A stretch of DNA of 64,000 nucleotides from Escherichia phage BF17: sequence record MW822008.1; one strand, written 5' to 3'. The translations under genes were made by a program, and so were the position numbers. The notes under the pieces are model-generated. The model did not search any database and was not told where the DNA came from. It saw only the letters and a program-made list of their open reading frames with translations. Each line of letters opens with the position of its first letter. Positions within the stretch are counted from its first letter, which is position 1. Below are positions 1 to 64,000 of this stretch, piece after piece.

Positions 1-48
1 AGGATATTGATAAATTGAATATTCATTGTGAACTTTAAGGTATAACAA

Positions 49-432
49 ATGATAAACGATGTAATGCTTTATGTATTAATTACTCCGATTCTTATTAACT
101 CAGTAATAACTATTTCAATGGCATTATTTGGTATAGTAGCAATTGTTTATGCGGTTAGTACTGGAAAGTATACTTTAATTAGTAAGGTTGATTCATGGTT
201 CGCATCTGATAGTGTACCATATTCAGCTAGTATGATTACGATTGGTATTCTAATCGTTGCATTTACACTGCACTGTATTGGTTTTATTAATACAAGTATT
301 TTTTCAGTTTTTATTGGTCTATCATTATATCCATCACTTTGGTACTTGATTTATGTAATCGATGTTTGGTATAATAACTACAAGCAGTACAAAGTGAAGA
401 AATCCATTTTATCCAAAGGAAACAAATCATGA
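49..432 (+). CDS. hypothetical membrane protein
   Basis: 127-aa ORF, strongly hydrophobic with several TM-like segments; stop overlaps next start. Confidence 0.55.
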   Translation: MINDVMLYVLITPILINSVITISMALFGIVAIVYAVSTGKYTLISKVDSWFASDSVPYSASMITIGILIVAFTLHCIGFINTSIFSVFIGLSLYPSLWYLIYVIDVWYNNYKQYKVKKSILSKGNKS

Positions 433-779
433 AAGTAATTTTGTTTTTTGTTTGTATGATTATATGTGGTATGTCTTATGCAGAACCATTACCTGGACTA
501 GTCTGTACTGAAGGTGATATTAAACACATTTACCAAGGTGATAGCGATGACCATACTATCGTTTATATCGATGGTGAAGTGTATAATTTTGTTAAAGAAC
601 ATACTGTAGGTGACATTAGTTTTACGCAGTACTCGAATGATACTGATCCCAATATGCTTGCATTTCTTCAAGTTGATGTATATGAAGAAAGTAATGGCGA
701 ACAGTATGTTAAACTTGTGATGATGCGTAAGGCAGCAAAACAGGCAACATTCGGTGGCTTGTGTAAATATGAGGACTAA
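429..779 (+). CDS. small secreted protein
   Basis: 116 aa; N-terminal signal-peptide-like MKVILFFVCMIICGMSYA; translationally coupled to upstream ORF. Confidence 0.6.
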   Translation: MKVILFFVCMIICGMSYAEPLPGLVCTEGDIKHIYQGDSDDHTIVYIDGEVYNFVKEHTVGDISFTQYSNDTDPNMLAFLQVDVYEESNGEQYVKLVMMRKAAKQATFGGLCKYED

Positions 780-783
780 ACAT

Positions 784-975
784 ATGTTGATTTATCAATG
801 TGATAACATTCGTGTTATGCAGCATCCATACTTACAAATCTTTGATGTGCAGCAGTATATGGAAGGTGATGATCCAAGAACCTATGGTCGTAAGTATGAT
901 TACTTCACTGTAAAGCAGTGTCGTGACATCAAAGAAGTACGACAATTAGTTCAAGAACTTCAAAATAAAGGTTGA
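784..975 (+). CDS. hypothetical protein
   Basis: ORF 754-975 trimmed to ATG 784, which follows GAGGA; ends in terminator hairpin. Confidence 0.45.
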   Translation: MLIYQCDNIRVMQHPYLQIFDVQQYMEGDDPRTYGRKYDYFTVKQCRDIKEVRQLVQELQNKG

Positions 976-1003
976 CTTCGGTCAACCTTTTTTGTTATAA
1001 TTA
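969..1003 (+). terminator. hairpin terminator with embedded -35 TTGACT and downstream TATAAT
   Basis: AGGTTGACTTCGGTCAACCT + T-run, then TTATAAT ~17 nt after TTGACT. Confidence 0.6.
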
Positions 1004-1030
1004 TTTCATCAACTACTGGGGATTTTAATT

Positions 1031-1471
1031 ATGTACGTATATCGTTTTGAACTTAAATTCAGTTATATTGAACCTAACTTAGATCCAGCAAAAACAGTAG
1101 GGCCGTTCGCACGGTACTCTTCACGATACAGTACTAAAAATGGATTTGACCGTTTGTGCATGACCACGCCTTCGCAATTCCAACCAGAACCAACTGAAGA
1201 TGGAATCTATTCAATCAAACGTGGCTGGGCATTTGGCTGTCAGAGTTTGAATGATTTGTTTAAGTTCTTTACTATGGACTTGGGTAAATTACATCGTGCA
1301 GGGTTTGCTGTATCAGTATATGAAGTTCCTGATAATCATGTTGACATTGGTCGTAGTCAGGTTCAGTACTATTGTGGTAGTGCCAATCTGGTTCGTATTA
1401 TGTCAGTGAGAGAAGCAAAGGATGAGTACCGCCAAAGTAAAAGAGTAATACATGAGGCTGTATATGGATAA
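1031..1471 (+). CDS. hypothetical protein
   Basis: 146-aa ORF downstream of the terminator/promoter unit. Confidence 0.6.
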   Translation: MYVYRFELKFSYIEPNLDPAKTVGPFARYSSRYSTKNGFDRLCMTTPSQFQPEPTEDGIYSIKRGWAFGCQSLNDLFKFFTMDLGKLHRAGFAVSVYEVPDNHVDIGRSQVQYYCGSANLVRIMSVREAKDEYRQSKRVIHEAVYG

Positions 1472-1808
1472 GACTCAAATAGAATTAAAAAAATTTGTAT
1501 CGTTTTATCTACCCAATGACCCACGTTGTACACAATATGATGTTGCATATTACAATGCATTGACTACACAGTTAATGAAGAAATTCAAACAGTGCTTGAC
1601 TGTATTCAATGATGATGGTAGACGTAGATATAGAATCATTCCAATGAATGATGAAAACGATAACTACTTTGACTTTGATGTTGTTTTTCGAGCATACAAT
1701 GATGATAGAATAAAATTAAATTATGAGCAAATAATGCTTGACCTGAGTGTTATCTGTGTTATAATTACTCACATAGCCGAACTTGATGGTTTAAAAGAAT
1801 GGTATTAA
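1452..1808 (+). CDS. hypothetical protein
   Basis: 118-aa ORF; true start may be ATG 1464. Confidence 0.5.
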   Translation: MRLYMDKTQIELKKFVSFYLPNDPRCTQYDVAYYNALTTQLMKKFKQCLTVFNDDGRRRYRIIPMNDENDNYFDFDVVFRAYNDDRIKLNYEQIMLDLSVICVIITHIAELDGLKEWY

Positions 1809-1822
1809 CTTAGAGGATAATC

Positions 1823-2089
1823 ATGAAGCTTAAATTACAATACAATGGTTTTACTTTGCGTAACGACACTGAGTTTGTCAATCGTTCACCCGGTGCTGAG
1901 TTGTTTTTGCGAGAGATGAACATTCCTTTCGTCATCACTACTGTTGGTGACCGTGAAGTGCTACAATACGCAGAGCATCAAGTTATTGATGTTCCGTGGT
2001 ATTCTGAGCATATGTATATGGATATGGCCCGTCGCTACGACTGTAAGTTCGTAGTTGAAGGTGATAAAATTACAGTCCAATTCAAATAA
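1823..2089 (+). CDS. hypothetical protein
   Basis: 88-aa ORF, AGGA upstream. Confidence 0.55.
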   Translation: MKLKLQYNGFTLRNDTEFVNRSPGAELFLREMNIPFVITTVGDREVLQYAEHQVIDVPWYSEHMYMDMARRYDCKFVVEGDKITVQFK

Positions 2090-2100
2090 GGTAACTTAAA

Positions 2101-2394
2101 ATGATCAGTACTTCAGTAAATGCAAGCATCGTGGCAGACGTAGAAATGGTTAAAGAATGTACAGACGAAACCCTTCGCAACATGTACATCAATGATTTGA
2201 TTTCAGAGTACGGAAGTCGTGGTGTTCATGAGTTTGTTCGCCTAAGCGGTGAATTGATGAAGAATCGCATTCGTATGAAGCTTAATGTGCATCCAAAAGC
2301 ATGGGCGTTTACAATGAAGTACGCTGAAGATATTGTTGAGTTGCGTCGCAATGATGTGTATAATCGTTTACACAATGGTACATTAAAGGACTAA
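2101..2394 (+). CDS. hypothetical protein
   Basis: 97-aa ORF; followed by inverted repeat GGAATCC...GGATTCC. Confidence 0.55.
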   Translation: MISTSVNASIVADVEMVKECTDETLRNMYINDLISEYGSRGVHEFVRLSGELMKNRIRMKLNVHPKAWAFTMKYAEDIVELRRNDVYNRLHNGTLKD

Positions 2395-2444
2395 ATTATA
2401 GGAATCCGTAAAAGGATTCCTGTTCTTGTTTATAAGGTAATAAA

Positions 2445-2669
2445 ATGAAATATCTAGTACTAGTACTGCTATTCTTGAGTACTGTTGTATGTGCTAAACC
2501 AAAGTATCATGTAGTGTGTATCAACGAGATGGAAGGATATACTGAAACATATAAGAACCATATTGTTGAAGTTGCAGCCCAAGGTTCCTATGGGACCATC
2601 ATCTTCCTTAAGAACAATGTGATTGTTCAGTACAAAAAAGATTTAAATTGTAAAGTGACTAAAAAATGA
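2445..2669 (+). CDS. small secreted protein
   Basis: 74 aa; signal-peptide-like MKYLVLVLLFLSTVVCA. Confidence 0.55.
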   Translation: MKYLVLVLLFLSTVVCAKPKYHVVCINEMEGYTETYKNHIVEVAAQGSYGTIIFLKNNVIVQYKKDLNCKVTKK

Positions 2670-2739
2670 TCTAGATCAATTTTTCAGATATTCTCTGTAA
2701 ATAATAGCAGTACAGAACATTATTTTACGGAGGTGTAAT

Positions 2740-2976
2740 ATGGAAACTATAATCATCATATGTGCGTTGTTTGCATTTTTGGTAATGTGGTCACCAACAT
2801 TCATTGCATATAAAATGAAAAATAAAAATGCAGAAGCAATTATGTACGTAAACTTATGTTGCATACTAACTTATGGAATACTTTTATTCTTTACTGAATT
2901 TACATTAATCCCAGTAGTAGTTTGTTCATCAATGTTTATTTGGTTGTTTCTGCTTTATGAATCTATTAAAAAATAA
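2740..2976 (+). CDS. small membrane protein
   Basis: 78 aa, two hydrophobic helices; GGAGG upstream. Confidence 0.55.
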   Translation: METIIIICALFAFLVMWSPTFIAYKMKNKNAEAIMYVNLCCILTYGILLFFTEFTLIPVVVCSSMFIWLFLLYESIKK

Positions 2977-3030
2977 AAGATATAGGGTTGGTAATATGCC
3001 ATCCCTTTTACTTTATGTGGGGTTTAATTA

Positions 3031-3603
3031 ATGAATAGAAAAGGTAAGTTCAAAGTATCAAAGAAGAACAAAAGTTCTAGATTTAGACCTATAACTTTAA
3101 CTTTTAAGGCTAAAGAAGAATTAACTGCACTTAGTAAAAAGATAATTTCATCTAAGATTAAAGTATCATACGTAAATTCGGTAAAATTTCAGAAGGTTAA
3201 ACCACAAGACAAACTCATTTCACTTATATTTAAACGTAATGATTTTGAGATATTAGTAGATGATTATAGAGCCTATAATGCTGGATTCATTCATGTCACT
3301 TGTAATACCGAACTAACTGAGTTGGAACATTTGACATGTATCATAAGTGTAGATAACGGTGTGGTGAAGTACAATTTTTTACATTTTACCAATATCAATA
3401 ATGGAATGGGTGTACAATCCAGACCTATAGTACCTACATGTGATGTGACTAATTTAGCAAAGCTCAATGAAGAAGAATATTTTCAAGAAAGCATTGTAAC
3501 TGAGCATTTAGATGCTATAATAGCAACTTACAAAGAATGCATATGGGTTTTGAATGCGATAAAGCCCAAATTGTGTTTAATGAATGTCGTTCGTGATTTA
3601 TAA
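3031..3603 (+). CDS. hypothetical protein
   Basis: 190-aa ORF with Lys-rich N-terminus. Confidence 0.6.
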   Translation: MNRKGKFKVSKKNKSSRFRPITLTFKAKEELTALSKKIISSKIKVSYVNSVKFQKVKPQDKLISLIFKRNDFEILVDDYRAYNAGFIHVTCNTELTELEHLTCIISVDNGVVKYNFLHFTNINNGMGVQSRPIVPTCDVTNLAKLNEEEYFQESIVTEHLDAIIATYKECIWVLNAIKPKLCLMNVVRDL

Positions 3604-3616
3604 CTGGAGATGTAGT

Positions 3617-4060
3617 ATGGGTTGGATTAACGTTAATAGCATTGAACTAAATGAGCAAGACATATTTGCCTTTGTTAATTTGGTAGAGAACATTGCTATT
3701 AAAGGTCGTCTGTTTAGTTCATCGGACGGTAAAAAATGGATCTCTCTTATGAACGACAATGGCGAGATTTATGACGTTATGCAACTACCTCATTGGGCTT
3801 ATAAGAATACATCTGATGATGTGATGGCTGCTGTTATGCGTGAGTTTGAGAAGCTGCCAGGTGGTGATATTAAGAACATCGTATTCAATGCAGAACGCAT
3901 GAACTACACACCAGAGCAGCTTCAACAGTTGGCAATTGCTGCCTATCAAGCTGCCATTAAGAAACCTGAATGTGTGATATTAAAGTACACACCGAACTTG
4001 AAGTTAACATTAGAAGATATGGATTCCTTTATCTTCAGTTCAGAACTTAAACAGTACTGA
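3617..4060 (+). CDS. hypothetical protein
   Basis: ORF 3584-4060 trimmed to ATG 3617 after GGAG. Confidence 0.55.
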   Translation: MGWINVNSIELNEQDIFAFVNLVENIAIKGRLFSSSDGKKWISLMNDNGEIYDVMQLPHWAYKNTSDDVMAAVMREFEKLPGGDIKNIVFNAERMNYTPEQLQQLAIAAYQAAIKKPECVILKYTPNLKLTLEDMDSFIFSSELKQY

Positions 4061-4171
4061 TTTGACTTTGGAACAACCATTTCATATGTGATATAATCTT
4101 AAGTGTCTGTTGAAATAAACAGCACATGAAGTATAAATATTAAAGTAATTTATCTCTTTAAGGAGTATGAA

Positions 4172-4555
4172 ATGGTTGATAAATGGAATAAGAAAGATCC
4201 ATCGCATGATGTGGATATTTCTGGAATTGATAATGCACATAAGCATAAGTATCTTGATTCACTAGGTCTACTAAAGCCTGACCAAAGTCTTGCACATGAT
4301 CGTCCTTCACGTGAAAAAGCTTTCAGTCTAGAATCACTAGGCCATGAATTGAATCGTGTATTTGAAGATCATCCAATTTATGTACGTGATATCATTGAGA
4401 AACTTAAAGTGACTCCTAAAGAGCACTTCAAGGCAACAGTACACGCAGCATTCCGTGCACTACATGAAGCACTAAAGAAAACTCATAACCTTCGCAAGAT
4501 TCATGATGACATCGTGAACTCTATTGAAGGCGAAAAACATAAGTTTAAAAAATAA
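4172..4555 (+). CDS. hypothetical protein
   Basis: 127 aa; AAGGAG upstream; shares SLGLL motif with 5403-6914. Confidence 0.6.
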   Translation: MVDKWNKKDPSHDVDISGIDNAHKHKYLDSLGLLKPDQSLAHDRPSREKAFSLESLGHELNRVFEDHPIYVRDIIEKLKVTPKEHFKATVHAAFRALHEALKKTHNLRKIHDDIVNSIEGEKHKFKK

Positions 4556-4561
4556 TTAAAA

Positions 4562-4595
4562 GGGGTTGACTTCAGTCAGCCCTTTGTCGTATAAT
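4562..4595 (+). terminator. hairpin terminator with embedded -35 and downstream TATAAT
   Basis: GGGGTTGACTTCAGTCAGCCC then TATAAT. Confidence 0.6.
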
Positions 4596-4642
4596 ATTTT
4601 CATCAAGTGATACAAAATACAAACAACGTGAGGTATTAAATT

Positions 4643-4756
4643 ATGCAAGGTACTAAATTCATCATCGCTGCCCTAATCGCTGCTGTTGTAGTGGGTACAG
4701 TATGTTATTCAATTGACACCTATATCAATACACCTAGTGTTGAACAAACCAAATAA
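4643..4756 (+). CDS. small hydrophobic peptide
   Basis: 37-aa ORF below track cutoff; GAGG upstream; single TM-like helix. Confidence 0.35.
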   Translation: MQGTKFIIAALIAAVVVGTVCYSIDTYINTPSVEQTK

Positions 4757-4764
4757 GGGATATC

Positions 4765-5028
4765 ATGGCTGAAACATTATCACTATATGCGTTAGTACTG
4801 TTATTTGTCGGATTTCTTCCCGCACTCATTACCGCCATTCGTGTTGTTAAACATGAAGCTGCATTGATTGTATGTAGTATTGGGTCGAACATTCTATTGT
4901 ATTTCTTTTTGACAAATACTATTGTACTGTTTGCTTTCTTTATCATGATTCTCTGGGTACTTGTAATTCTCGGATTCTTCATTTGGTCATTGGTTGATCC
5001 TAAGAAAAAATCAGGAGAAGTGAAATGA
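4765..5028 (+). CDS. small membrane protein
   Basis: 87 aa, three hydrophobic segments. Confidence 0.55.
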   Translation: MAETLSLYALVLLFVGFLPALITAIRVVKHEAALIVCSIGSNILLYFFLTNTIVLFAFFIMILWVLVILGFFIWSLVDPKKKSGEVK

Positions 5029-5321
5029 AATTAATTATTGCAATGATGATGTGTTTGGCTTTCCCTGTACTGGCTACTCCTAATCTGGACTGCACACTGT
5101 TGCGTTCAGATGGTGACACACTTGAAATCAACACATATGAACTCTTTGGTCCAAGTGTAGTGGAGAATGAAACCACCTACAATTTCAAAGCTATTGACTT
5201 TGAAGGTAATGTTCCAGTACTAACTACAATGACTATTGACAAAACTACTTTACTCGGACGAATCACCACACAACGAGGTGAAAGTAAAACATTCACAGCG
5301 AAAGCTGACTGTAACTACTAA
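5025..5321 (+). CDS. small secreted protein
   Basis: 98 aa; signal-peptide-like MKLIIAMMMCLAFPVLA; overlapping stop/start. Confidence 0.6.
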   Translation: MKLIIAMMMCLAFPVLATPNLDCTLLRSDGDTLEINTYELFGPSVVENETTYNFKAIDFEGNVPVLTTMTIDKTTLLGRITTQRGESKTFTAKADCNY

Positions 5322-5342
5322 TGGTATAGTACAGTGAAAATA

Positions 5343-5380
5343 GGGTTGACTTCGGTCAACCTTTTCTTTATACTATAAAT
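5343..5380 (+). terminator. hairpin terminator with embedded -35
   Basis: GGGTTGACTTCGGTCAACC + T-run. Confidence 0.55.
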
Positions 5381-5402
5381 ATAGTCATAGAGAATAAACA
5401 AT

Positions 5403-6914
5403 ATGAAATCTATGGAGAGAAATCAAATGCCAGGTCAATTTACTGATAAAAATGGCGGGAACATGGCAGGTCACTCTGATAAATGGAGTGAACGCAATCG
5501 TCGTCAAAATAGCTACCAAGCAGGACAGGGGTCACGTGGTTCACGTAATCAAGGGACAGGTTTAGCTGGTAAGGCAAACGCAGAAGCAGGTGAAGTTAAG
5601 AGTACTGAGAACATGACTGAGCTAGAAAAGCTACGTTATGTTAACTCATTAGGTCTTCTTAACGCAACACAGAAACAACGCCTTGCTGATATGGAACGTG
5701 CTGAGAAAGAACAAGCAGTTCCTAAAGAAGAACCAAAACCAGAAGCTCCTAAAGCAGCTAACCCTGTTAAAGAGTTATCTGATAACTTAGGTAAGATCTT
5801 TGCTAACAAACCACAGTTGATTCAGGGTATTGTCAAAGCACTACAGGCAGTTCCTAAAGAAGAACTCAAAGGTAAAGCACAAGCTGTACTTGATGCAATG
5901 AAAGGTAATAAGAGCACTGAACCCACTGAAGTATTCAGTACTATCATGCGTGCACTTGAAGGTACACACAAAGAAGATTCCAAAGAACCTGAACAGGGTG
6001 AAGCAAGTCTTGATGGTATTCTTAAAACTTTTGATAGTATTGGTAAAGCAGACCGTGCTAATGCCCAGCAAGTCAAGAATGTACTGGCTAAACTTGAAAA
6101 CCGTTTAGAAGGTAAAGATGATAAGGTTAAGCTCGTATCAGATGCAGTTAACAGTGCACTTAAATCTTATGTACAAGGTGAGAAAAGTCGCTTCGTAACA
6201 GCTATGGATGCTGCATTCAACACTATGAAAAAGTATGAAGCAGAACATGGTGAGAAAGTGACACCTGATGGATATCTACTACGTAAAGATGAAGAAGGTG
6301 CAGTTGAACAGAAAGATGTTGAGCCTGAGCAAGAAGATCTACCTGATACCGTTGATATGGATGGATACATTCATCGTCCTGAGATGGAAGAGTTTGGGTC
6401 AGATAAAGAAGGTTTTGAACATGCAATGGCAGTATATAAAGCATTAGTTAAAAATCCAGATTATGCTAACCGTTTTGTTGACGAGTTTGATAGTGCATGG
6501 AATAACTACAAAGAGAAAGGTTATGACTTCCCTGCTGAAGCTGCATTCTTTGAACTTGGTAAACTATTAGCTAAACATGGAATTGACGTTGGTTCATCTG
6601 ATTCTGACGGTATGGAAGAAGAACATCTTGAAATGACTGATAAATCAATTCATGAACTTCAAAAGTTAATGATGTGGATATCCGAGATTGGTAAAAAAGC
6701 AGGTGCTGATAGTAAAAGTATCAACAAAAATATTAGTTGGATTAAAGATAATGTTGGTAACAATGCTCGTAAACTTCAAAAGGCTTGGGCTGATTTAGTA
6801 AATGGTGCAGATGATGTTGACATTGAATCACCAGAAGCATATGAGTATGCACTAACTACACTTGATAACTCATTCAAAGAGTACGACCGTGGTGTTGGAA
6901 AGGATAAAAAATAA
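5403..6914 (+). CDS. large charged low-complexity protein
   Basis: 503 aa, Lys/Glu/Asp/Ala-rich; several possible start ATGs between 5403 and 5439. Confidence 0.65.
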   Translation: MKSMERNQMPGQFTDKNGGNMAGHSDKWSERNRRQNSYQAGQGSRGSRNQGTGLAGKANAEAGEVKSTENMTELEKLRYVNSLGLLNATQKQRLADMERAEKEQAVPKEEPKPEAPKAANPVKELSDNLGKIFANKPQLIQGIVKALQAVPKEELKGKAQAVLDAMKGNKSTEPTEVFSTIMRALEGTHKEDSKEPEQGEASLDGILKTFDSIGKADRANAQQVKNVLAKLENRLEGKDDKVKLVSDAVNSALKSYVQGEKSRFVTAMDAAFNTMKKYEAEHGEKVTPDGYLLRKDEEGAVEQKDVEPEQEDLPDTVDMDGYIHRPEMEEFGSDKEGFEHAMAVYKALVKNPDYANRFVDEFDSAWNNYKEKGYDFPAEAAFFELGKLLAKHGIDVGSSDSDGMEEEHLEMTDKSIHELQKLMMWISEIGKKAGADSKSINKNISWIKDNVGNNARKLQKAWADLVNGADDVDIESPEAYEYALTTLDNSFKEYDRGVGKDKK

Positions 6915-6923
6915 ACATTTAAA

Positions 6924-6957
6924 AGGTTGACTTCGGTCAACCTTTTTTTGTAAATAT
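6924..6957 (+). terminator. hairpin terminator with embedded -35
   Basis: AGGTTGACTTCGGTCAACCT + TTTTTTT. Confidence 0.6.
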
Positions 6958-6985
6958 TGTAGAGGGTTTTATAAGAGGTAATGCA

Positions 6986-7237
6986 ATGTTTAAATATGTT
7001 TTATTTTCACTTGTATTGTTTACTGATATAGTTTATAGTACTGAATACCAGTGCTCCATTGCTAGACAGGAGTTTAGAAACGGTGAGTTCTATACCAAGT
7101 CTTACACTAGAGGATTGGTACATGACAATAATAAAACTATAGGGTTCAATGCATTTGATAACAAAGATCGATATACGTCTGGAATACTATCTGAACGTAA
7201 GTCGGATATACTAGGTATCGAGCGTGAATTCCGGTGA
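6986..7237 (+). CDS. small secreted protein
   Basis: 83 aa; signal-peptide-like N-terminus. Confidence 0.5.
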   Translation: MFKYVLFSLVLFTDIVYSTEYQCSIARQEFRNGEFYTKSYTRGLVHDNNKTIGFNAFDNKDRYTSGILSERKSDILGIEREFR

Positions 7238-7598
7238 CACGGTTGCAATGTGTAATGATATTGAGAGTACTAAGAAAGTATATACTAATGGTGAAAATAC
7301 CTTTAGATTCCACAATCTTACTACCAATGAAAGTTTATACTTCTACAACTGTAAAGAGTTCATTAAACCTGCGGATAACTCATGTGATATGCCGGAGCCA
7401 AAAGCTGCTGTATGTGAGGAACCACAATCTAAAGCTGACAAAGATTCAAAAGATAAGAAAGACAAAGCTGACAAATCGGATAAAAAAGAAAACAAAAAGA
7501 AAGCTAAAGATGATAAAGATAAAAAGTCCCCTAAGCCAAATCCATTTGAAAAGCCAAAGAATGAAAAGCCAAAACCAGACATGACATGTAAAATATAA
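7224..7598 (+). CDS. Cys-containing protein with Lys/Asp-rich tail
   Basis: 124 aa; overlaps 6986-7237 by 14 nt in another frame. Confidence 0.45.
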   Translation: MNSGDTVAMCNDIESTKKVYTNGENTFRFHNLTTNESLYFYNCKEFIKPADNSCDMPEPKAAVCEEPQSKADKDSKDKKDKADKSDKKENKKKAKDDKDKKSPKPNPFEKPKNEKPKPDMTCKI

Positions 7599-7606
7599 AA
7601 GAAAAG

Positions 7607-7639
7607 GGTTGACTTCGGTCGGCCCTTTTTGCTATAATC
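7607..7639 (+). terminator. hairpin terminator with embedded -35 and TATAAT
   Basis: GGGTTGACTTCGGTCGGCCC TTTTTGC TATAAT. Confidence 0.6.
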
Positions 7640-7664
7640 ATTTCATCAACTACTGGAGGCAAAC

Positions 7665-8078
7665 ATGTTAAAAGTTATTTTCCGTTCTATCAGTTCATTA
7701 CTTCTTATGATTAGTTCAGTTTGTTATGCAAATGAAGTATCTGATTTATTTGAGAAGAATTACCCAACTGCACAAGAGATGGGTGTTTTAAAATGCAAGC
7801 TAACTTCGTACAACATCATCGGCAGTAAACTTGTACTGGAACATGAACGTAGTACACCAATCCCTCTAGTAGAAGAAGGTAGTACCTTTAGCTTCAAGTA
7901 CGGGGTGAATGTAACATCTGGTGTAATGAACAATGTTGATGCAGAGACTGGTTCAACATGGAGTACTAGCGGTAAAGATGTGTTTCATCGTATGCGTGAA
8001 AATGGTAAACTGAAGTACGTATATGAAAGTTCATTCATGAAACGTGTATTCATTATAAAAAATTGTGTACCAGCATAA
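7665..8078 (+). CDS. secreted protein
   Basis: 137 aa; signal-peptide-like MLKVIFRSISSLLLMISSVCYA. Confidence 0.6.
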   Translation: MLKVIFRSISSLLLMISSVCYANEVSDLFEKNYPTAQEMGVLKCKLTSYNIIGSKLVLEHERSTPIPLVEEGSTFSFKYGVNVTSGVMNNVDAETGSTWSTSGKDVFHRMRENGKLKYVYESSFMKRVFIIKNCVPA

Positions 8079-8089
8079 GGAACAACATC

Positions 8090-8365
8090 ATGCGTTCATT
8101 TGAAAACTTAATCGGTAAACTTCGCTTACAAGAAATTGAAGCTGATGTGAAGGAATTATCTGAAACTAAGAGTTACATTCATTTAGATGAACTGTTTATT
8201 AAGTACGGTGAGATTGGTTTTAAGTCATTATTTGTTTTTGTCATGAAGGTGCATAGTTTAAAGTACTTTGATTTGAGTTCAAAAGACGGACAACCAAATC
8301 TGTATTACATGTATTATCTTAAGAACATAGACGAAGCTAATACATTATTCTTAGAATATATGTAG
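8090..8365 (+). CDS. hypothetical protein
   Basis: ORF 8063-8365 trimmed to ATG 8090. Confidence 0.5.
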   Translation: MRSFENLIGKLRLQEIEADVKELSETKSYIHLDELFIKYGEIGFKSLFVFVMKVHSLKYFDLSSKDGQPNLYYMYYLKNIDEANTLFLEYM

Positions 8366-8374
8366 GGGTAAAAA

Positions 8375-8713
8375 ATGGAACAACATTTTGAATTAATTAA
8401 TAAGGTATCATTTTATGTAGTATCGTTAATTTGGGTGTATTACATGTTTTGTTACATTATTGCATTCTTCCGATACACGACCTTGTATCAACGCATATAC
8501 TACGATGCACCAATTTCATTTTTGATGTTCAGTGCATGTACGTGGGGGATAATTGAAGCACTGGTATGTGGATATAGTACGGACGAATTAAATCTCGTAT
8601 CGGTGTTGACATTACTAACAATTGCTACTATGATAGCTACAGTTCCGATATTTTTGCTCTTTAAACTGCTTCATCGCATCGATGAGTGGCGTAATAAAAT
8701 CCCTGAAAAGTAA
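8375..8713 (+). CDS. small membrane protein, paralog family (cluster A)
   Basis: 112 aa, hydrophobic, basic tail WRNKIPEK. Confidence 0.6.
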   Translation: MEQHFELINKVSFYVVSLIWVYYMFCYIIAFFRYTTLYQRIYYDAPISFLMFSACTWGIIEALVCGYSTDELNLVSVLTLLTIATMIATVPIFLLFKLLHRIDEWRNKIPEK

Positions 8714-8716
8714 GGA

Positions 8717-9064
8717 TTGATAATGATTTTTTACACTAATGCGTTTGCTTATGCCGTTGCATCAATCTACATTGTGTACTTCTTATTTGGTGGAGTACTG
8801 TACTTCTTTAAGTACAAAACATTGTTTAACCGAATGTATCCAAATCACCCAATTGTAGTAGTACTTTTGATTATTTCTGTTGCTCACATCATTGTAGAAA
8901 CAATAATGGGTATTAGTGCAGTACATTACAGTCTAGGTACTATTGTAATTATTACTATGATCATCGCATACATTTTAGTAATGGGTTCTGGTTTATTTGG
9001 GAATGTAGCAATGAAAATGTATAATCGAATCAAAACATTACGTGATAATCTACCGGAGCGTTGA
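8717..9064 (+). CDS. small membrane protein, paralog family (cluster A)
   Basis: 115 aa, tail LRDNLPER. Confidence 0.6.
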   Translation: MIMIFYTNAFAYAVASIYIVYFLFGGVLYFFKYKTLFNRMYPNHPIVVVLLIISVAHIIVETIMGISAVHYSLGTIVIITMIIAYILVMGSGLFGNVAMKMYNRIKTLRDNLPER

Positions 9065-9065
9065 G

Positions 9066-9410
9066 ATGTATAATTTAAATTTAATATCATATATCATAAC
9101 AACACTGTTTACTTTCTATGTCTTTGTTGGTATACTCCTACTGTACTTTAAATTTTATAAACTCTTTGACCGTTTATATCCATCATTGAAACATGAATTC
9201 TTATTGGTGATGTACATCTGTTTAACGTGTATGTCTACATTTTTCACTGTATTTGATGGTATCATCGGTATTAAAGCTGAAGATCCAAATGGGAGTACAC
9301 TTGTTGCCTTTATTCTGGTAGGATTCTTCGGTACTTATATCACTTTCATTTCAACATGGTCTGTGGTTGATTATCTCATTAGATTACGAGATAAAATGCC
9401 AAATCGATAG
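9066..9410 (+). CDS. small membrane protein, paralog family (cluster A)
   Basis: ORF 9042-9410 trimmed to ATG 9066; tail LRDKMPNR. Confidence 0.55.
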   Translation: MYNLNLISYIITTLFTFYVFVGILLLYFKFYKLFDRLYPSLKHEFLLVMYICLTCMSTFFTVFDGIIGIKAEDPNGSTLVAFILVGFFGTYITFISTWSVVDYLIRLRDKMPNR

Positions 9411-9418
9411 GGGGTGCT

Positions 9419-9676
9419 ATGTTTGCATTGCGTAATAAAAATACAAAAGAGATTCTATGTATCTCAACAGTATGGGATTGTGCAGGAAGTGAAATGATTC
9501 TCGAAGAAGGTTCAGGTGATTGTGTTTATGTTGTACAGGATCGTCGCGAACTGGAATCATTACTTGACGAATTTAATGCTGGTGGAAATCCTAAAAGTAC
9601 TCAATTCCCTGAGATCAGGAATCCAGCACCACCAGGCTCTTATGAAATTCTACAACTGTGGGAGATGGATAAGTAA
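9419..9676 (+). CDS. hypothetical protein
   Basis: 85-aa ORF, GGGGG upstream. Confidence 0.5.
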   Translation: MFALRNKNTKEILCISTVWDCAGSEMILEEGSGDCVYVVQDRRELESLLDEFNAGGNPKSTQFPEIRNPAPPGSYEILQLWEMDK

Positions 9677-9936
9677 TGCGTCAAATGCACAAAGTAACCG
9701 AGCTAAACAAGCGTCTGATTAAACAATCAATGTTTGAGGATAAAGAGTCTTACTATAACTTCAAACGTGCTGTAGAGGCTGCTATCCACATTCAGAAGCT
9801 TAAAGATAGTGGATGTATTATTCTCGAAAATGGTTCTGACGTTGTTACTGATGACTTCAGTGTAGCGTTTGATGTTTCACCTGATGGTTCGCTATCAATG
9901 CCACGCTTAGGGACTGGTGACATGACTGTGTGGTAG
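9676..9936 (+). CDS. hypothetical protein
   Basis: 86-aa ORF, start overlaps upstream stop. Confidence 0.5.
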   Translation: MRQMHKVTELNKRLIKQSMFEDKESYYNFKRAVEAAIHIQKLKDSGCIILENGSDVVTDDFSVAFDVSPDGSLSMPRLGTGDMTVW

Positions 9937-10131
9937 GTTTCACTATGGGGAATGTACCAGGCACGGTGTATGTAGATGATGCTGAGTTGAAAGAAAGCTT
10001 CAAAAACTTATCGCATCTTGAACCACAATACGCACATGAAATGAATTTATTTTGAGTTGACAAACTCATTCAGTACTGTATAATGTTTATCAAGGGGATG
10101 AACTTCTCATCCCCACAATCGAGGAATTGTC

Positions 10132-10686
10132 ATGATTACTTTTAAGAAAACTGCTAACCACATCCATGAGATCTACATTAACGGTCACAAAGCTGGCCTT
10201 CTTCGTTTACTCGCCCATCATCCGAATATTACCGTATCTGATAATGAACCTAAAGATTGGCGTGTATTTTTCTTTGGAAAGTACAGTGATTTTCAAGTAT
10301 CAAACCTGAAGAACATTCGTTCAGTATGCACGTTAACTGAAATTAAAGAAAAGTTAACCAAAGCATTGAAAACTAATCCAGATAGTGTTCTTCCACCTGA
10401 TAACTTTGTAGAGAAAGGATATGCCTTAGCTCATTTCAAAGATGGTACTATTCAATCTATCAGTACTGAATATGAATATCAATGGACTGAGTACTTCACT
10501 TATGGATCGCGTAATACATTGATGGCTTCACGTAGTAAATTGGAAGAAGTACTGACTCGTATGAATGAACGCGAGCGTCAATTTTATGACAAACCAGAAA
10601 TGTGGAGTTCAACTTACATTGACCGTATTGACTATGTTATTATGACTCCAATCTTTGACACTGCTTACTATGATTCTTTGAAATAA
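10132..10686 (+). CDS. hypothetical protein
   Basis: 184-aa ORF; GAGG upstream; preceded by TTGACA...TATAAT. Confidence 0.65.
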   Translation: MITFKKTANHIHEIYINGHKAGLLRLLAHHPNITVSDNEPKDWRVFFFGKYSDFQVSNLKNIRSVCTLTEIKEKLTKALKTNPDSVLPPDNFVEKGYALAHFKDGTIQSISTEYEYQWTEYFTYGSRNTLMASRSKLEEVLTRMNERERQFYDKPEMWSSTYIDRIDYVIMTPIFDTAYYDSLK

Positions 10687-10697
10687 GGATAACTTAT

Positions 10698-10874
10698 ATG
10701 AAACTACGTACTCGTAATCGACTGATGGATGCACTGTACCATGAACAGCTTTCACTGAATGAAGTGAAGCGTCAGTTAATGTACACATATCTGTTACCCG
10801 CTCGCATTGCAAAACAACGTGCTAAAGAATTGCTGAAAGAAGCAATCGAGTACTGGGAATCTGATTCGTACTAA
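10698..10874 (+). CDS. small hypothetical protein
   Basis: 58-aa ORF not in track; AGGA upstream. Confidence 0.4.
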   Translation: MKLRTRNRLMDALYHEQLSLNEVKRQLMYTYLLPARIAKQRAKELLKEAIEYWESDSY

Positions 10875-10902
10875 TTGTCACGTTAATTAAGTGAGGCGAT
10901 AA

Positions 10903-11154
10903 ATGAAAATTTTATTAGTTCTAATACTACTAATTGTTTTACCATTTACGTTAGTATCTCCTGAACTTGCATGGAATGTGTTTGTGTACTTACTATGTAC
11001 TATTGTAGTAAATGGTATCTTGTTCTTAGTTCTATTCATAAATGGAATAGGACACGGTGGAGGATGGACCAGTACTGCTGATATTGTACATAAAACCACT
11101 ATGTCTTTATTTGTAGTGTGGAATTTATTCTGGACTTGGTTTGTGTTCTTCTAA
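10903..11154 (+). CDS. small membrane protein
   Basis: 83 aa, hydrophobic throughout; GAGG upstream. Confidence 0.55.
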   Translation: MKILLVLILLIVLPFTLVSPELAWNVFVYLLCTIVVNGILFLVLFINGIGHGGGWTSTADIVHKTTMSLFVVWNLFWTWFVFF

Positions 11155-11164
11155 TTAAAAAAAT

Positions 11165-11536
11165 ATGAATATAGATTTGAAAGGTGCAACACGAACTGTC
11201 ATACTCATTGGGGAATATGCTATCAAGATTCCAACCTTTAAAAGTTGGAAGCTATTCTTAACAGGGATGATAGCTAACCTCAATGAACGTTCGTGGATGC
11301 AGTACTCCAAGCGTAGTAATAGTGGTATCTGCCCTACGTTGTGGTCATCATGTACTGGACTAGTAACTGTACAGAAACGTTGTAAGCCAGTGCAACATAG
11401 GGGTTTATTTTGGCTGGAGTTGTGTGCTTTAGCATTGAATTCAGAGTTAAGTGCTGACTTCTTTTATTCAGATGCGAAGCCAGAAAACTTTGGGTATCTG
11501 TGTGGTAAGTTGGTTAAACTTGATTATGGAGATTAA
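11165..11536 (+). CDS. hypothetical protein
   Basis: 123-aa ORF. Confidence 0.5.
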   Translation: MNIDLKGATRTVILIGEYAIKIPTFKSWKLFLTGMIANLNERSWMQYSKRSNSGICPTLWSSCTGLVTVQKRCKPVQHRGLFWLELCALALNSELSADFFYSDAKPENFGYLCGKLVKLDYGD

Positions 11537-11537
11537 T

Positions 11538-11810
11538 ATGTACGCACTGTATAATAAAGAAAAGAAACGATTTGCTAAGGTTGAAATTTCGATTGATACA
11601 TTTGACATGTTGGAGTACTGTATTGTAACGGACTTATATGCTAACTTGTATTACGTTCTTGATGACGTATCAGTACTGCAACGATTGCTTGAGAATTCCA
11701 AAAGTCAATGCCAGGGCATCCATGATGGTTCATCTTATGAAACACCTGAGTGTTCCTACGGCTATCTGGACGGGTATGAGATTGTGAAGTTGGGTATTGT
11801 TGGATGCTGA
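11538..11810 (+). CDS. hypothetical protein
   Basis: ORF 11451-11810 trimmed to ATG 11538 after GGAG. Confidence 0.5.
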   Translation: MYALYNKEKKRFAKVEISIDTFDMLEYCIVTDLYANLYYVLDDVSVLQRLLENSKSQCQGIHDGSSYETPECSYGYLDGYEIVKLGIVGC

Positions 11811-12084
11811 AACAATGACCAATGATGAATTCATGGAATTTATAAAAAATATACAAAGTTCAAAAACTGGAGAAGAAAAAGAAACATATAAATTTAAAAG
11901 TTCAATAATACTTATGAAAATGAAATTGATTTCTCATACTTTTAATGAGAAGTATGATTTTATCTTTGTGAACAGTGACTACAATGATTTAGTTTATAAT
12001 ATAAATGTTTTGTGGGAAGAAGAACTACAAAGCAAAATACATACAGTACGAAAACCATTAAAAAATCCTTTCAAAACGGGTTGA
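11797..12084 (+). CDS. hypothetical protein
   Basis: 95-aa ORF; ends in terminator hairpin. Confidence 0.5.
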   Translation: MLDAETMTNDEFMEFIKNIQSSKTGEEKETYKFKSSIILMKMKLISHTFNEKYDFIFVNSDYNDLVYNINVLWEEELQSKIHTVRKPLKNPFKTG

Positions 12085-12110
12085 CTTCGGTCAGCCCTTT
12101 TTGCTATAAT
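12078..12110 (+). terminator. hairpin terminator with embedded -35 and TATAAT
   Basis: GGGTTGACTTCGGTCAGCCC TTTTTGC TATAAT. Confidence 0.6.
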
Positions 12111-12138
12111 CATTTCATCAAGACGAGAGGATGAATAC

Positions 12139-12654
12139 ATGACACGCATTAACTTAGTACACGTTAAAGAACTTGCTGACCAACATCTGATGGCTGAATA
12201 TCGTGAACTCCCACGTGTGTTTGGTGCTGTACAAAAACATGTTCAAGCACGTAAGCGAGTCCGTGATTTCAAAATTAACAGTACTTACCTGTTAGGTTCA
12301 GGTCATGTAACATTCTTCTACAACAAGTTATTGTACTTACAGAAGCGTCATATTGATATTGTTAACGAATGTTTGCGTCGTGGTATGAAGATTCAAAACA
12401 CTGAAGTAAACGACATTAGCGGATTCCCTGCTGAGTTTTGTAATGACTACGTACCATCGGAGTCAGAGATTAAAATGTCTCGTGAGCGTTTGATTGAGAA
12501 GATACAGATGAAGCCTATGTGGTATAAATTTACTGACGTTGAACGCCCACAGTACGTTAAAGATATGCAGGACGTAAGTGGTGATATAGAATCTAGTACT
12601 GATATGTTCGACGAAATTGAAGAACAAATCAAAGATGAAATGAATAATTATTAA
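12139..12654 (+). CDS. denV: pyrimidine-dimer DNA glycosylase / AP lyase (T4 endonuclease V family)
   Basis: MTRINL...[19 protein letters not shown]...VRDFKI...GHVTFFY closely matches T4 endonuclease V as I recall it; ~35-aa acidic C-terminal extension. Confidence 0.88.
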
Positions 12655-12660
12655 AGGAAA

Positions 12661-12693
12661 GGGTTGACTTCGGTCAGCCCTTTTTGCTATAAT
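12661..12693 (+). terminator. hairpin terminator with embedded -35 and TATAAT
   Basis: same unit as 12078. Confidence 0.6.
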
Positions 12694-12719
12694 CATTTTA
12701 TCAACTTAAGAGGTAACAC

Positions 12720-12962
12720 ATGAAACTATCTTTTATACGATTAGCAGAATTCTTCGGTACTGATATCATTACTTTACAACAAATTGCAGACAATACTTCA
12801 TTAAGTACACAAGAAGTACTTGACTTAGATGTAATTCAGTGCGATAATACGTCCATCGATTACAAAGAAGGTCTTGTCGAAAAAGATAAGATTCAGGCTA
12901 AGATTAATGGTGCTGGACGGGTTCAGTACTGGAAAGGAGTTTTAAGTAATGTTAATTTATGA
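12720..12962 (+). CDS. hypothetical protein
   Basis: 80-aa ORF, AGAGG upstream. Confidence 0.5.
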   Translation: MKLSFIRLAEFFGTDIITLQQIADNTSLSTQEVLDLDVIQCDNTSIDYKEGLVEKDKIQAKINGAGRVQYWKGVLSNVNL

Positions 12963-14364
12963 CGAGCTTGGTGTTGGATACCATTTTACCGATGTTGTGC
13001 AATTGGAGGGTGAATATGTACGCGACGCACGAGAAGACACACCACTTGATAAAATAAAAACACTTAATTCACTAATAATAAAAAATATAATACACATTGA
13101 ATTATTACAAGGATTTGTCGTTGATGGCATAGATGAGTATAATAAAAAAAGATATTCTAAAAAATTTCGACAACCAAAATGTAATTTGAAAATAGCATTT
13201 TGGTATGATGGTTTATTGTTCATTCAAGGTTATAAACAATTTCTTTCCAACTTAAGTTCAGGAAACTATTGTCCGGGTGAAAAAATATATAATTTAGAAA
13301 AAACCATTTTATCTGCAAAAAATAAACTATCCGGTGGGTGTAGTATAATAACTGGGAATGGTGAGTGGCTGGGGAGAACAAATACTAAACTTTATGCACT
13401 CTGCACGAAAACCAATAAACCTTGGGAATTCACCATCGGTACACAATATTCTCAGAATTGTCCTGACTGTAAAAAAAGCAAAAAAACTAATAAAGACTTA
13501 GATGTGTTTTTTGAACAACAATGTATAAAATTAAATGCAAAATTTATTGGTATTTTCATGTATAATGGTGTAGATAATAGTATTGTCAAATCGGTATGTA
13601 ATTGTTGTGGTAATGAACGTATGGATTATGGAATAACGTTTCGTGCGGGCAGTAGAAAAAGTTTATGCCCACTTGAATCAAGCAGAGTAGAAAAAATAAA
13701 AAAATCCCAATACTTACAAAATGAAGTTTTGGAAGAAAAAATAAAAACTGCAATGAAAATCCATAATATAAGATTTGATGATTCTAACAAATTTGAACCT
13801 GAGAAATACGCAAATGTCAAAACTACTATTATAAATTATATTGATTCGAGTGGAACCCCTGGTAGTACATGTCTTTCAAATTTGATTTATAATACAGACA
13901 AACGAAGTATTGGTTCAAAAAACATGACTAATGGTGGTGAGTTGTATACAAATTCATTTGGAAATATGTACAAACTAGGTCACACGACAAAAACAAGTCG
14001 TAGGATATACGAACAAAATTTATCCTTCTCCAAAAAAAATATATTATGGAAAAATGAACTAATTTTAAAGTTTCCTGGTGAAAATGGGTATGGTCGAGCG
14101 ATTTATTTTGAAAAAACAATTTTAGATTATGTAAATAATATAATTGATTGGGTGAAAAACGTTCAAAAAACACCAATATTCGCCCGTGGTTGTGTTGACG
14201 AAGGTGATGGACATACTGAAACATTTTTAAAGATATATGAATCATATTTTAGATATAAATTGAATGAATTGTACTTGACATATAAAGATGAATGGGATAT
14301 AATTATTTTCAAAGATGAAAAGAATTTTATTTCTAATACAAGAGATACTAAAAATGACCAATGA
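12949..14364 (+). CDS. Cys-rich hypothetical protein in AT-rich insert
   Basis: 471 aa; Lys/Asn/Ile-rich; CPDCKK and CNCCGNE motifs. Confidence 0.6.
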   Translation: MLIYDELGVGYHFTDVVQLEGEYVRDAREDTPLDKIKTLNSLIIKNIIHIELLQGFVVDGIDEYNKKRYSKKFRQPKCNLKIAFWYDGLLFIQGYKQFLSNLSSGNYCPGEKIYNLEKTILSAKNKLSGGCSIITGNGEWLGRTNTKLYALCTKTNKPWEFTIGTQYSQNCPDCKKSKKTNKDLDVFFEQQCIKLNAKFIGIFMYNGVDNSIVKSVCNCCGNERMDYGITFRAGSRKSLCPLESSRVEKIKKSQYLQNEVLEEKIKTAMKIHNIRFDDSNKFEPEKYANVKTTIINYIDSSGTPGSTCLSNLIYNTDKRSIGSKNMTNGGELYTNSFGNMYKLGHTTKTSRRIYEQNLSFSKKNILWKNELILKFPGENGYGRAIYFEKTILDYVNNIIDWVKNVQKTPIFARGCVDEGDGHTETFLKIYESYFRYKLNELYLTYKDEWDIIIFKDEKNFISNTRDTKNDQ

Positions 14365-15412
14365 ACAAATTATTGATATTTTAAACAAACTTGGATATGA
14401 TGAAATAACAATTAATGTGGATAAATGTACATATGATGTATTTCATCCTAAAAGAAAAATAATTTATACTGGTATGGATTTAAATAAGATCAACTTTAAT
14501 ACAAAAGCAATAAAATTTCCACCGTTGGATTATAACACAATAAAATTAAGTTGTGAGAATATTTTCAAAGATAGTGAATGTAAATTTTGTTATTTGGAAT
14601 ATAATGAAAACAAACCAAATGACACAAAAGTTTTTTATTGTGCACCTAAAAGAAAAAAACCAACCAGTATATATTATAGACATTTGGTGAGTGGTGGTAT
14701 TCGTATTAATGTTGAATGGGATATTGAAGACATCTATGATAATGTCTTGATTAAAATAAAAGATATGGATGGTTTTGATATTGATCATGTTGAATATAAT
14801 GAAAAAGAAACTTCAAAAACTATAATTCATTTTAAACACCCAAATAGATTATTAACAGTTAAAAATGAATTTAGATATATAATGAGAGATAATTGGTCAT
14901 TAAAAGAACCGCAGATTTCATTAGACGAAATAAATGAGATTGGTAAGAAATTTTCAAAAGAACATCCAAAATATAAGTATCTTGGATGTAAAAGATTCAA
15001 AGGTTCAAAATCGATATTATCGTTTGTTAAAATCGATAATGGAAAAATTTGGAATCCATCATATGAATCAATAGTTTATAGTAATATTAACAGTGATGTT
15101 GGTGGATATATTGCAAATGATATAAAAAATTTATATATATTTAAAACTGATTCATTTGTTGGAACATTTATATGCAATGAAACAAAATTTAACTTTCATA
15201 AAAATGAAAGGGAGTTTTGGTTGGATGATGGGGAGATTGAGATAATTGGACAATTCAATGAACGATATTCTTTTTTAAAAGGTATTGTAGATACAGTTAA
15301 TAGTGAAATAGAAATAGATCATGATTTAGATATTGTTGGATATACGTGTATTAGGAAAATACATAATATTGAATATATACAACAACGTTGTTATGATTTA
15401 TTCAATTTATAA
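14354..15412 (+). CDS. hypothetical protein in AT-rich insert
   Basis: ORF 14315-15412 trimmed to ATG 14354; ~353 aa. Confidence 0.6.
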   Translation: MTNEQIIDILNKLGYDEITINVDKCTYDVFHPKRKIIYTGMDLNKINFNTKAIKFPPLDYNTIKLSCENIFKDSECKFCYLEYNENKPNDTKVFYCAPKRKKPTSIYYRHLVSGGIRINVEWDIEDIYDNVLIKIKDMDGFDIDHVEYNEKETSKTIIHFKHPNRLLTVKNEFRYIMRDNWSLKEPQISLDEINEIGKKFSKEHPKYKYLGCKRFKGSKSILSFVKIDNGKIWNPSYESIVYSNINSDVGGYIANDIKNLYIFKTDSFVGTFICNETKFNFHKNEREFWLDDGEIEIIGQFNERYSFLKGIVDTVNSEIEIDHDLDIVGYTCIRKIHNIEYIQQRCYDLFNL

Positions 15413-15420
15413 CAAAAAAA

Positions 15421-15453
15421 GGGTTGACTTCGGTCAGCCCTTTTTGCTATAAT
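15421..15453 (+). terminator. hairpin terminator with embedded -35 and TATAAT
   Basis: same unit as 12078. Confidence 0.6.
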
Positions 15454-15481
15454 TATTTCATCAACTGATGAGGATAACGAA

Positions 15482-16252
15482 ATGACCAGAGAAGCACGTA
15501 GCATTCAAATTCAGAAAAACTTCAACTCCATGATGGTTGCTCTTGAGTGTTTGCTCGACGATAACAGTACTGTAAAAAGTATGGTTGTCAGCGGTGCACC
15601 TGGTGTTGGTAAGACTTACACCCTGTCACAACGCCTCCAGAAAGCTCATGACGCAGCAGAATGGAACGTAGCCACTATCAGTGGTAAAATGACTACTCTT
15701 GCTCTGTACGAAGTTCTGTACAAGAATCGTCATAGCACCAACGTATTAGTACTGGATGATATGGACAGCATCTTTGATTCAGAAGACGGTATGAACCTGC
15801 TCAAAGCAGTACTGGACAGCGGTAAACGTACTGTGTCTTACATGACTAGCTCTAAGTACTTAACTACCAACGGTATCCCTAACAGCTTTGATTTTAACGG
15901 TCGTATCGTATTCATTACTAACAAAGATTTAGCACTGAATGCTAAAGCTAAAACCAAAATGTCTGCTCACTATGCTGCTCTTATGTCTCGCTCTGTGTAT
16001 GTTGACTTACAGATCCAGACTAAAAGCGATATCATGATTCACATTGAAAACGTAATGAACAAGACCAATATCCTGTCAACTAAAGGTGTTAATAGTAATG
16101 GTAGCAAAGCAATCCTGAATTGGATGCTGAAACATGAAGATGCACTTCGTGCTCCTTCACTGCGTATGCCTCTGTTGATTTCAGCAGTATACAACAACAA
16201 CCCGTATGATTGGGAAGAGCAGTGCGAAAACTTGTTCCTTGAGAAAATTTAA
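15482..16252 (+). CDS. P-loop NTPase
   Basis: Walker A GAPGVGKT and Walker B-like VLVLDDMD; GAGGA upstream. Confidence 0.7.
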   Translation: MTREARSIQIQKNFNSMMVALECLLDDNSTVKSMVVSGAPGVGKTYTLSQRLQKAHDAAEWNVATISGKMTTLALYEVLYKNRHSTNVLVLDDMDSIFDSEDGMNLLKAVLDSGKRTVSYMTSSKYLTTNGIPNSFDFNGRIVFITNKDLALNAKAKTKMSAHYAALMSRSVYVDLQIQTKSDIMIHIENVMNKTNILSTKGVNSNGSKAILNWMLKHEDALRAPSLRMPLLISAVYNNNPYDWEEQCENLFLEKI

Positions 16253-16267
16253 TTACATGTATTGACA

Positions 16268-16300
16268 GTACTACCATAGTGTAGTACTATAACTTAATAT
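16268..16300 (+). promoter_or_regulatory. sigma70-like promoter for the membrane-protein operon
   Basis: TTGACA, 17 nt, TACTAT upstream of 16320. Confidence 0.5.
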
Positions 16301-16319
16301 TCACCACCGGAGATACGAT

Positions 16320-16658
16320 ATGCTTGAGTTTTTTAATTCAGATACAATGCTTAGTATTACTTTGATTTATCTGTTTGGTTTTTTCTTTTATCATGCACTA
16401 GTTGTAGTACTATGGTATTTTAAAAAGAAAATCGTTTTCAAACTGTATCCTGATGGAAACATTTCACTACTTCTTTTCACTATTATCCAAGGTATGTTTG
16501 CAATTGTTGGTCTTATCGCACACTTAATTTATTGTGCTAATCCACAGTTGAACTCAATATCACAATATATTGTATTCCTTGGATTACTAATTTGGGTGCT
16601 GATATACTTGTTTAATCTCATCATCAATGGTAGAGCAAAAATTCGTGGGGACTTCTAA
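16320..16658 (+). CDS. small membrane protein, paralog family (cluster B)
   Basis: 112 aa, hydrophobic, basic C-terminal tail. Confidence 0.6.
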   Translation: MLEFFNSDTMLSITLIYLFGFFFYHALVVVLWYFKKKIVFKLYPDGNISLLLFTIIQGMFAIVGLIAHLIYCANPQLNSISQYIVFLGLLIWVLIYLFNLIINGRAKIRGDF

Positions 16659-17005
16659 TGTTTGAATCTTATCTTGAGTTTTTAAAGAGTAGTTCTGTTG
16701 CACATTCAATTGCAGGGATTATTCTAACAGGTTATGTAACATTTTGGGTGGTTATGTTTCTAGGATGGTATTTTAAACGACAATTCTATAAGCGTAATGG
16801 TGAAGATTTTATGAATTCTGTTATTAATCAATCGTTGTTTGCATCAACATTGATAGCATGTATTGTAGCAACACTCACAGGAAAGGTACTGCCAGCATTC
16901 TCCGCAGTTTACGGTACATTGGGTATGATATGTGTAGTTTTTTACTTGACCATTAAACTTTGTTGTGTTATGATTGACCTTCGAAACAAGATACCGGAGG
17001 AATGA
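16658..17005 (+). CDS. small membrane protein, paralog family (cluster B)
   Basis: 115 aa; tail LRNKIPEE; overlapping stop/start. Confidence 0.6.
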   Translation: MFESYLEFLKSSSVAHSIAGIILTGYVTFWVVMFLGWYFKRQFYKRNGEDFMNSVINQSLFASTLIACIVATLTGKVLPAFSAVYGTLGMICVVFYLTIKLCCVMIDLRNKIPEE

Positions 17006-17340
17006 TGGAATATTTTTTACACTTACTGCCGTGGTATATGAAAGTTAGTACTATGTACTATATTCTTAGTGCTGGATTCTACTTTCTGATGTGGTTCTTC
17101 AAACGACCAATTTCAGTATTCATCTCTGATAACATGCTGCAATTAAAATTACACGCATGGTTTTTTATGGCGATGTTTATGCCTATTATTCACTACTCAA
17201 TGATTAGTAGAGGGTTCCGTTCCAATGGTGAACCAATTATATTAGTATTCTATTGGGGTTCAACTATTGCATATGTAAGTTTGTTGTTGATCCCAGCCGT
17301 TCATAAATTACGTGCTAAAGTTCCTGATGCGAGGTACTAA
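17002..17340 (+). CDS. small membrane protein, paralog family (cluster B)
   Basis: 112 aa; tail LRAKVPDARY. Confidence 0.6.
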   Translation: MMEYFLHLLPWYMKVSTMYYILSAGFYFLMWFFKRPISVFISDNMLQLKLHAWFFMAMFMPIIHYSMISRGFRSNGEPIILVFYWGSTIAYVSLLLIPAVHKLRAKVPDARY

Positions 17341-17654
17341 TGGATATCGTAACATTGATTTACACGCTTTATTCATTCTATTTTATTATGTGTTGGGTTG
17401 GATTTTTATTTGTATTGAAGATGTTTGATTATGTTGAAAAACAGATAAAAGAATTTTGTATTCCTTTTATTGGGTCAACCATAATTAGTATTACTTGTTT
17501 GTATTATTTGGTATGTGATCCACCTGTTAATACAGCAATGATTGACTTCATGTTATTACCAACAACAGTTATTTTTTTATGTAGTCTGATGCCACCGATT
17601 AGTCGTGGGCTAACCGAATTTAGACGCAATCAAAAGCGTAAACGAGGGATGTGA
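17340..17654 (+). CDS. small membrane protein, paralog family (cluster B)
   Basis: 104 aa; basic tail. Confidence 0.6.
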   Translation: MDIVTLIYTLYSFYFIMCWVGFLFVLKMFDYVEKQIKEFCIPFIGSTIISITCLYYLVCDPPVNTAMIDFMLLPTTVIFLCSLMPPISRGLTEFRRNQKRKRGM

Positions 17655-18022
17655 TGGAAATTGCACTTATTATATTAACTGCTATGTTGTTTATTAGTAC
17701 AATTGTTATTATTGGCAAGTTCTTCTGTGTATCCTTCTTGGAAACCGTATACGATGAAATTGCTGATGATTATGAATTACATGCGGGATTTTTTACTACG
17801 TATTGGATTAGTTTATTACTACTTATCACTGTATGGATTTTACATATATTCAAATGGGGTATGGTAGATGGTGATCCAGTACTGGCAATTATCTGTGTAG
17901 TGTTTGGTCTACTCGGTGGTGCTGTCCATAATCTGATGGTAATTTGGCAAACCGTACAATATGTATTAGTTCCACATTTTCAGAGAATGCACCAAAGCAT
18001 CAAATACCGCAAACGAGGATAA
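17651..18022 (+). CDS. small membrane protein, paralog family (cluster B)
   Basis: 123 aa; basic tail. Confidence 0.6.
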   Translation: MMEIALIILTAMLFISTIVIIGKFFCVSFLETVYDEIADDYELHAGFFTTYWISLLLLITVWILHIFKWGMVDGDPVLAIICVVFGLLGGAVHNLMVIWQTVQYVLVPHFQRMHQSIKYRKRG

Positions 18023-18023
18023 C

Positions 18024-18386
18024 ATGAATAATATTGAATTATCTTTTATTGGTCAATTAATGGTAATGGCGTATACATTTATCTTCTCACTGAATGCATT
18101 CGTGTGCATTGGGAAGTACTTCCATAAGCGACCATTATCAAATATATATGATGTAATACAAAGGAGATATAGTCCAGCATATACTGTGTTGAGTACAGCA
18201 TTCAATTTTGGTTTTATTCTAATGCTGGTTGCATTATTAACATCGAGTTCGAATTTTATAACATTTGGTATTATGGTATGTTCACTAACACTGTGTGTGG
18301 TTATTCTCTGTGCATCAGTTGAGTTGATGGCGTGGATGTATAATAAGATTTCCGAAATCCATGAGCGTTTAGGTAAGAGGAACTAA
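18024..18386 (+). CDS. small membrane protein, paralog family (cluster B)
   Basis: 120 aa. Confidence 0.6.
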   Translation: MNNIELSFIGQLMVMAYTFIFSLNAFVCIGKYFHKRPLSNIYDVIQRRYSPAYTVLSTAFNFGFILMLVALLTSSSNFITFGIMVCSLTLCVVILCASVELMAWMYNKISEIHERLGKRN

Positions 18387-18387
18387 A

Positions 18388-18759
18388 ATGAGTTATCGTG
18401 AAATATTTTCGATCATTACTATTATTGTGTTTAGTTTAGGTTCTTTGATTTGGTTATTGTATTACTTCTGTGTAACCCCAGTATATAATATGCTAAATTC
18501 AGTTCGCTCTGATGTTGGTATTGTTTCTTTTATTATCTTCATGGCATATTATATGCTAAGTATCACAGGTTTGGTTTTGGTTGTTATCTTTGACCTTGGA
18601 CCGAATCAAGATGGTATGGAGATGTGGGAATTGATAACGATGTTTGCATGTATGATACCTGCATTTGGTGTATGTGCTGGTGTATTTTATGGGTTGTGTA
18701 AAGGTGTAAACTACTTAAAAAATATCCACAATACTATTCGTAAAAAACGTATGTTGTAA
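18388..18759 (+). CDS. small membrane protein, paralog family (cluster B)
   Basis: 123 aa; tail IRKKRML. Confidence 0.6.
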   Translation: MSYREIFSIITIIVFSLGSLIWLLYYFCVTPVYNMLNSVRSDVGIVSFIIFMAYYMLSITGLVLVVIFDLGPNQDGMEMWELITMFACMIPAFGVCAGVFYGLCKGVNYLKNIHNTIRKKRML

Positions 18760-18766
18760 TAAAAAA

Positions 18767-18789
18767 TCCAGTACTATAATAGTACTGGA
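18767..18789. terminator. bidirectional hairpin between convergent genes
   Basis: TCCAGTACTATAATAGTACTGGA between plus-strand stop 18759 and minus-strand stop 18796. Confidence 0.55.
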
Positions 18790-18795
18790 TTAATT

Positions 18796-19920
18796 TTAAT
18801 TATCTAAGCCACCAATTACACTGAACAGTGTGGTAACGTCTGAACTATTATCTATGTAAGTTCTTCTACCAACATAATATAGTTGTCCTTTTGCTTGAAT
18901 AAAAGTTACGGTCCCTGTATTGAATGTTATAATATCATTGTATGTAATGTCAGGTGGTAGTGCTGCTGATAACGCAGTAACTTTACTTAATGCAGCACTA
19001 GTACTACCATTTATACCAGCAGCAATACTACCAGTACCATAGAACTTATTATCTTTACCAATGAATACGTTGGCTGATGCTTGTGTAGCTGATGTTATTG
19101 CCTTACCAATTTGGAATGCGGTTCCTATGGTGTATGGTGTGCTCCTGGCTGCGTCTATGCTTTGTGTATATCCATCCCCTAGCTGACCATTAACTTTGTC
19201 ACCACATGAGTATAAAGTACCATTGAGGCTGTATATGATCCCACGGTTAGAGAAGCTAACAGCTTCTGCATTAGTCCATACTGGAGCGGTGTATGAGTTT
19301 ACACGACTAGCAGTAGTTCCTAGTCCTAGTATACCATATGTGTTATCACCACATCCAAACCATTGTCCAGTACTGTTTTGATAGAACACTGAACGTTCTG
19401 TTGATTCCATGCGTACAGCATCCACAGCACCACTTTTAACGAACGAAGTGGATGAGGATGTAGTACCAGTACCCAATGCACCATAAGTGTTTGTACCAAT
19501 CGCATAGATTGATCCTAGTGGTGTCATCACACGTATACAGTTATATCCCAATTGAACTTTACATTCAAATAGGTTGTCCCATATTTCAGGAACAGCAGAA
19601 AATAAATTTGTAATTTCGAACCATGATGTTGTCGAACCAATTAATCCTATACTGCTTTTGTTTCCTAAAATGAAAACAGTTTTGTCCTTCTTAATTATCC
19701 ATGATGATAGGAAACCTATCTCACAGCTATGAACATTTGATTCTATTTGGGTAATATAATACTTAACTGTGTTATCACCCATGAATGCCGCAGCACCGGA
19801 TGCAAAAAGGTTTCCAGTTTGTTTATTTAAAATGTAGTTATTGTTTCCATATACACTAACATCATAAGAACTTTCTTGTTTTTCGTTCCCATAATCAAAT
19901 AACAATACGAAAGGTAACAT
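18796..19920 (-). CDS. array member 1: RCC1-like repeat protein
   Basis: 374 aa; N-term MLPFVLLFDYGN; NGQLGDG and YGILGLG repeats; Gly/Thr/Ser/Asn-rich. Confidence 0.75.
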   Translation of the reverse strand: MLPFVLLFDYGNEKQESSYDVSVYGNNNYILNKQTGNLFASGAAAFMGDNTVKYYITQIESNVHSCEIGFLSSWIIKKDKTVFILGNKSSIGLIGSTTSWFEITNLFSAVPEIWDNLFECKVQLGYNCIRVMTPLGSIYAIGTNTYGALGTGTTSSSTSFVKSGAVDAVRMESTERSVFYQNSTGQWFGCGDNTYGILGLGTTASRVNSYTAPVWTNAEAVSFSNRGIIYSLNGTLYSCGDKVNGQLGDGYTQSIDAARSTPYTIGTAFQIGKAITSATQASANVFIGKDNKFYGTGSIAAGINGSTSAALSKVTALSAALPPDITYNDIITFNTGTVTFIQAKGQLYYVGRRTYIDNSSDVTTLFSVIGGLDN

Positions 19921-19997
19921 GATAAAATCTCCTTGTGTTATACTTTATTTAATCATTTTATAATGTACAATTTTACAGCGATTTAATTGAGGTACTC

Positions 19998-20648
19998 ATG
20001 AATAAAAGAAGTAAGTTCTATCAAGAATATTTCACTAAACATAAACGATTCACAAAAAAATACTTTACATCATCCCACCGACCAGTTGCAAGTTACAAAC
20101 GTCCTAATACTAACTATCTTGCTGGTGGCAAGTTTAGTGCAAAGTTCGAATTACTTATGCGTGAAAAGAATATCAAGATGCATTACGCAGAGACGAGAAA
20201 AAACTCATCAATTATTTGCTCTGATTTTCTTGAGTACGGTTGCTTAACTTATAAATTCAATGATGTATATTTGTATATTGATGTTGATTGTAACAGTACT
20301 CTTATGTTTGAGATTTCAATTCACCCAAATCACAACCGTTATATAAACATTAACTTGATTGATAAAGTACTGATTGGTATATCTAGTACTGATGGTGGTG
20401 GATTTGAATTTATTGCTTCAAAATATGATGAAGATTTCGTACTTTACCCAGTACTTGATGATGTGAAAGATATTCTCAATTCATTAAAAGGAAGTCAATA
20501 CAAATTATCTGAAGAACAGCTATTTCAGTACTCACTTATTCATGATGATATCGAGATATACTTAGAGTGTGCGAGAATCTTGGAGTATCTTTATAATGAA
20601 CTAACAACAACTGGTAAAGTGACTGCATTCACATTATATAATATGTAA
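19998..20648 (+). CDS. hypothetical protein, paralog of 40123-40782
   Basis: 216 aa; plus-strand gene inside the minus-strand array; shares CNST and LSEE[QD]LF[QM]YS with 40123-40782. Confidence 0.65.
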   Translation: MNKRSKFYQEYFTKHKRFTKKYFTSSHRPVASYKRPNTNYLAGGKFSAKFELLMREKNIKMHYAETRKNSSIICSDFLEYGCLTYKFNDVYLYIDVDCNSTLMFEISIHPNHNRYININLIDKVLIGISSTDGGGFEFIASKYDEDFVLYPVLDDVKDILNSLKGSQYKLSEEQLFQYSLIHDDIEIYLECARILEYLYNELTTTGKVTAFTLYNM

Positions 20649-20654
20649 AAGAAA

Positions 20655-20673
20655 AGCCAGTACATAGTACTGG
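20655..20673. terminator. bidirectional hairpin
   Basis: GCCAGTACATAGTACTGGC between convergent 19998-20648 and 20681-21817. Confidence 0.55.
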
Positions 20674-20680
20674 CATTATA

Positions 20681-21817
20681 TTAAACTGGTGGAGAATTAT
20701 ATGGCTCAAATTTATAAGTTGTCGTAGCAGTACCAGCAATGGCGTTGTTAGCTAGTATGTACATAGTCCTGTAGTCGATTACCACTACAGTAATACTACC
20801 ACCAAAAGCATAGTCTGTTATGTTATTAGTGTTGAATGGTAAATTAGATGAACTGGTCCATGTATTAGCTGTTGTGCTATTTGTACCATTGGAATAACCT
20901 ACACTAGATGCACCAGTTGTCCATAAGTTTCCATCATTGAACAAGGAGACATGGTTAGTTGTATATGATTTATTAGGTATAGAACTATCAATTGGTGTAT
21001 TCCAAACTTTAGTAACCCATGTTGTAACTGCTGTATTATTAGTAACGCCATTACCTAATGAACCATTTATTGGTATACCTCTTATATAAGAAGTGTTAGT
21101 ACTAGGGTCAACATATCCAAATGTATATGTATCAAATGCAAATTGAAAACAATCAGAACTCGGTAATGTGTACAGTAATGTATATGAAGACGTGTTTATT
21201 GATGAATTTGTACCGTTCACACCTTGGTATAAAATACCACTAGCCAATATTTGATTATTATTTTTTGTTATAGTGTTCATTGATGGATATGTTTTCACAT
21301 CACGCACATCATTAGTCACATATGTTTGTGTTGATAATGCAACGTTACTACCATTACCTATAACCCCTGTATTTGCACCACTCCCATAAAGTGAACCATC
21401 ATTCAAAAGAACCATTGTAACATTACCATTTCCCGTAATTGTTTTAATATTACTAACATCCACCGCAGCAAATACAGTTGATGTTAAATCAGTGAAACGT
21501 GTATAATGTGATGTTGTGCCATTGATTGGTGTCGCAAAACCAGAATACAAAATTCTATTTTCTTTGGTAATAAGGAATGTGCCAGTAACACCATTTGAAT
21601 GGATATCAACAATATTATCGCCCATTAATACCCAATCACTTACGAATGTTGTTGTACCAGTACCCAACCCATATGTCGTATTGTATCCACGTCCATACAC
21701 TCTACCATCACTGAGTAATGTTACCACACATTGACCACCACCACCAAGTATAACTTTTTGTATAGTACTCTTTACTTTTATATTCCCGTACTTAACCATT
21801 CTTGCAAAAGGTAACAT
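20681..21817 (-). CDS. array member 2: RCC1-like repeat protein
   Basis: 378 aa; N-term MLPFARMVKYGN; 14 nt downstream of member 3, so probably co-transcribed. Confidence 0.75.
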   Translation of the reverse strand: MLPFARMVKYGNIKVKSTIQKVILGGGGQCVVTLLSDGRVYGRGYNTTYGLGTGTTTFVSDWVLMGDNIVDIHSNGVTGTFLITKENRILYSGFATPINGTTSHYTRFTDLTSTVFAAVDVSNIKTITGNGNVTMVLLNDGSLYGSGANTGVIGNGSNVALSTQTYVTNDVRDVKTYPSMNTITKNNNQILASGILYQGVNGTNSSINTSSYTLLYTLPSSDCFQFAFDTYTFGYVDPSTNTSYIRGIPINGSLGNGVTNNTAVTTWVTKVWNTPIDSSIPNKSYTTNHVSLFNDGNLWTTGASSVGYSNGTNSTTANTWTSSSNLPFNTNNITDYAFGGSITVVVIDYRTMYILANNAIAGTATTTYKFEPYNSPPV

Positions 21818-21831
21818 TCTTTTTCTCCTTG

Positions 21832-22980
21832 TTATATTGATGGCATATCCAACACATATGAGTTGCTAGTGATTGATGAATATGTAGAATTTAAACCTGT
21901 ACTATAAACATAATCACCTGCCCATAAGAATGTTCTATCCAATGTTGTATGTATTTCAATATCATCATATGATGATAATGATATTTGTGCTAGTGTATAT
22001 GTAGTAGCATCAATGTTTGAACCAATACCCAAAGTACCATTGTATTGTGATTGGGAGTTTTGACCAGTTGCATATATACCAGATTTGGTTATTAAATGCT
22101 GATTATACATTGACGTACCTTTAAACAATTTAATTAAATTAGAGTTAGGTGTTGTTATTTGTGCAGGAGCAAGTATTGTTGTTGTAGTGCCACCATCACC
22201 TAATTGTCCATATCGTTGGTAACCACCAGCGTATACCTGTTTAACTCCAGTAGTAGTTTCTATAATAAAGAATGAACCATAGCCAGTAGTATTAAAGTCT
22301 ATAATTTTATTTGTACTCAAACCAACATTATATCTAGTAAATGTTGTTGCATTAGCAGAACCACCAGCATTCCCACCGACCATTTGACCACTATAATAAA
22401 ATGCACCAGTACTGTCAGTATAAGCCATACAGTTCTCACTACCATAGATTTTTACTGGTGTACTGGGGAAACTAGAGGTTATATTCACACATGTATTATA
22501 TTTTGCAGTAGTTCCAGTAATTTCACCATTGTTGTTTTGACCAATTGCCCAAACTGTGTCATCGGAACGTATAGCCATTGAGCTAAAAAACGATGACACA
22601 AATTGTTTAATAAAGGAACCAGGGAGGGAAGTAAGCATACTATTGATTTGTGCACTCACATTGGTCCATGTATTCACAACTGAATTGACACCTGCCGCTG
22701 CACCTGAACCTGAACTCCACCATGATTCATCATTCTTTTTAATCAATGTACCGTTAGCAGAACAATAAACATCAGCAACTGAACTATTAACTAATATCCA
22801 TTCCCTCGCTGTTGTGGTATTACCAGTACCTAGCTGTCCTGCTGCATTACTACCCTTAGCATATAAATCACCACTCTGCGTTAAAAGCATAGCATGTTGG
22901 TATCCAGTAGATAATTTCTTTATTTTTGGTAATGCTGGTGCTTCATTTCCATAATCAAACATTCTAACAAAAGGTAACAT
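21832..22980 (-). CDS. array member 3: RCC1-like repeat protein
   Basis: 382 aa; MLPFVRMFDYGN; AGQLGTGNTT and YGQLGDGGTT; own TATAAT/AAGGAGG cassette. Confidence 0.75.
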   Translation of the reverse strand: MLPFVRMFDYGNEAPALPKIKKLSTGYQHAMLLTQSGDLYAKGSNAAGQLGTGNTTTAREWILVNSSVADVYCSANGTLIKKNDESWWSSGSGAAAGVNSVVNTWTNVSAQINSMLTSLPGSFIKQFVSSFFSSMAIRSDDTVWAIGQNNNGEITGTTAKYNTCVNITSSFPSTPVKIYGSENCMAYTDSTGAFYYSGQMVGGNAGGSANATTFTRYNVGLSTNKIIDFNTTGYGSFFIIETTTGVKQVYAGGYQRYGQLGDGGTTTTILAPAQITTPNSNLIKLFKGTSMYNQHLITKSGIYATGQNSQSQYNGTLGIGSNIDATTYTLAQISLSSYDDIEIHTTLDRTFLWAGDYVYSTGLNSTYSSITSNSYVLDMPSI

Positions 22981-23025
22981 AATTCCCTCCTTTATTCATT
23001 ATACTATATTTAATCAAAAAGAAAA

Positions 23026-23044
23026 GCCAGCACTCTGTACTGGC
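23026..23044 (-). terminator. inter-cassette hairpin with T-run
   Basis: GCCAGCACTCTGTACTGGC, then TATAAT and AAGGAGG of the next gene. Confidence 0.55.
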
Positions 23045-23050
23045 ATAATA

Positions 23051-24202
23051 TTATTTCCACGGTAGAAGTGAATCTGGAACTCTTGTTGGTACATTGGTTG
23101 TTGACACACCTGTGAGATTTGGAACACCACATGTATATAAATTATCAGCTTCATCCACTAGCATTGTATAAGAATATCCCCTACAAAAACTACCAATTGC
23201 ACGGCCTTCTAATGCAGAAAGATTCATTTCAGTAAATGTTGTTATATTTGCCACGTTTGAACCAACACCACATTGACCATTTGTATTCAGACCACATAAA
23301 AATAACTTATTATTATTTTTAATTGTACATGATGGCCCTGCAAGGTTTGTGCCAAGTTCACCCACCAACTCTATTTCACCTTGGAATGATAAATTTGGAA
23401 TTAATGCACTCATAGGAACTGGTGTTGTATTTCCAGTACCAGCTTGTCCCCTAACGTTAGTTGAAGCCACTTTGACGGTCCCATCATTAAGAAATATATA
23501 AGAAGTTTCAATTGTATTGACTGCTTTAGTCGCAGTAATAATAGAAGATTCTTGAGTAAATGTTAGTACGTTTTGTGCTGATGTTCCTGATACAAATGTA
23601 TTACCTGCGTACCAATATGTGCCATCATTGAGCACTAATCCAGTACTGCGTATTGCACACCCAGCACTTCGAACATTTTCAATAGTACTATAAGTGAATT
23701 GTGTAACGCTTGCAGTTGAACCATTTCCAAATACACCACCTATTCCCGCTCCACAGTAGAACCACTTTCCATTTTTTAAAAATACACGTAAACAACCAGA
23801 TATAACAATATTATCAATATCATCTGCAATAACACCGAAGTCAGCAAAGTTCTGTGTTACTTCAACCCAAACACCGTTGGTATCTGCTGATAATATTGGA
23901 ATTACAGACCTTGAACCAGTGTACCAAATAGTTCCATTTTTCTTAATAGCAATTGTACCTTGAACACCACCCCAATAACGTTCCACATTTGTATTGACAT
24001 TAGTCCATGAAGTTGATGTGTTAGTTGAGCCATATGCACCATTACCGCTTTGTCCATATGTTGCTGTACCATACCAATATAGATCGCCTGTAGTGTGTAA
24101 ATAAAATTTGGAATCAGCCGAGCATTGTAATCTATTTTTAAATATAGGTTTTGGCTCTGGTGCTACATTCCCGAACTTAACCATTCTTGCAAAAGGTAAC
24201 AT
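23051..24202 (-). CDS. array member 4: beta-propeller-like repeat protein
   Basis: ORF 23051-24268 trimmed to the conserved MLPFARMVKFGN start; the longer reading runs through the RBS. Confidence 0.7.
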   Translation of the reverse strand: MLPFARMVKFGNVAPEPKPIFKNRLQCSADSKFYLHTTGDLYWYGTATYGQSGNGAYGSTNTSTSWTNVNTNVERYWGGVQGTIAIKKNGTIWYTGSRSVIPILSADTNGVWVEVTQNFADFGVIADDIDNIVISGCLRVFLKNGKWFYCGAGIGGVFGNGSTASVTQFTYSTIENVRSAGCAIRSTGLVLNDGTYWYAGNTFVSGTSAQNVLTFTQESSIITATKAVNTIETSYIFLNDGTVKVASTNVRGQAGTGNTTPVPMSALIPNLSFQGEIELVGELGTNLAGPSCTIKNNNKLFLCGLNTNGQCGVGSNVANITTFTEMNLSALEGRAIGSFCRGYSYTMLVDEADNLYTCGVPNLTGVSTTNVPTRVPDSLLPWK

Positions 24203-24247
24203 ATTTCCTCCTTTATTCATTATACTATATTTAATATAAAAAGAAAA

Positions 24248-24266
24248 GCCAGTATCAAGTACTGGC
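24248..24266 (-). terminator. inter-cassette hairpin with T-run
   Basis: minus strand reads GCCAGTACTTGATACTGGC TTTTCTTTTT, then TATAAT, AAGGAGG, ATG. Confidence 0.6.
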
Positions 24267-24279
24267 ATAGTATTAAGGT

Positions 24280-25410
24280 TTAAATATTTTTATAATTAAT
24301 TTCTACATAGTTACGTTGTGTTCCAGTATATCCTGGAACATTACCTAAATTTCCATTACCTGCACCAAACAGACGTTCTCCGACTGCAAAATATGTCCCA
24401 TAGAAACAACCATCAAACACAGGAACATCATTATAATTTGATATGTAATTATCCATTGAATCCATTCTAGTGTATGCAGTCAGAGTTACATTTGTACCTA
24501 TACCATATGCACCATAAGGGTTAGTACCAGCAACATAATACCCAGTGGGTGTACATATTACTGGTGAATTTGCCCCTGATCTCGTGTGGATAAATCTAAA
24601 TGTACCTTCAGGTACTGGTGCTTCTTTACTGAATAATGTTGTAGCTACTACTGGGTAATCAATACCATAACTATTACCACTCAACCACGTTTTACCATCA
24701 CTATCTTTGAATAATGAACAGGATTGTGTGCATCCGAACAGATTCAAATTGGTTACATTTGGAAATTTACTAATTTGTGTATATACCAGAACTGTGGTTG
24801 CGGTAGCACTACCAAGTTGTCCACGACCATTATCACCCGCACTGTACATGTACCCATCGGTCTTTAATATTATACTAGCGTTTCCTAAAATATCAAAATC
24901 AACAACATCCGTTTGTGTTAATGTAGCTATAGGATAACGAAAATTCACTGCCTCACCAGTACCAAATTGACAATTGGTGTTTACCCCACATCCATATAAG
25001 TTGCCGTTTTGCATTAATATAAACAAACCTGTTGTCATTTTAATTTTCTTAATATTAAGAATATCTATATCTTGGAATATGTGTGTTACATTTACAAATG
25101 TGGTTGAGTTAACAGCACTTGAACCATAATAAGAACCGTTCCCGCTACCAAAGAATTCATCGCCTTTTCTGTACATTGCACATAGACTGCCACCCCATAC
25201 ATCATCAACTCCAGTGTCAATTTGAATAACTGAAGTAACACTAGTTGTTGCACCAGTGCCAAGTTCACCACCTGAATTGAATCCAAAACCATACAAATCT
25301 CCACTTTCGGTGAGCACCAAAACACTGTTAGTGGTTGTGCATGAAATCTTTTTGATATTATTAGATGGTCTTTTATTTCCGTACTTAACCATTCTTGCAA
25401 AAGGTAACAT
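24280..25410 (-). CDS. array member 5: RCC1-like repeat protein
   Basis: trimmed to MLPFARMVKYGN; GGELGTG and RGQLGS repeats. Confidence 0.7.
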   Translation of the reverse strand: MLPFARMVKYGNKRPSNNIKKISCTTTNSVLVLTESGDLYGFGFNSGGELGTGATTSVTSVIQIDTGVDDVWGGSLCAMYRKGDEFFGSGNGSYYGSSAVNSTTFVNVTHIFQDIDILNIKKIKMTTGLFILMQNGNLYGCGVNTNCQFGTGEAVNFRYPIATLTQTDVVDFDILGNASIILKTDGYMYSAGDNGRGQLGSATATTVLVYTQISKFPNVTNLNLFGCTQSCSLFKDSDGKTWLSGNSYGIDYPVVATTLFSKEAPVPEGTFRFIHTRSGANSPVICTPTGYYVAGTNPYGAYGIGTNVTLTAYTRMDSMDNYISNYNDVPVFDGCFYGTYFAVGERLFGAGNGNLGNVPGYTGTQRNYVEINYKNI

Positions 25411-25454
25411 AATTCCTCCTTTATTCATTATACTATATTTAATCAAAAATAAAA

Positions 25455-25473
25455 GCCAGTATCAAGTACTGGC
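25455..25473 (-). terminator. inter-cassette hairpin
   Basis: GCCAGTATCAAGTACTGGC on plus strand. Confidence 0.6.
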
Positions 25474-25487
25474 ATAGTTTTATAGTA

Positions 25488-26597
25488 TCATTTCGGCATT
25501 GTAATTGCAGACCATGAGTTCGTGGTAATAGGACCTGGCACATACAAAAAAGAACCACAAGCATAAATTTGATTATTACCATCAAATACTATACTAAAAT
25601 GTGCACATGTGTATAATGCTGATTTTTCTGGGTTGTAATTATCTAAAGTTAGTGTATTGGTGAATCTACTCAAACCACCACCAGAACCATTTCTACCAAA
25701 TTCACCAGTACTATATATCTTTCCTTCGGTTGTTGCGTACATATTAACATATGAAGTTGCACTTGATTTTGATATTTTATGTATCTTACTATCAATAGTA
25801 GTGGAGTTAAATGCAAATGGATATACTTGTGTGTTCGTTGTAATACCGTTACCAAGTTGACCAACATACTGCCAACCTGCGTTGTATATATTGCTGGCTG
25901 AATAAGCAAGAGTACCAGTACTGTTACCACCAAACAGTTTAACACTGGTTAACCTGCTTACTAGTGTAGTATACTGTCCTGGACTTACGCCAAGTGAACC
26001 ATACCCACTACTCCCACAACCGAGAAGTTCACCATTTGATGTTAATATTAATGTGTTATTCTGTGTACCCAATATATCAAGGACTGTATTAGCTCCGGTA
26101 TTAATAACTGAAACAAAAGTACTCTGAGCCGTGGAATACCCACCACCGAGTGAATAGTTACCATTCATGCCTCTACCATAAACAATCGAACCACTAGCAT
26201 CAACGTAGTGCATTGTATCTGCACCAATTGATATCATTTTAATATTAGATATATGTGGAAATGAAGAAGTAACATTCAAACCACCCAACGGAATCGTAGT
26301 ATTTCCTGTGCCTAATTGTGTGGTAACTCCATGCATTATGAATTCTTCACCCTTGATATAAAGAATATTGTACGCCCCAGCCCATGCATCAGTAACACCT
26401 TCTGAAATTAATATCCAAGTATTTCTTGTTGCTGTATTTGTAACGTTTAACTGAAAATACGAATTAACCCCACAACCATAAAGTGAGCCATCGCCATAGA
26501 GGACGTACAAATTATCAAGACCGCACAGTACTTTCTTTATCTTTGGATCTTCAGGTGCAATATTCCCGTAATCAAACATTCTAACAAAAGGTAACAT
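25488..26597 (-). CDS. array member 6: RCC1-like repeat protein
   Basis: trimmed to MLPFVRMFDYGN; VGQLGNG repeat. Confidence 0.7.
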   Translation of the reverse strand: MLPFVRMFDYGNIAPEDPKIKKVLCGLDNLYVLYGDGSLYGCGVNSYFQLNVTNTATRNTWILISEGVTDAWAGAYNILYIKGEEFIMHGVTTQLGTGNTTIPLGGLNVTSSFPHISNIKMISIGADTMHYVDASGSIVYGRGMNGNYSLGGGYSTAQSTFVSVINTGANTVLDILGTQNNTLILTSNGELLGCGSSGYGSLGVSPGQYTTLVSRLTSVKLFGGNSTGTLAYSASNIYNAGWQYVGQLGNGITTNTQVYPFAFNSTTIDSKIHKISKSSATSYVNMYATTEGKIYSTGEFGRNGSGGGLSRFTNTLTLDNYNPEKSALYTCAHFSIVFDGNNQIYACGSFLYVPGPITTNSWSAITMPK

Positions 26598-26642
26598 ATT
26601 TCCTCCTTTATTCATTATACTATATTTAATACAAAAAGAAAA

Positions 26643-26661
26643 GCCAGTATCAAGTACTGGC
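26643..26661 (-). terminator. inter-cassette hairpin
   Basis: GCCAGTATCAAGTACTGGC. Confidence 0.6.
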
Positions 26662-26668
26662 CTATATC

Positions 26669-27406
26669 TTAGACTGAATTGTCAGGATAATATCTCCCAC
26701 GTCCCCATATTATTCGCACAGCACCACCACCAGCAGCCGTATAAGAAGAATTATCCCATATACTACCACCACCACCATACCTCTTACCAGCACCACCACT
26801 ACCAGCACCACCATTATATGAACCATCGTAGCTACCACCAATACCATTAGCACCTTGAACAATGATACCAGTACCACCACCCGTACCAATGAACGAGGTA
26901 TTATAGAATGCACCACCACCACCGCCCCCGCCAGCACCATTTTCACCAGTGATTGCATTTCCGTTACCACCTTTACCTGTGTAGCCACCAGCACCACCAC
27001 CAATGACTGCACCACCACTTAAACCAGTGTTGCCACCATTACCACCACCATCATTAATAGCGTTAGCAGCTTTTCCACCTAGTCCACCAACCGTATATGC
27101 ACCAGTGAAGCTAACACATAGTTTTTCAGTTCCACGATATAAACCGTTTTCAACTGCTGTAGTAGTGTTGGGATGTGTAAGAGAAACACTTAAGTACTCA
27201 CCACCAGAAACCGGAATATTATTACGCCACGATAAGCCGCCACCAGCACCACGTTGACCACCCGGCGAAATAACACATACTGATATTTCGGTAACGCCAG
27301 CAGGAACTGTAAATTGTGTTGTTCCTATTGTCGTGATTAATTGTTCACCATGTGGCTTATATTCAATTTTATTCCCGAACTTAACCATTCTTGCAAAAGG
27401 TAACAT
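26669..27406 (-). CDS. array member 7: glycine-rich protein with the shared N-terminal tag
   Basis: 245 aa; MLPFARMVKFGN followed by long poly-Gly tracts. Confidence 0.7.
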   Translation of the reverse strand: MLPFARMVKFGNKIEYKPHGEQLITTIGTTQFTVPAGVTEISVCVISPGGQRGAGGGLSWRNNIPVSGGEYLSVSLTHPNTTTAVENGLYRGTEKLCVSFTGAYTVGGLGGKAANAINDGGGNGGNTGLSGGAVIGGGAGGYTGKGGNGNAITGENGAGGGGGGGAFYNTSFIGTGGGTGIIVQGANGIGGSYDGSYNGGAGSGGAGKRYGGGGSIWDNSSYTAAGGGAVRIIWGRGRYYPDNSV

Positions 27407-27451
27407 AATTCCCTCCTTTATTCATTATACTATATTTAACCAAAAAGAAAA

Positions 27452-27470
27452 GCCAGTATCAAGTACTGGC
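27452..27470 (-). terminator. inter-cassette hairpin
   Basis: GCCAGTATCAAGTACTGGC. Confidence 0.6.
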
Positions 27471-27477
27471 TTTTACA

Positions 27478-28668
27478 TTACAATTGTCTAGGTGTATCCA
27501 GTACATATCTATTTGTACTAGGACCACCATCATCATAAGTTCCGGTTGAATATATATTTTTCATATCAGCAGTTAGGAAAGTACGTAACGACCCTCGATA
27601 TATTTTTATTTTATCATACATAGAATATGTTATTTCTGACGGCAATGGACATGCAGTAAATTTACCAATGGTAACATTAGAACCAACACCCAATGAACCA
27701 GCATAACTACTCGCATTTAAACCTGTTGCATATACACCAGAACTCGTAACTAGTATACTAGATTGTGCTGGGTATCCAGTATGAATTGAATACAAAGTAC
27801 CGGGTGGTAAGGTTGAACTATTATTTCCTAATACTGCTCGTGCTGTACTAGACGTAGTGTTATTACCCCATGCCCCATTATTGGCGTTCCCACCCACTAG
27901 GAACTGACGTGCTCCTGTACTTGGATTCTCCACTAAAGCACTGACTGCACCAATTGTACATACAACATATTGTAATGTTTTTGTATATGTTGTACTTGGC
28001 TGATATAAAGTATATTGATTGTATGGAGTCCATGTATCAGTAGTACTTATACCTGATGTACTACCACCAATATATAAATTATTTTGTGTATCATAAAACA
28101 TTACACAGCTATTTGTTGACTGTATTCGTGCAATATCAACATTAGGCGTGACAGCTTTTACAAATGATCCATCTGTTATTTGTTGAGTACTACCAGTACC
28201 ATCAGCGAATTGTCTAGCCCCACTCCAACCAGTACTCCATATTGTATTATTATCCATTAAGAAAGTAAACCAAGTAGTACCTGCATACATCTGTTTAATT
28301 GAAGTACCTGAACTTTGTGTGTACAAATTTTCAATATATTGGTTATAACTTAAAAATGATGTAGTACTAGTTTCTAAACCAATATGACCACCATATCCAC
28401 AATAAAAATAATTTAAGTCCTTATCTTGAACTAACAAAGTTCCTTGTGTCATCCAGCAATCTTTGACATTTTCTCTAATTAATGTCCACGACCTTACTGC
28501 ATTATTATTTCCGCGACCGAACTTCCCATAACTATTATTTCCTCGTGCGTATAGTTGACCGTCAGTATAAAGTACAACCACATCAGTATCAGTTGGTATT
28601 ATTTTCTTAATTAGAAGAGGTTCAGGTGTGATATTCCCATAATCAAACAATCTAACAAAAGGTAACAT
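27478..28668 (-). CDS. array member 8: beta-propeller-like repeat protein
   Basis: 396 aa; MLPFVRLFDYGN; Thr/Ser/Asn/Gly-rich. Confidence 0.7.
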   Translation of the reverse strand: MLPFVRLFDYGNITPEPLLIKKIIPTDTDVVVLYTDGQLYARGNNSYGKFGRGNNNAVRSWTLIRENVKDCWMTQGTLLVQDKDLNYFYCGYGGHIGLETSTTSFLSYNQYIENLYTQSSGTSIKQMYAGTTWFTFLMDNNTIWSTGWSGARQFADGTGSTQQITDGSFVKAVTPNVDIARIQSTNSCVMFYDTQNNLYIGGSTSGISTTDTWTPYNQYTLYQPSTTYTKTLQYVVCTIGAVSALVENPSTGARQFLVGGNANNGAWGNNTTSSTARAVLGNNSSTLPPGTLYSIHTGYPAQSSILVTSSGVYATGLNASSYAGSLGVGSNVTIGKFTACPLPSEITYSMYDKIKIYRGSLRTFLTADMKNIYSTGTYDDGGPSTNRYVLDTPRQL

Positions 28669-28713
28669 ATTTCCCTCCTTTATTCATTATACTATATTTA
28701 ACCAAAAAGAAAA

Positions 28714-28732
28714 GCCAGTACTTGATACTGGC
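28714..28732 (-). terminator. inter-cassette hairpin
   Basis: GCCAGTACTTGATACTGGC. Confidence 0.6.
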
Positions 28733-28738
28733 GTAATG

Positions 28739-29881
28739 TCAATAAGCTTCCCACGGTAAGGGTGTCTTCCTAAATCCATACCTGGTTGTGGTCGCACCAT
28801 CACCAGCAATGTATCGACCGATACCACATTGGTATAACTCTGTACTACTACATATAGCACCACCAATAGTACCACTACTCCACAGAATTATATTAGAATA
28901 TGTTATTGGTAAATCACTACATTTAGTATATACACCAACGGTAGCAGCCCCACTAATACCACCAAACATACTTCGGTTAGCACCAGTATAATATATACCA
29001 TCTGGACTCATAAATGCAGAGGTGTAAGTTGTACTACAATCCACTGGACTTCTTATAGTATTAAGATCGCCTGGGTATGTCCTGGCACCAAAGGTGTATA
29101 CATTACCATCAGTTGTAATACCATTACCTAACTGCCCACTGTTTTGTCCACCACATGTAAGCAACAATGCAGAACCAGAAACAATTGCAGTAGCATTATA
29201 CGAAGTACCCATCGCAATAGAAGCACCAGACAATAGTTTTGGAGTAACAATAGCTGTTGTATTACCCTGGCCTAATTCACCATTGATATTTCGTCCCCAT
29301 GCGTATATAGAAGTTGTATCCAATCGACATAGTACTGAACCATAACTAAACGTATATCGCATGTCAATTACCGCATTAGGCAAATTAACCTTAGTTGCAA
29401 CACTAATAACACCACCAGTAACACCACTGTTTGCGTTCATGTTACGACCATATGCATATAAAGAACCATCTGAAGTTTTAATATGCATCATACCATCTGT
29501 ACAATACAATGCATCTATACTATCCACTGCAACCGGACCCATACTGGTAGTTATATCGGTCCACCCAAGCGTGGTAGTACTGGAAATTAAGTTATTTCCG
29601 GCGTATAGTATTCTATTATTATTAGTAACTACAACTGTATATCTGGCAGTAACACCAATTAATCGAACATCAGTATATATCTTAGACCACGCACCTAATG
29701 AATTGGTGTTTGCATCCAAAAAGCCCAACTGCCCATCTGTATTGTATCCAATACCCCATACATCACCTGCACTGTCCAATAACACTTCATGTGAAAATCC
29801 AATCTTAAAATCTTTTATTGTAGGAACTACCGGAACTGGTGCAATATTCCCGTACTTAACCATTCTAGCAAAAGGTAACAT
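28739..29881 (-). CDS. array member 9: RCC1-like repeat protein
   Basis: 380 aa; MLPFARMVKYGN; DGQLG, NGELGQG, SGQLGNG repeats. Confidence 0.75.
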   Translation of the reverse strand: MLPFARMVKYGNIAPVPVVPTIKDFKIGFSHEVLLDSAGDVWGIGYNTDGQLGFLDANTNSLGAWSKIYTDVRLIGVTARYTVVVTNNNRILYAGNNLISSTTTLGWTDITTSMGPVAVDSIDALYCTDGMMHIKTSDGSLYAYGRNMNANSGVTGGVISVATKVNLPNAVIDMRYTFSYGSVLCRLDTTSIYAWGRNINGELGQGNTTAIVTPKLLSGASIAMGTSYNATAIVSGSALLLTCGGQNSGQLGNGITTDGNVYTFGARTYPGDLNTIRSPVDCSTTYTSAFMSPDGIYYTGANRSMFGGISGAATVGVYTKCSDLPITYSNIILWSSGTIGGAICSSTELYQCGIGRYIAGDGATTTRYGFRKTPLPWEAY

Positions 29882-29927
29882 AATTCCCTCCTTTATTCAT
29901 TATACTATATTTAATACAAATAAGAAT

Positions 29928-29946
29928 GCCAGTATCAAGTACTGGC
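29928..29946 (-). terminator. inter-cassette hairpin
   Basis: GCCAGTATCAAGTACTGGC. Confidence 0.6.
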
Positions 29947-29952
29947 ATTATG

Positions 29953-31062
29953 TTATTTTGGTAAATCAATTTTAGTAAAGACTGCAACATCCTCGCTTGC
30001 TCCAGGAATGGCGTAATACGATCCAGTACTATACACATCTCCATCTTTGGTTAATATTGATGTCAAACCATCACTAAAAAGAACATCCCTAATTGCACTA
30101 ACTTCAACGGGTAATTGTAAATTTGTAGCACTATATATAGCACCAGTTTGAGAATTGTTTAATCCCAAACCACGGTTCGCCCCAACACCCTTCTGATATG
30201 TACTAGTAATTACCATTTGTGTCGCAGTATTTAAGGCAGGTGAATTCGTCATAAACAACGGAGAACTATTCGGCAAAGTACTTACAGGAACTGCACGGAA
30301 TGTAGTCGTACCTGAACTAAGAAAGTTTGGAGTTTGACCACATACGAAATATGATGTGCCATTATAGTAATTTAATGCATTACCACCAATTGCTGCATCG
30401 ATTACACCAGAACTACGTAATCCCCAAGTGTTAACTTGTGTTTGGCTCCCCGTGCCATGCTGCCCACTGCTATTCCATCCAGAACTATATAGCTTATTAT
30501 CTAATGTAAGATACATACTATCATTCGCATTGGTCATTACTTTACGAACGTTCGTAGCACATTGAGTTAATGTGTAAATTGATGATGAACCAATACCTAA
30601 AGAACCACGATATCCATTATCTCCTGCACCATAGAGTACTGAATTAGTGCTAAGTACAAATATTAAACCATTTGTACATACAATATTAGCAATTTCACTT
30701 ACTGGTATTGCATTTGTGAACCAACTGGTTCTATCAACTAATACAGTACTGTAAGAAGTAGTTGTGGAAGATGTGAACCAGTACGTTTGACCTGATGACC
30801 ATATCGTATTATCATTTTTAATAATAACAAGTGTACGATCACCCACGAAAAAATTAGAAACATCTGTACTTACTAATATCCATGAGGATACTGTGTTGGT
30901 ATTTCCATTTCCAGATTCACCACCTTGATTTCTACCTATGTAATATAAATCATGTGAATCTGTCAATAAGAATTGACCCTGTGTAGAAGCACCAACTTTA
31001 ATTATATTTTTAGGACCAGGTGTGATATTCCCATAATCAAACAATCTAACAAAAGGTAACAT
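29953..31062 (-). CDS. array member 10: beta-propeller-like repeat protein
   Basis: 369 aa; MLPFVRLFDYGN; 10 nt downstream of member 11. Confidence 0.7.
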   Translation of the reverse strand: MLPFVRLFDYGNITPGPKNIIKVGASTQGQFLLTDSHDLYYIGRNQGGESGNGNTNTVSSWILVSTDVSNFFVGDRTLVIIKNDNTIWSSGQTYWFTSSTTTSYSTVLVDRTSWFTNAIPVSEIANIVCTNGLIFVLSTNSVLYGAGDNGYRGSLGIGSSSIYTLTQCATNVRKVMTNANDSMYLTLDNKLYSSGWNSSGQHGTGSQTQVNTWGLRSSGVIDAAIGGNALNYYNGTSYFVCGQTPNFLSSGTTTFRAVPVSTLPNSSPLFMTNSPALNTATQMVITSTYQKGVGANRGLGLNNSQTGAIYSATNLQLPVEVSAIRDVLFSDGLTSILTKDGDVYSTGSYYAIPGASEDVAVFTKIDLPK

Positions 31063-31072
31063 ATTTCTCTCC

Positions 31073-32203
31073 TTAATTTAGTAATGCCCCTGGCAAATCC
31101 ACTTTGACGAATTGTGCATATGCTGAGGAATTTTGATCAAAGTTTGGTCCCAATCCATAAAATGAGCTAATGCCGTCTTCATTTGTGTATATGATATAAA
31201 CGTTCTTTACATCATTTCCGCATATAAATCGAATGTCTTTCGTTTGTGTTCCCGCTGGAACATTACGAAGGTTCACAACGCCATTACTTGCATTGTTATC
31301 AGCCGACGCAATTGGTAATTGATTTTGACCATATTGACCACGCATATTTTTTGCATCTAAACCAAACACAGTATCTGATACCGCACCAACTTTCAAAAAT
31401 GAACCAAAACTATTATTGAATGACTTTGGAAATGTACCACTATAAACACTTCTCCCATCTGATAATACCGCTGAACTGAATTTCCCGCTATTCGATATGG
31501 CAAATTCATTGTAAGGAAGTGTACCCATTTTGGTATATACAGAATATGAATTAGTGGAAGTATTATCAATAATCTTATTACCATTATATCCAATACCATA
31601 CTGGTATCCGTCTGCATCTTGAACTATACACAAAGGACCACTTGGGGTTTGTGTCAACGAAACAACACGTTCAACTTGTATATCACCAAATGTATTTCTT
31701 CGCCATGTTCTATCTATTATAGTACTAGTATTACCCAAAGATAATGCCACACTATATAATAGATTGTTTTCAGTAAAAATGGCAACATAATATGCGTGGT
31801 TAATAACTTGCTTCATCCCAGCATCAATAACTTCCTGTGGAATATGATCAGTAACATCCAACCAATCAAGGTTAGATGATGCAATATCTGGAGTACTGAA
31901 TTTGTCAAATCTAGTTGAGCCACAAACTAGCACTCTATCATCATTTGTCAAAGCCACTGTGCTAGTCTGCATATTAGAACTGAATGATTTAACATTACTA
32001 ATGTTAGACTTGTACCAACCCTTATCAGCAGCACCCACCGTGAATCCGGTTCCCATTGATCCACTTGTACTTGTACCATAAGCCCACATCTCACCACTAT
32101 ATGTTAGTGCCATACAGTGGCTTCCATTTGCTTGGAAATCCTTTATACCAGTGGGAGCAACCACTGTATTCCCATAATCAAACATTCTAACAAAAGGTAA
32201 CAT
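31073..32203 (-). CDS. array member 11: beta-propeller-like repeat protein
   Basis: trimmed to MLPFVRMFDYGN; more divergent body. Confidence 0.65.
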   Translation of the reverse strand: MLPFVRMFDYGNTVVAPTGIKDFQANGSHCMALTYSGEMWAYGTSTSGSMGTGFTVGAADKGWYKSNISNVKSFSSNMQTSTVALTNDDRVLVCGSTRFDKFSTPDIASSNLDWLDVTDHIPQEVIDAGMKQVINHAYYVAIFTENNLLYSVALSLGNTSTIIDRTWRRNTFGDIQVERVVSLTQTPSGPLCIVQDADGYQYGIGYNGNKIIDNTSTNSYSVYTKMGTLPYNEFAISNSGKFSSAVLSDGRSVYSGTFPKSFNNSFGSFLKVGAVSDTVFGLDAKNMRGQYGQNQLPIASADNNASNGVVNLRNVPAGTQTKDIRFICGNDVKNVYIIYTNEDGISSFYGLGPNFDQNSSAYAQFVKVDLPGALLN

Positions 32204-32245
32204 AACTAAAATCTCCATATAATAATTATAATGTATTTACAAAAA

Positions 32246-32269
32246 AATACCAGTACGTATTTCAGTACT
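32246..32269 (-). terminator. inter-cassette hairpin (variant)
   Basis: ACCAGTACGTATTTCAGTACTGGT. Confidence 0.5.
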
Positions 32270-32277
32270 GGTATCAT

Positions 32278-33459
32278 TTATGGTAAAATGATAGATTGTA
32301 ACGAACTCATACCCAATGCTGGAACACTAGCCTGTGGTGCTGGAGAATTCAATTTTGGTGATGAAACCGCATAAGTCATTCCTGTACCCAAATCTGGATC
32401 AAAAACTACAGCACAATAATTCCCACTATATATAAGTCCATTCTTGTATCCTTGTGCACTTTGAATGCATTTCGTGAACGTACCAATATCTGTAGTGGCA
32501 TTTATTAAGTTCCTCCCACGATAACCGCAGGTGTATATGAAATTATCATCGCCTATGTACATACTAGAATCCCCAGAAGAACTACATAGATACGACATAT
32601 AAGCACGCATGTTTTTAGGAGCAACTGACAATGTACCTGCATAGAATTTATTATTCGAACCCGTAATATCACCATCACCCAATGCACCAAAACTTCCCCA
32701 GCCAGTACCGTAATATCTCTTATCACTCAAAAATATAATACAGTTGTTATTACACATCTTGATTTGATATATCAATGAAGGATCAACCCCAGGGAATGAT
32801 TCAGTGAATGTTAGAACAGCCGGATCAGTACTAGCATTACATTGATGATATGTATTAGTACCAGCGGACAAGATTGTTCCATTAGCTAACAGAATTCTCG
32901 CAGTACCAGTACCAGCAGTACAAGCAACTGCACTTCCTGCACTTCCGGTGTATATTTGTCTGAAAGTAAAGAAACCAACAGTCTTACTCCCTTGTCCACT
33001 CCAACCAGTATTATCAACACCACACGCCCATACTGAACCATCTTCCATGATCATCATTACACCAAAGCGTTCTATTGAAATATAAACAATCTTTTTAGTA
33101 TCAACTGCACGAAATCTAGAAGTTATATCCGTCCAAACCTTTACACTTACCGAAGTCGCACTGGAAGTAGGATCTTCACCTGCTATCATTATCCTACCAT
33201 TGTTAGTCAGATACATTGTCTGACTATAACCAGTACTACAAAACTTAACACTATCAGTCTCTGGAACTTTTAACCACTCGTTGTAACGTGTTACGTTAGT
33301 GTTATTACCTAACTGATAATAGTTATTCATCCCAGATACATATAACACACCATCCTTTATTAAACTATAAGTCGCACTATAGTCACTACAGGTATAACGT
33401 GTACCCACAGGTCGCTCAACGACGTTCCCATAATCAAACATTCTAACAAAAGGTAACAT
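32278..33459 (-). CDS. array member 12: beta-propeller-like repeat protein
   Basis: 393 aa; MLPFVRMFDYGN; 9 nt downstream of member 13. Confidence 0.7.
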   Translation of the reverse strand: MLPFVRMFDYGNVVERPVGTRYTCSDYSATYSLIKDGVLYVSGMNNYYQLGNNTNVTRYNEWLKVPETDSVKFCSTGYSQTMYLTNNGRIMIAGEDPTSSATSVSVKVWTDITSRFRAVDTKKIVYISIERFGVMMIMEDGSVWACGVDNTGWSGQGSKTVGFFTFRQIYTGSAGSAVACTAGTGTARILLANGTILSAGTNTYHQCNASTDPAVLTFTESFPGVDPSLIYQIKMCNNNCIIFLSDKRYYGTGWGSFGALGDGDITGSNNKFYAGTLSVAPKNMRAYMSYLCSSSGDSSMYIGDDNFIYTCGYRGRNLINATTDIGTFTKCIQSAQGYKNGLIYSGNYCAVVFDPDLGTGMTYAVSSPKLNSPAPQASVPALGMSSLQSIILP

Positions 33460-33468
33460 GATTTTCTC

Positions 33469-34662
33469 CTATGATTGCCATAACTGCGTTGGCATTAATG
33501 TTAATGTTTTAATTAAGTAAGTACCATCCGGTAAGTTACCACCTGAACCGTTAAAGCCCCCACATGCATATAATTTATAATCTTTAGTTATAATTATTGT
33601 TCTGGACCAGTCTTTGGATGCCATAAGAACATTGTCATATCCACCCTGTATCGCACTTAAAGAAAACGCCCCCCACGAAGTAATTACTGTTGTATTTCCC
33701 GTCCCTTCTTGACCATATGTATTGATGCCTGCACTCCTGACATATGATGGGTATTGAGCCATAGGTGCACCAATTGTTGAGTTACCCATATTACTAGGAC
33801 ACAGGAAACCATCACTAATATTCACTATAACCTGTGAATTCTGAACTGTAGTTAATTGGTTTGTAGTTGAAGTAGTACCATTCCCAGCTTGTCCAGAATT
33901 GTTTCTACCACTCCAGTACACCCTACCGGCAGTGAACCACCAGGTAACATCATAAGTAGCACTTATATAATCGACGTTGGTTCGTATTAATTTATTAGTA
34001 AAAACGTATGAGCTAGTCCCACCACCACTTTCACCAAAGTTATCCTTACCACAAAACCATGCTTCTTTATTTGTTTTGAGATAGTGCGTACCCTGTAATG
34101 AACACGCCAATTGAGAAACTTCACCCATACCAGTAACAACTGTTAGTACTGGAATGGAATTTTGGTTACCTGTTCCACATTCGGCATTTGCATTTTTACC
34201 ACAAACAACTACTCTTCCATCGTGTAGTAATATTCTAGTACTTTCACCTATATGTACACTCTTGATTAAATTAGCGTGTACATTTATTTTGTTAAATGCG
34301 GCAGTAACATCAGTCCATGTTCTAAAATAACCATTAACTGGAGTTGCATCTCCATAATCGGGGAATGCTACAGTATTCCCTGTGAAATATATTCTATTAT
34401 CCAAGTCAATCATCAATGAGCCATGAACGCCTAACCAAAAGGCTGCACAGTGCGTTGCCAGTACTGTAAAAGTAGAAACTGTCGATTGATTCCCTAGACC
34501 TAATTGGCTCAAGTTATTACCACCATAACCGTATAGTGTATTCGTGGGCTTATGTAGATACATAGCATTAGTATAATGTTGCTGTAAAACATCAGTGAAC
34601 TCAACTGGTTCAGGAATAGGCAGTTTATTCCCGTATTTAACCATTCTTGCAAAAGGTAACAT
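33469..34662 (-). CDS. array member 13: RCC1-like repeat protein
   Basis: 397 aa; MLPFARMVKYGN. Confidence 0.7.
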   Translation of the reverse strand: MLPFARMVKYGNKLPIPEPVEFTDVLQQHYTNAMYLHKPTNTLYGYGGNNLSQLGLGNQSTVSTFTVLATHCAAFWLGVHGSLMIDLDNRIYFTGNTVAFPDYGDATPVNGYFRTWTDVTAAFNKINVHANLIKSVHIGESTRILLHDGRVVVCGKNANAECGTGNQNSIPVLTVVTGMGEVSQLACSLQGTHYLKTNKEAWFCGKDNFGESGGGTSSYVFTNKLIRTNVDYISATYDVTWWFTAGRVYWSGRNNSGQAGNGTTSTTNQLTTVQNSQVIVNISDGFLCPSNMGNSTIGAPMAQYPSYVRSAGINTYGQEGTGNTTVITSWGAFSLSAIQGGYDNVLMASKDWSRTIIITKDYKLYACGGFNGSGGNLPDGTYLIKTLTLMPTQLWQS

Positions 34663-34725
34663 ATTTCCCTCCTTTATTCATTATACTATATTTAATCAAA
34701 AATAAATGCCAGTACTCATTTAATT

Positions 34726-35880
34726 TTAACGAGGTATAACTATTTTTTTGAATAATCCAGTATTTCCTGCATTTTCTTCTTCATATGGAATTGTACCCAT
34801 ACCAGCAGTTCTGCCACCATTCCCTGAACCATACAGTTCTCCATTCTTAATCATGAATGTTATCATATAACCATGTGTCATTTTATCATATGGAACTGGT
34901 TCAGTTATATTATTACATGCTCGCCATGTACTAATAACACGAGAGTTCGTTATACCATCACCTGATGCGTTTCCTCGACCAGCGAAATACCATATCCCAC
35001 CTGCTCTAACGTGTGCTTCATAATTAGAACCACCTATGTAATCAATCGCAGTACTAGGAATACTAGAAGCTGGTATCTTTGTGATTGTTCTAAGACTGTT
35101 AATAGTGCCATCAGTTCCATCACCCAACTGTCCATCTATTTGTGAACCGAATACATATAGCCCATCACTCTTTAATACGTAATTAGCACTATATGCATTT
35201 TCTGAATTTATCTGTAATACTCCAGTAGTAACAGTAGTCAATGTGGTAGTTGTACTAGTCGTACCAGTCGAACCAATACTAGATTTATTCCCACTGTACT
35301 TTAATGTCCCATCATTGTATAATACAAATGAAGCATTATTCGCGGTTACACCAATATCTTTAACATCAACTTCAGGTGTCAATGTCAGTACTGATACTCT
35401 TTGTCCAACAGCCCCAGTAAAAACTTCACCGTTGTTATTGTCACCCATCTTATATAATTTATTATCTATTGTTAATAATAATGTAACGCCGTTTCCTATA
35501 ACTATTTTACTATATGTGTCATTCACATTATTAAAAATACCAAGTATTTCTGTCCATACACGATAAGTAGTATTAACACCACGATAGATTTGAGTACCAG
35601 TACTCCACCATGTGCCATCATTTTTACGTACTAATATTCCTTGTGTATCACCAGTAGTCCAAAATTCCTTTACATCAGTTAAACATAAAACCCACTCTTC
35701 AACTATAGTAGGAGAACTACTACCAGTACCTAATTGATAGTAAAAATTATGCCCTCTGCCATATAATCTTCCGTCTTCTAATAAAATAAACACATTATTC
35801 TGTAAAACTTTTACCATCTTTATACCAACTGGCACAGGTGCTTCATTCCCATAATCGAACATTCTAACAAAAGGTAACAT
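34726..35880 (-). CDS. array member 14: RCC1-like repeat protein
   Basis: ORF 34726-36015 trimmed to MLPFVRMFDYGN; DGQLGDGTDGT. Confidence 0.7.
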   Translation of the reverse strand: MLPFVRMFDYGNEAPVPVGIKMVKVLQNNVFILLEDGRLYGRGHNFYYQLGTGSSSPTIVEEWVLCLTDVKEFWTTGDTQGILVRKNDGTWWSTGTQIYRGVNTTYRVWTEILGIFNNVNDTYSKIVIGNGVTLLLTIDNKLYKMGDNNNGEVFTGAVGQRVSVLTLTPEVDVKDIGVTANNASFVLYNDGTLKYSGNKSSIGSTGTTSTTTTLTTVTTGVLQINSENAYSANYVLKSDGLYVFGSQIDGQLGDGTDGTINSLRTITKIPASSIPSTAIDYIGGSNYEAHVRAGGIWYFAGRGNASGDGITNSRVISTWRACNNITEPVPYDKMTHGYMITFMIKNGELYGSGNGGRTAGMGTIPYEEENAGNTGLFKKIVIPR

Positions 35881-35926
35881 ATTCCCTCCTTTATTCATTA
35901 TAATATATTTAATACAAAAAAGAAAA

Positions 35927-35945
35927 GCCAGTATCAAGTACTGGC
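35927..35945 (-). terminator. inter-cassette hairpin
   Basis: GCCAGTATCAAGTACTGGC. Confidence 0.6.
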
Positions 35946-35953
35946 ATATTAAT

Positions 35954-37102
35954 TTACTGCACAAATGACATATCGACTTCGGTATAATTAAGAACGTTCT
36001 GTCCAGCACTACCACCCATTACTACAAATGAAGCACCCGAATAATATAACTTCGAAGTGTCAGTAAGTATAAGTGAACCAGATGGAGTGCGTACCAAATT
36101 ACACGAAGTATTAAACGAAGTATATGAAGGAGTATAGGAGTACTGATTATTATTATTACCAACACCTAATTGCCCAAACCCATTCGATCCAGAAGCATAT
36201 AGAACTTCATCTGCTTTGACAATATGTGATGCCATGTTACCAACACAAGTATATAGAGTATAAACTCCTGAACTCAATAATGTCGGAGTTTTATATTGTA
36301 TATCTGTAGATGTAGAAGTACCACCTGTACCAAATTCGTTCCCATATTGTGCACCGAACTGTTTACCACAAGCGTACAAATTATTATCCGATTTGATAAA
36401 AAATGTACTCTGATAACTTACATTAAAATCTATAACATCCGAAGAAATCATCGTCACCCCAGTAATAGAAGTTTGATTACCCGTGCCCAACTGGTAGTAA
36501 TAGTTAAAACCACAACCCCATAAAGTATTATCTTCTCGCAAATAAATGTTACCAACTGCCTTTTTAACCGAAGTTATAGTATCTACTCTTTTGAATGTGT
36601 TAAAAGAATTAATGTTTGTGCCATCACCAAATGATGATATGTTCGATATATTGTTAGTTCCACAACAATACAATGTACCATCGTTTGTTATCAAATTCAC
36701 CTTCATATCATAAAAACTACTCATGTATTTTATATCAGAAACATTAATACCACTTGATGTTATCCACGTAGTACAGTCCGTCCACAAAGTTTTTCTATCA
36801 GTTACACCAGTGAATGCCTTCGTGTTACCAGTGATAAAAACTTTTCCAGTACCTTTCTCTTCATACAATTGACAATCACTACTGTTATCTTCCAATAGAA
36901 CTCGTTTAACATTCTCCGCACAAAGAATAAATTTACTCGATGTTACACCTGTACCAGTACCCCAATTCGCCGCAGAAGATGCATACAACTTATCAGTATA
37001 AGTATCATGAAGATACATAGAATCACTGGAATATATTTTAAAACGCCCAGAGTTGGTAGGTGCTTCATTCCCATAATCAAACATTCTTACAAAAGGTAAC
37101 AT
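35954..37102 (-). CDS. array member 15: RCC1-like repeat protein
   Basis: 382 aa; MLPFVRMFDYGN; YYQLGTGNQTS and FGQLGVGNNNN; 12 nt downstream of member 16. Confidence 0.75.
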   Translation of the reverse strand: MLPFVRMFDYGNEAPTNSGRFKIYSSDSMYLHDTYTDKLYASSAANWGTGTGVTSSKFILCAENVKRVLLEDNSSDCQLYEEKGTGKVFITGNTKAFTGVTDRKTLWTDCTTWITSSGINVSDIKYMSSFYDMKVNLITNDGTLYCCGTNNISNISSFGDGTNINSFNTFKRVDTITSVKKAVGNIYLREDNTLWGCGFNYYYQLGTGNQTSITGVTMISSDVIDFNVSYQSTFFIKSDNNLYACGKQFGAQYGNEFGTGGTSTSTDIQYKTPTLLSSGVYTLYTCVGNMASHIVKADEVLYASGSNGFGQLGVGNNNNQYSYTPSYTSFNTSCNLVRTPSGSLILTDTSKLYYSGASFVVMGGSAGQNVLNYTEVDMSFVQ

Positions 37103-37114
37103 ATTTCCTCCAAA

Positions 37115-38020
37115 TTATTTAAAAACATACTGCGTATTAACACGTGTCCCGTTGTCGTAACCAAGTACGTAAAATATTTCAGCACTATTATTAGAGCCAA
37201 ATAATGCACCAGTACTATTACTCAACGTTGTATTGATAGCTAATGGTATCCATTTGTTTTGCTCGGCATCATATTTTAATAAATTTAATGCACCATAAGA
37301 TACTGCATATATACCTTTGTCATATCTATTGTAAATTATCTTACTAGGGTTAGCTCCACCAACTGCTGCCATTCTTGACCAAACCGCACTCTCTATGTGA
37401 TATTTTTGTGCAGGAGTAGATCCTTGTCCTGTAAAATATATGTAAGTACCATCAGTGCACATATCACCACCACCATTGTTTGTTGTATTCCCAGTAGTAC
37501 CTAACGATGCCCATGTATTAGTACTCGGCGTATAACTATATAATGCAGTATTAGACGGTGAACCCCACAAATATATCTTATCCCCTGTAGTAATCATCTT
37601 ACTATATACTGCCTGGTTAGGTTTGCCAACACTTGTATTATTCAGTGTCCATGTATCAGAGCTTATGTCATATACATAAAAATTATTATTAGCAACATTC
37701 GCTGCACCTAAACCACCGAACAAATATATTTTTCCTTGATAGGCACACAATGCACTTCCATAGGTGGATACTGGTGGTGATGATAATTGTACCCATATTC
37801 TAGAATTTAAATTAAAACTCCATAACTGATTATCCTGGTTCGAAGTATTCATTATACCACCAAATATATAAGCAGTATTTCTTGATGCATCATACGTATA
37901 ACCAAAGTTATTTCGTGCTGAAGGTACTGGTGATGTGGTAAATTGAGTTCGTACACCACCATTTGGGACTGGTAATGGAGCTTCATTCCCGTAATCAAAC
38001 ATTCTAACAAAAGGTAACAT
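37115..38020 (-). CDS. array member 16: Kelch-like repeat protein with the shared N-terminal tag
   Basis: 301 aa; MLPFVRMFDYGN then repeated IY(L)FGG...W blades. Confidence 0.7.
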   Translation of the reverse strand: MLPFVRMFDYGNEAPLPVPNGGVRTQFTTSPVPSARNNFGYTYDASRNTAYIFGGIMNTSNQDNQLWSFNLNSRIWVQLSSPPVSTYGSALCAYQGKIYLFGGLGAANVANNNFYVYDISSDTWTLNNTSVGKPNQAVYSKMITTGDKIYLWGSPSNTALYSYTPSTNTWASLGTTGNTTNNGGGDMCTDGTYIYFTGQGSTPAQKYHIESAVWSRMAAVGGANPSKIIYNRYDKGIYAVSYGALNLLKYDAEQNKWIPLAINTTLSNSTGALFGSNNSAEIFYVLGYDNGTRVNTQYVFK

Positions 38021-38123
38021 AAATCCCTCCTTTATTCATTATATCATATTTACCCCAAAAAGAAAACCCTTGACAACCTTCCAGTACTGATGTACTATAG
38101 AAGGAATATAAGGAGAACTGTAC
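38021..38123. promoter_or_regulatory. divergent promoter region
   Basis: minus-strand TATAAT/AAGGAGG for member 16 plus plus-strand TTGACA-17-TACTAT and AAGGAG for 38124. Confidence 0.5.
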
Positions 38124-38351
38124 ATGACAACTACACTTAAGTACTACATTAATACTCTAAATGAAATAGAGTACGCGAAGTTTCTCGCGGATAGTTCGTG
38201 GCTAATTGAGCTAAAAACACATAACAGTACTGGATGTAACCTTATGCTGAACAATGCACTTGATACCCTTGTAGTGAGTATTTTACACAGCAACATCTGC
38301 GGGAATAGCAATAAACAATTATCAAAAATCTTAGTACTGGTAGCTCTATGA
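38124..38351 (+). CDS. small protein, ~60-aa paralog family
   Basis: 75 aa; first gene of the plus-strand array. Confidence 0.55.
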   Translation: MTTTLKYYINTLNEIEYAKFLADSSWLIELKTHNSTGCNLMLNNALDTLVVSILHSNICGNSNKQLSKILVLVAL

Positions 38352-38560
38352 ACACTATGAACATTGAACAGTACTACATTGATGCACTACCAACAAAAGG
38401 TCTACGAGAAAGCCTACTGTATACACAAAATAATTATATAAACCTCAAACATTGTCCTAAACTCTTGAACTCGTACAGGAATAATAAAATAAGAAATGCT
38501 GTACAAGGGGTAGAAAGTATGCAATACTATTACATCCTAACCCTTTTAATCGAGCACTAA
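38348..38560 (+). CDS. small protein, ~60-aa paralog family
   Basis: 70 aa; shared Y-Y near N-terminus and L-x-L-I near C-terminus. Confidence 0.55.
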   Translation: MNTMNIEQYYIDALPTKGLRESLLYTQNNYINLKHCPKLLNSYRNNKIRNAVQGVESMQYYYILTLLIEH

Positions 38561-38561
38561 T

Positions 38562-38747
38562 ATGTATAAAGAATTCTACTGTAGTAAGCTGCACAAACAA
38601 TACAGAGATTCATTTCCCAATGAACCTATGGATATGAATAGTCCCTTTTATAAATTTGACTTCAGACTGGAGACACGTTATGCAATAGAACATCAATTTC
38701 CTGAAACTAAGTACTTATCTATCATGAACCTCATCTTTAAGTTCTAA
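38562..38747 (+). CDS. small protein, ~60-aa paralog family
   Basis: 61 aa. Confidence 0.5.
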   Translation: MYKEFYCSKLHKQYRDSFPNEPMDMNSPFYKFDFRLETRYAIEHQFPETKYLSIMNLIFKF

Positions 38748-38758
38748 AAGAGTACTAT

Positions 38759-38971
38759 ATGAAAACAATGAACATACACCAGTACTACTTAGATATTCTC
38801 CCTAAAGATGTACAGTTCATCCTTAAACAAGAATACAGTACTTTAAAAAACCTTAAAAGAACCGCACCGAATGTATTAATCCTGCACCAAGAAAATGTAG
38901 TTGATAATATTCTACAAGGTGTACCAGGGACCGAGTACTTTAACATAATAAGGCTAATTACATTACCATGA
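38759..38971 (+). CDS. small protein, ~60-aa paralog family
   Basis: 70 aa; close paralog of 38348. Confidence 0.55.
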   Translation: MKTMNIHQYYLDILPKDVQFILKQEYSTLKNLKRTAPNVLILHQENVVDNILQGVPGTEYFNIIRLITLP

Positions 38972-39153
38972 ATCATATATTATACTATTACCAAAATCTA
39001 TCCGACAGGGACAAGTACACCCACAACTCCAATGTATGGTACTACAAACGCGGTAGTATAAGAGATAAACAACATTACTTCTGTATTGCTATAAAAGAAG
39101 CACTAACAACTAAGTACACGTACAGAGCAGTACTGAAACTTATTGATATGTAA
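38968..39153 (+). CDS. small protein, ~60-aa paralog family
   Basis: 61 aa; C-term YTYRAVLKLIDM. Confidence 0.5.
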   Translation: MNHILYYYQNLSDRDKYTHNSNVWYYKRGSIRDKQHYFCIAIKEALTTKYTYRAVLKLIDM

Positions 39154-39163
39154 AGAGAATACT

Positions 39164-39346
39164 ATGAGCATTGAATTGTACTTAAGTAAATTACAGCCTG
39201 GCGATAGATTCATCTACAATAAGTTCGAATTCAACTACAAGAACGGGAGCAACAAATATCGTCGAGGATACCTATATACAAGCACAAGAGATGCACAAAA
39301 CGAAAAGTACACATACAGAGAAGTACTTAAACTAATCTCTATTTGA
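39164..39346 (+). CDS. small protein, ~60-aa paralog family
   Basis: ORF 39143 trimmed to ATG 39164; C-term YTYREVLKLISI. Confidence 0.5.
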   Translation: MSIELYLSKLQPGDRFIYNKFEFNYKNGSNKYRRGYLYTSTRDAQNEKYTYREVLKLISI

Positions 39347-39354
39347 GGTAATAT

Positions 39355-39540
39355 ATGAATACATTTGAGTACTATACCAATAAACTATCTATGCCTGAAA
39401 GATCTCATCTCTATGTGTGGAGAAATGCGTATAAAAGCGGCAATAAACTTATACAAAGAAATTCCCTTACAGTGTGTACAAATTTAATTAAAGCAGAGTA
39501 CCGCACATATATTGAAGTACTGAAGCTGATAGCAATCTAA
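39355..39540 (+). CDS. small protein, ~60-aa paralog family
   Basis: 61 aa; MNTFEYY...VLKLIAI. Confidence 0.55.
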   Translation: MNTFEYYTNKLSMPERSHLYVWRNAYKSGNKLIQRNSLTVCTNLIKAEYRTYIEVLKLIAI

Positions 39541-39548
39541 GGTACTCT

Positions 39549-39728
39549 ATGCAAGAATTCTATATCTATAACCTCCAGCACAAAGATAGATACAACTATA
39601 ATAAATTCCAAAGGTACTACACAGTCGGGAACAAAAGAGATAAAAAACGATACCTACTATCATGTACAGTAGAAGCACAAAACGAAAAGTACACGTACAG
39701 AGAAGTACTTAAACTAATCTCAATCTAA
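39549..39728 (+). CDS. small protein, ~60-aa paralog family
   Basis: 59-aa ORF below track cutoff; MQEFYIY...YTYREVLKLISI. Confidence 0.5.
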   Translation: MQEFYIYNLQHKDRYNYNKFQRYYTVGNKRDKKRYLLSCTVEAQNEKYTYREVLKLISI

Positions 39729-39735
39729 GGTAGAC

Positions 39736-39924
39736 ATGAACACTTTTGAGTACTACTTCAATAAACTAAACCGCATAGAACAAAGTATGCACAACTCATT
39801 TATTCAGCACCATCAATCATCTGCATCTGGAATTAAAAATATATCGATTGAGATTATCACTACCCGTGTACTGTCATCTGAACGTTATATGTATATTGAT
39901 GTACTGAAACTCATCTCTATGTAA
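39736..39924 (+). CDS. small protein, ~60-aa paralog family
   Basis: 62 aa; MNTFEYY...VLKLISM. Confidence 0.55.
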   Translation: MNTFEYYFNKLNRIEQSMHNSFIQHHQSSASGIKNISIEIITTRVLSSERYMYIDVLKLISM

Positions 39925-39932
39925 GGAATAAT

Positions 39933-40112
39933 ATGCAAGAATACTATATAGAACACATAAGCATTAAAGACCGTTTCATGTACGACACCTTCGTGAAGTA
40001 CTACAACCTGGCAACTAACAGTACTAAAAATATTAATCTCAATAGCTGCATTCATCACGCACTAACAAAAGATAATCCCTTCAGGGAAATCCTCGCACTA
40101 GCATCTGTATAA
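39933..40112 (+). CDS. small protein, ~60-aa paralog family
   Basis: 59-aa ORF below track cutoff; MQEYYIEH. Confidence 0.45.
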   Translation: MQEYYIEHISIKDRFMYDTFVKYYNLATNSTKNINLNSCIHHALTKDNPFREILALASV

Positions 40113-40122
40113 AGGAAACCAA

Positions 40123-40782
40123 ATGAAACTTAATGCACACAGCAAACAATACCTTAAGCACTTTAAGTACCTCAACAGTATTCAAGCAGAATCTTTTACA
40201 TCTGCATATACGTATCACCCAAATGTACTAAAGAAACGAAATAAAAAGAAAAAATCCAGAAATGTTCTCGTATCTAAGAACCTCAAATCGTACTTGAAGA
40301 AAAATAATATAGCTCTTGCTTTTATTAATATCTATAATACTGATTTAAAAGTATTGAGTACTAATACCAGCACAAAAGCACTAAAGAATGCATCTATCTA
40401 TATACACATGGATAATATCCCGTGCACTATAATTCTATCTTTCGGGAATGTATACTTCTTCGGGAATTGTAATAGCACCCATGATATCAGTACTGCACAA
40501 TTCCAAATCGGAGATATGTACTGCATGGGTTCAGAAAAAATACACGATAACATGCACTTCTTCCAAAAGCAACGTACTAACGAAACTGATACAGTACTGC
40601 AATTCCTCAAAGAACTACAAAACAAAGAATTATCAGAAGAAGATCTATTCATGTACAGTACTGTAATCGATAATCCAGGACTCTATAAAAACGCGTACAA
40701 ACTAACAAAACATGTACAGGAACTTATCAGTACTGATAAGAAATTTCATAACCTCATTACGTATATTTCAAACTATGTATAA
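40123..40782 (+). CDS. hypothetical protein, paralog of 19998-20648
   Basis: 219 aa; embedded in the small-protein array. Confidence 0.65.
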   Translation: MKLNAHSKQYLKHFKYLNSIQAESFTSAYTYHPNVLKKRNKKKKSRNVLVSKNLKSYLKKNNIALAFINIYNTDLKVLSTNTSTKALKNASIYIHMDNIPCTIILSFGNVYFFGNCNSTHDISTAQFQIGDMYCMGSEKIHDNMHFFQKQRTNETDTVLQFLKELQNKELSEEDLFMYSTVIDNPGLYKNAYKLTKHVQELISTDKKFHNLITYISNYV

Positions 40783-40957
40783 AGAATACTACAAAGATAA
40801 AATCCCAATGCATCTACAACACCATATACCAAACGTTGCATTGGGTATCAAAGAACACGCAAAGATAATGTTCCAACAATGTACTAAGTACACGCTCATA
40901 TACGATGATAATCCATATATGCTGTACTACGTAGTAATGCTAACATTCAGGTACTAA
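40775..40957 (+). CDS. small protein, ~60-aa paralog family
   Basis: ORF 40712 trimmed to MYKEYYKDK. Confidence 0.5.
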   Translation: MYKEYYKDKIPMHLQHHIPNVALGIKEHAKIMFQQCTKYTLIYDDNPYMLYYVVMLTFRY

Positions 40958-40958
40958 T

Positions 40959-41138
40959 ATGCACAAATATAAAGAATTCTACCTCTCGTACCTTAATTCC
41001 GATATAGTAACATCCAATACCTTCAGTACTAAAATTATCTATAATGAATTAATGAAAGAATGTATTAAAGGTGCTATTAACCCTAAAGATACGTATGACT
41101 TGTACTATGCAGTACTAACCCTTGTTTTCACGAAATAA
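40959..41138 (+). CDS. small protein, ~60-aa paralog family
   Basis: 59-aa ORF below track cutoff; MHKYKEFY. Confidence 0.45.
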   Translation: MHKYKEFYLSYLNSDIVTSNTFSTKIIYNELMKECIKGAINPKDTYDLYYAVLTLVFTK

Positions 41139-41146
41139 CACATAAT

Positions 41147-41338
41147 ATGAATAACCACAAAGAATACTACATAGAGAAACTCCCAATGTATCTCCAACAT
41201 CTTGTACCAACAGAACCATTGCGTATAGAAAAAGACTACGAAAAAGACTACTTCGTTAAGTGCACTAAATCCTCGATAGATATTGAGGACTATAATCGAG
41301 TACTGTATCACATCCTTTTACTAATATATAAGTACTAA
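41147..41338 (+). CDS. small protein, ~60-aa paralog family
   Basis: 63 aa; MNNHKEYYIEKL...LLLIYKY. Confidence 0.55.
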   Translation: MNNHKEYYIEKLPMYLQHLVPTEPLRIEKDYEKDYFVKCTKSSIDIEDYNRVLYHILLLIYKY

Positions 41339-41339
41339 T

Positions 41340-41528
41340 ATGAATAACCACAAAGAATACTACATACAATTTCTCCCCAGTATTTTTGAACACTACGCCA
41401 GATATAAAGTCCCCCTGGATAACGATTTGGCAGTACTGGGATTCAATAACTGCATAGAACGAAGTATAGAAAATAGTAGTAGCTATGACCAATTATATAA
41501 CACTATCCTACTTATATTCAGGTACTAA
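41340..41528 (+). CDS. small protein, ~60-aa paralog family
   Basis: 62 aa; MNNHKEYYIQFL...LLIFRY. Confidence 0.55.
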   Translation: MNNHKEYYIQFLPSIFEHYARYKVPLDNDLAVLGFNNCIERSIENSSSYDQLYNTILLIFRY

Positions 41529-41529
41529 T

Positions 41530-41718
41530 ATGCATAAAGAATACTACACAAAATATTTCCCAATGTACCTCAGTACTAATCTATTAGATAAACCTCGCGG
41601 TATCAATGCTCAAAACGATAAAGTGTACTTTACTATGTGCACTAAAGCATGTATACTAGATTTTGACAGCTATCATCGAGTACTGTATCATACCCTGTAC
41701 CTAGCTTTCGTGTACTAA
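41530..41718 (+). CDS. small protein, ~60-aa paralog family
   Basis: ORF 41485 trimmed to MHKEYYTKY. Confidence 0.55.
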   Translation: MHKEYYTKYFPMYLSTNLLDKPRGINAQNDKVYFTMCTKACILDFDSYHRVLYHTLYLAFVY

Positions 41719-41728
41719 AGAGGCCAAT

Positions 41729-41935
41729 ATGAACGAACAGAAAGAATTTTACACCAAACACCTCAGTGCATCAGAACAAATGTTTCTAAGGAGTGTATCA
41801 CCTTTAAGTTTAGATACACCACACGCCAGAGATTGCTTTAATAATTGTATACGTATTACTCTAGAAGCTTTAGAAAACAATAACAAAAATATTCAGTACT
41901 CAGGCGTAATGGGACTAATATTCTTCTATGAATAA
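41729..41935 (+). CDS. small protein, ~60-aa paralog family
   Basis: 68 aa; close paralog of 42309. Confidence 0.55.
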   Translation: MNEQKEFYTKHLSASEQMFLRSVSPLSLDTPHARDCFNNCIRITLEALENNNKNIQYSGVMGLIFFYE

Positions 41936-42116
41936 CAAAGAATTCTACTTAAACCATCTGGAACTAAACTCCCAAATGCTTATACCACTAAAACCAATAG
42001 ATATCAAGGATAAGAAAAATACCAAACAATTCCACTACCACACACTATGTGCAATCAACCCAGATTATAATACATATAAACTGTACTACATTCTCGCCCT
42101 AATATACAGGTACTGA
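41928..42116 (+). CDS. small protein, ~60-aa paralog family
   Basis: 62 aa; ends LALIYRY. Confidence 0.55.
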   Translation: MNNKEFYLNHLELNSQMLIPLKPIDIKDKKNTKQFHYHTLCAINPDYNTYKLYYILALIYRY

Positions 42117-42117
42117 T

Positions 42118-42303
42118 ATGCATAGAGAATACTACACACAATTTGTTAAAGGGAACTACAAACACGCCGTCCCCGTAAACCCCTTAAATTCTAATGACCC
42201 AAGTACTATATTCTTGTTCCATGACGCAATACGTACAGTACTCAATACTAAAGATGAACAGGTGCAGTACGTATTCTTACTATTACTTATATACAGACAC
42301 TAA
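42118..42303 (+). CDS. small protein, ~60-aa paralog family
   Basis: 61 aa; MHREYYTQF...LLLIYRH. Confidence 0.55.
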   Translation: MHREYYTQFVKGNYKHAVPVNPLNSNDPSTIFLFHDAIRTVLNTKDEQVQYVFLLLLIYRH

Positions 42304-42308
42304 CTAAT

Positions 42309-42518
42309 ATGAATAAAGAACATAAAGAATACTACTCCAAACACCTCAGCCCCTCAGAACAAATGTTTCTAAGGACTACAGCACCTTTAAGTACTGATAC
42401 ATATTTCGGCAGATTATGCTACAATAATTGTATTCAAATGACTTTAAACGCAAACGACAATAATAACAGTACTAACCTGTACTCAGGCATCATAGGTATA
42501 CTATTTCTATATGAATAA
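42309..42518 (+). CDS. small protein, ~60-aa paralog family
   Basis: 69 aa; MNKEHKEYYSKHLSPSEQMFLR. Confidence 0.55.
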   Translation: MNKEHKEYYSKHLSPSEQMFLRTTAPLSTDTYFGRLCYNNCIQMTLNANDNNNSTNLYSGIIGILFLYE

Positions 42519-42693
42519 AAAACATAAAGAGTACTATATAAGTAAACTAACATTCGTCCCCGTAAAAATATATAAAGAATGCGACCCAAGATTATACCTA
42601 TGGCACTTCAATGAGTGCATAAAAGATTCTATATACCATAAGAACTATAAAGAACAATTGATCTCAGTACTAACACTAGTACTATCATATTAA
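42511..42693 (+). CDS. small protein, ~60-aa paralog family
   Basis: 60 aa; MNKKHKEYYISKL. Confidence 0.55.
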   Translation: MNKKHKEYYISKLTFVPVKIYKECDPRLYLWHFNECIKDSIYHKNYKEQLISVLTLVLSY

Positions 42694-42706
42694 TAGAGAT
42701 AATACT

Positions 42707-42889
42707 ATGTATAAAGACTTCTATATAAGTAAACTAAAAGAAAATGAACAAATATGGATTAACAATCTAATCCCCCTACCAATGACTCAATACGAATTTA
42801 ATATGTGTACAAAGATTGTTTTAACTAGTAATGATATCTCTAATACGTACTACTTCCTATTAAGAGTACTATATGGTACTTTGAAATAA
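42707..42889 (+). CDS. small protein, ~60-aa paralog family
   Basis: 60 aa; MYKDFYISKL. Confidence 0.5.
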   Translation: MYKDFYISKLKENEQIWINNLIPLPMTQYEFNMCTKIVLTSNDISNTYYFLLRVLYGTLK

Positions 42890-42900
42890 TAAGGTATACT

Positions 42901-43107
42901 ATGCAGAACATAAAAAACTATAAAGAGTACTATATAAGTAAACTACCACCGACTGACCAAGCATGGATTAGATCTATAATAGTACTGGCATTTAATAGAT
43001 ATGCATTTAACAGATGTACCGAGATTGCTATAGACCCTTATAATATTAAAGAGAATGTACAGCATAATCAGTACTACTATATGTTAATGCTTATATATAG
43101 GAAGTAA
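42901..43107 (+). CDS. small protein, ~60-aa paralog family
   Basis: 68 aa; last member; ...YKEYYISKL...MLMLIYRK. Confidence 0.55.
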   Translation: MQNIKNYKEYYISKLPPTDQAWIRSIIVLAFNRYAFNRCTEIAIDPYNIKENVQHNQYYYMLMLIYRK

Positions 43108-43227
43108 TTCAACATATAGACAGGGGAAGCTCCGCAGGGAAAGCATTGGACAGGCTTTAACATATGTTATATATGTTAAAATTCAGCCTGGACAAATGCG
43201 ATCACTAGGATTCTCCCCAGGCTAAAC

Positions 43228-43520
43228 CCCGTAATCATATGTAGTCATAAGTAATCATATATAAACATTTATGTAATCATTTATAATCATTGTAGTGATT
43301 AGTATTGAGTACTAGAGTGTAATAGAGTACAGGAATGTGCACGTTTAATCAAGAACGTAGCAGTACTGCCCCAAAAGTATTCAGTACTGAAGGTGTCGAT
43401 ATCCCACTAAAGTAGGCAGAGGAAGTCTGCCGTACTTTTTAGTTTCCAAGCTCCTTTTCCATTTTTCAAATTACATCAAATGTAATCAAAAGTAATCACG
43501 CAATGATTAGTACTGAATTA
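43228..43520. repeat. cluster of GTAATCA / TGATTAC heptamer repeats
   Basis: GTAATCAT five times in 43228-43300; ATGTAATCAAAAGTAATCACGCAATGATTAG at 43470-43515. Confidence 0.5.
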
Positions 43521-44194
43521 TTACTTTCACCTTAATTTCAATTACCCTTTTACCCGTCGGGGTAAAATTCAATTACCCCTTGAGGCTCCAGAAAAAAGTT
43601 GGTTAGTACTCCATCCTAAATCTCGATCCTAAAAATTTTGGAGTACCTATGAAATAAAAGTTGGATCTTCGAAAGTTGAAATTTACGTTGGGACGTTTAT
43701 GATTTGTGGGATATAATGATGTTTGTAGACGGGTAGTTCTCAAGAATATCAGTACTGAATAATGAAAGAAAGTTATTGACATTATGATTCAGTACTGTAT
43801 AATGTTCTACATAGCTTCAAGGGTGATGAGTTGCTGCGAACAATTCATTTACTCTACCTCCTGTCGTGAGACAGTACAGAAAAGATAGTTCCTCCTGTGG
43901 TGGTACATCTTTTTGAACCTCATATGAAAATCGTAATAACAGTACTGATATTAACAGAATGGTGTCAGTACTGATTTTAATCTAAAGCATTATGCCACCA
44001 GCACAAGCTGGTGGATTCCCTCTAACAGTATTCAGTACTACATGATAGTCTTCATCCTCCTAGGGTAACATAGTGAGGGCTATGATGGCAGTACTGAATA
44101 CTCCCTTTCAAAAGATAGATCTATGGTATAGTACTGACGGATTTTGGGCGTAGTTACCCTGGATGGATTTTGGACGTAGATATGTCTAGCCCTC

Positions 44195-44335
44195 CAGAAG
44201 TCTGGAAGTAAAGATGGCTATCCATCTAGACGGCTAAACGGCTAGATTTCTGGATGGCTAGATGGCTAGACGTTTGGACGGCTAAACGGCTAGATGGTTA
44301 CACGTCTGGAAGTATAGACGGCTAAATCAAAATTT
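44195..44335. repeat. iteron-like cluster of GGCTA(A/G)A / ACGGCTA repeats
   Basis: GGCTA nine times in ~130 bp. Confidence 0.55.
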
Positions 44336-45081
44336 TATTTTGTTTTTCCAATAGTTCCCCTACCGCGTGGGGATAGTTTCCCCGCAGTATCTGGAGTTAG
44401 ATTTTTCTGAATCTGGAATCATTATCTTATAAACTGGGGGCAATGTCAACGACCTGGACGGATATTTTTAAAAATTTTTTCAGTACTGAATTTTGGGCGT
44501 AACTATGCACCCGGTGGGCTTGAGTCTTTCTCGACTTGATGGAACTATTATACAGTACTGAAAAAATAAAGCAATACCCTGGAAGCAAAAAAGTTTTAAT
44601 TAATTTGCTTGCTATCCTGGGCCGGACTATGGTACTATATTTCAGTACTGAGAAAGTGCGTTTACCTGCTAGGGTGCGGGAGTGTATCCTTTTTTTATAT
44701 CTTGAATTTTGGGCGTAATTTCGCACCCTCTGGGGTTTCCGCTTTCTCGCGTCTATGTAGTAATTATACGCTTTTTCAGGATCAAGTCAATACCTAAAAA
44801 CAAAATAATTGAAAATAATTTAACGCGTTTAAACGGCCCGTAAAGCCCTGGAATGATTGGAATGGTGCAAATGTATAGCTTATGTGTATTAATGCGTTAG
44901 AATGCGTCTGAGGCCGTTTTACGGGGTATGGGGATGATTTGGTGGATTGATTCAGTACTGAATAATAGTACTACTATATAGAAAGATAGTTCCCCTGGAT
45001 GGTTGCAGTACTGAATGATAGTACTGAATAATAGTTCCCCTATATAGAAAGAAAACTATTTTAAAAGTATTTGTAGAAAGT

Positions 45082-45142
45082 ACTTGCAAACTAAGTTTAA
45101 CGGCGTATAATGTTTTACATCGAGAGCGGGAACACTTCCCGC
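45082..45142 (+). promoter_or_regulatory. early-type sigma70-like promoter with leader hairpin
   Basis: ACTTGCAAACTAAGTTTAACGGCG TATAAT ... GCGGGAACACTTCCCGC. Confidence 0.6.
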
Positions 45143-45166
45143 TACATATTACGAGAGATTAAAACG

Positions 45167-45529
45167 ATGGCGACTCAAATCACTAAAATTATTGCTAACC
45201 TGGTTAACTTTCGCGACGAGATGAAAGATCTTCCGGCAGAAACGGTAAAAATTCACATTTCAGCTTATCGGGAACTTATTGCAATGTTACCGCTTAAGCG
45301 TGAACAATACGCCGCGACCGTGATGCTTGATGCGATGATCCATAAGATGATCGCCAGTGATTTAACGATGGTTTATCAGTATATGGGCGAAAATTTCGCG
45401 GTGTATAGTAAACCAGTACCAGGAATGGAAAGTACAGAAGTATTACACGGTTTAAATTTAAAACAAGATGCATGGGATAATATGCCTCGTTTCCTGGTAT
45501 GGGCTGACAGTGGCAAAATTTACGAATAA
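45167..45529 (+). CDS. hypothetical protein
   Basis: ORF 45110 trimmed to MATQITK; the longer reading starts inside the promoter. Confidence 0.6.
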   Translation: MATQITKIIANLVNFRDEMKDLPAETVKIHISAYRELIAMLPLKREQYAATVMLDAMIHKMIASDLTMVYQYMGENFAVYSKPVPGMESTEVLHGLNLKQDAWDNMPRFLVWADSGKIYE

Positions 45530-45541
45530 GTTTAATAAAGT

Positions 45542-45602
45542 ACTTGCAAACTAAGTTTAAAAGCGTATAATACTTTACATCAGGTGGGGAATAGTTCCCC
45601 AC
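45542..45602 (+). promoter_or_regulatory. early-type promoter with leader hairpin
   Basis: TACTTGCAAACTAAGTTTAAAAGCG TATAAT; hairpin GGGGAATAGTTCCCC. Confidence 0.6.
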
Positions 45603-45623
45603 TATAATTAAGAGATTAATTTT

Positions 45624-45857
45624 ATGAGTACTATTTTAACTGTTTCTCAATCCGTTGCACTGACTGACCTATTAAACGCTTTAAGCCGTTGCACTGAGGT
45701 TGGCTTGTTTGATGTGGTTGACGTTGCACCGGACGTTATTAATCATTTTTGTGATGCGATGGAAGAATGTAAGGAAGATGATAGCCGTATGATGGCGGTC
45801 GCCTTTGAGGAAGTACAGCCGGGTGAGATCAAAGGTTTACCAGTACTGAAAAAATAG
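45624..45857 (+). CDS. hypothetical protein
   Basis: 77-aa ORF after promoter/hairpin. Confidence 0.6.
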   Translation: MSTILTVSQSVALTDLLNALSRCTEVGLFDVVDVAPDVINHFCDAMEECKEDDSRMMAVAFEEVQPGEIKGLPVLKK

Positions 45858-45918
45858 TACTTGCAAACTAAGTTTAAAAGCGTATAATACTTTCTATCAG
45901 GTGGTGAATAGTTCCCCA
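45858..45918 (+). promoter_or_regulatory. early-type promoter with leader hairpin
   Basis: near-identical copy of 45542 unit. Confidence 0.6.
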
Positions 45919-45939
45919 CTATATAAGAGGATTAAAAAA

Positions 45940-46179
45940 ATGGCTAAATCAAAAATGTTCTTAGGTCACAAAAACAAAACTCATTGGAATGTAAGCCTTT
46001 GGATTAATAACGATGAGTCATTGTACCGGTTGGCCCAGGACTTTATTAATGATAGCACTAATCGCAATGATGCGGCCCGTCATATGATGCTATTTTTAGA
46101 ACAGACTGGACAAGATAAAACACCGGACGGATTCAAATATAGCACTACTGCGATCCGTGCGGCGATGGTTGGAATGTAA
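45940..46179 (+). CDS. hypothetical protein, paralog of 47980-48219
   Basis: trimmed to MAKSK; shares GHKNKT.WNVSLWINN and PDGFKYSTTAIRAAMVGM. Confidence 0.6.
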   Translation: MAKSKMFLGHKNKTHWNVSLWINNDESLYRLAQDFINDSTNRNDAARHMMLFLEQTGQDKTPDGFKYSTTAIRAAMVGM

Positions 46180-46265
46180 TAGAATTTATTTAAAGTACTA
46201 TCATTTTTTTGCGATAGTACTTTATAATAGTGTTTTATTCATACACCAACGATAAGGGTAACAGC

Positions 46266-46532
46266 ATGAATATTAAGTATTTTGCGACGCGTGAACAAGC
46301 TCGGATCGCCGCACGCCAGGACGGGGCAACGTTTAAAGATATGGGAGCGGGATCGGCAAGTGGTGAACGTTGGGCCATTGTAAAGCGTAGTACCGCCAGA
46401 TCATTACAGTACTGGTTAGCGGCGTTAAAAAGTCCCGATAGTGTATCGCGTCGAGTGGTAGAAATAAAGCTCGACCGAAAGGGCAACCGCGTGACCGTGT
46501 ACCGTACTAAAAAGATTGCAGTACTTGAATAA
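46266..46532 (+). CDS. hypothetical protein, paralog of 58638-59033
   Basis: trimmed to MNIKYFATREQARIAARQDG; shares DRKGNRVTVY. Confidence 0.6.
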   Translation: MNIKYFATREQARIAARQDGATFKDMGAGSASGERWAIVKRSTARSLQYWLAALKSPDSVSRRVVEIKLDRKGNRVTVYRTKKIAVLE

Positions 46533-46536
46533 AAAG

Positions 46537-46598
46537 TACTTGCAAACTATGTTTAATGGCGTATAATGTTTTACATCGAGAGCGGGAACACTTCCCGC
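46537..46598 (+). promoter_or_regulatory. early-type promoter with leader hairpin
   Basis: ACTTGCAAACTATG...TATAAT...GCGGGAACACTTCCCGC. Confidence 0.6.
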
Positions 46599-46619
46599 CT
46601 ATAACCTGGAGTAATAAAA

Positions 46620-46850
46620 ATGACTAATATGTATATGACTGAAGTTAAAACCGTAAAAGATACTACCACGAATAAAACTACTTACTTACAGCGGATCTGC
46701 GGTGTATGGCAACGTATCAGCAAATCAAAGTACTTTAAATTAACATCATATGCAAACCGTTCGGATTCATTCAGTACTGAAATAAAAGGTAATAAAGTAC
46801 ACCAATACGGCACTTATTATTATTATAGCCTGGACGCGATTGCAGTATAA
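46620..46850 (+). CDS. hypothetical protein
   Basis: 76-aa ORF, GGAG upstream. Confidence 0.55.
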   Translation: MTNMYMTEVKTVKDTTTNKTTYLQRICGVWQRISKSKYFKLTSYANRSDSFSTEIKGNKVHQYGTYYYYSLDAIAV

Positions 46851-47092
46851 GCAGTTTACAAATCTTTACAATTGCCGGTATTGACTTATTTTGTCAGTAC
46901 TGGCATAATGTATTCATTGGCAGATAAGCCGTAGCCCATAGGGTGCGGGAGTGTATCTATAGAAAAAGTAGTTTATTACAGTTACAATTGTGCACCCGGT
47001 GGGTTAGCTGTTGTCATGGGGTATATTATGCCAGTACTTGATAATGCTGTCAATACTTTTTTTACTATTCAGTACTGAAAACTATTTTTAAA

Positions 47093-47130
47093 AAGTACTT
47101 GCAAACTATGTTTAAAGGCGTATAATGTTT
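47093..47130 (+). promoter_or_regulatory. early-type promoter driving a non-coding leader
   Basis: ACTTGCAAACTATGTTTAAAGGCG TATAAT; no ORF before the next promoter. Confidence 0.55.
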
Positions 47131-47215
47131 TACATCAGGACGGGGAACGAAATAAGTAACTCCCCGTTAAGTAGCCCAGGAGTAAGGCACACGAAAAACT
47201 CCCCTGATAAAATAG
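47131..47215 (+). ncRNA. candidate small RNA / structured leader, copy 1
   Basis: ~85-nt conserved block CAGGACGGGGAACGAAA.AAGTAAC.CCCGTTAAGTAG.CCAGGAGTAAG...CCCCTGATAAAA; second copy at 57447-57525. Confidence 0.4.
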
Positions 47216-47262
47216 TTTGACAAATGTTTTTAAAAGCGTATAATACTTACATCAACTACTGA
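47216..47262 (+). promoter_or_regulatory. promoter upstream of 47277
   Basis: TTGACA ... TATAAT before GAGGG and ATG. Confidence 0.45.
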
Positions 47263-47276
47263 ATGAGGGTTACAAA

Positions 47277-47888
47277 ATGAAAACTATCACTACTACTACT
47301 TTCGTTATGGATTTTTCTGAATTGAACGCAGAACAAAAAACGTCAGCTATCGAACTGGTTCGGGAACGTGAAAAAAACTTAAACGATGATTATTTTTCTG
47401 AAAGTGAAATTGAATACTATAAAGAAACAGTACTACCGGAATATGGCATTAATGACGCTGATTTACGTTTCAGTGGCTTTTGGTCCCAGGGTGACGGTGC
47501 ATCAATCAGTACTGACCACGTTGACGCAGTGAAGTTTTTACGCAAGGTAAGAGCATTAACTAAGTATCGCTCAATCCGTCACTTGCTGAATGAAGATGAT
47601 TTGGCGATGAGTGTAAAGCGTTCTCACTCCCACTACTCGCATGAAAACACTGTAAGCGGGTACATTGAATCGGCTTACACTGATTTAACCGCAAAACAAG
47701 AAACGTTAGTTAATGAGCTTGAGGAACTACTCACTGAAACTATTCGTGAATTATCCCGCAAGTTGTACCGTGATTTAGAGAATGCATATGAGGATCAATT
47801 CACTACTGAAAACATTACGGCACTGATTGAGGGTAACGAATATCAATTCAATGTTATTGATGGCGTAGTAGAATCAATCGAATATTAA
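47277..47888 (+). CDS. hypothetical acidic protein
   Basis: 203-aa ORF. Confidence 0.65.
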   Translation: MKTITTTTFVMDFSELNAEQKTSAIELVREREKNLNDDYFSESEIEYYKETVLPEYGINDADLRFSGFWSQGDGASISTDHVDAVKFLRKVRALTKYRSIRHLLNEDDLAMSVKRSHSHYSHENTVSGYIESAYTDLTAKQETLVNELEELLTETIRELSRKLYRDLENAYEDQFTTENITALIEGNEYQFNVIDGVVESIEY

Positions 47889-47896
47889 TTTAAAAA

Positions 47897-47960
47897 AGTA
47901 CTTGCAAACTAAGTTTAAAAGCGTATAATACTTTATATCGAGGCGGGGAGTGGTTCCCCG
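47897..47960 (+). promoter_or_regulatory. early-type promoter with leader hairpin
   Basis: ACTTGCAAACTAAG...TATAAT; hairpin GCGGGGAGTGGTTCCCCGC. Confidence 0.6.
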
Positions 47961-47979
47961 CTCAAACGAGGATTTAAAA

Positions 47980-48219
47980 ATGGCTAGTTCTAAAACTTAC
48001 AACGGGCACAAAAACAAAACTCAATGGAATGTAAGCCTTTGGATTAATAACGGTGAGTCATTGTATCGGCTTGCACAAAGTTGTATCGCACAAAGTAGAA
48101 CTAAAGATATTGCAGCGGAATGTATGTACCGCAGATTAAAAGCCAACGGTACTACTACAACGCCGGACGGTTTTAAGTATAGCACTACTGCGATCCGTGC
48201 TGCAATGGTTGGAATGTAA
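47980..48219 (+). CDS. hypothetical protein, paralog of 45940-46179
   Basis: trimmed to MASSKTYNGHKNKTQWNVSLWINN. Confidence 0.6.
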   Translation: MASSKTYNGHKNKTQWNVSLWINNGESLYRLAQSCIAQSRTKDIAAECMYRRLKANGTTTTPDGFKYSTTAIRAAMVGM

Positions 48220-48276
48220 TATTCAGTACTGAGATAATGGCGGGTAATAGTTCCCGCCTTTACTGAGGGTTATCTA

Positions 48277-48537
48277 ATGAGTAAAGTAATAAAGTACAAT
48301 GTGTTAAGCAAATCATTGTCTATCAGTGAATGCACCGATGGTTTTTGGATGTACGATGAAACGCGTGGCATGAATTTAGCTATGCGTGCAAAAACTGCTG
48401 AGGCGGCGTATATTCAAGCACTGGAATACTACCAGGAACGTTTAAAGGAAGTAGAAGAAGATTATAAAAGCCTCAAAGCGAAAGTAGATCATTTCGTCGG
48501 TCAATTCATCGAGGAAGACGACGACAAACAATATTGA
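48277..48537 (+). CDS. hypothetical protein
   Basis: 86-aa ORF, GAGGG upstream. Confidence 0.55.
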   Translation: MSKVIKYNVLSKSLSISECTDGFWMYDETRGMNLAMRAKTAEAAYIQALEYYQERLKEVEEDYKSLKAKVDHFVGQFIEEDDDKQY

Positions 48538-48540
48538 AAA

Positions 48541-48606
48541 AGTACTTGCAATTAGTTTTCAGTACTGTATAATGGTTTACATCAAAGGGAGAAATGGTTC
48601 TCCCTG
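48541..48606 (+). promoter_or_regulatory. early-type promoter with leader hairpin
   Basis: ACTTGCAATTAG...TATAAT; hairpin GGGAGAAATGGTTCTCCC. Confidence 0.6.
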
Positions 48607-48623
48607 GTAATGAGGAAAATAAA

Positions 48624-48845
48624 ATGGCTAATATCACTACTCTTTCCCAACTGGAAGCACTGGTTAAATCTATGCGGGAACATGCCGACAAAATCGGCGT
48701 ACAAGATCCAGCCGTTTGCTTCTGCGACGAATTGAATGATGATACCCTGGTAATAGCAGAAGTCCAGGACGTTTCTAACTATTCATCGCGTTACACTGGC
48801 GGCGTAGCAAATAAAGGTGACTTCTGTTTATACCTTACAAAATAA
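48624..48845 (+). CDS. hypothetical protein
   Basis: trimmed to MANITTLSQ. Confidence 0.55.
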   Translation: MANITTLSQLEALVKSMREHADKIGVQDPAVCFCDELNDDTLVIAEVQDVSNYSSRYTGGVANKGDFCLYLTK

Positions 48846-49009
48846 CAACGCGGGGAGATAATAACTCCCCGTTACTTTTTCAGTACTGAATCATTTAATA
48901 GACGGATCTATGCACCCGGTGGGTTAGTGACTGTTTCGTCTTGATGTAGTAATTATGCCAGTACTGGATGCACTTGTCAACAACTATTTTTCAAATACTT
49001 TTTATTAAA

Positions 49010-49068
49010 ATACTTGCAATTAGTTTTTAAACGCGTATAATGTTTTGCATAGGGGGAGCGGTTCCCCT
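49010..49068 (+). promoter_or_regulatory. early-type promoter with leader hairpin
   Basis: ACTTGCAATTAG...TATAAT; hairpin GGGGGAGCGGTTCCCC. Confidence 0.6.
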
Positions 49069-49088
49069 GGTAACTAAGGAATAATAAA

Positions 49089-49325
49089 ATGCTTGAACAA
49101 ATCAAATCAACGTCTTCGAATGTAACGGGAACGGTAGCACACTTTACTAGTGATGAATCGCGGGGCGTTCCCTATTGTGCTGTACATGTAAACACTGAGG
49201 GTAACTACTGGTTTACGGTTTACGGATCATATTCATTTGGACGGCCAGGGCATCAAAAAATTCTGGATAAAGTACAACCAACGGGTAAAAATATCACTGC
49301 TGAAATGTTTTATAAAAAATCATAA
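49089..49325 (+). CDS. hypothetical protein
   Basis: 78-aa ORF. Confidence 0.55.
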   Translation: MLEQIKSTSSNVTGTVAHFTSDESRGVPYCAVHVNTEGNYWFTVYGSYSFGRPGHQKILDKVQPTGKNITAEMFYKKS

Positions 49326-49326
49326 A

Positions 49327-49390
49327 GTACTTGATAATAGTTTTTAGTACTGTATAATATTTTACATCGCAAGGGGGAGCGGTTCCCCCT
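49327..49390 (+). promoter_or_regulatory. early-type promoter with leader hairpin
   Basis: ACTTGATAATAG...TATAAT; hairpin GGGGGAGCGGTTCCCCC. Confidence 0.55.
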
Positions 49391-49409
49391 GGTAACTAAG
49401 GATAATCAA

Positions 49410-49709
49410 ATGAAAATTGCAATCATCGCCCTGGCTTTATCTGTTTCCTCTTTCGCTGTTAATGCGTCATTAGATGTAAGTAGTGAAAAATTCATTCAGT
49501 GCACTGTTGCAATGACCGATGAAAGTACTGGCGAGATTGTTTTAAAGGATTTAGAGATCCAGCCGGAAGCATTTAAAAACGGGCCGTTCCATGAAGAAGA
49601 CGAAAAAGGTAGCACGACAATTTATTACGATGCAAGTACTAAACGCGGTTCGGTCACTGTTATGGATACTGAGAAAGTAACTCATACTGGCGTTATTAAT
49701 TGCCGTTGA
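49410..49709 (+). CDS. small secreted protein
   Basis: 99 aa; signal-peptide-like MKIAIIALALSVSSFAVNA. Confidence 0.6.
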   Translation: MKIAIIALALSVSSFAVNASLDVSSEKFIQCTVAMTDESTGEIVLKDLEIQPEAFKNGPFHEEDEKGSTTIYYDASTKRGSVTVMDTEKVTHTGVINCR

Positions 49710-49730
49710 TATATACTACGGGGTAACATC

Positions 49731-49961
49731 ATGACTAAGCGAATTGTTTTACTTAACGAAAGCAGTACTACACAACTACTTAACGCCGTGCATTATGATA
49801 TTGAAACGAGCGTTAATCTTATCAGTACTGTAGTACTGTTGGACACTGGAAAGGTCGCCAATGATAAAGCGATTGCAGGTATACTAACGGATCTTGAGCC
49901 TGGTAGCAGTGCATCAATAACGTTAAATGGTAAAGTGTTTAACATTTTACTTACTGATTAA
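49731..49961 (+). CDS. hypothetical protein
   Basis: 76-aa ORF. Confidence 0.5.
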   Translation: MTKRIVLLNESSTTQLLNAVHYDIETSVNLISTVVLLDTGKVANDKAIAGILTDLEPGSSASITLNGKVFNILLTD

Positions 49962-49966
49962 GTACA

Positions 49967-49995
49967 TAGCCCACCTGGTGGGCTTTTTTGTTTTT
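49967..49995 (+). terminator. rho-independent terminator
   Basis: AGCCCACCTGGTGGGCT + TTTTTGTTTTTG. Confidence 0.65.
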
Positions 49996-50043
49996 GTAGT
50001 ATCGTAGTACTGAGATACTTTGAAAATAGTTTTAAAAAAGTAG

Positions 50044-50072
50044 TTGACATTACCGCAGAAAAGCGTAGAATG
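50044..50072 (+). promoter_or_regulatory. sigma70-like promoter with ~120-nt leader
   Basis: TTGACA, 16-17 nt, TAGAAT. Confidence 0.5.
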
Positions 50073-50194
50073 TATTACATCAAGACGGGGAGCACTAAGT
50101 AGACCGCCAGTAAGTCGAACGAAAAACTGGACACGTCGAGAAAACTTTGATACACTAATAAACGTAAACTAAACTTTAATTGAGGATTTATAAA

Positions 50195-50677
50195 ATGGCT
50201 AATGTAAAATCATTCATCAAAGCACTGGTAGCAAATGAAACTAACGTCGCGGCTGAGATCCTGGCTGAACTGGATAACGATACCATGAAAGCGGTACGCA
50301 ATAATTTTAACATCGCGTACAGTACTGCGAAAGAACTACAAGCAAATAAAGCGGCAGAAATTGAAGCGGCAAAGGCGGCCCGTGAAGCAGAACTACAAGC
50401 AACAATCGAAAGTATTCAGGCGGCAGTAGTTGGATTGGATCTGGAAGTAGTTACAGAGATGGCACAAAAAGCCCTGGCGGTTAAGTATGGGGAAGACAAG
50501 CCAGAAGTAAAAGCCAAAAAATGGATTCAGGAACGCGTAGCGGTAGTACTGGACAACGGGGAAGAATATCTGATTCCGGTGCGTGGTAACTGCATTGCGG
50601 TAGTACTGGACGCGATTAACTCCAGTGGTATGACTCGCGAGGAATGGATCGAAGCTCATCGCAAAGTTGAAGCATAA
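50195..50677 (+). CDS. hypothetical Ala/Glu-rich protein
   Basis: trimmed to MANVKSF after GAGGA; ~160 aa. Confidence 0.6.
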   Translation: MANVKSFIKALVANETNVAAEILAELDNDTMKAVRNNFNIAYSTAKELQANKAAEIEAAKAAREAELQATIESIQAAVVGLDLEVVTEMAQKALAVKYGEDKPEVKAKKWIQERVAVVLDNGEEYLIPVRGNCIAVVLDAINSSGMTREEWIEAHRKVEA

Positions 50678-50698
50678 CAATTAAAGTACTGAATCACT

Positions 50699-50730
50699 AG
50701 CCCACTTATACAGTGGGCTTTTTTGTGTTT
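50699..50730 (+). terminator. rho-independent terminator
   Basis: AGCCCACTTATACAGTGGGCT + TTTTTGTGTTT. Confidence 0.65.
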
Positions 50731-50875
50731 ATCGTTTACCAGGCCACCAGCACCGCCTAGAAACGATTCTAACGCATTAAACTGATTATCTGATGCATCA
50801 CCCTAGCTGGTGGCGTTAAGGTCGTTAGAATGCGATTGAGTGCGTTTAAAGTATTTTACAAAAAGTAATAAAAAG

Positions 50876-50940
50876 TACTTGCACGATTAAGAGATTAGCG
50901 TATAATGTTTTACATCGAGAGGGGGAAACGGTTCTCCTTC
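50876..50940 (+). promoter_or_regulatory. early-type promoter with leader hairpin
   Basis: ACTTGCACGATT...TATAAT; hairpin GGGGGAAACGGTTCTCC. Confidence 0.55.
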
Positions 50941-50961
50941 CAAATCAAAGGAATCAAAACA

Positions 50962-51189
50962 ATGGCTATTATCATTACTCGCGTATCTGGTACTACTGGC
51001 AACGAACAAGTAGTTGCAGTCATTACCAACAAGGAAGGTGCGGAATTGCAAAATGCAATGAATACCTGGGCCGTTAATGAGTTCGGTCAGTGGGCAAGTG
51101 TAGCATACATTGAAACCTATCAAGTGCCGTCGATTAGTTTAACTGATTTGGGCGTTGAGCGTATCCTTTGCCTTGATGAATTAAATTAA
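50962..51189 (+). CDS. hypothetical protein
   Basis: trimmed to MAIIITRVSG. Confidence 0.55.
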   Translation: MAIIITRVSGTTGNEQVVAVITNKEGAELQNAMNTWAVNEFGQWASVAYIETYQVPSISLTDLGVERILCLDELN

Positions 51190-51193
51190 AAAA

Positions 51194-51260
51194 GTACTTG
51201 CAAAGTAAATCGAATAAAGTATAATACATTACATCAAGGGGAGAAAATGGTTCTCCCCAC
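51194..51260 (+). promoter_or_regulatory. early-type promoter with leader hairpin
   Basis: ACTTGCAAAGTAAATCGAATAAAG TATAAT; hairpin GGGGAGAAAATGGTTCTCCCC. Confidence 0.55.
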
Positions 51261-51275
51261 TACAAGGAAACTAAA

Positions 51276-51419
51276 ATGAAAACTTGTCAATGTGGTCAGA
51301 AATCTATTACGGGTTTAAAGCGGGGCGTTGCTCTTTGCCAGTACCATTATAATTTACAAGTATGGGGTAAAGAATGGGCCGACCAGGTGGAAGCAGCAAA
51401 GAAAGCAAAAAGTAAGTAA
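51276..51419 (+). CDS. small Cys-containing protein
   Basis: 47-aa ORF below cutoff; MKTCQCGQ...CQYH. Confidence 0.4.
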   Translation: MKTCQCGQKSITGLKRGVALCQYHYNLQVWGKEWADQVEAAKKAKSK

Positions 51420-51438
51420 AAATATTATCACAGTACTA

Positions 51439-51467
51439 TTGACATAGTTTGATAGTACTGGCATAAT
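51439..51467 (+). promoter_or_regulatory. sigma70-like promoter (TTGACA class), in an ~80-bp repeat
   Basis: TTGACATAGTTTGATAGTACTGG CATAAT; block repeated at 51712-51790. Confidence 0.55.
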
Positions 51468-51498
51468 AGATTTTATCAAGACGACTAAGGAAAACAAA

Positions 51499-51711
51499 AT
51501 GGCTATCATTACAAAAATCAAAGTAAACAAATCACTGGTTAAACTTGAACAAGTGAAAGCAGGTTATAAAGTATCGTGGTGCGGTATGTATCGGATGTTC
51601 GCAGATATTGATGAAGCGATCAATTATTACAGCGACACGGTTAAAAACTTTGTTCGTGCTGATGTGGTTATGGCAGTGGCAGCACATAAAGCAGCGAAAG
51701 AAAGTAAGTAA
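51499..51711 (+). CDS. hypothetical protein
   Basis: 70 aa; MAIITKIKV; N-terminal similarity to 54613-54792. Confidence 0.55.
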   Translation: MAIITKIKVNKSLVKLEQVKAGYKVSWCGMYRMFADIDEAINYYSDTVKNFVRADVVMAVAAHKAAKESK

Positions 51712-51730
51712 AAATATTATCACAGTACTA

Positions 51731-51759
51731 TTGACATAGTTTGATAGTACTGGCATAAT
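51731..51759 (+). promoter_or_regulatory. sigma70-like promoter (TTGACA class), repeat copy
   Basis: same sequence as 51439-51467. Confidence 0.55.
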
Positions 51760-51800
51760 AGATTTTATCAAGACAACATATTAATTTAAGGAATACAAAA

Positions 51801-52124
51801 ATGGCTAAAACTATCATTAACACCGTTTCCCTGGCTGCAATCCGTGCAATCAATGTTGACGGTAAACGTTGGACTGATTCATATGGCAATACTTATCATT
51901 CTTGTCATGTAAGCGTTGAACTGGATAACGGTTTGAATGATCTGGCGGTTGAATCATTTACTTATGGCTATGAAGATGCATATCAACAAACGGCGTTAGA
52001 TCTCTTAAAGGAATCAGTAGACGGGCTTAATACTGATGAAACCTCCCTTACTCGTTTGTGCAATGATCTTAATATCCCGTTGCATTGTACTGTACAGAAT
52101 GTTAAACGCAAAAAAGATCTTTAA
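51801..52124 (+). CDS. hypothetical protein, paralog of 58219-58542
   Basis: 107 aa; shared RWTDS.GNTYHSC.VS and FTYGY, ending VKRKKD. Confidence 0.6.
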   Translation: MAKTIINTVSLAAIRAINVDGKRWTDSYGNTYHSCHVSVELDNGLNDLAVESFTYGYEDAYQQTALDLLKESVDGLNTDETSLTRLCNDLNIPLHCTVQNVKRKKDL

Positions 52125-52204
52125 TTAGCTTTACTTTATGCAGATACTTTGATATAGTGTCTGCATAGGGGAAAGAAATTAAATTAACTTAAGAGGATCG
52201 TATA

Positions 52205-52474
52205 ATGAAAAATATCAGTACTTTAATCGATGCAGGTACACATGTTCGGCGGTCTATGGTTGCAACCAGTACTACAAAACAAGTAGCGAGCGGTTATCTT
52301 GTATTTGTGCACGATGGTAAACTCCTGGAACGTTCAATCAATTTTGATGTTAAAAACAATTGCCGTTTTATTATCTTTAAGCGTGAACAATATAAAATTG
52401 ATTTACCAGCGAAGCCCATAAGCGGGGCGTACAACGTGCAATCATTGTTTGAGCGTCAACCTTACACCTATTAA
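52205..52474 (+). CDS. hypothetical protein
   Basis: 89-aa ORF, GAGGA upstream. Confidence 0.55.
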   Translation: MKNISTLIDAGTHVRRSMVATSTTKQVASGYLVFVHDGKLLERSINFDVKNNCRFIIFKREQYKIDLPAKPISGAYNVQSLFERQPYTY

Positions 52475-52525
52475 TCAAAACATCGTTAGCGGTCGTTTAA
52501 GGCCGCTTATATTGGGGATTATACC

Positions 52526-52798
52526 ATGAACGTTAATCAAGTACTGAATGAGATCGAAAGCATCATTAAACCGATGAAGCGTACTGATGCTATGTTAACA
52601 CCGGAAGAAAGCCGCCTATATGAGCGTTACAGCGTCGAACAAGTCCAGGCAATGGCTATGGCTACGCCAGCCGTTAAACCGCCTGAGAATGCGTTACAGG
52701 ACGTTACAGGGGATTATATCATTAATCCAGTACTAGGGAAGATGCCGCCAATCACCGAAGAACAAAAAGACTATTTGAGTCAGTACTTAAAAGGTTAA
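52526..52798 (+). CDS. hypothetical protein
   Basis: 90-aa ORF. Confidence 0.55.
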   Translation: MNVNQVLNEIESIIKPMKRTDAMLTPEESRLYERYSVEQVQAMAMATPAVKPPENALQDVTGDYIINPVLGKMPPITEEQKDYLSQYLKG

Positions 52799-52803
52799 TT
52801 AAT

Positions 52804-53013
52804 ATGCTTACTGTACAGGATAAGATCGACATCTTAAAGGTTAATATGTATGTGATTGATGCCGTACCTGGTAAAGTATTTGCATACGATGATTCTAATC
52901 GCAGTCCTTTCTATTGTAGTCATGTAGTTGGATACGTGCCGTTGGCGTATGTTATCGAAAGAGTGGTTGATGCAGCATACAATCATTTTTTAGAAAATAA
53001 TACTTGCAATTAG
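52804..53013 (+). CDS. hypothetical protein
   Basis: 69-aa ORF. Confidence 0.5.
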   Translation: MLTVQDKIDILKVNMYVIDAVPGKVFAYDDSNRSPFYCSHVVGYVPLAYVIERVVDAAYNHFLENNTCN

Positions 53014-53065
53014 TTTTTAAACGCGTATAATGTTTTACATGAAGGGGAGAAATGATTCTCCCCAC
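53002..53065 (+). promoter_or_regulatory. early-type promoter with leader hairpin
   Basis: ACTTGCAATTAG...TATAAT; hairpin GGGGAGAAATGATTCTCCCC. Confidence 0.55.
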
Positions 53066-53082
53066 TAATTAAGGAATATGAA

Positions 53083-53229
53083 ATGAAAGCATCAAAAAAG
53101 AGTAATACCAAGAAAGCATGTTCACCTTTCGCTGGGGTATTCCCTTTACGTTTCGTTGATGAAGTGGTTTCCTACCCGCTGGGCCTTACTCCTGAGATGG
53201 TAGAAAGTTTGCGTAAATCTAAAAAATAA
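53083..53229 (+). CDS. small basic protein
   Basis: 48-aa ORF below cutoff. Confidence 0.4.
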   Translation: MKASKKSNTKKACSPFAGVFPLRFVDEVVSYPLGLTPEMVESLRKSKK

Positions 53230-53230
53230 T

Positions 53231-53292
53231 ACTTGCAATTAGTTTTCAGTACTGTATAATAGTTTACATGAAGGGGAGAAATGATTCTCCCC
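53231..53292 (+). promoter_or_regulatory. early-type promoter with leader hairpin
   Basis: near-duplicate of 53002 unit. Confidence 0.55.
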
Positions 53293-53310
53293 AATAACAG
53301 GAGAAACAAA

Positions 53311-53463
53311 ATGAAACAATACAACGCTCGGTTTGATGTTACTATCGGCAACGGCAAAGGTCAATTCTCTTTCAGTACTCGCCGCAGTTATACAGAAAAC
53401 TTCCTGCGAAATTGTGCACTGACCGCCGCACAAATTAAACATTACTTCCAGGCTAAAAAATGA
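53311..53463 (+). CDS. small protein
   Basis: trimmed to MKQYNARF; 50 aa. Confidence 0.45.
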   Translation: MKQYNARFDVTIGNGKGQFSFSTRRSYTENFLRNCALTAAQIKHYFQAKK

Positions 53464-53679
53464 AATCATTAGCTTATTACAGTTCGGCGGTGATCGGTGC
53501 ATTGATCGCGGCATTGTTAGTAACCTATCTATTCTTTATGGTGATTTAAATGAATCCTAACGGTTTAATTTACAGTACTACTAAAACGAAAGCAGATAAA
53601 GCGAAAGTAAAGGAGTACATTAAGCAAGGCATGACGCGAAAGGCGGCAGTACTGAAAGCTAAAAAATAAATGAAAAAAG

Positions 53680-53699
53680 TGGTTGACTTCGGTCAGCCA
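53680..53699 (+). terminator. hairpin terminator with embedded TTGACT
   Basis: TGGTTGACTTCGGTCAGCCA. Confidence 0.5.
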
Positions 53700-53800
53700 T
53701 TTTGCTATTATATATTCATTGAGAGATAGCTCACTAGCCCACCGGGTGCATAAGTGTATCTATTATATAAGTATTGAGTACTGAGAACTATTTTTAAAAA

Positions 53801-53866
53801 GTACTTGCAAACTATCTCAATTGGCGTATAATGTTTTACATCGAGAGGGGGAACGGTTTCCCCTGG
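53801..53866 (+). promoter_or_regulatory. early-type promoter with leader hairpin
   Basis: ACTTGCAAACTATCTCAATTGGCG TATAAT; hairpin GGGGGAACGGTTTCCCC. Confidence 0.6.
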
Positions 53867-53883
53867 TAATAAGGAAACGAATC

Positions 53884-54225
53884 ATGACTATCTCAATTGC
53901 TCAATCTAACTTTGAAAATGAAATCATCGCCCAGGCACTGCGTTTAAATGATGGTCGGGCCGAAATTAATTACGGTTTCAATTCAGGCGGTTGTGAAAAC
54001 TATCAGTACTTTGTAACTGCTGATGGCGGTGTCCTGGGCATCAATACCGTTATTGTAAACATTCAGAAAATTAATTTCAATGATCCAGACGATAGCCAGT
54101 TTTACATTGTAGGCGTAGACGTGAACTATGAGGATGACTCACTAACTGATGATCACACTGGCGAGAAGTTAGAAAGTGCATACGGTGAAGATGATTATCA
54201 GTCCGGTCCAGAAGATTTTGAATAA
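53884..54225 (+). CDS. hypothetical acidic protein
   Basis: trimmed to MTISIAQSNFE; 113 aa. Confidence 0.6.
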   Translation: MTISIAQSNFENEIIAQALRLNDGRAEINYGFNSGGCENYQYFVTADGGVLGINTVIVNIQKINFNDPDDSQFYIVGVDVNYEDDSLTDDHTGEKLESAYGEDDYQSGPEDFE

Positions 54226-54238
54226 TATTAAAAAATAG

Positions 54239-54300
54239 TTTGACAATAGATTATAGTACTGTATAATAAGTTACATCAAGGGGAGAATAGTTCTCCCCAC
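54239..54300 (+). promoter_or_regulatory. sigma70-like promoter with leader hairpin
   Basis: TTGACA-17-TATAAT; hairpin GGGGAGAATAGTTCTCCCC. Confidence 0.6.
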
Positions 54301-54316
54301 TAACAGAGAAAACAAA

Positions 54317-54529
54317 ATGGCTAATATCTGCACTGTACTGAAAAATGCAAAACAAGTTTTATTTTCTGACCACGATTATTTTAATAAAGATATTACAGGC
54401 GTTCGGAATATCAAAGATGTAAAAAGTGTTATGGGTATCTATTGCAATATGAAACGTGTTGGAACGTTCGGCGACAAAGTACTATACCAGGCAGGGGATT
54501 ACAATTTTACACTGACTATCATTAACTAA
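54317..54529 (+). CDS. hypothetical protein
   Basis: 70-aa ORF. Confidence 0.55.
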   Translation: MANICTVLKNAKQVLFSDHDYFNKDITGVRNIKDVKSVMGIYCNMKRVGTFGDKVLYQAGDYNFTLTIIN

Positions 54530-54548
54530 AAATATTATCACAGTACTA

Positions 54549-54578
54549 TTGACATAGTTTGATAGTACTGACATAATA
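54549..54578 (+). promoter_or_regulatory. sigma70-like promoter (TTGACA class), repeat copy
   Basis: third copy of the 51421 block with -10 variant ACATAAT. Confidence 0.5.
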
Positions 54579-54612
54579 ACTTTTATCAACTACACTACTA
54601 AGGAATTAAAAA

Positions 54613-54792
54613 ATGGCTATCATCGCAAAAACTGAAATCGTTGGTCTGGATTCTATCATCATGACGTTTGAAGATCAAAAAGGTATGTATGTAGTTTCAT
54701 ATGGTGATTATGTTCGGGAGTATGAAACGGTAGACGAAGCCTTTGAAAGTTATATTCGCCAGGTGAATAAAGCATACGACGACTACCGCTAA
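54613..54792 (+). CDS. small protein
   Basis: 59-aa ORF below cutoff; MAIIAKTEIVGL. Confidence 0.45.
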   Translation: MAIIAKTEIVGLDSIIMTFEDQKGMYVVSYGDYVREYETVDEAFESYIRQVNKAYDDYR

Positions 54793-54819
54793 AATATATT
54801 ACCAGTACTATTAAAGTTA

Positions 54820-54848
54820 TTGACATAGTTTGATAGTACTGTATAATA
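54820..54848 (+). promoter_or_regulatory. sigma70-like promoter (TTGACA class)
   Basis: TTGACATAGTTTGATAGTACTG TATAAT. Confidence 0.5.
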
Positions 54849-54891
54849 AGTTTTATAAACAGTAGTTAACTTAACCTAAGAGAGAAATAAA

Positions 54892-55035
54892 ATGATCGCA
54901 CTGGATTCATTCATCGACGCAGTACTGGCAAAAACTGGCGAGGATCTGACCGCAGAACAATACGCGATGATCGAGCAATGTCAGCAAAACGGTAAATCGG
55001 TGAAAGATACTGTTAAGATTATCCGCAAGATGTAA
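54892..55035 (+). CDS. small protein
   Basis: 47-aa ORF below cutoff; followed by terminator-like inverted repeat. Confidence 0.4.
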   Translation: MIALDSFIDAVLAKTGEDLTAEQYAMIEQCQQNGKSVKDTVKIIRKM

Positions 55036-55134
55036 GATTATAGCCCACTGGTTAACGCTGGTGGGCTTTAATCCTTTACCCTATACAATGTCAGTACTAA
55101 ACCGTTTATCTCATTAGAATGCGTTACAGGACGT

Positions 55135-55338
55135 TTGACAATGATTAGCATGAAATCAGTACAAAAACAAATAGAAACATTATCAAAAATTAAACGTAAA
55201 CAGTACTCGTTAGAATATACAATCAATGGTAACTATCATCTAATGAAAGAGAATAATTTTATCGTCATTGATGAATCATTGCAAGTTATTAGTATAGTAC
55301 TGAAAGCATTAATTAATGATAGAAAAAAATTAAAATAA
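55135..55338 (+). CDS. hypothetical protein
   Basis: 67-aa ORF. Confidence 0.45.
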   Translation: MTMISMKSVQKQIETLSKIKRKQYSLEYTINGNYHLMKENNFIVIDESLQVISIVLKALINDRKKLK

Positions 55339-55669
55339 TCTATTGACAATATCCTCCAGTACTGGCATAATACTTACATCAAGACGAGAACGTCACTAAC
55401 CCATAGGGTGCACAAATGTAACTGTATAATATTGATCAAAAAATGATCTGATCAATACTTGATCAATTTGCGTAAAGTAGTATAATTCTATGCAGTTGGT
55501 TAGACGAAAGGTTATGATTAGTAGTGCAAGTGTATAAAAATTTTCATGGTGTATCGTTCCGCACATATGGCAATGAATATGTGGTATCATGTGGATTGGA
55601 AAAAGTAAGAACAAGTAATATTATTGTCGCATTACAGTACTATAGTATTTTTATAATGAGGTTAAAATA

Positions 55670-55927
55670 ATGGCTGTAGGATTCGCGAAAGATGGGGCCG
55701 AACAAGACGAGATTAACGCAGTGATTCAGGCCGCCGTTAACCACGCTAGAAAGCAAATTAACGCACAAATAGAATCACTGATACATTGCCTCGACTGCGG
55801 CGATATAATCCCTGAGAAACGACGCCAGGCCGTTAAGGGATGTAAGTACTGCATAACTTGCCAGGAGGATCATGATAGTACTTTTAAACGTCCCCCGCGT
55901 AATTGTTGGCATAGATCTATGAGATAA
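55670..55927 (+). CDS. TraR/DksA-family C4 zinc-finger protein
   Basis: 85 aa; C-x2-C...C-x2-C in HCLDCGDIIPEKRRQAVKGCKYCITCQE. Confidence 0.65.
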   Translation: MAVGFAKDGAEQDEINAVIQAAVNHARKQINAQIESLIHCLDCGDIIPEKRRQAVKGCKYCITCQEDHDSTFKRPPRNCWHRSMR

Positions 55928-55933
55928 AAAGTA

Positions 55934-55990
55934 TTGACAGTACTATCCAGTAGTGTTATAGTACTTACATCAAGGGGAAACATCTTCCCC
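55934..55990 (+). promoter_or_regulatory. sigma70-like promoter with leader hairpin
   Basis: TTGACAGTACTATCCAGTAGTG TTATAGT; hairpin GGGGAAACATCTTCCCC. Confidence 0.5.
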
Positions 55991-56002
55991 TACTAAGAGG
56001 AA

Positions 56003-56197
56003 ATGAAAATGGAAAACTTATCAAGTATTTTAGTACAAGATGATTTCGGTAATCCTGGAAGTGCTATCATTGTTCGGGGTAATAAAGCAACATTTGTTAT
56101 TGCTGGTGGACCTGTACAGCGTAGCATTAAAAACAATGCCGTTACTATTAATAATGTACGCTATCGCTTAGATAAAGAATTGATTCATAAACTGTAA
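56003..56197 (+). CDS. hypothetical protein
   Basis: 64-aa ORF (alternative start 56009). Confidence 0.5.
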   Translation: MKMENLSSILVQDDFGNPGSAIIVRGNKATFVIAGGPVQRSIKNNAVTINNVRYRLDKELIHKL

Positions 56198-56224
56198 TAT
56201 TAATTTAATAGAGGATAACAATAA

Positions 56225-56548
56225 ATGTACATTCATACTACTATCACAAAGGAAGTCCGTTGCCAGTTCGAAAGTATTCCGGGCGTATGTTTCATCACTG
56301 GTACGTTTTCCCCTGGTGATCGTGATAATCCAGTACTGTTACAATTACGCCATCCATCATGGGATAAAGCATTTGATCTACCGTTGAATGAATTCGCAAC
56401 TACTGCTGAAAAGTACATTAAAAATATTCGCGAGAATGATCGACTATTCATTAATGCTTTCAGTGATTCCGCGTTAAGCGAGATCCACAGCGTATTGGTT
56501 GCAATCATGGAATCAATGGAGAAAACTAAATTCAAACAAGGTGAATAA
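56225..56548 (+). CDS. hypothetical protein
   Basis: 107-aa ORF, GAGGA upstream. Confidence 0.55.
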   Translation: MYIHTTITKEVRCQFESIPGVCFITGTFSPGDRDNPVLLQLRHPSWDKAFDLPLNEFATTAEKYIKNIRENDRLFINAFSDSALSEIHSVLVAIMESMEKTKFKQGE

Positions 56549-56553
56549 AAACT

Positions 56554-56616
56554 ATTGACAAGATAATCTAGTACTGTATAATAAGTTACATGAAGGGGAG
56601 AAATGATTCTCCCCAC
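56554..56616 (+). promoter_or_regulatory. sigma70-like promoter with leader hairpin
   Basis: TTGACA-17-TATAAT; hairpin GGGGAGAAATGATTCTCCCC. Confidence 0.6.
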
Positions 56617-56631
56617 TGAGAGGAAAGAAAA

Positions 56632-56844
56632 ATGCAAGGTCAACTAATCGTTCGTAAATGGTCTGATACTAACGCTAAACCGTGGGATGTACAATACATC
56701 GGACCGGATGGGGTATCACGTTATCAGCCTGGCGTAACGCATAGTACTGAGCAATATGCCGCCGCTCACCGCGAACGCCTGTTAGAATCCATGAAACAGG
56801 GATACGGTGAAAAATTCATTCAAGATCATTGGCTGAAAGATTAA
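56632..56844 (+). CDS. hypothetical protein
   Basis: 70-aa ORF. Confidence 0.55.
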   Translation: MQGQLIVRKWSDTNAKPWDVQYIGPDGVSRYQPGVTHSTEQYAAAHRERLLESMKQGYGEKFIQDHWLKD

Positions 56845-56861
56845 TATAAGGAGTACAGCTT

Positions 56862-56954
56862 ATGCAAATGAATCCGATGATTATTGTGTTAGCTGTACTT
56901 ATGATCATTCATGCAATAGTAAAAGTATTAACGCAATCAGGAGTAATAAAATGA
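56862..56954 (+). CDS. small hydrophobic peptide
   Basis: 30-aa ORF; AAGGAG upstream; single TM-like helix. Confidence 0.35.
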   Translation: MQMNPMIIVLAVLMIIHAIVKVLTQSGVIK

Positions 56955-57124
56955 TTCAAGTAGAATTATCAGTACTGAAAGATCTGTTTTATCGGTTAGG
57001 TACTACTGGCGAGTATCCTAAAAGTGATACCGCAAAACTTTTTGTATCACTCGACTTATGGCAACGCGAACAATTAGTAATGTCCTGGCGTAAAGGTAAA
57101 GCAGATAGCGAGGTGAAAGCATGA
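56951..57124 (+). CDS. small protein
   Basis: 57-aa ORF overlapping upstream stop (ATGA). Confidence 0.35.
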   Translation: MIQVELSVLKDLFYRLGTTGEYPKSDTAKLFVSLDLWQREQLVMSWRKGKADSEVKA

Positions 57125-57270
57125 AAGAATTCTTATTCGAAGTAGTGTTTCAAGGTGTCGGTAGTAACCAACTGATTCGCTCAAGTGGTTATAATGTTAA
57201 CCAGGCATGGAATAACATTAAACAAATGTACCCGAACGCTATCACCTATCGCAACCCGAAAGAAGTTTAA
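57121..57270 (+). CDS. small protein
   Basis: 49-aa ORF overlapping upstream stop. Confidence 0.35.
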   Translation: MKEFLFEVVFQGVGSNQLIRSSGYNVNQAWNNIKQMYPNAITYRNPKEV

Positions 57271-57284
57271 AAATATTTGAAAAA

Positions 57285-57306
57285 GGGATTGACTCCGGTC
57301 AGTCCC
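57285..57306 (+). terminator. hairpin terminator with embedded TTGACT
   Basis: GGGATTGACTCCGGTCAGTCCC. Confidence 0.55.
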
Positions 57307-57414
57307 TTTGCTATTATATACGCATAGAAACAAATCAGCCCACAGGGTGCATAAATGTATCTATTGTTTGCTGGTGGCTAGTACTGAAAACTATTTTTAA
57401 AAAAGTACTTGCAT

Positions 57415-57446
57415 TGTACTTAGAATCAAGTATAATGTTTTACATC
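57415..57446 (+). promoter_or_regulatory. early-type promoter driving the second candidate small-RNA copy
   Basis: ACTTGCATTGTACTTAGAATCAAG TATAAT. Confidence 0.55.
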
Positions 57447-57525
57447 AGGACGGGGAACGAAACAAGTAACCCCGTTAAGTAGTCCAGGAGTAAGACATAA
57501 GAAAACCTCCCCTGATAAAATAGTT
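57447..57525 (+). ncRNA. candidate small RNA / structured leader, copy 2
   Basis: near-identical to 47131-47215; again between an upstream promoter and a downstream TTGACA...TATAAT. Confidence 0.4.
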
Positions 57526-57585
57526 TGACAATAGAAAGTAAACGAGTATAATACTTACATCAACCACTGATAAGGAAACATTAAA

Positions 57586-57861
57586 ATGCGGATTCTACTG
57601 ACAGCTAACGAAATCGAACAAGTACTGACTACTAACCTGGAAGACTGGAAACGTGAAGCAGATATCCAGGCGGTTCAACTGCTTAACGATAAGTTAACGC
57701 CGGATGACTTAAGCAAGATTGTAGATCCTCAATTCTACGAAGATATCCACGACACCGCGTTAAGCGTCGAGGATGTACTAGATAAGCACTACATTGATAT
57801 TGATTTGCAGGTTTACGGTCGTAAAAACTTTATCACTATTCACGACATTTATAATAATTAA
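57586..57861 (+). CDS. hypothetical protein
   Basis: 91-aa ORF. Confidence 0.55.
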   Translation: MRILLTANEIEQVLTTNLEDWKREADIQAVQLLNDKLTPDDLSKIVDPQFYEDIHDTALSVEDVLDKHYIDIDLQVYGRKNFITIHDIYNN

Positions 57862-57863
57862 GT

Positions 57864-57925
57864 ATTGACAAAGTATCTTAGTACTGTATAATAGTTTACA
57901 TCGAGAGGGGGAATGGTTCCCCTCC
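57864..57925 (+). promoter_or_regulatory. sigma70-like promoter with leader hairpin
   Basis: TTGACAAAGTATCTTAGTACTG TATAAT; hairpin GGGGGAATGGTTCCCCTCC. Confidence 0.6.
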
Positions 57926-57947
57926 TAACAAAGAGAGAGAAATAAAA

Positions 57948-58130
57948 ATGGCTAAATGCACTATCTGCAAGAAAGAAATAGTATTAGTTCCAAGTGCCCG
58001 TGAACGTGCCGCTCGGTTCGGTGGCAAAGCGTCAGACTATACAAAAATGTTTACTACCCATGCAGCTTGCCAGGTAGCAAAACGTTCACAAGAAAGCGTA
58101 GAATTAATGCGTAAACTTTCCAAAAAATAA
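57948..58130 (+). CDS. small Cys-containing protein
   Basis: 60 aa; C-x2-C at N-terminus. Confidence 0.5.
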   Translation: MAKCTICKKEIVLVPSARERAARFGGKASDYTKMFTTHAACQVAKRSQESVELMRKLSKK

Positions 58131-58133
58131 GTA

Positions 58134-58196
58134 TTGACAAAGTATCTTAGTACTGTATAATAGTTTACATCAAGTGAGGGGAAACGGTTCCCCTCC
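58134..58196 (+). promoter_or_regulatory. sigma70-like promoter with leader hairpin
   Basis: near-duplicate of 57864 unit. Confidence 0.6.
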
Positions 58197-58218
58197 TAAC
58201 AAAGAGAGAGAAATAAAA

Positions 58219-58542
58219 ATGGCTATGATCCTTGCCCAGAAAGTAGAACTGAAAATTGTAACCTCCTTTGACATTAAAGTTAATCGGTGGACTGATTCAC
58301 ACGGCAATACTTACCACTCTTGCTACGTGTCCGCGTTAATTGGCGACCGCTGGGAAGACTTGGGACATGAAACCTTTACTTACGGTTACGGTACACAAGG
58401 AGAATACACGGGCTTGGAGATCATTAAAGAAACCGTTATAGGTTTCAACCCGAAAGAAAAAGTTATTCACCGCATCGAAAAAGAGATTAACAAAGAAATA
58501 ACAGTTCGCTACTACGATGTAAAACGTAAGAAAGACATGTAA
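58219..58542 (+). CDS. hypothetical protein, paralog of 51801-52124
   Basis: trimmed to MAMILAQ. Confidence 0.6.
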   Translation: MAMILAQKVELKIVTSFDIKVNRWTDSHGNTYHSCYVSALIGDRWEDLGHETFTYGYGTQGEYTGLEIIKETVIGFNPKEKVIHRIEKEINKEITVRYYDVKRKKDM

Positions 58543-58637
58543 TAGAATCCATTTAAAGTACTATTTGACATTGCCCAGATAGTACTTTATAATAGACTCT
58601 AACTTGTAGTACTAACTCAACTAATAGGATGTATACC

Positions 58638-59033
58638 ATGATTACTAAATTCTACGCTACCCGTGAAGCTGCCCGTATTGTTGCACGCGAGGAAGGAGCA
58701 GCATTTAAAGACATGGGCAAAGATGCACCGAAAGGTCAACGCTGGGCCGTACAGTTCAAAGAAATCTCTGATATTGTGAATTCACCTGAGCCAGTACTAA
58801 CAGCAGCAGAACTAAAACGAGCGGATTTACTGGCGGCAGTACTTAACGCACAAGATGAATTTATCGCTGATTCTGATATCAAAGTACAGACAAACCATAC
58901 CGCTTGGACTCACGCGGATCACCTGGCAAACCTTAAGCGTCCAAGTGAACTGGTTCGCAACCAGAAAGAGATCCGACACGACCGTAAGGGTAATCGTGTA
59001 ACAGTATACAGTAAACGCCGCCAGGTTATCTAA
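58638..59033 (+). CDS. hypothetical protein, paralog of 46266-46532
   Basis: trimmed to MITKFYATREAARIVAREEG. Confidence 0.6.
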   Translation: MITKFYATREAARIVAREEGAAFKDMGKDAPKGQRWAVQFKEISDIVNSPEPVLTAAELKRADLLAAVLNAQDEFIADSDIKVQTNHTAWTHADHLANLKRPSELVRNQKEIRHDRKGNRVTVYSKRRQVI

Positions 59034-59054
59034 TAACTTGCAGTACTAACAACA

Positions 59055-59088
59055 CGGCGGGATCAGTTCCCGCCTTTTTTATAGGATA
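59055..59088 (+). terminator. rho-independent terminator
   Basis: GGCGGGATCAGTTCCCGCC + TTTTTT. Confidence 0.65.
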
Positions 59089-59095
59089 AACTAAA

Positions 59096-59350
59096 ATGAT
59101 TAAGGTACAACTATCTAAAGATAATATCTTGCGGGTACACTATAAAGCACCACAGAGAATCATCACAAAGGCCGTACAGCTTGCTAATGAGTTTATTAAT
59201 GGTAACCTATTACCAAGGAAGTTAAGCAACGGAAAACTGCGTGTAATCGATGTAGACACTAACAACAGAATAGTAATTGAGAACACAGGAAAGATAAACC
59301 TATATGAACACCAACAATATAATAAGAAAATAAAACTAATATCACGTTGA
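59096..59350 (+). CDS. hypothetical protein
   Basis: 84-aa ORF. Confidence 0.5.
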   Translation: MIKVQLSKDNILRVHYKAPQRIITKAVQLANEFINGNLLPRKLSNGKLRVIDVDTNNRIVIENTGKINLYEHQQYNKKIKLISR

Positions 59351-59376
59351 CAGTACTCAATTGTTTTAGTATTATG
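59347..59376 (+). promoter_or_regulatory. sigma70-like promoter
   Basis: TTGACA-17-TATTAT; duplicated at 59623. Confidence 0.55.
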
Positions 59377-59403
59377 TACACATACCAACACGGGAGAAAC
59401 AAA

Positions 59404-59622
59404 ATGAAATTATCTAAAATCGAAAAGAAAACTATTGATGAAGCAGTTAAGCACGGTTATACCTTTCGTAATGATTCACATTTTACCAATTTTCAACAAG
59501 GCCAAAGGACTATTAAAAAACTAATTGACAAAGGTTTATTAGTTAAAGTAGATAACGGTAACGGCATTGAGTATCAGCCAACCCAAGACGCATTATCTTT
59601 AAAGAAATATGCAATTATCTAA
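59404..59622 (+). CDS. hypothetical protein
   Basis: trimmed to MKLSKIEKK. Confidence 0.55.
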   Translation: MKLSKIEKKTIDEAVKHGYTFRNDSHFTNFQQGQRTIKKLIDKGLLVKVDNGNGIEYQPTQDALSLKKYAII

Positions 59623-59653
59623 TTGACAGTACTCAAATGTTTTAGTACTATAT
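59623..59653 (+). promoter_or_regulatory. sigma70-like promoter (duplicate of 59347 unit)
   Basis: TTGACAGTACTCAAATGTTTTAG TACTAT. Confidence 0.55.
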
Positions 59654-59679
59654 GTACATACCAACACGGGGAAAACAAA

Positions 59680-59922
59680 ATGATTACTTTAGAAAAACGT
59701 ATCAAAGAAACTACATCGCTGGTGGAACTGTTAACAGTACTGAAATGCCGTACTACTCGGTTTAGTACACCGGACTTTATTAATATGGTTGATGTTAACG
59801 GTCGTTATCGCATTGCAGTAGAACATGGAACAGCGAAAGTATTCAGTACTAAAAACACTAAGGAAGTGATTCACGCGGTTAGTGTGAAAAAAGTGGTTGC
59901 CATTGATAGTAAAGTACTGTAA
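59680..59922 (+). CDS. hypothetical protein
   Basis: trimmed to MITLEKRIKE. Confidence 0.55.
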   Translation: MITLEKRIKETTSLVELLTVLKCRTTRFSTPDFINMVDVNGRYRIAVEHGTAKVFSTKNTKEVIHAVSVKKVVAIDSKVL

Positions 59923-59953
59923 GATAGTTTCATTAACTCAAGGAGAACATGCA

Positions 59954-60538
59954 ATGCGTAATTATACTAAATTCATCCGTACCCTGTCAGAAATGGAAAC
60001 CAACAAAGAGATCCTTTCAGCTTGTCGGTTAGCTGGTCTGGAGATCATCGGTGCGGGTTCTTCCCGTATTGTATTCGCTTTAAATGATCGGTTAGTGATT
60101 AAGGTCGCCAATTGTGATGCGGGTGTAGAACAAAATGAAACTGAATGTAAGGTATGGAATTTTTTAGACTATGACCGCCCTCAATTGAAACAGTACTTTG
60201 CAAAGGTGCATATGCATTTATGCGATCCTGATAATATGTTTATCGTTATGGATCGGTTGAGTACTGCAAGCAAAGGCAGTGTAAAGCACGTTAACGCGTG
60301 CAACGAATTAAAGTACAATATTAAACGTAATGCCATTGAACGCCAGCACCGCTTTGCTGATGCACTACAACACGTCGATGATACATTATCAACACTAACG
60401 ATAAGAGATATCAGAAAACAGAATATCGGCCAGGATCGTAATGGACTTATTAAAGTACTTGATTACGGTTTAACCCGCAATATCTGGAATCAGTACTATA
60501 AAAAGCGTGATGTGGCAGCAAGTAAAGTAACACGATAA
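59954..60538 (+). CDS. possible small protein-kinase-like protein
   Basis: trimmed to MRNYTKF after AGGAGA; kinase-like motifs IGAGSSRIVF, VIKVA, IRDIRKQNIG, VLDYGL. Confidence 0.45.
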   Translation: MRNYTKFIRTLSEMETNKEILSACRLAGLEIIGAGSSRIVFALNDRLVIKVANCDAGVEQNETECKVWNFLDYDRPQLKQYFAKVHMHLCDPDNMFIVMDRLSTASKGSVKHVNACNELKYNIKRNAIERQHRFADALQHVDDTLSTLTIRDIRKQNIGQDRNGLIKVLDYGLTRNIWNQYYKKRDVAASKVTR

Positions 60539-60551
60539 AAAAGATTAAAAA

Positions 60552-60573
60552 AGGGATTGATTTCGGTCAGTCC
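60552..60573 (+). terminator. hairpin terminator with embedded -35-like box
   Basis: GGGATTGATTTCGGTCAGTCCC. Confidence 0.55.
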
Positions 60574-60674
60574 CTTTGCTATTATATATTCATTGAGAGA
60601 TAGCTCACTGACCCACAGGGTGCATAAATGTATCTATTATATAAGTATTCAGTACTGAAAACTATTTTTAAAAA

Positions 60675-60742
60675 GTACTTGCATTGTACTTAGAATCAAG
60701 TATAATGTTTTATATCGAGAGGGGGGGAACGGTTCTCCCTCA
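60675..60742 (+). promoter_or_regulatory. early-type promoter with leader hairpin
   Basis: ACTTGCATTGTACTTAGAATCAAG TATAAT; hairpin GGGGGGGAACGGTTCTCCCTC. Confidence 0.6.
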
Positions 60743-60761
60743 AAGAATAAGGAATAAAATC

Positions 60762-60983
60762 ATGACTACAATGACTTGCATTTACGCTTCCAATCTTCTG
60801 AATGATGCGGCCTTTAATGTTGATTCAGAATATCAATGTTATCGGGATGAAAATAAAAAAGTTTTTGTAGTTGATAATAATGGTTTCCATATTGAAATAC
60901 AATCCGGCTTCACTGGTGTTGATGGTAAATCAGTATGGGGCGTACAGGATGATAACGGTACATATCATTTTAAACGTAATTAA
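60762..60983 (+). CDS. hypothetical protein
   Basis: trimmed to MTTMTCIYAS. Confidence 0.55.
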   Translation: MTTMTCIYASNLLNDAAFNVDSEYQCYRDENKKVFVVDNNGFHIEIQSGFTGVDGKSVWGVQDDNGTYHFKRN

Positions 60984-60985
60984 GT

Positions 60986-61046
60986 ATTGACAAAGTATCT
61001 TAGTACTGTATAATAGTTTACATCAAGGGGAGAATAGTTCTCCCCG
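60986..61046 (+). promoter_or_regulatory. sigma70-like promoter with leader hairpin
   Basis: TTGACAAAGTATCTTAGTACTG TATAAT; hairpin GGGGAGAATAGTTCTCCCC. Confidence 0.6.
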
Positions 61047-61067
61047 ATACTAAAAGGAAACAAAATT

Positions 61068-61340
61068 ATGTCCAGCTACTCCGCTACTATGATCATTAAA
61101 GATATGAACGGTAATCCTACTTCCGCTGGTGGATCATTTGGAAACATTAATTTAGATGGTCGGTTATCCATGCAATCAGCCATCGATGCAGCGAAAGAAG
61201 TTTTTAAGAATGAATGCACTGTAAGCAAGCTGGATTATATGGGATTCGCTATCGAGAAAACTAATCGTTTTGTGAACTACAAAAATCCACTGATGATTGA
61301 TACTAACCTGAAAGCTAACGAAGTGGAATACTTATTATGA
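61068..61340 (+). CDS. hypothetical protein
   Basis: 90-aa ORF. Confidence 0.55.
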   Translation: MSSYSATMIIKDMNGNPTSAGGSFGNINLDGRLSMQSAIDAAKEVFKNECTVSKLDYMGFAIEKTNRFVNYKNPLMIDTNLKANEVEYLL

Positions 61341-61528
61341 CAGTTGAAGAAGTTAAAAAAGTACTGGCAGTACTACGCTATCATAATCATTGCAAGGTGA
61401 AGAATGATCCTGATTATGTTGATTCATCCCTGGAGGAAGACACATTAAACGCAATAAGCCATATGCAAACATTAGCAAAGCGTATGACCGAAAAGAATAG
61501 ACCGGACTATATCGGAAATAAAATTTAA
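61337..61528 (+). CDS. hypothetical protein
   Basis: 63-aa ORF overlapping upstream stop. Confidence 0.5.
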   Translation: MTVEEVKKVLAVLRYHNHCKVKNDPDYVDSSLEEDTLNAISHMQTLAKRMTEKNRPDYIGNKI

Positions 61529-61530
61529 AA

Positions 61531-61597
61531 AGTACTTGCATTGTAGTTAGATTAACGTATAATGTTTTACATAGAGCGGGGGAATAGTTCTCCCGCC
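61531..61597 (+). promoter_or_regulatory. early-type promoter with leader hairpin
   Basis: ACTTGCATTGTAGTTAGATTAACG TATAAT; hairpin GCGGGGGAATAGTTCTCCCGC. Confidence 0.6.
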
Positions 61598-61614
61598 AGT
61601 CCAGGAGATACACC

Positions 61615-61878
61615 ATGAACACTATCGAAATCACTATCAATGCACACGTATACGACAACGTAGTACTGCAAACTACTATGACCGCTAACGATACCAGTAC
61701 TTTGCGGAATACTGTTATTAGTGCCGTATGTGCCGCTATCGGTGATGTCGCCCTGGAAAATGCAAAACACGTAAACGATGGTTTCACTATGTGCAAACGT
61801 GATAACGCAAAACATATCATCGTGGAAGGTTACGGCGGTGTAGAATTTAATGTTTATATGAAAAAAGTACTTGCATAA
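61615..61878 (+). CDS. hypothetical protein
   Basis: 87-aa ORF. Confidence 0.55.
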   Translation: MNTIEITINAHVYDNVVLQTTMTANDTSTLRNTVISAVCAAIGDVALENAKHVNDGFTMCKRDNAKHIIVEGYGGVEFNVYMKKVLA

Positions 61879-61927
61879 TAACTAAAACAAAGTATAATGT
61901 TTTGCATAGGGGGAGATGTCCTCCCCC
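61866..61927 (+). promoter_or_regulatory. early-type promoter with leader hairpin
   Basis: ACTTGCATAATAACTAAAACAAAG TATAAT; hairpin GGGGGAGATGTCCTCCCCC. Confidence 0.55.
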
Positions 61928-61945
61928 ACTAAAAGGAGTAATAAA

Positions 61946-62170
61946 ATGGCTAACTTTGATGAACTGATGCGGGAAGTAGCTAACCTGGCAGAAGAGAAAA
62001 AATCATTCGATTCTATCTATAACACCTCTTACCGTGATTCAGTACTGGCATGTAACCAGGATCAAAAAGATGAACTAATCGCCACCTATCATGAAGCATG
62101 GAAGTACTACCGACAATGGGAGAAAGAAGAAAGAGAGTCTACCATTGACGGCCTCAATAATCTAATCTAA
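61946..62170 (+). CDS. hypothetical protein
   Basis: trimmed to MANFDELMRE. Confidence 0.55.
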   Translation: MANFDELMREVANLAEEKKSFDSIYNTSYRDSVLACNQDQKDELIATYHEAWKYYRQWEKEERESTIDGLNNLI

Positions 62171-62189
62171 AAGTTTTATTTCAGTACTA

Positions 62190-62220
62190 TTGACATAGCT
62201 TGATAGTACTGATGTAATAA
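62190..62220 (+). promoter_or_regulatory. sigma70-like promoter (TTGACA class), repeat copy
   Basis: TTGACATAGCTTGATAGTACTGA TGTAAT. Confidence 0.5.
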
Positions 62221-62246
62221 CTTTACTAACTACAAGGGGAAACATC

Positions 62247-62504
62247 ATGGAACAATTCACACAATATCGGGTAAATCCTCAAGCTATGGCCTACGTAGAA
62301 GACCATAAAACGTTACCAGTACTGCAACCAGTTAAAGGCCATATCTATCGTGCAATGTCGTGGAGTACGGCCCAGGATGGCTATAAAACCGTAGCCGTTG
62401 GTATGTACTGCGGTAATGGTGAATGGTTTGATCCAAATAATCCGGTAGCCATTGACAGTACTGAAAAAATGAAATGGGCCGACTACATCGAAGATATTTC
62501 ATAA
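62247..62504 (+). CDS. hypothetical protein
   Basis: 85-aa ORF. Confidence 0.55.
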   Translation: MEQFTQYRVNPQAMAYVEDHKTLPVLQPVKGHIYRAMSWSTAQDGYKTVAVGMYCGNGEWFDPNNPVAIDSTEKMKWADYIEDIS

Positions 62505-62518
62505 AAAGAATAAAAAAA

Positions 62519-62540
62519 AGGAGTTGACTTCGGTCCGCTC
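62519..62540 (+). terminator. hairpin terminator with embedded TTGACT
   Basis: GGAGTTGACTTCGGTCCGCTCC. Confidence 0.55.
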
Positions 62541-62746
62541 CTTTAGTACTATATACGCATAGAAACAAATCAGCCCACAGGGTGCATAAGTGTATCCAAA
62601 ATATATAGTTAATAACGGTGAGTAACTATCTGCTGGTGGAACTAAAACTATTAATAAAAAAGTATTGACAAAGTATATCAGTACTGCAATAATGTATCTC
62701 GTAGGGCGGCAATGGTGCGACGGCCCACAAAGTTAGGAGATTCAAA

Positions 62747-63079
62747 ATGAGTACTTCAATCGCTATCGTTAAAGCTTTCATCCGTACCAATGTTTCATCT
62801 GTATTCATCGACGGTCTGGATCGGGAAGTAGAATACTCAATCATTATCGCACAGACTGCAAACGGTGCTCGGTATATCCTTAATGATAGTGAAGCAAATC
62901 ACTACTACTTCACTAAAGCTACTGGCTTTAAACGCATCGATGCTGATGTAGTATACGCTAAGATGAATAAGCTGGTAGACAAGATTAACGCTAAAGGTAC
63001 TATAGATTTACAGTACTGGACCGAAACCGATCCAGAATATGGATCTCACCGCTACCTGAATCCAGGTATTAAAATGTAA
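62747..63079 (+). CDS. hypothetical protein
   Basis: 110-aa ORF; AGGAG upstream; preceded by TTGACA promoter at 62664. Confidence 0.55.
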   Translation: MSTSIAIVKAFIRTNVSSVFIDGLDREVEYSIIIAQTANGARYILNDSEANHYYFTKATGFKRIDADVVYAKMNKLVDKINAKGTIDLQYWTETDPEYGSHRYLNPGIKM

Positions 63080-63083
63080 AAAG

Positions 63084-63150
63084 TACTTGCATAGTACTTA
63101 GAATCAAGTATAATGTTTTACATAGAGAGGGGGAAATGGTTCTCCCTCCT
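63084..63150 (+). promoter_or_regulatory. early-type promoter with leader hairpin
   Basis: ACTTGCATAGTACTTAGAATCAAG TATAAT; hairpin GAGGGGGAAATGGTTCTCCCTCC. Confidence 0.6.
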
Positions 63151-63168
63151 AAATTAAGGAGTTTTATC

Positions 63169-63570
63169 ATGACCTTCTCAATCAATTCCTTCGCTGACGT
63201 TTTAGTACTGGCTCGGACTTTCGGTAAAGATGCACTGGAGTACGCTGTAAGTAATGGCACTATCCAACCGGAACAGTGCCGCATCATTGGAAACTGCAAA
63301 CGTTGGGCGGTATCCAATACTATTGCACTGGAAAACTTCCACGATGGCAACAATGAATATTCTGTTGATGTAGTATTCGAAGCCGTTGATCTCGGCGGTA
63401 TCTATAATACTAACCTGAATGATGTGCGTATCGTTCGCACGGGGTTCGGTGCTTATGATGTATCTATCCGTGAAGCTATGGACAACGGATACATTAGCAA
63501 GGACTTACTTGCTCACATCATGCAGCTGTGTACGGAACGTAACGAAGCACGCACTATCTTAGGACTGTAA
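63169..63570 (+). CDS. hypothetical protein
   Basis: trimmed to MTFSINSF; 133 aa. Confidence 0.6.
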   Translation: MTFSINSFADVLVLARTFGKDALEYAVSNGTIQPEQCRIIGNCKRWAVSNTIALENFHDGNNEYSVDVVFEAVDLGGIYNTNLNDVRIVRTGFGAYDVSIREAMDNGYISKDLLAHIMQLCTERNEARTILGL

Positions 63571-63584
63571 GCGTTACACATCAC

Positions 63585-63615
63585 CAAACATCATAGGCCG
63601 CCTTGTAGCGGCCTT
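63585..63615 (+). terminator. terminator-like hairpin
   Basis: GGCCGCCTTGTAGCGGCC; no strong T-run. Confidence 0.4.
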
Positions 63616-63638
63616 AACTATATCAGGAGTACATACAT

Positions 63639-63848
63639 ATGTTCTATACAGTATACAGCGTTCTAGGTACTATTGCAGGCGTACATGATAACGTCAATGA
63701 TGCTATGCGTACAGTACTGCAACAGGTTCCACTAAAGCCTAAGACCATTAAGCAGATGACAGCACGACTAACCAGGGCGACCGATGGCGTGGAAGTATGG
63801 CAGGACTACGGGGATACACAGATAATCGTTAGCGTAACGAAGGATTAA
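63639..63848 (+). CDS. hypothetical protein
   Basis: 69-aa ORF, AGGAG upstream. Confidence 0.55.
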   Translation: MFYTVYSVLGTIAGVHDNVNDAMRTVLQQVPLKPKTIKQMTARLTRATDGVEVWQDYGDTQIIVSVTKD

Positions 63849-64000
63849 TGCGTAAAGGGATCTAGTACTGATTCAGAAAAAAGTCAAGGCGTTTTTAAAA
63901 TTATGCGTTAAAAAAATGCATAGGTAATCCCTTGACTTTTTTGAAATAAAAGGGATTGGACTATGGCAAAATGCGTAGGGGGCTAAAGGGCGGGTAACCT

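Follow-up and report, generated by a model that had tools for sequence, protein, structure and literature searches.

Phage genomes evolve in a modular, mosaic fashion, in which small, independently transcribed accessory genes ("morons") are gained and lost as units, giving mosaics among unrelated phages. Promoter-early stem-loop (PeSL) cassettes were described in the T4-type phages RB49/phi1, PST, and nt-1 (Arbiol et al., 2010, PMC2839356; Comeau et al., 2014, PMC4122927). In the RaK2-like phage vB_PcaM_CBB, an early region rich in RpoD-like promoters was reported, and 22 ORFs were noted as paralogs (PMC5259590).

The window analyzed here, a 64,000-nt stretch of Escherichia phage BF17 (MW822008.1), is by its sequence Asteriusvirus jumbo coliphage DNA of the 121Q/PBECO4/vB_Ec-M-J type, Asteriusvirus being the genus in which the closest records are classified. 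Its small-gene block (Table 1) was 95% identical to positions 1659–10578 of vB_Ec-M-J, a match that falls within the annotated 21,525-bp direct terminal repeat (DTR); the DTR of fEgEco12 was confirmed experimentally (PMC13070987). Sigma-70 promoters and the terminal-repeat position are what suggests a role of the block in early host takeover.

About 45 near-consensus sigma-70 promoters were found 5' of block genes, located in the gaps that separate the stop codon of a small ORF from the SD and ATG of the following gene, and about half were followed by a GGGG..CCCC hairpin. At a threshold of at least 10 of 12 consensus positions, 35 promoters occurred on the + strand in 20 kb, nine of them perfect (12/12), and hairpins of ≤-10 kcal/mol within 42 nt 3' of the promoter were present at 19 of these 35, compared to 1 of 30 in the other 44 kb. 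The stems were of the kind GGGGAGAA/TTCTCCCC or GCGGG/CCCGC and, because they are followed by no T-run, the hairpins are not canonical intrinsic terminators. Alignment of 22 cassettes revealed a conserved A-rich UP region, -35, -10, TTTACATC, hairpin, SD, and ATG, while D1, C1, D2, E1, and E2 had promoters of a hairpin-less class. In the predicted unit, a near-consensus sigma-70 promoter with an AT-rich UP region would be followed, in about half of the cassettes, by a hairpin placed at the transcript start, and then by an RBS and one small ORF. Promoter-plus-hairpin architecture, at about 2 per kb, was also found in early regions of Phapecoctavirus, Justusliebigvirus, A7_1, and RaK2. Promoters resembled each other by position rather than by gene family: the closest likeness was between upstream regions of adjacent unrelated genes (top pairs 57948/58219, 51499/51801, and 45624/45940), and none of 10,000 gene-order permutations reached the observed adjacency effect. 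Gene conversion could be an alternative source of the likeness of neighboring promoters.

These units resemble PeSL cassettes in combining an AT-rich region with an upstream stop, a sigma-70 consensus promoter, a GGGG..CCCC stem-loop, and the SD and ATG of a small ORFan, in their dense repetition within a plastic region, and in having indel and replacement junctions between close relatives inside cassettes, here at D1, E1, and the A2 slot; a stem-loop 3' of the -10 is one of five described PeSL subclasses. They differ in belonging to Asteriusvirus, a RaK2-like jumbo phage outside the T4-type myoviruses where PeSLs were defined, and in lying in a long direct terminal repeat, whereas PeSLs lie in T4 hyperplastic regions. 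Roughly one cassette in two is without a hairpin, the hairpins are without a U-tract, and closely related cassette ORFs are common to Stephanstirmvirinae and Vequintavirinae. Promoter/terminator activity and mini-circles were demonstrated in RB49/phi1, whereas for the window cassettes the activity of the promoters, the early timing, the function of the hairpins, and the recombination intermediates are predictions from sequence. In contrast to classical mosaicism, the junctions lie in conserved, repeated regulatory sequence (homology-driven) and not at random illegitimate sites, and, unlike morons, the genes concerned are early genes of a lytic phage and not prophage units. The related jumbo phage vB_PcaM_CBB likewise has UP-element and sigma-70-like promoters before short hypothetical ORFs, partly in a ~22-kb terminal repeat; its description lists promoters and paralogs, without cassette indels, flanking promoter repeats, cross-subfamily sharing, or the specific gene families of the window (PMC5259590).

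The initial annotation had proposed that several genes of this block form diverged paralog pairs (here A to E, Table 1), and that the block grew by local duplication with promoter capture. All of the proposed members correspond to ORFs, and the pairs proved firm for A, B, and C and probable for D, but not for E. When 50 proteins of the early block were compared all against all, A, B, and C ranked far above the rest of the 1225 pairs. Partners were 2–12 kb apart and 32–67% identical, and none of the claimed pairs had a tandem or adjacent arrangement. A1 and A2 shared 67% identity over 79 aa (E = 4.5e-36, Smith–Waterman (SW) z ~56–57), and both matched Pfam DUF7249 (45.0 and 50.5 bits, above the gathering cut-off of 27) and phrog_871 (E = 1e-29 and 2e-28); their ends are almost identical, codons 33–60 of A2 are hypervariable, and the centre is unalignable to A1. 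Pairs B (34% over 128 aligned columns, E = 5e-19, SW z = 27) and C (39% over 107 aa, E = 1e-28, SW z = 40) matched the phrog_8127 and phrog_6246 profiles, respectively, with both members. BLAST gave no match between D1 and D2. Their SW score of 54 (32% identity, z ~6) was reached by 0 of 5000 shuffles, yet by pairwise score alone the pair is at background level, another unrelated-looking pair in the 50-protein comparison having z = 5.9. D1 belongs to phrog_35559 and D2 to phrog_9374, and cross-matches between the two were weak in both directions (0.05–0.07). Comparison of their family profiles by hhalign gave 85% probability (E = 6.6e-6, 48 columns) and, among 275 window ORFs, the HMM of each family, its own gene aside, scored the partner gene best (E = 3.6e-5 and 2.3e-4; next-best ORFs 0.027 and 0.27), pointing to probable remote homologues or paralogs. 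The proteins E1 and E2, read from ATGs at 59404 and 59680 in agreement with the vB_Ec-M-J annotation, were unrelated (SW z = -0.1). At 59347 and 59623, the TTG "start" is part of a -35 hexamer (TTGACA) and not a start codon, and 63% identity over 30 "codons" came from promoter and 5'UTR translated as protein. Only a ~93-nt promoter/5'UTR repeat (76% identical) is common to the two, which were rejected as a gene pair.

Table 1. Features of the small-gene block, in window coordinates.
Feature	Position	Strand	Description
Small-gene block	44242..64000	+	within ~21-kb DTR; ~50 short genes, own promoter in most
A1	45940..46179	+	DUF7249/phrog_871 family, 79 aa; 67% identical to A2
Intergenic region 5' of B1	46180..46265	+	homologous to region 5' of B2
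B1	46266..46532	+	phrog_8127, 88 aa; 34% identical to B2
A2 cassette (promoter, hairpin, gene)	47890..48240	+	unrelated cassette in its place in 121Q
A2	47980..48219	+	DUF7249/phrog_871 family, 79 aa; A1 paralog
Left promoter repeat of D1 cassette	51409..51485	+	99% identical over 77 nt to 51701–51777
D1	51499..51711	+	phrog_35559, 70 aa; probable remote D2 paralog; C-terminal tail overlaps flanking repeat
Right promoter repeat of D1 cassette	51701..51777	+	drives C1 (predicted)
C1	51801..52124	+	phrog_6246, 107 aa; hairpin-less promoter class; 39% identical to C2
D2	54613..54792	+	phrog_9374, 59 aa
C2	58219..58542	+	phrog_6246, 107 aa; promoter-plus-hairpin class
Intergenic region 5' of B2	58543..58637	+	perfect TTGACA-17-TATAAT promoter
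B2	58638..59033	+	phrog_8127, 131 aa; central insert ~45 aa; B1 paralog
Left promoter/5'UTR repeat of E1 cassette	59315..59407	+	includes -35 hexamer at 59347; 76% identical to 59591–59683
E1 gene	59404..59622	+	72 aa, single-gene cassette, unrelated to E2
Right promoter/5'UTR repeat	59591..59683	+	includes -35 hexamer at 59623; drives E2 (predicted)
E2 gene	59680..59922	+	80 aa

The block does hold diverged gene families. At the sites compared with relatives, the differences were those of single cassettes, absent from slurp01 and PBECO4 and replaced in 121Q. Judged from sequence, pair E is a promoter repeat on both sides of one inserted or deletable cassette: the 93-nt repeats are spaced by 276 bp, and exactly these 276 bp (E1) were missing from PBECO4 and ten other Asteriusvirus genomes (12 records), with one hybrid promoter at the site in PBECO4. 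The repeats of the D1 cassette are spaced by 292 bp, and slurp01 had one copy of the 77-nt repeat, with D1 (292 bp) absent. These occupied and empty sites show whole single-gene cassettes gained or lost by recombination between the flanking promoter repeats; deletion alone could explain the empty ones. At the A2 slot, the alignment between the window and 121Q stopped at the promoter and restarted at the next hairpin, with 121Q carrying gene 272, which is homologous to the gene at 49089 in the window; whole cassettes are swapped between isolates, here with breakpoints in promoter and hairpin. Across Asteriusvirus isolates, A2, D1, and C1 were each present or absent.

A1, A2, D1, and D2 had closer relatives (75–92% aa) in Stephanstirmvirinae or Vequintavirinae than their partner in the genome. 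A1 was 92% (aa) and 86% (nt) identical to gp040 of Phapecoctavirus tuntematon, and A2 was 91% (aa) and 88% (nt) identical to A71_232 of A7_1 (Vequintavirinae). D1 was 84% identical to an A7_1 gene, and D2 was 75–78% identical to genes of tuntematon, AlexBoehm, and Paula (Paula 78%) and 45% to RaK2 ORF336. In neighbor-joining (NJ) trees of 59–107-aa proteins with 12–15 taxa, A1 grouped with genes of Phapecoctavirus (92% aa) and Vequintavirus (84% aa) and A2 with the A7_1 gene, both with 100% bootstrap; clades joining A1, A2, D1, and D2 to genes of other subfamilies had 98–100%, so the in-genome copies are not mutual closest relatives. At least nine window genes matched an 8-kb A7_1 stretch at 72–88% nt identity in a different order, and the 86–88% nt identity with other subfamilies was limited to single ORFs with unalignable flanks. 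A1 and A2 share a promoter class, as do D1 and D2, but other genes use these classes too, no further flanks are shared, and the A2-type ORF of A7_1 is preceded by a different class.

Pairs B and C showed another pattern. B1 and B2 were both found in every Asteriusvirus record examined, and RaK2 has a single copy (ORF353, 41% identical to B2); these three genes are lineages separated by deep branches, B2 grouping weakly with RaK2 and not with B1 (bootstrap 71%). About 60 nt of intergenic/promoter sequence upstream of B1 and B2 was homologous, with TAATAGAATnnATTTAAAGTACTAT...GATAGTACTTTATAATAG common to both and the -35 element of the B1 promoter lost; in a set of 50 upstream regions, each of the two had the other as its best match. 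It is therefore plausible that promoter and gene were duplicated together long ago, probably within the RaK2-like jumbo lineage. C1 was 37–40% identical to its Stephanstirmvirinae and Vequintavirinae homologues, and C1 and C2 were nearest each other by a small margin (39% vs. 33–40% to outgroups), the outgroup homologues forming the third of three deeply separated lineages. C1 and C2, which share no flanks and differ in promoter class, may derive from an old duplication in the RaK2-like jumbo lineage.

Chance similarity between short, compositionally biased ORFs, or promoter repeats translated as protein, does account for pair E and for several antisense or 5'-extended ORF "matches" that were artefacts of promoter repeats, and the pairwise score of pair D is of background level. 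As an explanation of all pairs it is hardly credible, being refuted for A, B, and C by E-values of 1e-19 to 1e-36, z of 27–57, and common PHROG/Pfam families, while D is backed by the profile–profile and reciprocal HMM comparisons. In-place duplication, with promoters gained or kept and divergence within the lineage, is favored by the upstream homology of pair B, by the presence of both B genes in every Asteriusvirus record examined against a single RaK2 copy, and agrees with the narrow mutual affinity of C1 and C2 and with the promoter class common within A1/A2 and within D1/D2. For the block it is nevertheless unlikely. There are no tandem pairs, A1, A2, D1, and D2 side with other subfamilies, A2, D1, and C1 vary among close relatives, C1 and C2 differ in promoter class, and B2 leans to RaK2; it is contradicted for A, D, and E, the E "units" having the promoter alone in common. 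An old duplication stays plausible for pair B, and "promoter capture" is better read as recombination of cassettes inside the promoter sequences that they share.

Far less probable than in-place duplication is that the families had already doubled in an ancestor common to Asteriusvirus, Stephanstirmvirinae, and Vequintavirinae and descended vertically with differential loss and no horizontal exchange. A7_1 does carry two A-family and two D-family members, and the D-C-A gene order is found again in Stephanstirmvirinae. However, the high nt identity does not extend beyond single ORFs, the phages compared are of different subfamilies with genomes of 145–150 and ~350 kb, flanking sequence is unalignable, presence varies inside one genus, and gene order is scrambled among groups.

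The block is thus probably a series of single-gene, promoter-led cassettes subject to modular shuffling of the PeSL kind and to exchange between phage subfamilies. Phage genomes are known to evolve in this way, and the window adds a new phage group. Promoter sequences recur in direct orientation every ~300–800 bp, and with similar cassettes in other large coliphages they would provide portable homology for recombination. At D1 and E1, recombination between two promoter copies gained or lost exactly one cassette, and co-infection would let cassettes pass between this phage and those of Stephanstirmvirinae and Vequintavirinae. On this view, the "paralog pairs" would be members of four small early-protein families gathered and scattered by cassette traffic, with A1/A2 and D1/D2 as diverged alleles in a gene pool common to phage subfamilies; as the alternative transfer direction, the A and D duplications could have originated in an Asteriusvirus ancestor and then been exported. 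For B1/B2 and C1/C2, plain ancient in-lineage duplication is equally compatible.

The block offers unusually clean natural pairs of occupied and empty sites for single-gene cassettes outside T4-type phages, and points to one pool of early genes that serves both jumbo and ~150-kb coliphages. In-genome "paralogs" of phage accessory regions need not originate from in-genome duplication and, for phage therapy genomics, close Asteriusvirus isolates differ in the early block. More tentatively, promoter cassettes with or without hairpin might be a recombination "currency" of at least three coliphage lineages (Asteriusvirus, Stephanstirmvirinae, and Vequintavirinae), with early host-takeover genes pooled as single-gene units, possibly mini-circles. 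If such a shared pool exists, carrying two diverged alleles, such as A1 and A2, would give a phage two target specificities.

Open reading frames were present at every position that the initial annotation had listed for five diverged paralog pairs (A to E) in the early block of phage BF17. An all-against-all comparison of 50 early-block proteins (1225 pairs) placed A, B and C clear of the background, far exceeding all other pairs, with B2 carrying a central insert of ~45 aa. A Pfam search gave no match for any protein of pairs B to E. The proposed paralogy held firmly for A, B and C and probably for D, while E was a promoter repeat only. The family A paralogs (DUF7249) were mosaic, as codons 1–32 and 61–79 were 83–89% identical in nucleotide sequence, with synonymous sites conserved too, versus only 42% identity for codons 33–60 of A1 and A2. 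A third type of centre was found in phage ukendt.

Features of the early block and of the remaining window (window positions unless indicated)
Feature	Position (strand)	Versus in-genome partner	Nearest outside genus	Family
A1	45940-46179 (+)	67% over 79 aa, E 4.5e-36, SW z 56	tuntematon (Phapecoctavirus), 92% aa, 86% nt; also AlexBoehm (Vequintavirus), 84% aa	Pfam DUF7249, phrog_871
A2	47980-48219 (+)	as A1	A7_1 (Vequintavirinae), 91% aa, 88% nt	as A1
B1	46266-46532 (+)	34% over 128 columns, E 5e-19, SW z 27		phrog_8127
B2	58638-59033 (+)	as B1		as B1
C1	51801-52124 (+)	39% over 107 aa, E 1e-28, SW z 40		phrog_6246
C2	58219-58542 (+)	as C1		as C1
D1	51499-51711 (+)	32%	A7_1, 84% aa	
D2	54613-54792 (+)	32%	tuntematon / AlexBoehm / Paula, 75-78% aa	
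E1, from true ATG	59404-59622			
E2, from true ATG	59680-59922			
D1 end	51680-51711			
End of gene upstream of D1	51388-51419			
ORF with YVVSCG motif	55524-55670			
70-aa gene	54317-54529			
107-aa gene	56225-56548			
Site of 107-aa gene	56197-56547			
8-bp array	44226-44324			
Stretch without convincing genes	43900-45080			
Non-coding element, five copies	46855-46970, 53663-53773, 57269-57361, 60537-60647, 62504-62609			
Non-coding element, RaK2 (RaK2 positions)	~7194-7329, 8610-8717, 15196-15296, 17086-17217			
Array of large paralogs	18796-38020 (-)			
Array of small paralogs	38348-43107 (+)			

BLAST gave no match for pair D. Its SW score of 54 (z ~6) was reached in none of 5000 shuffles and ranked fourth among the 1225 pairs, but an unrelated-looking pair had z=5.9, so that pairwise BLAST or SW alone cannot settle the relationship. 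Homologues were gathered for each gene and the family profiles compared, which gave an hhalign probability of 85% (E 6.6e-6, 48 columns). Among the 275 ORFs of the window, the partner gene was the best non-self match of each family HMM, reciprocally (E 3.6e-5 and 2.3e-4), with runners-up at E 0.027 and 0.27. D1 precedes C1 in the window, and a D2 homologue precedes a C homologue in Phapecoctavirus tuntematon. D1 and D2 are probably remote paralogs. The ORF with a YVVSCG motif, considered as a third family member, found no support from the family HMMs.

The 8-kb core of the paralog region was 95–96% identical to the Asteriusvirus jumbo coliphages vB_Ec-M-J, Turkey3, 121Q and PBECO4, and its counterpart in vB_Ec-M-J falls within an annotated direct terminal repeat (DTR) of 21,525 bp. 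Position 1 of that record corresponds to window ~44242. A ~21-kb DTR was established with restriction digests in the relative fEgEco12 (PMC13070987), and window 44.2–64 kb is therefore taken as a terminal-repeat block. It contains ~50 short genes on the + strand, and a switch in gene orientation at ~44 kb is accompanied by one in GC skew. An 8-bp unit (CTAGACGG), arrayed in ~12 copies, coincides with position 1 of vB_Ec-M-J, the left physical DTR end, and may be part of a terminus or packaging signal. The 1.2 kb without convincing genes lies between divergent gene blocks, and the CAGTACTGA motif is abundant there. Neither Rfam nor tRNA scanning gave a match anywhere in the window.

Direct-repeat analysis revealed intergenic repeats of 40–90 nt in families of 9–19 copies. 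These consist, in order, of an A-rich stretch, AGTACTTGCAA or GTATTGACA, a spacer of 16–17 nt, (TG)TATAAT, TTTACATC, a GGGGAGAA..TTCTCCCC-type hairpin (-10 to -16 kcal/mol) in about half of the copies, and a Shine-Dalgarno (SD) sequence followed by ATG; with one small ORF they form a cassette. In the 20-kb block, 35 + strand promoters scoring at least 10/12 were predicted, nine of them perfect and 19 with the hairpin, versus 30 such promoters in the other 44 kb, one with the hairpin. A second, hairpin-less promoter class serves D1, C1, D2, E1 and E2. RNAalifold, run on a MAFFT alignment of 22 cassettes, recovered the hairpin only in part because stem registers vary among the copies, and per-sequence folds were used instead. 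Promoter-plus-hairpin units also occur at ~2 per kb in early regions of Phapecoctavirus, Justusliebigvirus, A7_1 and RaK2. An AGTACT palindrome recurs 5' of the -35 and -10 elements in most early promoters.

A separate conserved non-coding element is present in five copies, always in larger intergenic gaps and directly 5' of a normal early promoter. It comprises a 12-bp hairpin with a TTGACT -35 in the loop, a TATTAT -10, ~25 variable nt and an invariant CCCACAGGGTGC-N5-TGTATC, and RaK2 copies are 72–83% identical to those of the window. No Rfam family matched the element, its consensus fold was weak, and it may act as a regulatory site or encode a small RNA.

The positions assigned to pair E as promoter-plus-gene units, 59347 and 59623, proved to be the TTGACA -35 hexamers of two promoters, and the similarity over 30 'codons' was promoter and 5'UTR translated as protein. 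From their true ATGs, which agree with the vB_Ec-M-J annotation, the E1 and E2 proteins were unrelated (SW z=-0.1). What had been read as paralogs are 93-nt repeats flanking E1. Exactly 276 bp are absent at this site in PBECO4 and ten other genomes (12 database records), and in the empty site of PBECO4 one hybrid promoter leads directly into E2. D1 is similarly flanked by 77-nt repeats, 99% identical and 292 bp apart, and in Asteriusvirus slurp01 D1 is missing, just one promoter copy separating C1 from the matching 144-nt gene upstream. Both loci, each occurring naturally in an occupied and an empty form, confirm that recombination between promoter copies inserts or deletes cassettes.

Comparison of the upstream 100 nt among the 50 genes gave the highest scores for neighbouring, unrelated genes (57948/58219, 82; 51499/51801, 76; 45624/45940, 69), an adjacency effect reached in none of 10000 gene-order permutations. 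Similarity between neighbouring promoters is the expected trace of such recombination. At lower identity, the D1-flanking repeat reaches the last ~11 codons of D1 and of the upstream gene. The end of D1 (..AVAAHKAAKESK-stop) resembles that of the upstream 47-aa gene (..VEAAKKAKSK-stop); the direct repeat therefore runs into both coding regions, and the C-terminal tail of D1, extra relative to D2, appears to derive from it. In 121Q, an unrelated cassette takes the place of that of A2, the breakpoints falling at the promoter and at the hairpin that follows. The A2-type ORF has a hairpin promoter in the window versus a hairpin-less one in A7_1, and promoter class also differs between C1 and C2. 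B1 and B2 alone have ~60 nt of upstream sequence private to the pair, being mutual best matches among the 50 upstream regions, and the -35 element of the B1 promoter is decayed. The 107-aa gene has no counterpart at its site in 121Q and vB_Ec-M-J, where a GNAT acetyltransferase gene is found, a further case of cassette replacement.

The early block had been proposed to have grown by local duplication with promoter capture. A tblastn search of 50,697 phage records found families A, C and D in Stephanstirmvirinae and Vequintavirinae, usually adjacent as D-C-A, and family B restricted to RaK2-like jumbo phages. In NJ trees, A1 was apart from A2, and D1 from D2, in distinct clades with 98–100% bootstrap, each intermixed with genes of other subfamilies, and A7_1 has both A types and two D types. 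Deep branches join three lineages in family C (C1, C2 and outgroup homologues) and in family B (B1, B2 and RaK2 ORF353), where B2 and ORF353 cluster weakly (71% bootstrap). A test of RaK2 ORF352, which lies just before the B homologue, for membership of family C was negative. A2 is absent from 121Q, A4, CRJP21 and EC.P1, D1 was found in only 20 Asteriusvirus-type records, and C1-type genes, taken as those with at least 90% identity, in only 26 records. Homologous DNA between subfamilies has boundaries almost exactly those of ORFs, with shared genes reordered, and at least nine window genes match one 8-kb stretch of A7_1 (72–88% nt). For B it is plausible that a promoter-plus-gene unit was duplicated, and for C this is possible. 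The A and D genes are closer to those of other subfamilies than to their in-genome partners, and no pair is tandem.

Two larger paralog sets lie outside the block. One comprises ~15 tandem paralogs of ~370–405 aa (22–47% identical, N-terminal 15–20 residues highly conserved) and is far bigger than any set of the early block. The other has ~20 paralogs of ~60–80 aa (23–59% identical), arranged head to tail and nearly devoid of intergenic sequence; unlike the dispersed early-block pairs, these are genuine local tandem duplications. Within the block, the 70-aa gene shares 90% aa and 86.5% nt identity with one of tuntematon labelled 'phosphoribosylpyrophosphate synthetase', a label implausible for 70 aa and probably a propagated misannotation.

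Promoter-early stem-loop (PeSL) cassettes of T4-type phages combine a sigma-70 promoter with an AT-rich region, an SD, an ATG and a GGGG..CCCC stem-loop, for which five positions are described, one of them just 3' of the -10. Recombination between the cassettes leads to ORFan indels and mini-circles (PMC2839356, PMC4122927). The window cassettes, as read from sequence, match those of T4-type phages in architecture and behaviour. Unlike PeSL cassettes, they belong to an Asteriusvirus and sit in a DTR, half have no hairpin, the hairpins present have no U-tracts, and related cassettes are common to several subfamilies. For CBB, a RaK2-like phage, an earlier study reported 22 paralogous ORFs and early regions rich in promoters (PMC5259590), without cassette analysis of the present kind, and a literature search found no description of these families, or of the cassettes, for Asteriusvirus. 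As a whole, the block is better explained by shuffling of PeSL-like cassettes and their exchange between phages than by local duplication.

Follow-up and report, generated by a model that had tools for sequence, protein, structure and literature searches.

What is the element that fills some 75 nucleotides between two early promoters of a jumbo coliphage, and that recurs nearly unchanged elsewhere in the same early region? The question arises in Escherichia phage BF17 (MW822008.1), of which we analyzed a stretch of 64,000 nucleotides (the window). An initial annotation of this DNA had noted two near-identical blocks and had proposed that they encode a small RNA. The region around the first (block A) shares 96-99% identity with jumbo coliphages of the PBECO4/121Q type (Asteriusvirus, about 350 kb), and in one phage, vB_Ec-M-J, the homologous DNA is annotated within a 21.5-kb direct terminal repeat, with the block 3.7 kb from the left genome end. 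A literature search for an Asteriusvirus transcriptome found none. Small early genes are densely packed from 44.5 to 64 kb of the window, and nearly all of them have a sigma-70 promoter to themselves (AAAAAGTACTTGCA-N17-TATAAT-N7-A). At about +4, most of these promoters have a simple hairpin (GGGGA-loop-UCCCC), which precedes the Shine-Dalgarno sequence and the start codon; between 45084 and 63160, the hairpin GGGG(A/G)-loop-(U)CCCC is perfect at more than 25 early promoters (for example, 45112-45140, 53833-53860 and 60707-60735). The initial transcribed sequence ATCGAGAGGG is common to several of the ordinary early promoters of the window and to promoter A1 of phage T7.

The arrangement of promoter, block and second promoter was borne out in both places, all on the plus strand. 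Upstream of block A lies a sigma-70 promoter (47099-47126) with a -35 TTGCAA, a 16-nt spacer, a -10 TATAAT at 47121-47126 and an A/T-rich UP-like tract upstream. Alignment of the annotated T7 A1 start (TACAGCC-A-TCGAGAGGG) with the window (GTTTTAC-A-TCAGGACGGGG) places the probable transcription start at A47134; written as RNA, TACAGCC-A-UCGAGAGGG matches GUUUUAC-A-UCAGGACGGGG. Block A occupies 47134-47208 (75 nt) and is followed 8 nt later by a consensus promoter (TTGACA-16-TATAAT, 47217-47244) without the usual 5′ hairpin, and then by an early gene at 47277-47888 (203 aa, phrog_5162). Similarly, block B (57444-57516, 73 nt) follows a promoter at 57409-57436 (-10 at 57431-57436) and precedes, again by 8 nt, a promoter of the same consensus (57525-57552) and an early gene at 57586-57861 (91 aa, phrog_14947). 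The promoter of block B is the first strong early-type promoter past a terminator at 57282-57309, the hairpin of which itself holds a weaker promoter-like site (57289-57317). Over 75 nt, blocks A and B are about 89% identical, with six substitutions and a single 2-nt indel between them.

A third block follows the promoter at 50044-50071 (TTGACA-16-TAGAAT), which is likewise the first strong early-type promoter past a terminator, 60 nt beyond the one at 49968-49984. This block C (50079-50151) had been described as a weaker relative; it is more than that, and contains a full core motif that scores nearly as well as that of block A (54.3 bits with the model described below). Block C is followed by weak promoter-like matches, with no strong second promoter, and then by the start of a gene at 50195-50677 (160 aa, phrog_27871). 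Each of the three blocks begins at about +1 of a strong sigma-70 promoter, and the proteins encoded downstream of all three match solely families of unknown function.

The blocks are non-coding, as had been supposed. A 31-codon ORF does span block A (47125-47220), but its ATG lies inside the -10 hexamer and its frame is disrupted by indels or stops in copy B and in the homologs in phages EJP2 and A7_1; since the ORF is destroyed in these copies, we rejected it as a gene. We also looked for an intrinsic terminator between block A or B and the promoter that follows, and found none in either interval. The transcript from the first promoter should therefore traverse the second promoter into the downstream gene, and a discrete small RNA would need processing. 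Thus, while the promoter and the conserved structure expected of a small RNA are present, the sequence does not support an independent small-RNA gene; its layout points instead to a longer leader, of which the block forms the first 75 nt. Farther along the copy-B unit, an 84-aa gene starts 20 nt past a strong intrinsic terminator (59056-59098; GGCGGGATCAGTTCCCGCC TTTTTT); since no promoter separates the two, this gene depends on terminator read-through.

Both A and B have as their minimum-energy fold a three-way junction (z-scores of -3.25 for A and -2.49 for B), in which the complementary ends and the internal G-rich and C-rich stretches singled out by the initial annotation do pair. The ends form helix P1 (AUCAGG/CCUGAU), whose 5′ side is nucleotides +1 to +6; the GGGG and CCCC stretches pair in P2 (ACGGGG(A)/(U)CCCCGU, with a 14-nt loop); and GGAG pairs with CUCC in P3 (GGAG(U)/(A)CUCC), which carries a conserved, purine-rich loop, (U)AAG-R-C-AYAM-GAAAA(M) (M, A or C). 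An 11-nt junction, UAAGUAG-YCCA, separates P2 from P3. In block A, P1 joins 47134-47139 with 47203-47208 and P2 joins 47140-47146 with 47161-47167, the junction UAAGUAGCCCA occupies 47168-47178, and P3 joins 47179-47183 with 47198-47202 around the loop AAGGCACACGAAAA. The corresponding elements of block B are P1 (57444-57449 with 57511-57516), P2 (57450-57455 with 57470-57475), the junction (57476-57486) and P3 (57487-57490 with 57507-57510). On its own, P3 is thermodynamically weak, with 4-5 bp around a 14-17-nt loop.

Block C keeps the junction sequence and P3, in a permuted topology and without the P2 hairpin. Its P1 pairs AUCAAG (50079-50084) with UUUGAU (50146-50151), and a possible enclosing helix, GACG (50084-50087) with CGUC (50134-50137), in which G50084 is shared with P1, contains both UAAGUAG (50096-50102) and P3 (CCAGU/ACUGG, 50107-50111 with 50126-50130). 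The fold of block C was no better than that of shuffled sequence (z of -0.14). A pseudoknot between GUC of the P2 loop and GAC of the junction, suggested by RNAalifold, is lost in variants with a UCAG junction, and we rejected it.

The part common to all three blocks is a core of the form UAAGUAG-N4-hairpin, in which the P3 hairpin has the loop (N)UAAG-N-C-NNNN-GAAAA. We built a covariance model (R1) of this core from 32 distinct homologous sequences, the three window copies among them. Applied to the 64-kb window, R1 found exactly three matches, in A (47165-47204, 55.1 bits, E of 6e-12), C (50093-50132, 54.3 bits) and B (57473-57512, 52.7 bits), and the next best site scored 8.6 bits; a degenerate pattern of the core likewise matched three times in the window and not once in 100 shuffles.

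The variation among these cores is concentrated in the helices and preserves their pairing. The lower 4 bp of P3 are paired in 32 of the 32 distinct cores although three of the pairs switch on both sides (CG/GC, CG/GC/UA and UA/AU), and an invariant inner C-G pair closes a tetraloop. The covariation in P3 exceeded that in all of 500 shuffles, and its columns pair in 91% of cases, compared to 34-45% when the partner strand is slid by one to three columns. Such a compensatory change is found even within the window, where GGAGU/ACUCC in A and B is replaced by CCAGU/ACUGG in C. The helix just 5′ of UAAGUAG (P2) behaves similarly: in nine T7-like variants, double changes occur in four of its five pairs, giving CCGG/CCGG, CCAG/CUGG, CCAC/GUGG and CGGG/CCCG. 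Moreover, a 366-kb metagenomic phage contig (L016) has the same architecture with P1 (GCGGC/GUCGC) and P2 (GGGA/UCCC) replaced by other complementary sequences, and both helices are likewise replaced in its relative, Salmonella phage Munch (read by eye from the sequence). The unpaired nucleotides are nearly fixed. The letters TAAGTAG, TAAG and GAAAA were imposed by our pattern scans, whereas the stems were not, but homologs retrieved by BLAST show nearly the same conservation, with few substitutions (CAAGUAG in K64-1; GAACA or GAAAG in ST38, LIMEzero and Munch). Helices that change around a constant junction and a constant, asymmetric loop fit selection on an RNA fold, and not a DNA palindrome bound by protein. 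Thus, on comparative grounds, the compensatory changes in P3 and P2 indicate a selected RNA structure, and the alternative raised by the initial annotation, that of a plain long 5′ UTR without conserved structure, does not hold.

The distribution of the motif extends far beyond the relatives of BF17. With the 85-nt block as the query, BLAST found it in all Asteriusvirus genomes, and 121Q, UE-S1 and EJP2 have three copies each in the region compared; a copy in CMSTMSU, a record flagged as unverified, was left out owing to its odd deletions. The block is present at greater than 88% identity in 44 records of Asteriusvirus, Vequintavirinae and Stephanstirmvirinae, with differing promoters and downstream genes. 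Specifically, it is 91-94% identical in phages of about 145 kb, both Stephanstirmvirinae (muut, outra, EmilieFrey) and Vequintavirinae (A73, W70, A7_1, A5-4), in which the upstream promoter, the downstream promoter and the gene differ from those in Asteriusvirus. In Justusliebigvirus muut, the block and second promoter lead into the start of the copy-B ORF (57586-57861); in EmilieFrey and outra, a different gene follows the block; and in A7_1, both promoters have a different -10. Since the flanks differ among these phages, conservation of the block does not depend on them.

Pattern scans of metagenomes and viral contigs, together with BLAST, traced the 35-40-nt core to four groups: Rak2-like jumbo phages, Vequintavirinae, Stephanstirmvirinae and T7-like phages. 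The first group includes phages of Klebsiella, Salmonella and Erwinia (K64-1, RaK2, Munch, Hallingskeid), in which the core often lies inside annotated terminal repeats, and the last comprises 488 records of Autographiviridae found by BLAST, from at least ten host genera. In every case, a sigma-70-type promoter lies upstream at a distance of no more than about 100 nt, and the motif is on the strand transcribed from it. Among 100,044 bacterial and archaeal genomes scanned for the exact pattern, none had an accepted match; the one hit, in an archaeal MAG, is unpaired in the P3 register defined by the covariance model, although an offset 4-bp register exists, and we treated it as chance. A BLAST search of 5,426 E. 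coli genomes with the block, which has low sensitivity for such short matches, returned nothing at E≤1. No relevant family was found in Rfam 15 with the window or T7 at gathering or permissive thresholds, no tRNA or tmRNA was found by a dedicated scan, and a literature search for a description of the motif returned nothing relevant.

In T7 itself, the core lies between promoters A1 and A2, at 548-588 (60.9 bits with R1), and reads ACCGGGGUCAACCGGA-UAAGUAG-ACAG-CCUG-AUAAGUCGCACGAAAAA-CAGG. As with blocks A and B, it is downstream of a strong host promoter and upstream of a second one, and the spacing of the tandem promoters is similar (118 bp in the window, 128 bp in T7); the A1 transcript starts at 498 and the motif ends 3 nt before the -35 of A2. 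Whereas the blocks of the window start at about +1, the copies in T7-like phages begin near +50, behind a distinct 5′ hairpin; they also lack the closing stem P1, their P2 is short and has a GUCAA loop, and they contain an additional loop nucleotide. In distant T7-like genera, the stretch with the motif is the sole part of the A1 leader that still aligns. In the literature that we could search, the interval from A1 to A3 is presented as otherwise featureless non-coding DNA, with no function given. Thus, as judged by sequence and model, the core is one copy of a widespread, unannotated early-leader RNA motif in phages of Enterobacterales, T7 included.

T7 also narrows the ways in which the motif could work. 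Dunn and Studier reportedly described in 1983 an RNase III site, R0.3, at about 890, which separates the A1 leader from the 0.3 mRNA. Since this cleavage parts the leader from the message, the T7 motif cannot act through stabilization or translation of the mRNA, and it must act co-transcriptionally, in trans after its release, or as DNA.

The reading that we favor, and hold tentatively, is that the block is encoded in cis, as a structured domain in the 5′ leader of early transcripts that the host sigma-70 polymerase synthesizes. Its core would be read by a host factor and act co-transcriptionally on the elongation complex; we hold the part that names the polymerase more loosely. In this scheme, P1 would pair the 5′ end of the transcript, and the fixed single-stranded nucleotides would be read by a factor common to all these phages. 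This factor is probably encoded by the host, since the phage groups share little beyond their hosts and the early use of the host sigma-70 polymerase. It would act during RNA synthesis or just afterwards; the likeliest candidate is host RNA polymerase during elongation, or an accessory factor of this enzyme, and the outcome would be a complex resistant to pausing or termination, functionally like those formed on HK022 put or on nut/boxA leaders. As a secondary effect, P1 might protect the 5′ end in the jumbo-phage version. Several observations weigh against this reading: no similarity to put was found, no boxA lies near the copies in the window, P3 alone is weak, and copy C folds no better than its shuffles. 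Moreover, promoters A2 and A3 of T7 drive the same operon without the motif, and to our knowledge no antitermination has been reported in decades of in vitro work on A1 templates.

Among known leaders, put resembles the block in design. The putL and putR sites of HK022 start at +2/+3 of an early host-polymerase transcript, consist of two stem-loops and need no phage protein nearby; put RNA binds RNA polymerase and suppresses pausing and termination (PMC9378689). Like our block, put is about 70-75 nt long, has two stem-loops and lies directly past an early host-polymerase promoter; unlike the block, it has no closing stem and forms a triplex. Antitermination by put is factor-independent and depends on the zinc-binding domain of the β′ subunit. 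R1 had no match in the HK022 genome at E≤1, and we found no similarity to putL or putR in sequence or by model.

The lambda nut sites and the boxB-boxA sites of rrn operons are also promoter-proximal leader RNAs that combine a hairpin with a conserved single-stranded sequence, although P3 is not of the boxB type, which has a 5-bp stem with a pentaloop. Matches to boxA (GCUCUUUAACAA) in the window occurred at chance frequency, and none was near any of the copies. In contrast to the window, boxA-like CGCUCUUUAACAA occurs downstream of the motif in T7 and in Waewaevirus-type phages; in leaders of the latter type, the motif is about 30 nt upstream of boxA-like CGCUCUUUAACAAUCUGG, and the same sequence is found in T7. 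A boxA is also carried by the leaders of the Waewaevirus-like contig L086 and LIMEzero. The boxA-like CGCTCTTTAACAATCTGG is found at 811-830 of T7 (L048), 4165-4185 of L086 and 928-945 of LIMEzero (L090); it is identical over 18-19 nt between T7 and the Waewaevirus-like contig, and the LIMEzero copy overlaps an annotated promoter. R1 had no match in the P1-P2 leader of E. coli rrnB. We rejected mimicry of the rrn leader, in that the local alignment with T3-type A1 leaders shared just ACGGRACAACGGC and 11 of 300 shuffles scored equally. A marginal resemblance was seen between ACGGAACAACGGC of the rrnB P1 leader (L097, 373-386) and ACGGGACAACGGC, which lies at a similar distance from the T3-type A1 start (L050, L057).

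Since the block is like put in its size, its two-hairpin build and its position at the 5′ end, since B and C follow terminators and the unit of B contains a further one ahead of a promoterless gene, and since boxA-like sequences lie near the motif in other phages, we favor co-transcriptional action. A bolder form of this reading, which we regard as speculative and on balance unlikely, is that the motif defines a new class of leader RNA that binds host RNA polymerase and is unrelated to put. T7-like, Rak2-like, rV5-like and phAPEC8-like phages would place it past an early promoter at the leading end of the genome, such that the first polymerases become resistant to pausing and termination, early transcription is secured and, in T7, so is the polymerase-driven entry of the genome. 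If the motif is real, a covariation-supported RNA structure lies inside the A1 transcription unit of T7, in DNA that is among the most used in molecular biology. Its sharing among unrelated phages points to a host factor that is exploited in the first minute of infection, and early regulatory RNA modules, not genes alone, would be exchanged among jumbo, ~145-kb and ~40-kb phages.

We considered that the 5′ 75-80 nt might instead be cut off and accumulate, and work in trans, either by titrating a host protein or defense factor (as a decoy or sponge) or as a base-pairing regulator. This comes nearest to what the initial annotation had proposed, and we see it as possible, if on the unlikely side. 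The RNA would have its own strong promoter, a compact fold and a protected 5′ end, its conserved loops could bind a host factor, and the A/U-rich single-stranded tail after P1 (AUAAAAUAGUUU) could be a site of the RNase E type. Furthermore, the A1 leader of T7 is released by RNase III. However, neither a terminator nor a known processing site follows the block, the conserved single-stranded stretches are just 5-7 nt long with no target identified, and nothing similar was found in the E. coli BLAST, low as its sensitivity is, or in the exact-pattern scan of the 100,044 genomes.

A further possibility is that the block amounts to a larger form of the simple 5′ hairpin, a passive stabilizer or insulator that guards the leader of the first promoter from 5′-end-dependent decay or Rho loading and has no specific ligand. 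Stem-loops at the 5′ end do stabilize E. coli mRNAs. As in the ompA 5′ UTR and the simple hairpins of the window, the stem of the block begins within a few nucleotides of +1, with P1 pairing +1 to +6, and the GGGGA-loop-UCCCC hairpins occupy the same position at more than 25 early promoters. These stabilizers, however, are single hairpins without conserved unpaired sequence, whereas the block also has a junction and a second hairpin, both conserved across phage groups. Passive protection leaves unexplained why unpaired nucleotides are near-invariant in four groups while the stems change; T7-like phages, moreover, have a separate hairpin 5′ of the motif and lose the leader from the mRNA by cleavage. 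We therefore doubt this explanation and consider it quite unlikely.

We also asked whether the block works at the DNA level, on the second promoter. As an UP-like A-tract, or through a DNA-binding protein of the host or the phage, it would then determine how active this promoter is or how far apart the tandem promoters lie. In most contexts, the next -35 is indeed within 0-40 bp, and adjacency is the rule in T7-like phages, in which it follows after 3 nt (CAGG-YAUUGACA) and the GAAAAA tract then falls at about -48 to -44. Yet this distance varies from 3 to about 40 bp, and copy C and leaders of the LIMEzero type have no closely adjacent strong promoter (in LIMEzero, the next annotated putative promoter is ~30 nt on). 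Moreover, the motif invariably follows a promoter and lies on the transcribed strand, and double changes that keep complementarity around a fixed asymmetric loop are the opposite of what a protein-bound inverted repeat should display. A DNA element is thus improbable and fits poorly with the covariation and with conservation that is independent of the flanks.

A functionless spacer that hitchhikes by recombination between promoter cassettes fits these observations poorly too and is most improbable: the early region is a mosaic of promoter-hairpin-small-gene cassettes common to unrelated phages, but block identity is 91-100% where both flanking promoters and the gene differ (A7_1, EmilieFrey), and a core with covarying stems persists in about 500 T7-like genomes. 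Arbiol et al. are said to have described, in 2010, a related arrangement in T4-type phages, the PeSL cassettes, in which a stem-loop is followed by a promoter and which are thought to be recombination substrates. Both are repeated promoter/stem-loop modules between small early genes that promote shuffling, and the block, too, travels between phage groups with promoters; unlike in PeSL, its conserved part is a transcribed, covarying RNA fold.

Other recurrent elements were noted in the early region. A second non-coding motif, CCCAYNGGGTGCRNNARTGTA, occurs seven times in the window (0 expected), at 46935, 53738, 55400, 57339, 60612 and 62574 on the plus strand and at 46983 on the minus strand. 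Every copy is 25-45 nt downstream of a promoter-like site, and two are directly upstream of the promoters of blocks A and B; this motif may be another short leader or small RNA. Leftward consensus-like promoters (TTGACA-17-CATAAT, minus strand) face rightward early promoters at 46881-47053 and 48952-48980 and could give rise to short antisense transcripts; the convergent pair at 46881 (plus) and 47053 (minus), about 115 bp apart, is just upstream of block A. Composite hairpins of the form GGGTTGACTTCGGTCAGCCC-TTTTT-GCTATAAT, in which the -35 hexamer lies inside the terminator stem and the U-tract runs into the -10, are found at 964, 4558, 7601, 12073, 12656, 15416, 53676, 57282, 60550 and 62515. 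At 44164-44323, near the expected left end of the phage genome (about 43.4 kb), there are 8-bp periodic repeats (GGCTAGAT / GGCTAAAC ...). Finally, on the minus strand at 19886-38089, about 16 tandem paralogous genes are spaced at ~1.2 kb, with near-identical 5′ ends and upstream regions, and their homologs in 121Q are annotated as RCC1-like "DNA condensation" proteins.

Follow-up and report, generated by a model that had tools for sequence, protein, structure and literature searches.

A repeated block with a predicted promoter in the terminal repeat of BF17

The 64-kb stretch of Escherichia phage BF17 analysed here (the window) comes from a jumbo coliphage of the 121Q/PBECO4 type (Asteriusvirus), forms the right end of its genome and is 93 to 95% identical to Asteriusvirus jumbo coliphages. 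Positions 43411 to 64000 make up the right copy of a direct terminal repeat (DTR) of ~20.6 kb, and the window stops at the physical end of the genome: position 1 of fEgEco12, a phage whose termini restriction digests have confirmed (PMC13070987), corresponds to 43411 and the end of its DTR (20,993) to 64000. The terminal repeat is the early region; it contains small open reading frames (ORFs) without assigned function and all five copies, B1 to B5, of the block described here, and ~41 strong sigma70-like promoters are predicted within it, on the + strand. The related phage PA5oct is host RNA polymerase dependent and rifampicin sensitive, with TTGAC/TATAATA motifs at its transcription start sites (PMC7318152), and in CBB, another related phage, RpoD-like promoters are predicted 5' of short early ORFs near the terminal repeat (PMC5259590).

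All blocks and neighbouring ORFs lie on the + strand. B1 (51409 to 51485), the reference copy, has as its left edge the last codons and stop (AAAGTAAGTAA) of a 47-aa ORF (51276 to 51419) that is Cys/His-rich, has no PHROG match, and is predicted to be under a promoter of a different type (-10 at 51220). Between B1 and B2 (51701 to 51777) lies a 70-aa ORF (51499 to 51711; phrog_35559, function not assigned), a variable cassette whose last codons and stop are taken in by the left edge of B2, and 3' of B2 is a 107-aa ORF (51801 to 52124; phrog_6246, function not assigned). B3 (54519 to 54595) follows another 70-aa ORF (54317 to 54529; phrog_12266), a 59-aa ORF (54613 to 54792; phrog_9374) separates B3 from B5 (54807 to 54856), and 3' of B5 is a second 47-aa ORF (54892 to 55035; phrog_34103). 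B4 (62160 to 62236) precedes an 85-aa ORF (62247 to 62504; phrog_34861). The five ORFs that follow blocks in the window are all different, and all match PHROGs without assigned function.

Each block sits in a spacer of 80 to 100 nt, with a stop codon on one side and a ribosome-binding site (RBS) and ATG on the other. B1, B2 and B3 have the arrangement TTGACA-17-CATAAT with a TG before the -10 hexamer, an 11/12 consensus match: the -35 and -10 hexamers lie at 51439-51444 and 51462-51467 in B1 (TG at -15/-14), at 51731-51736 and 51754-51759 in B2, and at 54549-54554 and 54572-54577 in B3. In B4 the -35 hexamer is at 62190-62195 and the -10 hexamer, TGTAAT, at 62213-62218. B5 contains an exact 22-nt core, TTGACATAGTTTGATAGTACTG, at 54820-54841, followed by TATAAT at 54842-54847; it matches the consensus at 12/12 positions (TTGACA-16-TATAAT) and has a 9-nt insertion between its upstream AGTACT box (54804-54809) and the -35 hexamer. 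The hexamers, their spacing, the extended -10 and the intergenic position before an RBS and ATG uphold an earlier reading of the blocks as promoters. That they are portable is likewise borne out, the same block preceding unrelated ORFs both in the window and in relatives; the genes 3' of the block differ in SP27, UE-S1, EJP2, A7_1 and Hallingskeid. Host sigma70 RNA polymerase would initiate ~7 nt past CATAAT when the terminal-repeat DNA enters the cell, the TG of the extended -10 making up for the nonconsensus C, and each block would drive a small ORF starting 30 to 45 nt beyond the transcription start. Both the promoter activity and its early timing we infer from sequence.

The preliminary description had placed near-identical blocks at four sites. 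All four are present as 77-nt copies (repeat family D16), the fifth (54807-54856) having been overlooked, and the 63-mer that it quoted occurs exactly at 51420-51482 and 51712-51774 only (0 matches in 100 shuffles). Its coordinates were right to within 1 to 12 nt, with the ends at 51498 and 51790 set too far to the right, because the identity of B1 and B2 stops before the first mismatch, at 51483. The two are identical across 74 nt only (51409-51482 versus 51701-51774), and beyond 51483 have in common only the RBS and ATGGCT. B2 matches B1 at 76/77 positions, and B3 and B4 are 86% and 70% identical to B1. In a pairwise ungapped comparison of 77-nt promoter regions, B1/B2 (99%) was the highest of 820 pairs and the four blocks clustered apart from other promoter regions, with B5 outside the cluster. 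The remaining similarity levels were not exceptional: B1/B3 was equalled by other promoter families (up to 87%), and pairs involving B4 (70 to 73%) were ordinary. Several subfamilies can be told apart among the ~41 + strand promoters of 43 to 64 kb, and the blocks make up one of them.

The block is also widely conserved. B1 is 96 to 100% identical in 35 records, and in the Erwinia jumbo phage Hallingskeid, where the block is the main predicted early promoter type, it occupies 7 of 9 spacers and is up to 96% identical over 51 nt, between flanking proteins that are only 33 to 69% identical. It is present as well in Klebsiella RaK2-like phages and, in Klebsiella phage Muenster, lies within the terminal repeat. 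The near-identity of B1 and B2 reflects mainly how strongly this old class of promoter has been conserved, and not a recent duplication.

A dyad around the -35 hexamer

The promoter of the blocks is embedded in an imperfect dyad of ~60 nt on two AGTACT palindromes that flank the -35 hexamer, 22 bp apart centre to centre, with the half-site ATAGTACTGnnATAATA on both strands. In B1 the boxes lie at 51432-51437 and 51454-51459. Transcripts that read through from the gene upstream are predicted to form a hairpin of about -16 to -20 kcal/mol (51416-51476 in B1, 51708-51768 in B2, 54527-54585 in B3 and 62170-62224 in B4), with fold z-scores of -4.4, -4.7, -3.2 and -3.9 for B1 to B4 and +0.3 for a control promoter. 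Internal loops interrupt the helix of 24 base pairs, whose 3' arm terminates in UUUUAU. In a set of 10 phages with 25 distinct copies, pairing was seen in 90% of cells, versus 26 to 57% with slid partners, and there were 12 double-sided changes versus 5.3 +/- 1.7 in shuffles (0/500 shuffles reached 12); covariation support is modest, with few events, because the central stem is almost invariant. Our best guess is that the dyad either binds a regulator or, in read-through transcripts, acts as an attenuator or processing hairpin.

A clade-specific dimeric protein that binds the paired AGTACT boxes and later represses or modulates the early promoters, making the dyad mainly an operator, is a possibility that we advance tentatively. 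The placement of the boxes and half-sites around the -35 hexamer suggests it, as does the abundance of AGTACT in the window, 275 sites versus 21 +/- 5 in dinucleotide shuffles (a 13-fold excess). These sites are conserved at 91 to 97%, versus 66 to 85% for other hexamers, in alignments with five Asteriusvirus relatives, and AGTACT is enriched 19- to 30-fold in sampled Rak2-like phage stretches, 4-fold in the A7_1 fragment and not in the tuntematon fragment; one A7_1 block copy lacks both boxes. However, AGTACT is not promoter specific, since most sites (183/275) are in coding DNA away from promoters, and the analysis yielded no candidate for a binding protein. Moreover, an RNA hairpin accounts better than a DNA palindrome for the invariant TG, which forms G.U pairs, and for an AGCGCT/AGTGCT change in A7_1.

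Two invariant G.U pairs present in + strand RNA only and a compensatory C-G / G.U change in A7_1, together with the stable and significant folds of B1 to B4 and the 24-bp helix ending in UUUUAU, speak for a hairpin acting at the RNA level, which would attenuate or terminate upstream read-through transcripts or give them an RNase III-type site. The block would then be a composite terminator-promoter, as in the promoter-early stem-loop (PeSL) cassettes discussed below, and composites of another type do exist in the window (GGGTTGACTTCGGTCAGCCC, then TTTT, then a -10 hexamer). Against this, the stem is AU-rich, a terminator scan did not call the block, the U-run belongs to the basal stem, most other promoters of the region have no hairpin upstream at all, and the block matched no Rfam family. 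We regard this role, too, as possible rather than probable. Either role would add to the view of the blocks as early promoters and recombination substrates, and the operator does not exclude it.

Rearrangements at the blocks in related phages

The blocks had been proposed as likely sites of recombination, and junctions at them were indeed found in related genomes (at B1/B2 in slurp01, and in A7_1 and EJP2); as recombination substrates they are supported by the single block of slurp01, by re-linked cassettes in A7_1 and by chimeric copies. BF17, Ecwhy_1 and 121Q share a 292-bp unit (51409 to 51700, + strand) of one block plus the 70-aa ORF. In slurp01, the genome examined for the state with the 47-aa ORF only, this unit is precisely missing, and there is one hybrid block, with a 74-nt junction overlap. 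The B1/B2 locus occurs in three states: both genes in 7 records and BF17, the 47-aa ORF only in 17, and the 70-aa ORF only in 8. For the last state, the sequences of JP4 and SD-6_S16 were inspected: both lack the 47-aa ORF and B1, and the crossover lies outside the block, in a 15-nt RBS-ATG stretch; six further records with the 70-aa ORF gave no tblastn match to the 47-aa ORF. At other promoter repeats the junction overlaps measure 46 to 108 nt.

Block copies are chimeric of one another in UE-S1, 121Q, SP27 and EJP2. In A7_1 (Vequintavirinae) the order of the same eight cassettes is permuted, with block copies at the joins, and there a block connects the left neighbour of B3 with that on the right of B1. 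The repeat also reaches into coding ends, as tails ending in KSK and a stop and as MAII.K starts of otherwise unrelated ORFs; the 59-aa ORF after B3 and the ORF after B1 both begin MAII.K. The N-terminal part of the 107-aa ORF is replaced in SP27 and UE-S1, and EJP2 has a different gene at the position of ORF 54892 to 55035. ORF 54317 to 54529 is common to Phapecoctavirus phages (~87% nucleotide identity), with homology that begins at the ATG and stops where B3 starts on its left side, and this homologue moved without a block.

Breakpoints fell within -60 to +70 of a -10 hexamer in 22/40 distinct cases versus 25% expected (p = 6e-5), an enrichment that disappeared under a crude intergenic mask (9/18 versus 0.50 expected) and cannot be separated statistically from intergenic enrichment. 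Part of this pattern could be due to breaks within ORFs being selected against. Such selection is also the basis of a rival account, in which the blocks are a conserved promoter/operator with every position constrained and with no special role in recombination, and indel junctions lie at them because breaks in ORFs are selected against. The intergenic-restricted test agrees with it, as do the cross-genus conservation, which in the 51 nt of Hallingskeid includes the spacer and both AGTACT boxes, and the lack of breakpoints at B3, B4 and B5 in close relatives, such breakpoints being seen only in the more distant EJP2 and A7_1. Yet the overlaps have the length of the repeat, both for B1 x B2 and for the other promoter repeats, which random intergenic breaks would not yield; nor would this account lead one to expect chimeric copies, the A7_1 join of B3 and B1 flanks, or repeated sequence entering the ends of unrelated ORFs. 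We consider it unlikely.

Far less likely still is a self-spreading miniature mobile element (MITE- or REP-like) whose resemblance to a promoter is accidental. An imperfect palindrome of this size repeated in intergenic DNA, with a copy number that varies among genomes, could suggest such an element, but all copies share a single orientation, a fixed distance to the RBS and ATG, and intact -35 and -10 hexamers, target-site duplications are not visible at block edges, the copies occupy orthologous positions throughout the genus, and the data need no transposase.

The blocks are probably copies of one conserved early-promoter class of Rak2-like jumbo phages that double as homology patches. Because the same direct repeat of ~75 nt lies between many nonessential cassettes, the copies serve the phage recombination system in this way: exchange between two copies deletes or inserts a promoter-plus-ORF cassette or re-links different cassettes, and shorter exchanges convert one block copy to another.

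Comparison with known promoter and linker systems

Five other early-promoter families of the same terminal repeat (D2, D4, D6, D7 and D10) resemble the blocks in being strong and sigma70-like: each small ORF has its own promoter, AGTACT lies at fixed offsets, the repeats are 60 to 87% identical, and indel junctions at them show 46- to 108-nt overlaps. They differ in the GC stem-loop (GGGGGAnnnnTTCCCC) that their 5' UTR carries 3' of the transcription start, in a 16-nt spacer and a TATAAT -10 hexamer, and in having no large dyad around the -35 hexamer. Coliphage T5 likewise has a long direct terminal repeat with strong early promoters that serve host RNA polymerase and drive small host-takeover genes; unlike the BF17 blocks, these are not known as near-identical linkers that recur with a dyad inside them. 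The modular theory of phage evolution proposes, for lambdoid phages, short conserved intergenic boundary or linker sequences as preferred crossovers between exchangeable modules, but we know of none that, like the BF17 blocks, are promoters repeated many times in one genome. Such lambdoid sequences are also treated in PMC2839356.

In T4-type phages, the PeSL cassettes (Arbiol et al. 2010, PMC2839356; Comeau et al. 2014, PMC4122927) are conserved intergenic elements of ~100 bp between nonessential ORFans of hyperplastic regions, with a stem-loop and a sigma70-consensus early promoter that is AT-rich in its upstream part, features that the blocks share. An ORFan may lie between two copies in one phage and a single copy be found in a close relative, and the topology of RB49 ORF192 versus phi1 is that of B1, the 70-aa ORF and B2 versus slurp01. 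PeSLs, too, are proposed homologous-recombination substrates that shuffle self-expressing cassettes. Their sequences are unrelated to the blocks and place a separate GGGG...CCCC hairpin beside the promoter, whereas the BF17 stem-loop is AU-rich, is formed from AGTACT palindromes and takes in the -35 hexamer and spacer; the blocks also belong to another clade, the Rak2-like jumbo phages, and lie inside a terminal repeat of ~21 kb. By analogy, the blocks would work like PeSL cassettes with a different sequence and layout. Comparison of the genomes supports their being portable promoters and recombination substrates at once. Cassette shuffling at promoter linkers is known for phages; what is new here is the phage group.

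Predicted promoter blocks in the terminal repeat

Repeat finding placed four copies of a 77-nt block on the plus strand, at 51409-51485 (B1), 51701-51777 (B2, 99% identity), 54519-54595 (B3, 86%) and 62160-62236 (B4, 70%), and a search with the exact 22-nt core TTGACATAGTTTGATAGTACTG located another plus-strand copy, B5, at 54820-54841. The preliminary description, which had noted near-identical promoter blocks at four sites, was borne out, with its coordinates slightly corrected and B5 added as a fifth member that it had missed. The 63-mer quoted there has two exact matches, at 51420-51482 and 51712-51774, and none in shuffled sequence; B1 and B2 run for 74 nt without a difference, the mismatches beginning at 51483. 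Each block forms the 80- to 100-nt spacer from a stop codon to the following ribosome binding site (RBS) and ATG. The genes on either side are ORFans of unknown function, and the region as a whole is highly variable.

The window matches Asteriusvirus jumbo coliphages of the 121Q, PBECO4 and slurp01 type at 93-95% identity. For fEgEco12, one of the relatives, PhageTerm located the termini and restriction digests confirmed them; the direct terminal repeat is 20,993 bp long (PMC13070987). Alignment takes fEgEco12 position 1 to window position 43411 and position 20,993 to 64000. Window 43411-64000 therefore corresponds to the terminal repeat and contains all five blocks, and the window represents the right-hand 64 kb of a linear record carrying both terminal repeats. 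Asteriusvirus records of 366-384 kb mostly have 6-10 block places, versus 3-5 in records of 310-362 kb, which fits the inclusion of both repeat copies in the longer records. An array of 8-bp periodicity (GGCTAGAT / GGCTAAAC / GGACGGCT ...) occupies 44164-44323, some 750 nt in from the left edge of the repeat, where fEgEco12 has no annotated genes.

B1 to B3 carry TTGACA-17-CATAAT with a preceding TG (11 of 12 hexamer matches), B4 carries TTGACA-17-TGTAAT, and B5, which has a 9-nt insertion 5' of the -35, carries TTGACA-16-TATAAT (12 of 12). The blocks thus have near-consensus sigma70 -35 and -10 elements at 16- to 18-nt spacing and, with AT-rich DNA (AAAAATATTAT) upstream, resemble the sigma70-consensus early promoters of the PeSL linkers of T4-type phages. 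Related phages of the clade depend on host RNA polymerase: PA5oct is rifampicin sensitive and has TTGAC/TATAATA motifs at transcription starts (PMC7318152), and CBB has predicted RpoD-like promoters before the short early ORFs adjoining its terminal repeat (PMC5259590).

On the plus strand, the 43- to 64-kb region has about 41 strong sigma70-like promoters, one for each small ORF, which repeat finding sorts into several families. In an ungapped comparison of regions of 77 nt positioned by their -10 hexamers (820 pairs), B1 to B4 clustered by themselves and B1/B2 was the closest pair of all, as expected if the blocks are more alike than other promoters; that expectation did not extend to B1/B3 (86%), which other families match (up to 87%), or to the B4 pairs (70-73%), which are ordinary, and B5 fell outside the cluster. 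Given the several promoter families of the region, the blocks are best seen as one subfamily among repeated promoters rather than as unique. The likeness of B1 and B3 cannot be attributed to paralogous downstream genes: BLASTP returned no alignment between the products, which share just the first six or so codons (MAII.K), themselves part of the repeat.

Other promoter layouts were seen in the window. Most other early promoters between 45106 and 63160 (for example, 53827-53878) have a predicted start (ACATCGAG) followed within a few nucleotides by a GC stem-loop (GGGGGAnnnnTTCCCC), a 5'-UTR hairpin without a U-run, and then the RBS; the same promoter-hairpin-RBS layout, with other sequence, occurs in the linkers of Phapecoctavirus tuntematon and of the Vequintavirinae phage A7_1. 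In the composite terminator-promoters, the 5' arm of a GC hairpin (GGGTTGACTTCGGTCAGCCC) includes a -35-like TTGACT, and a T-run and a -10 (TATAAT or TATTAT) come after the hairpin; these composites lie at 964-1034, 4558-4628, 7601-7671, 12073-12143, 12656-12726, 15416-15486, 53676-53711, 57280-57320, 60548-60588 and 62515-62555. The minus strand also carries 13-16 paralogous genes in tandem (19886-38089), each about 1.2 kb long, whose 5' ends, upstream regions and terminator hairpins (GCCAGTAC..GTACTGGC) are conserved from one to the next. Strong minus-strand sigma70-like promoters at 48965 (TTGACAAGTGCATCCAGTACTGGCATAAT..ACATCAAGACGA), 47038 and 44559 point leftward within the otherwise rightward early region and may drive antisense or noncoding transcripts.

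The relatives' copies of the block were drawn from the phage GenBank collection; in IMG/VR, a search with the exact 22-nt core found one contig only (348,532 bp). B1 is 96-100% identical across 35 records, and 121Q, which is about 10% diverged overall, has both B1 and B2, each differing from the window at one position. In Erwinia phage Hallingskeid, the block occupies seven of the nine intergenic spacers of a 5-kb stretch, with up to 96% identity over 51 nt, where the proteins homologous to those of the window are just 33-69% identical and differently ordered. Klebsiella phage Muenster has a copy within its predicted terminal repeat. Given this retention of the block, strong constraint on an old promoter class is the main reason why B1 and B2 are nearly identical.

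Probable cassette exchange at the blocks

Alignment of the window with seven relatives revealed 21 distinct insertion/deletion or replacement events. Of 40 distinct breakpoints, 22 lay within -60 to +70 of a -10 hexamer (expected, 25%; p = 6e-5). A test restricted to intergenic breakpoints, which used a crude mask, gave no added enrichment at promoters (9/18 versus 0.50 expected), and the enrichment cannot be separated from the breakpoints being merely intergenic. Because the mask was rough and promoters make up about half of the intergenic DNA, we relied on the lengths of the junction overlaps. This junction homology is more telling: at eight events, the adjoining alignment pieces share 46-108 nt, which matches the promoter repeats in length.

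In slurp01, the 47-aa ORF that precedes B1 (51276-51419) and the 107-aa ORF that follows B2 (51801-52124) are joined by a single block with a B1-type upstream flank, a B2-type downstream flank and a 74-nt overlap. JP4 and SD-6_S16 are without the 47-aa ORF and B1, the crossover lying in a 15-nt stretch from RBS to ATG, and in SP27 and UE-S1 a replacement starts directly after B1. Over all records, the 47-aa ORF and the 70-aa ORF located between B1 and B2 (51499-51711) occur together in seven besides the window, the 47-aa ORF only in 17 and the 70-aa ORF only in eight.

Judged by their sequences, the block copies of relatives are chimeras of each other: B3 has a B1-type -10 region in UE-S1, the downstream flank AAGAC of B1 and B2 in 121Q, and the 9-nt insertion characteristic of B5 in SP27, and in EJP2 a B3-type copy occupies the B5 site, before a different gene. 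The repeat also extends into coding DNA, in that the 47-aa and 70-aa ORFs end in a common ..KSK* tail and the otherwise unrelated ORFs after B1 and B3 start with MAII.K.

Eight small terminal-repeat ORFs (window 47980-54792) have reordered homologues in A7_1 (about 145 kb), with 43-91% amino acid identity. In A7_1 (L010 1-2556), these eight cassettes, named by window position, follow the order 48247, 50962, 51276, 54317, 51499, 47980, 53890, 54619, and a block copy links the left neighbor of B3 with the right neighbor of B1. Rearrangement junctions at the blocks, which the preliminary description had led us to look for in related genomes, were thus found in slurp01 (B1 x B2), in SP27 and UE-S1 (after B1) and in the A7_1 linkage. 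Close relatives showed no breakpoints at B3, B4 or B5; only in the more distant EJP2 does the homology stop at B5 and B4.

A Phapecoctavirus homologue of the 70-aa ORF to the left of B3 (54317) is 87% identical in nucleotide sequence over the stretch that starts at the ATG and stops where B3 begins. We rejected the idea that this homologue traveled with the block: the Phapecoctavirus copy is flanked by that genus's own linker type, indicating that ORFs can move without the block. Other coliphages of 137-155 kb, Phapecoctavirus among them, likewise have matches to the 47-aa, 70-aa and 54317 ORFs, and the early ORFans look like one pool common to several phage subfamilies. A separate difference was seen at 62505, where six of six relatives aligned across the point have a cassette of about 290 bp; among 35 Asteriusvirus matches, TH47 alone aligns there in one piece, as in the window, and for most other records the alignment is broken in two, the pieces together spanning about 290 bp more.

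Overall, we hold that the blocks are a conserved class of predicted early promoters that probably double as recombination linkers, which upholds the interpretation first proposed; promoter activity, the function of the dyad and how often exchange takes place are inferences.

AGTACT palindromes and the block hairpin

In the blocks, two AGTACT palindromes lie 22 bp apart, on either side of the -35 hexamer (51432-51437 and 51454-51459 in B1). The block RNA folds into an imperfect hairpin of about 60 nt, with energies of -19.5, -19.5, -15.7 and -20.5 kcal/mol for B1 to B4 and z-scores of -4.4, -4.7, -3.2 and -3.9, respectively; an ordinary promoter of the region gave z = +0.3. In an alignment of 25 distinct block copies from ten phages, 90% of cells were pairing (26-57% with slid partners), and there were more double-sided changes than in any of 500 shuffles, covariation support nevertheless being modest because the central 12-bp stem is nearly invariant. 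Two invariant G.U pairs, together with one A7_1 copy in which AGCGCT/AGTGCT replaces AGTACT/AGTACT, favor a structure at the RNA level, and the symmetric half-sites ATAGTACTGnnATAATA would be equally suited to a dimeric DNA-binding protein. An Rfam scan of 43-64 kb found nothing on the blocks; its sole match was a subthreshold Trp_leader at 50662-50726 (29 bits versus a gathering score of 41; E = 0.028), probably a chance match. An intrinsic (Rho-independent) terminator reading of the hairpin was not supported: the stem is AU-rich, and a terminator scan left the blocks uncalled, its only plus-strand call in 51000-55200 being a GC hairpin at 53676-53703.

The window contains 275 copies of AGTACT (extended consensus, CAGTACTG); dinucleotide-preserving shuffles contain 21 +/- 5. 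Where 0.34 per kb would be expected, the hexamer reaches 3.4 per kb within ORFs, with all three phases represented, and 9.6 per kb in the DNA between them, amounting to about 10-fold and 28-fold enrichment, respectively. Across five aligned relatives, 91-97% of the sites are conserved, versus 66-85% for other hexamers. The hexamer is enriched 19- to 30-fold in the sampled DNA of Rak2-like phages of Erwinia and Klebsiella, and the Phapecoctavirus fragment examined shows no enrichment. A -10-like hexamer directly adjoins about 50 oriented sites (18 expected), but a role merely as a promoter subelement was rejected as a full explanation, 183 of the 275 sites lying in ORFs, in all three phases. 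Our literature search found no relevant report of AGTACT in these phages. Six GC-rich palindromic hexamers (CGATCG, CCGCGG, CCCGGG, CCATGG, AGGCCT and AGCGCT) are absent from the whole window, which could reflect restriction-site avoidance or simply the GC content of about 35%.

A speculative reading, which we regard as rather unlikely, is that AGTACT is the site of a DNA-binding factor particular to Rak2-like jumbo phages and that the blocks are the strongest paired sites of a genome-wide regulatory system. If so, there would be about 1,500 sites per genome at the density of the window, in coding and noncoding DNA alike, and the factor would set when the early promoters of the terminal repeat are shut off and might also mark the phage DNA or organize it. 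On this view, the blocks would act as regulated promoter-operators within a new genome-wide system, and cassette shuffling would be a by-product. We flag AGTACT as a testable signal, whether regulatory or structural.

Relationship to PeSL linkers and implications

The closest described system is the PeSL of T4-type phages, which the blocks resemble in topology and comparative footprint, not in sequence. PeSLs flank ORFans in hyperplastic regions, an RB49 ORFan between two PeSLs corresponds to a single PeSL in phi1, and exchange between PeSLs gives mini-circles (PMC2839356; PMC4122927). As with PeSLs, conservation over some 100 bp between copies of one genome is seen in the blocks, whose four 77-nt copies are 70-99% identical and are joined by B5 with its exact 22-nt core and 9-nt insertion, and insertion, deletion or replacement junctions fall at the elements (slurp01, SP27, UE-S1, EJP2 and A7_1). 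The stem-loops differ. That of a PeSL is GC-rich, often polyG...polyC, adjoins the promoter and terminates upstream transcription, whereas that of the block is AU-rich, overlaps the promoter, encloses the -35, lacks G/C tracts and is not terminator-like in the scan. The hosts differ as well, the blocks residing in a Rak2-like jumbo phage with only a distant relation to T4 (PMC5259590). A mobile palindrome of the MITE or REP type was rejected as an explanation: all copies lie on the plus strand at a fixed distance from RBS and ATG and lack flanking target-site duplications.

In the Asteriusvirus papers that we searched, we found no account of these promoters, and the Sharanji and fEgEco12 genome papers, which do not contain the word "promoter", leave unmentioned the block consensus, which can be used for early-promoter annotation. 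Repeated regulatory linkers have been proposed as a way for large virulent phages to gain, lose and reorder small host-takeover genes with expression intact, a mechanism documented so far only in T4-type phages. The evidence presented here extends it to Rak2-like jumbo phages of about 350 kb, the new feature being that the linker is a promoter inside an AGTACT-based hairpin, situated within the terminal repeat. These linkers account for much of the genome variability of this region in the Asteriusvirus genomes compared, and the occurrence of the cassettes in other coliphage subfamilies suggests that early ORFans are drawn from one common pool.
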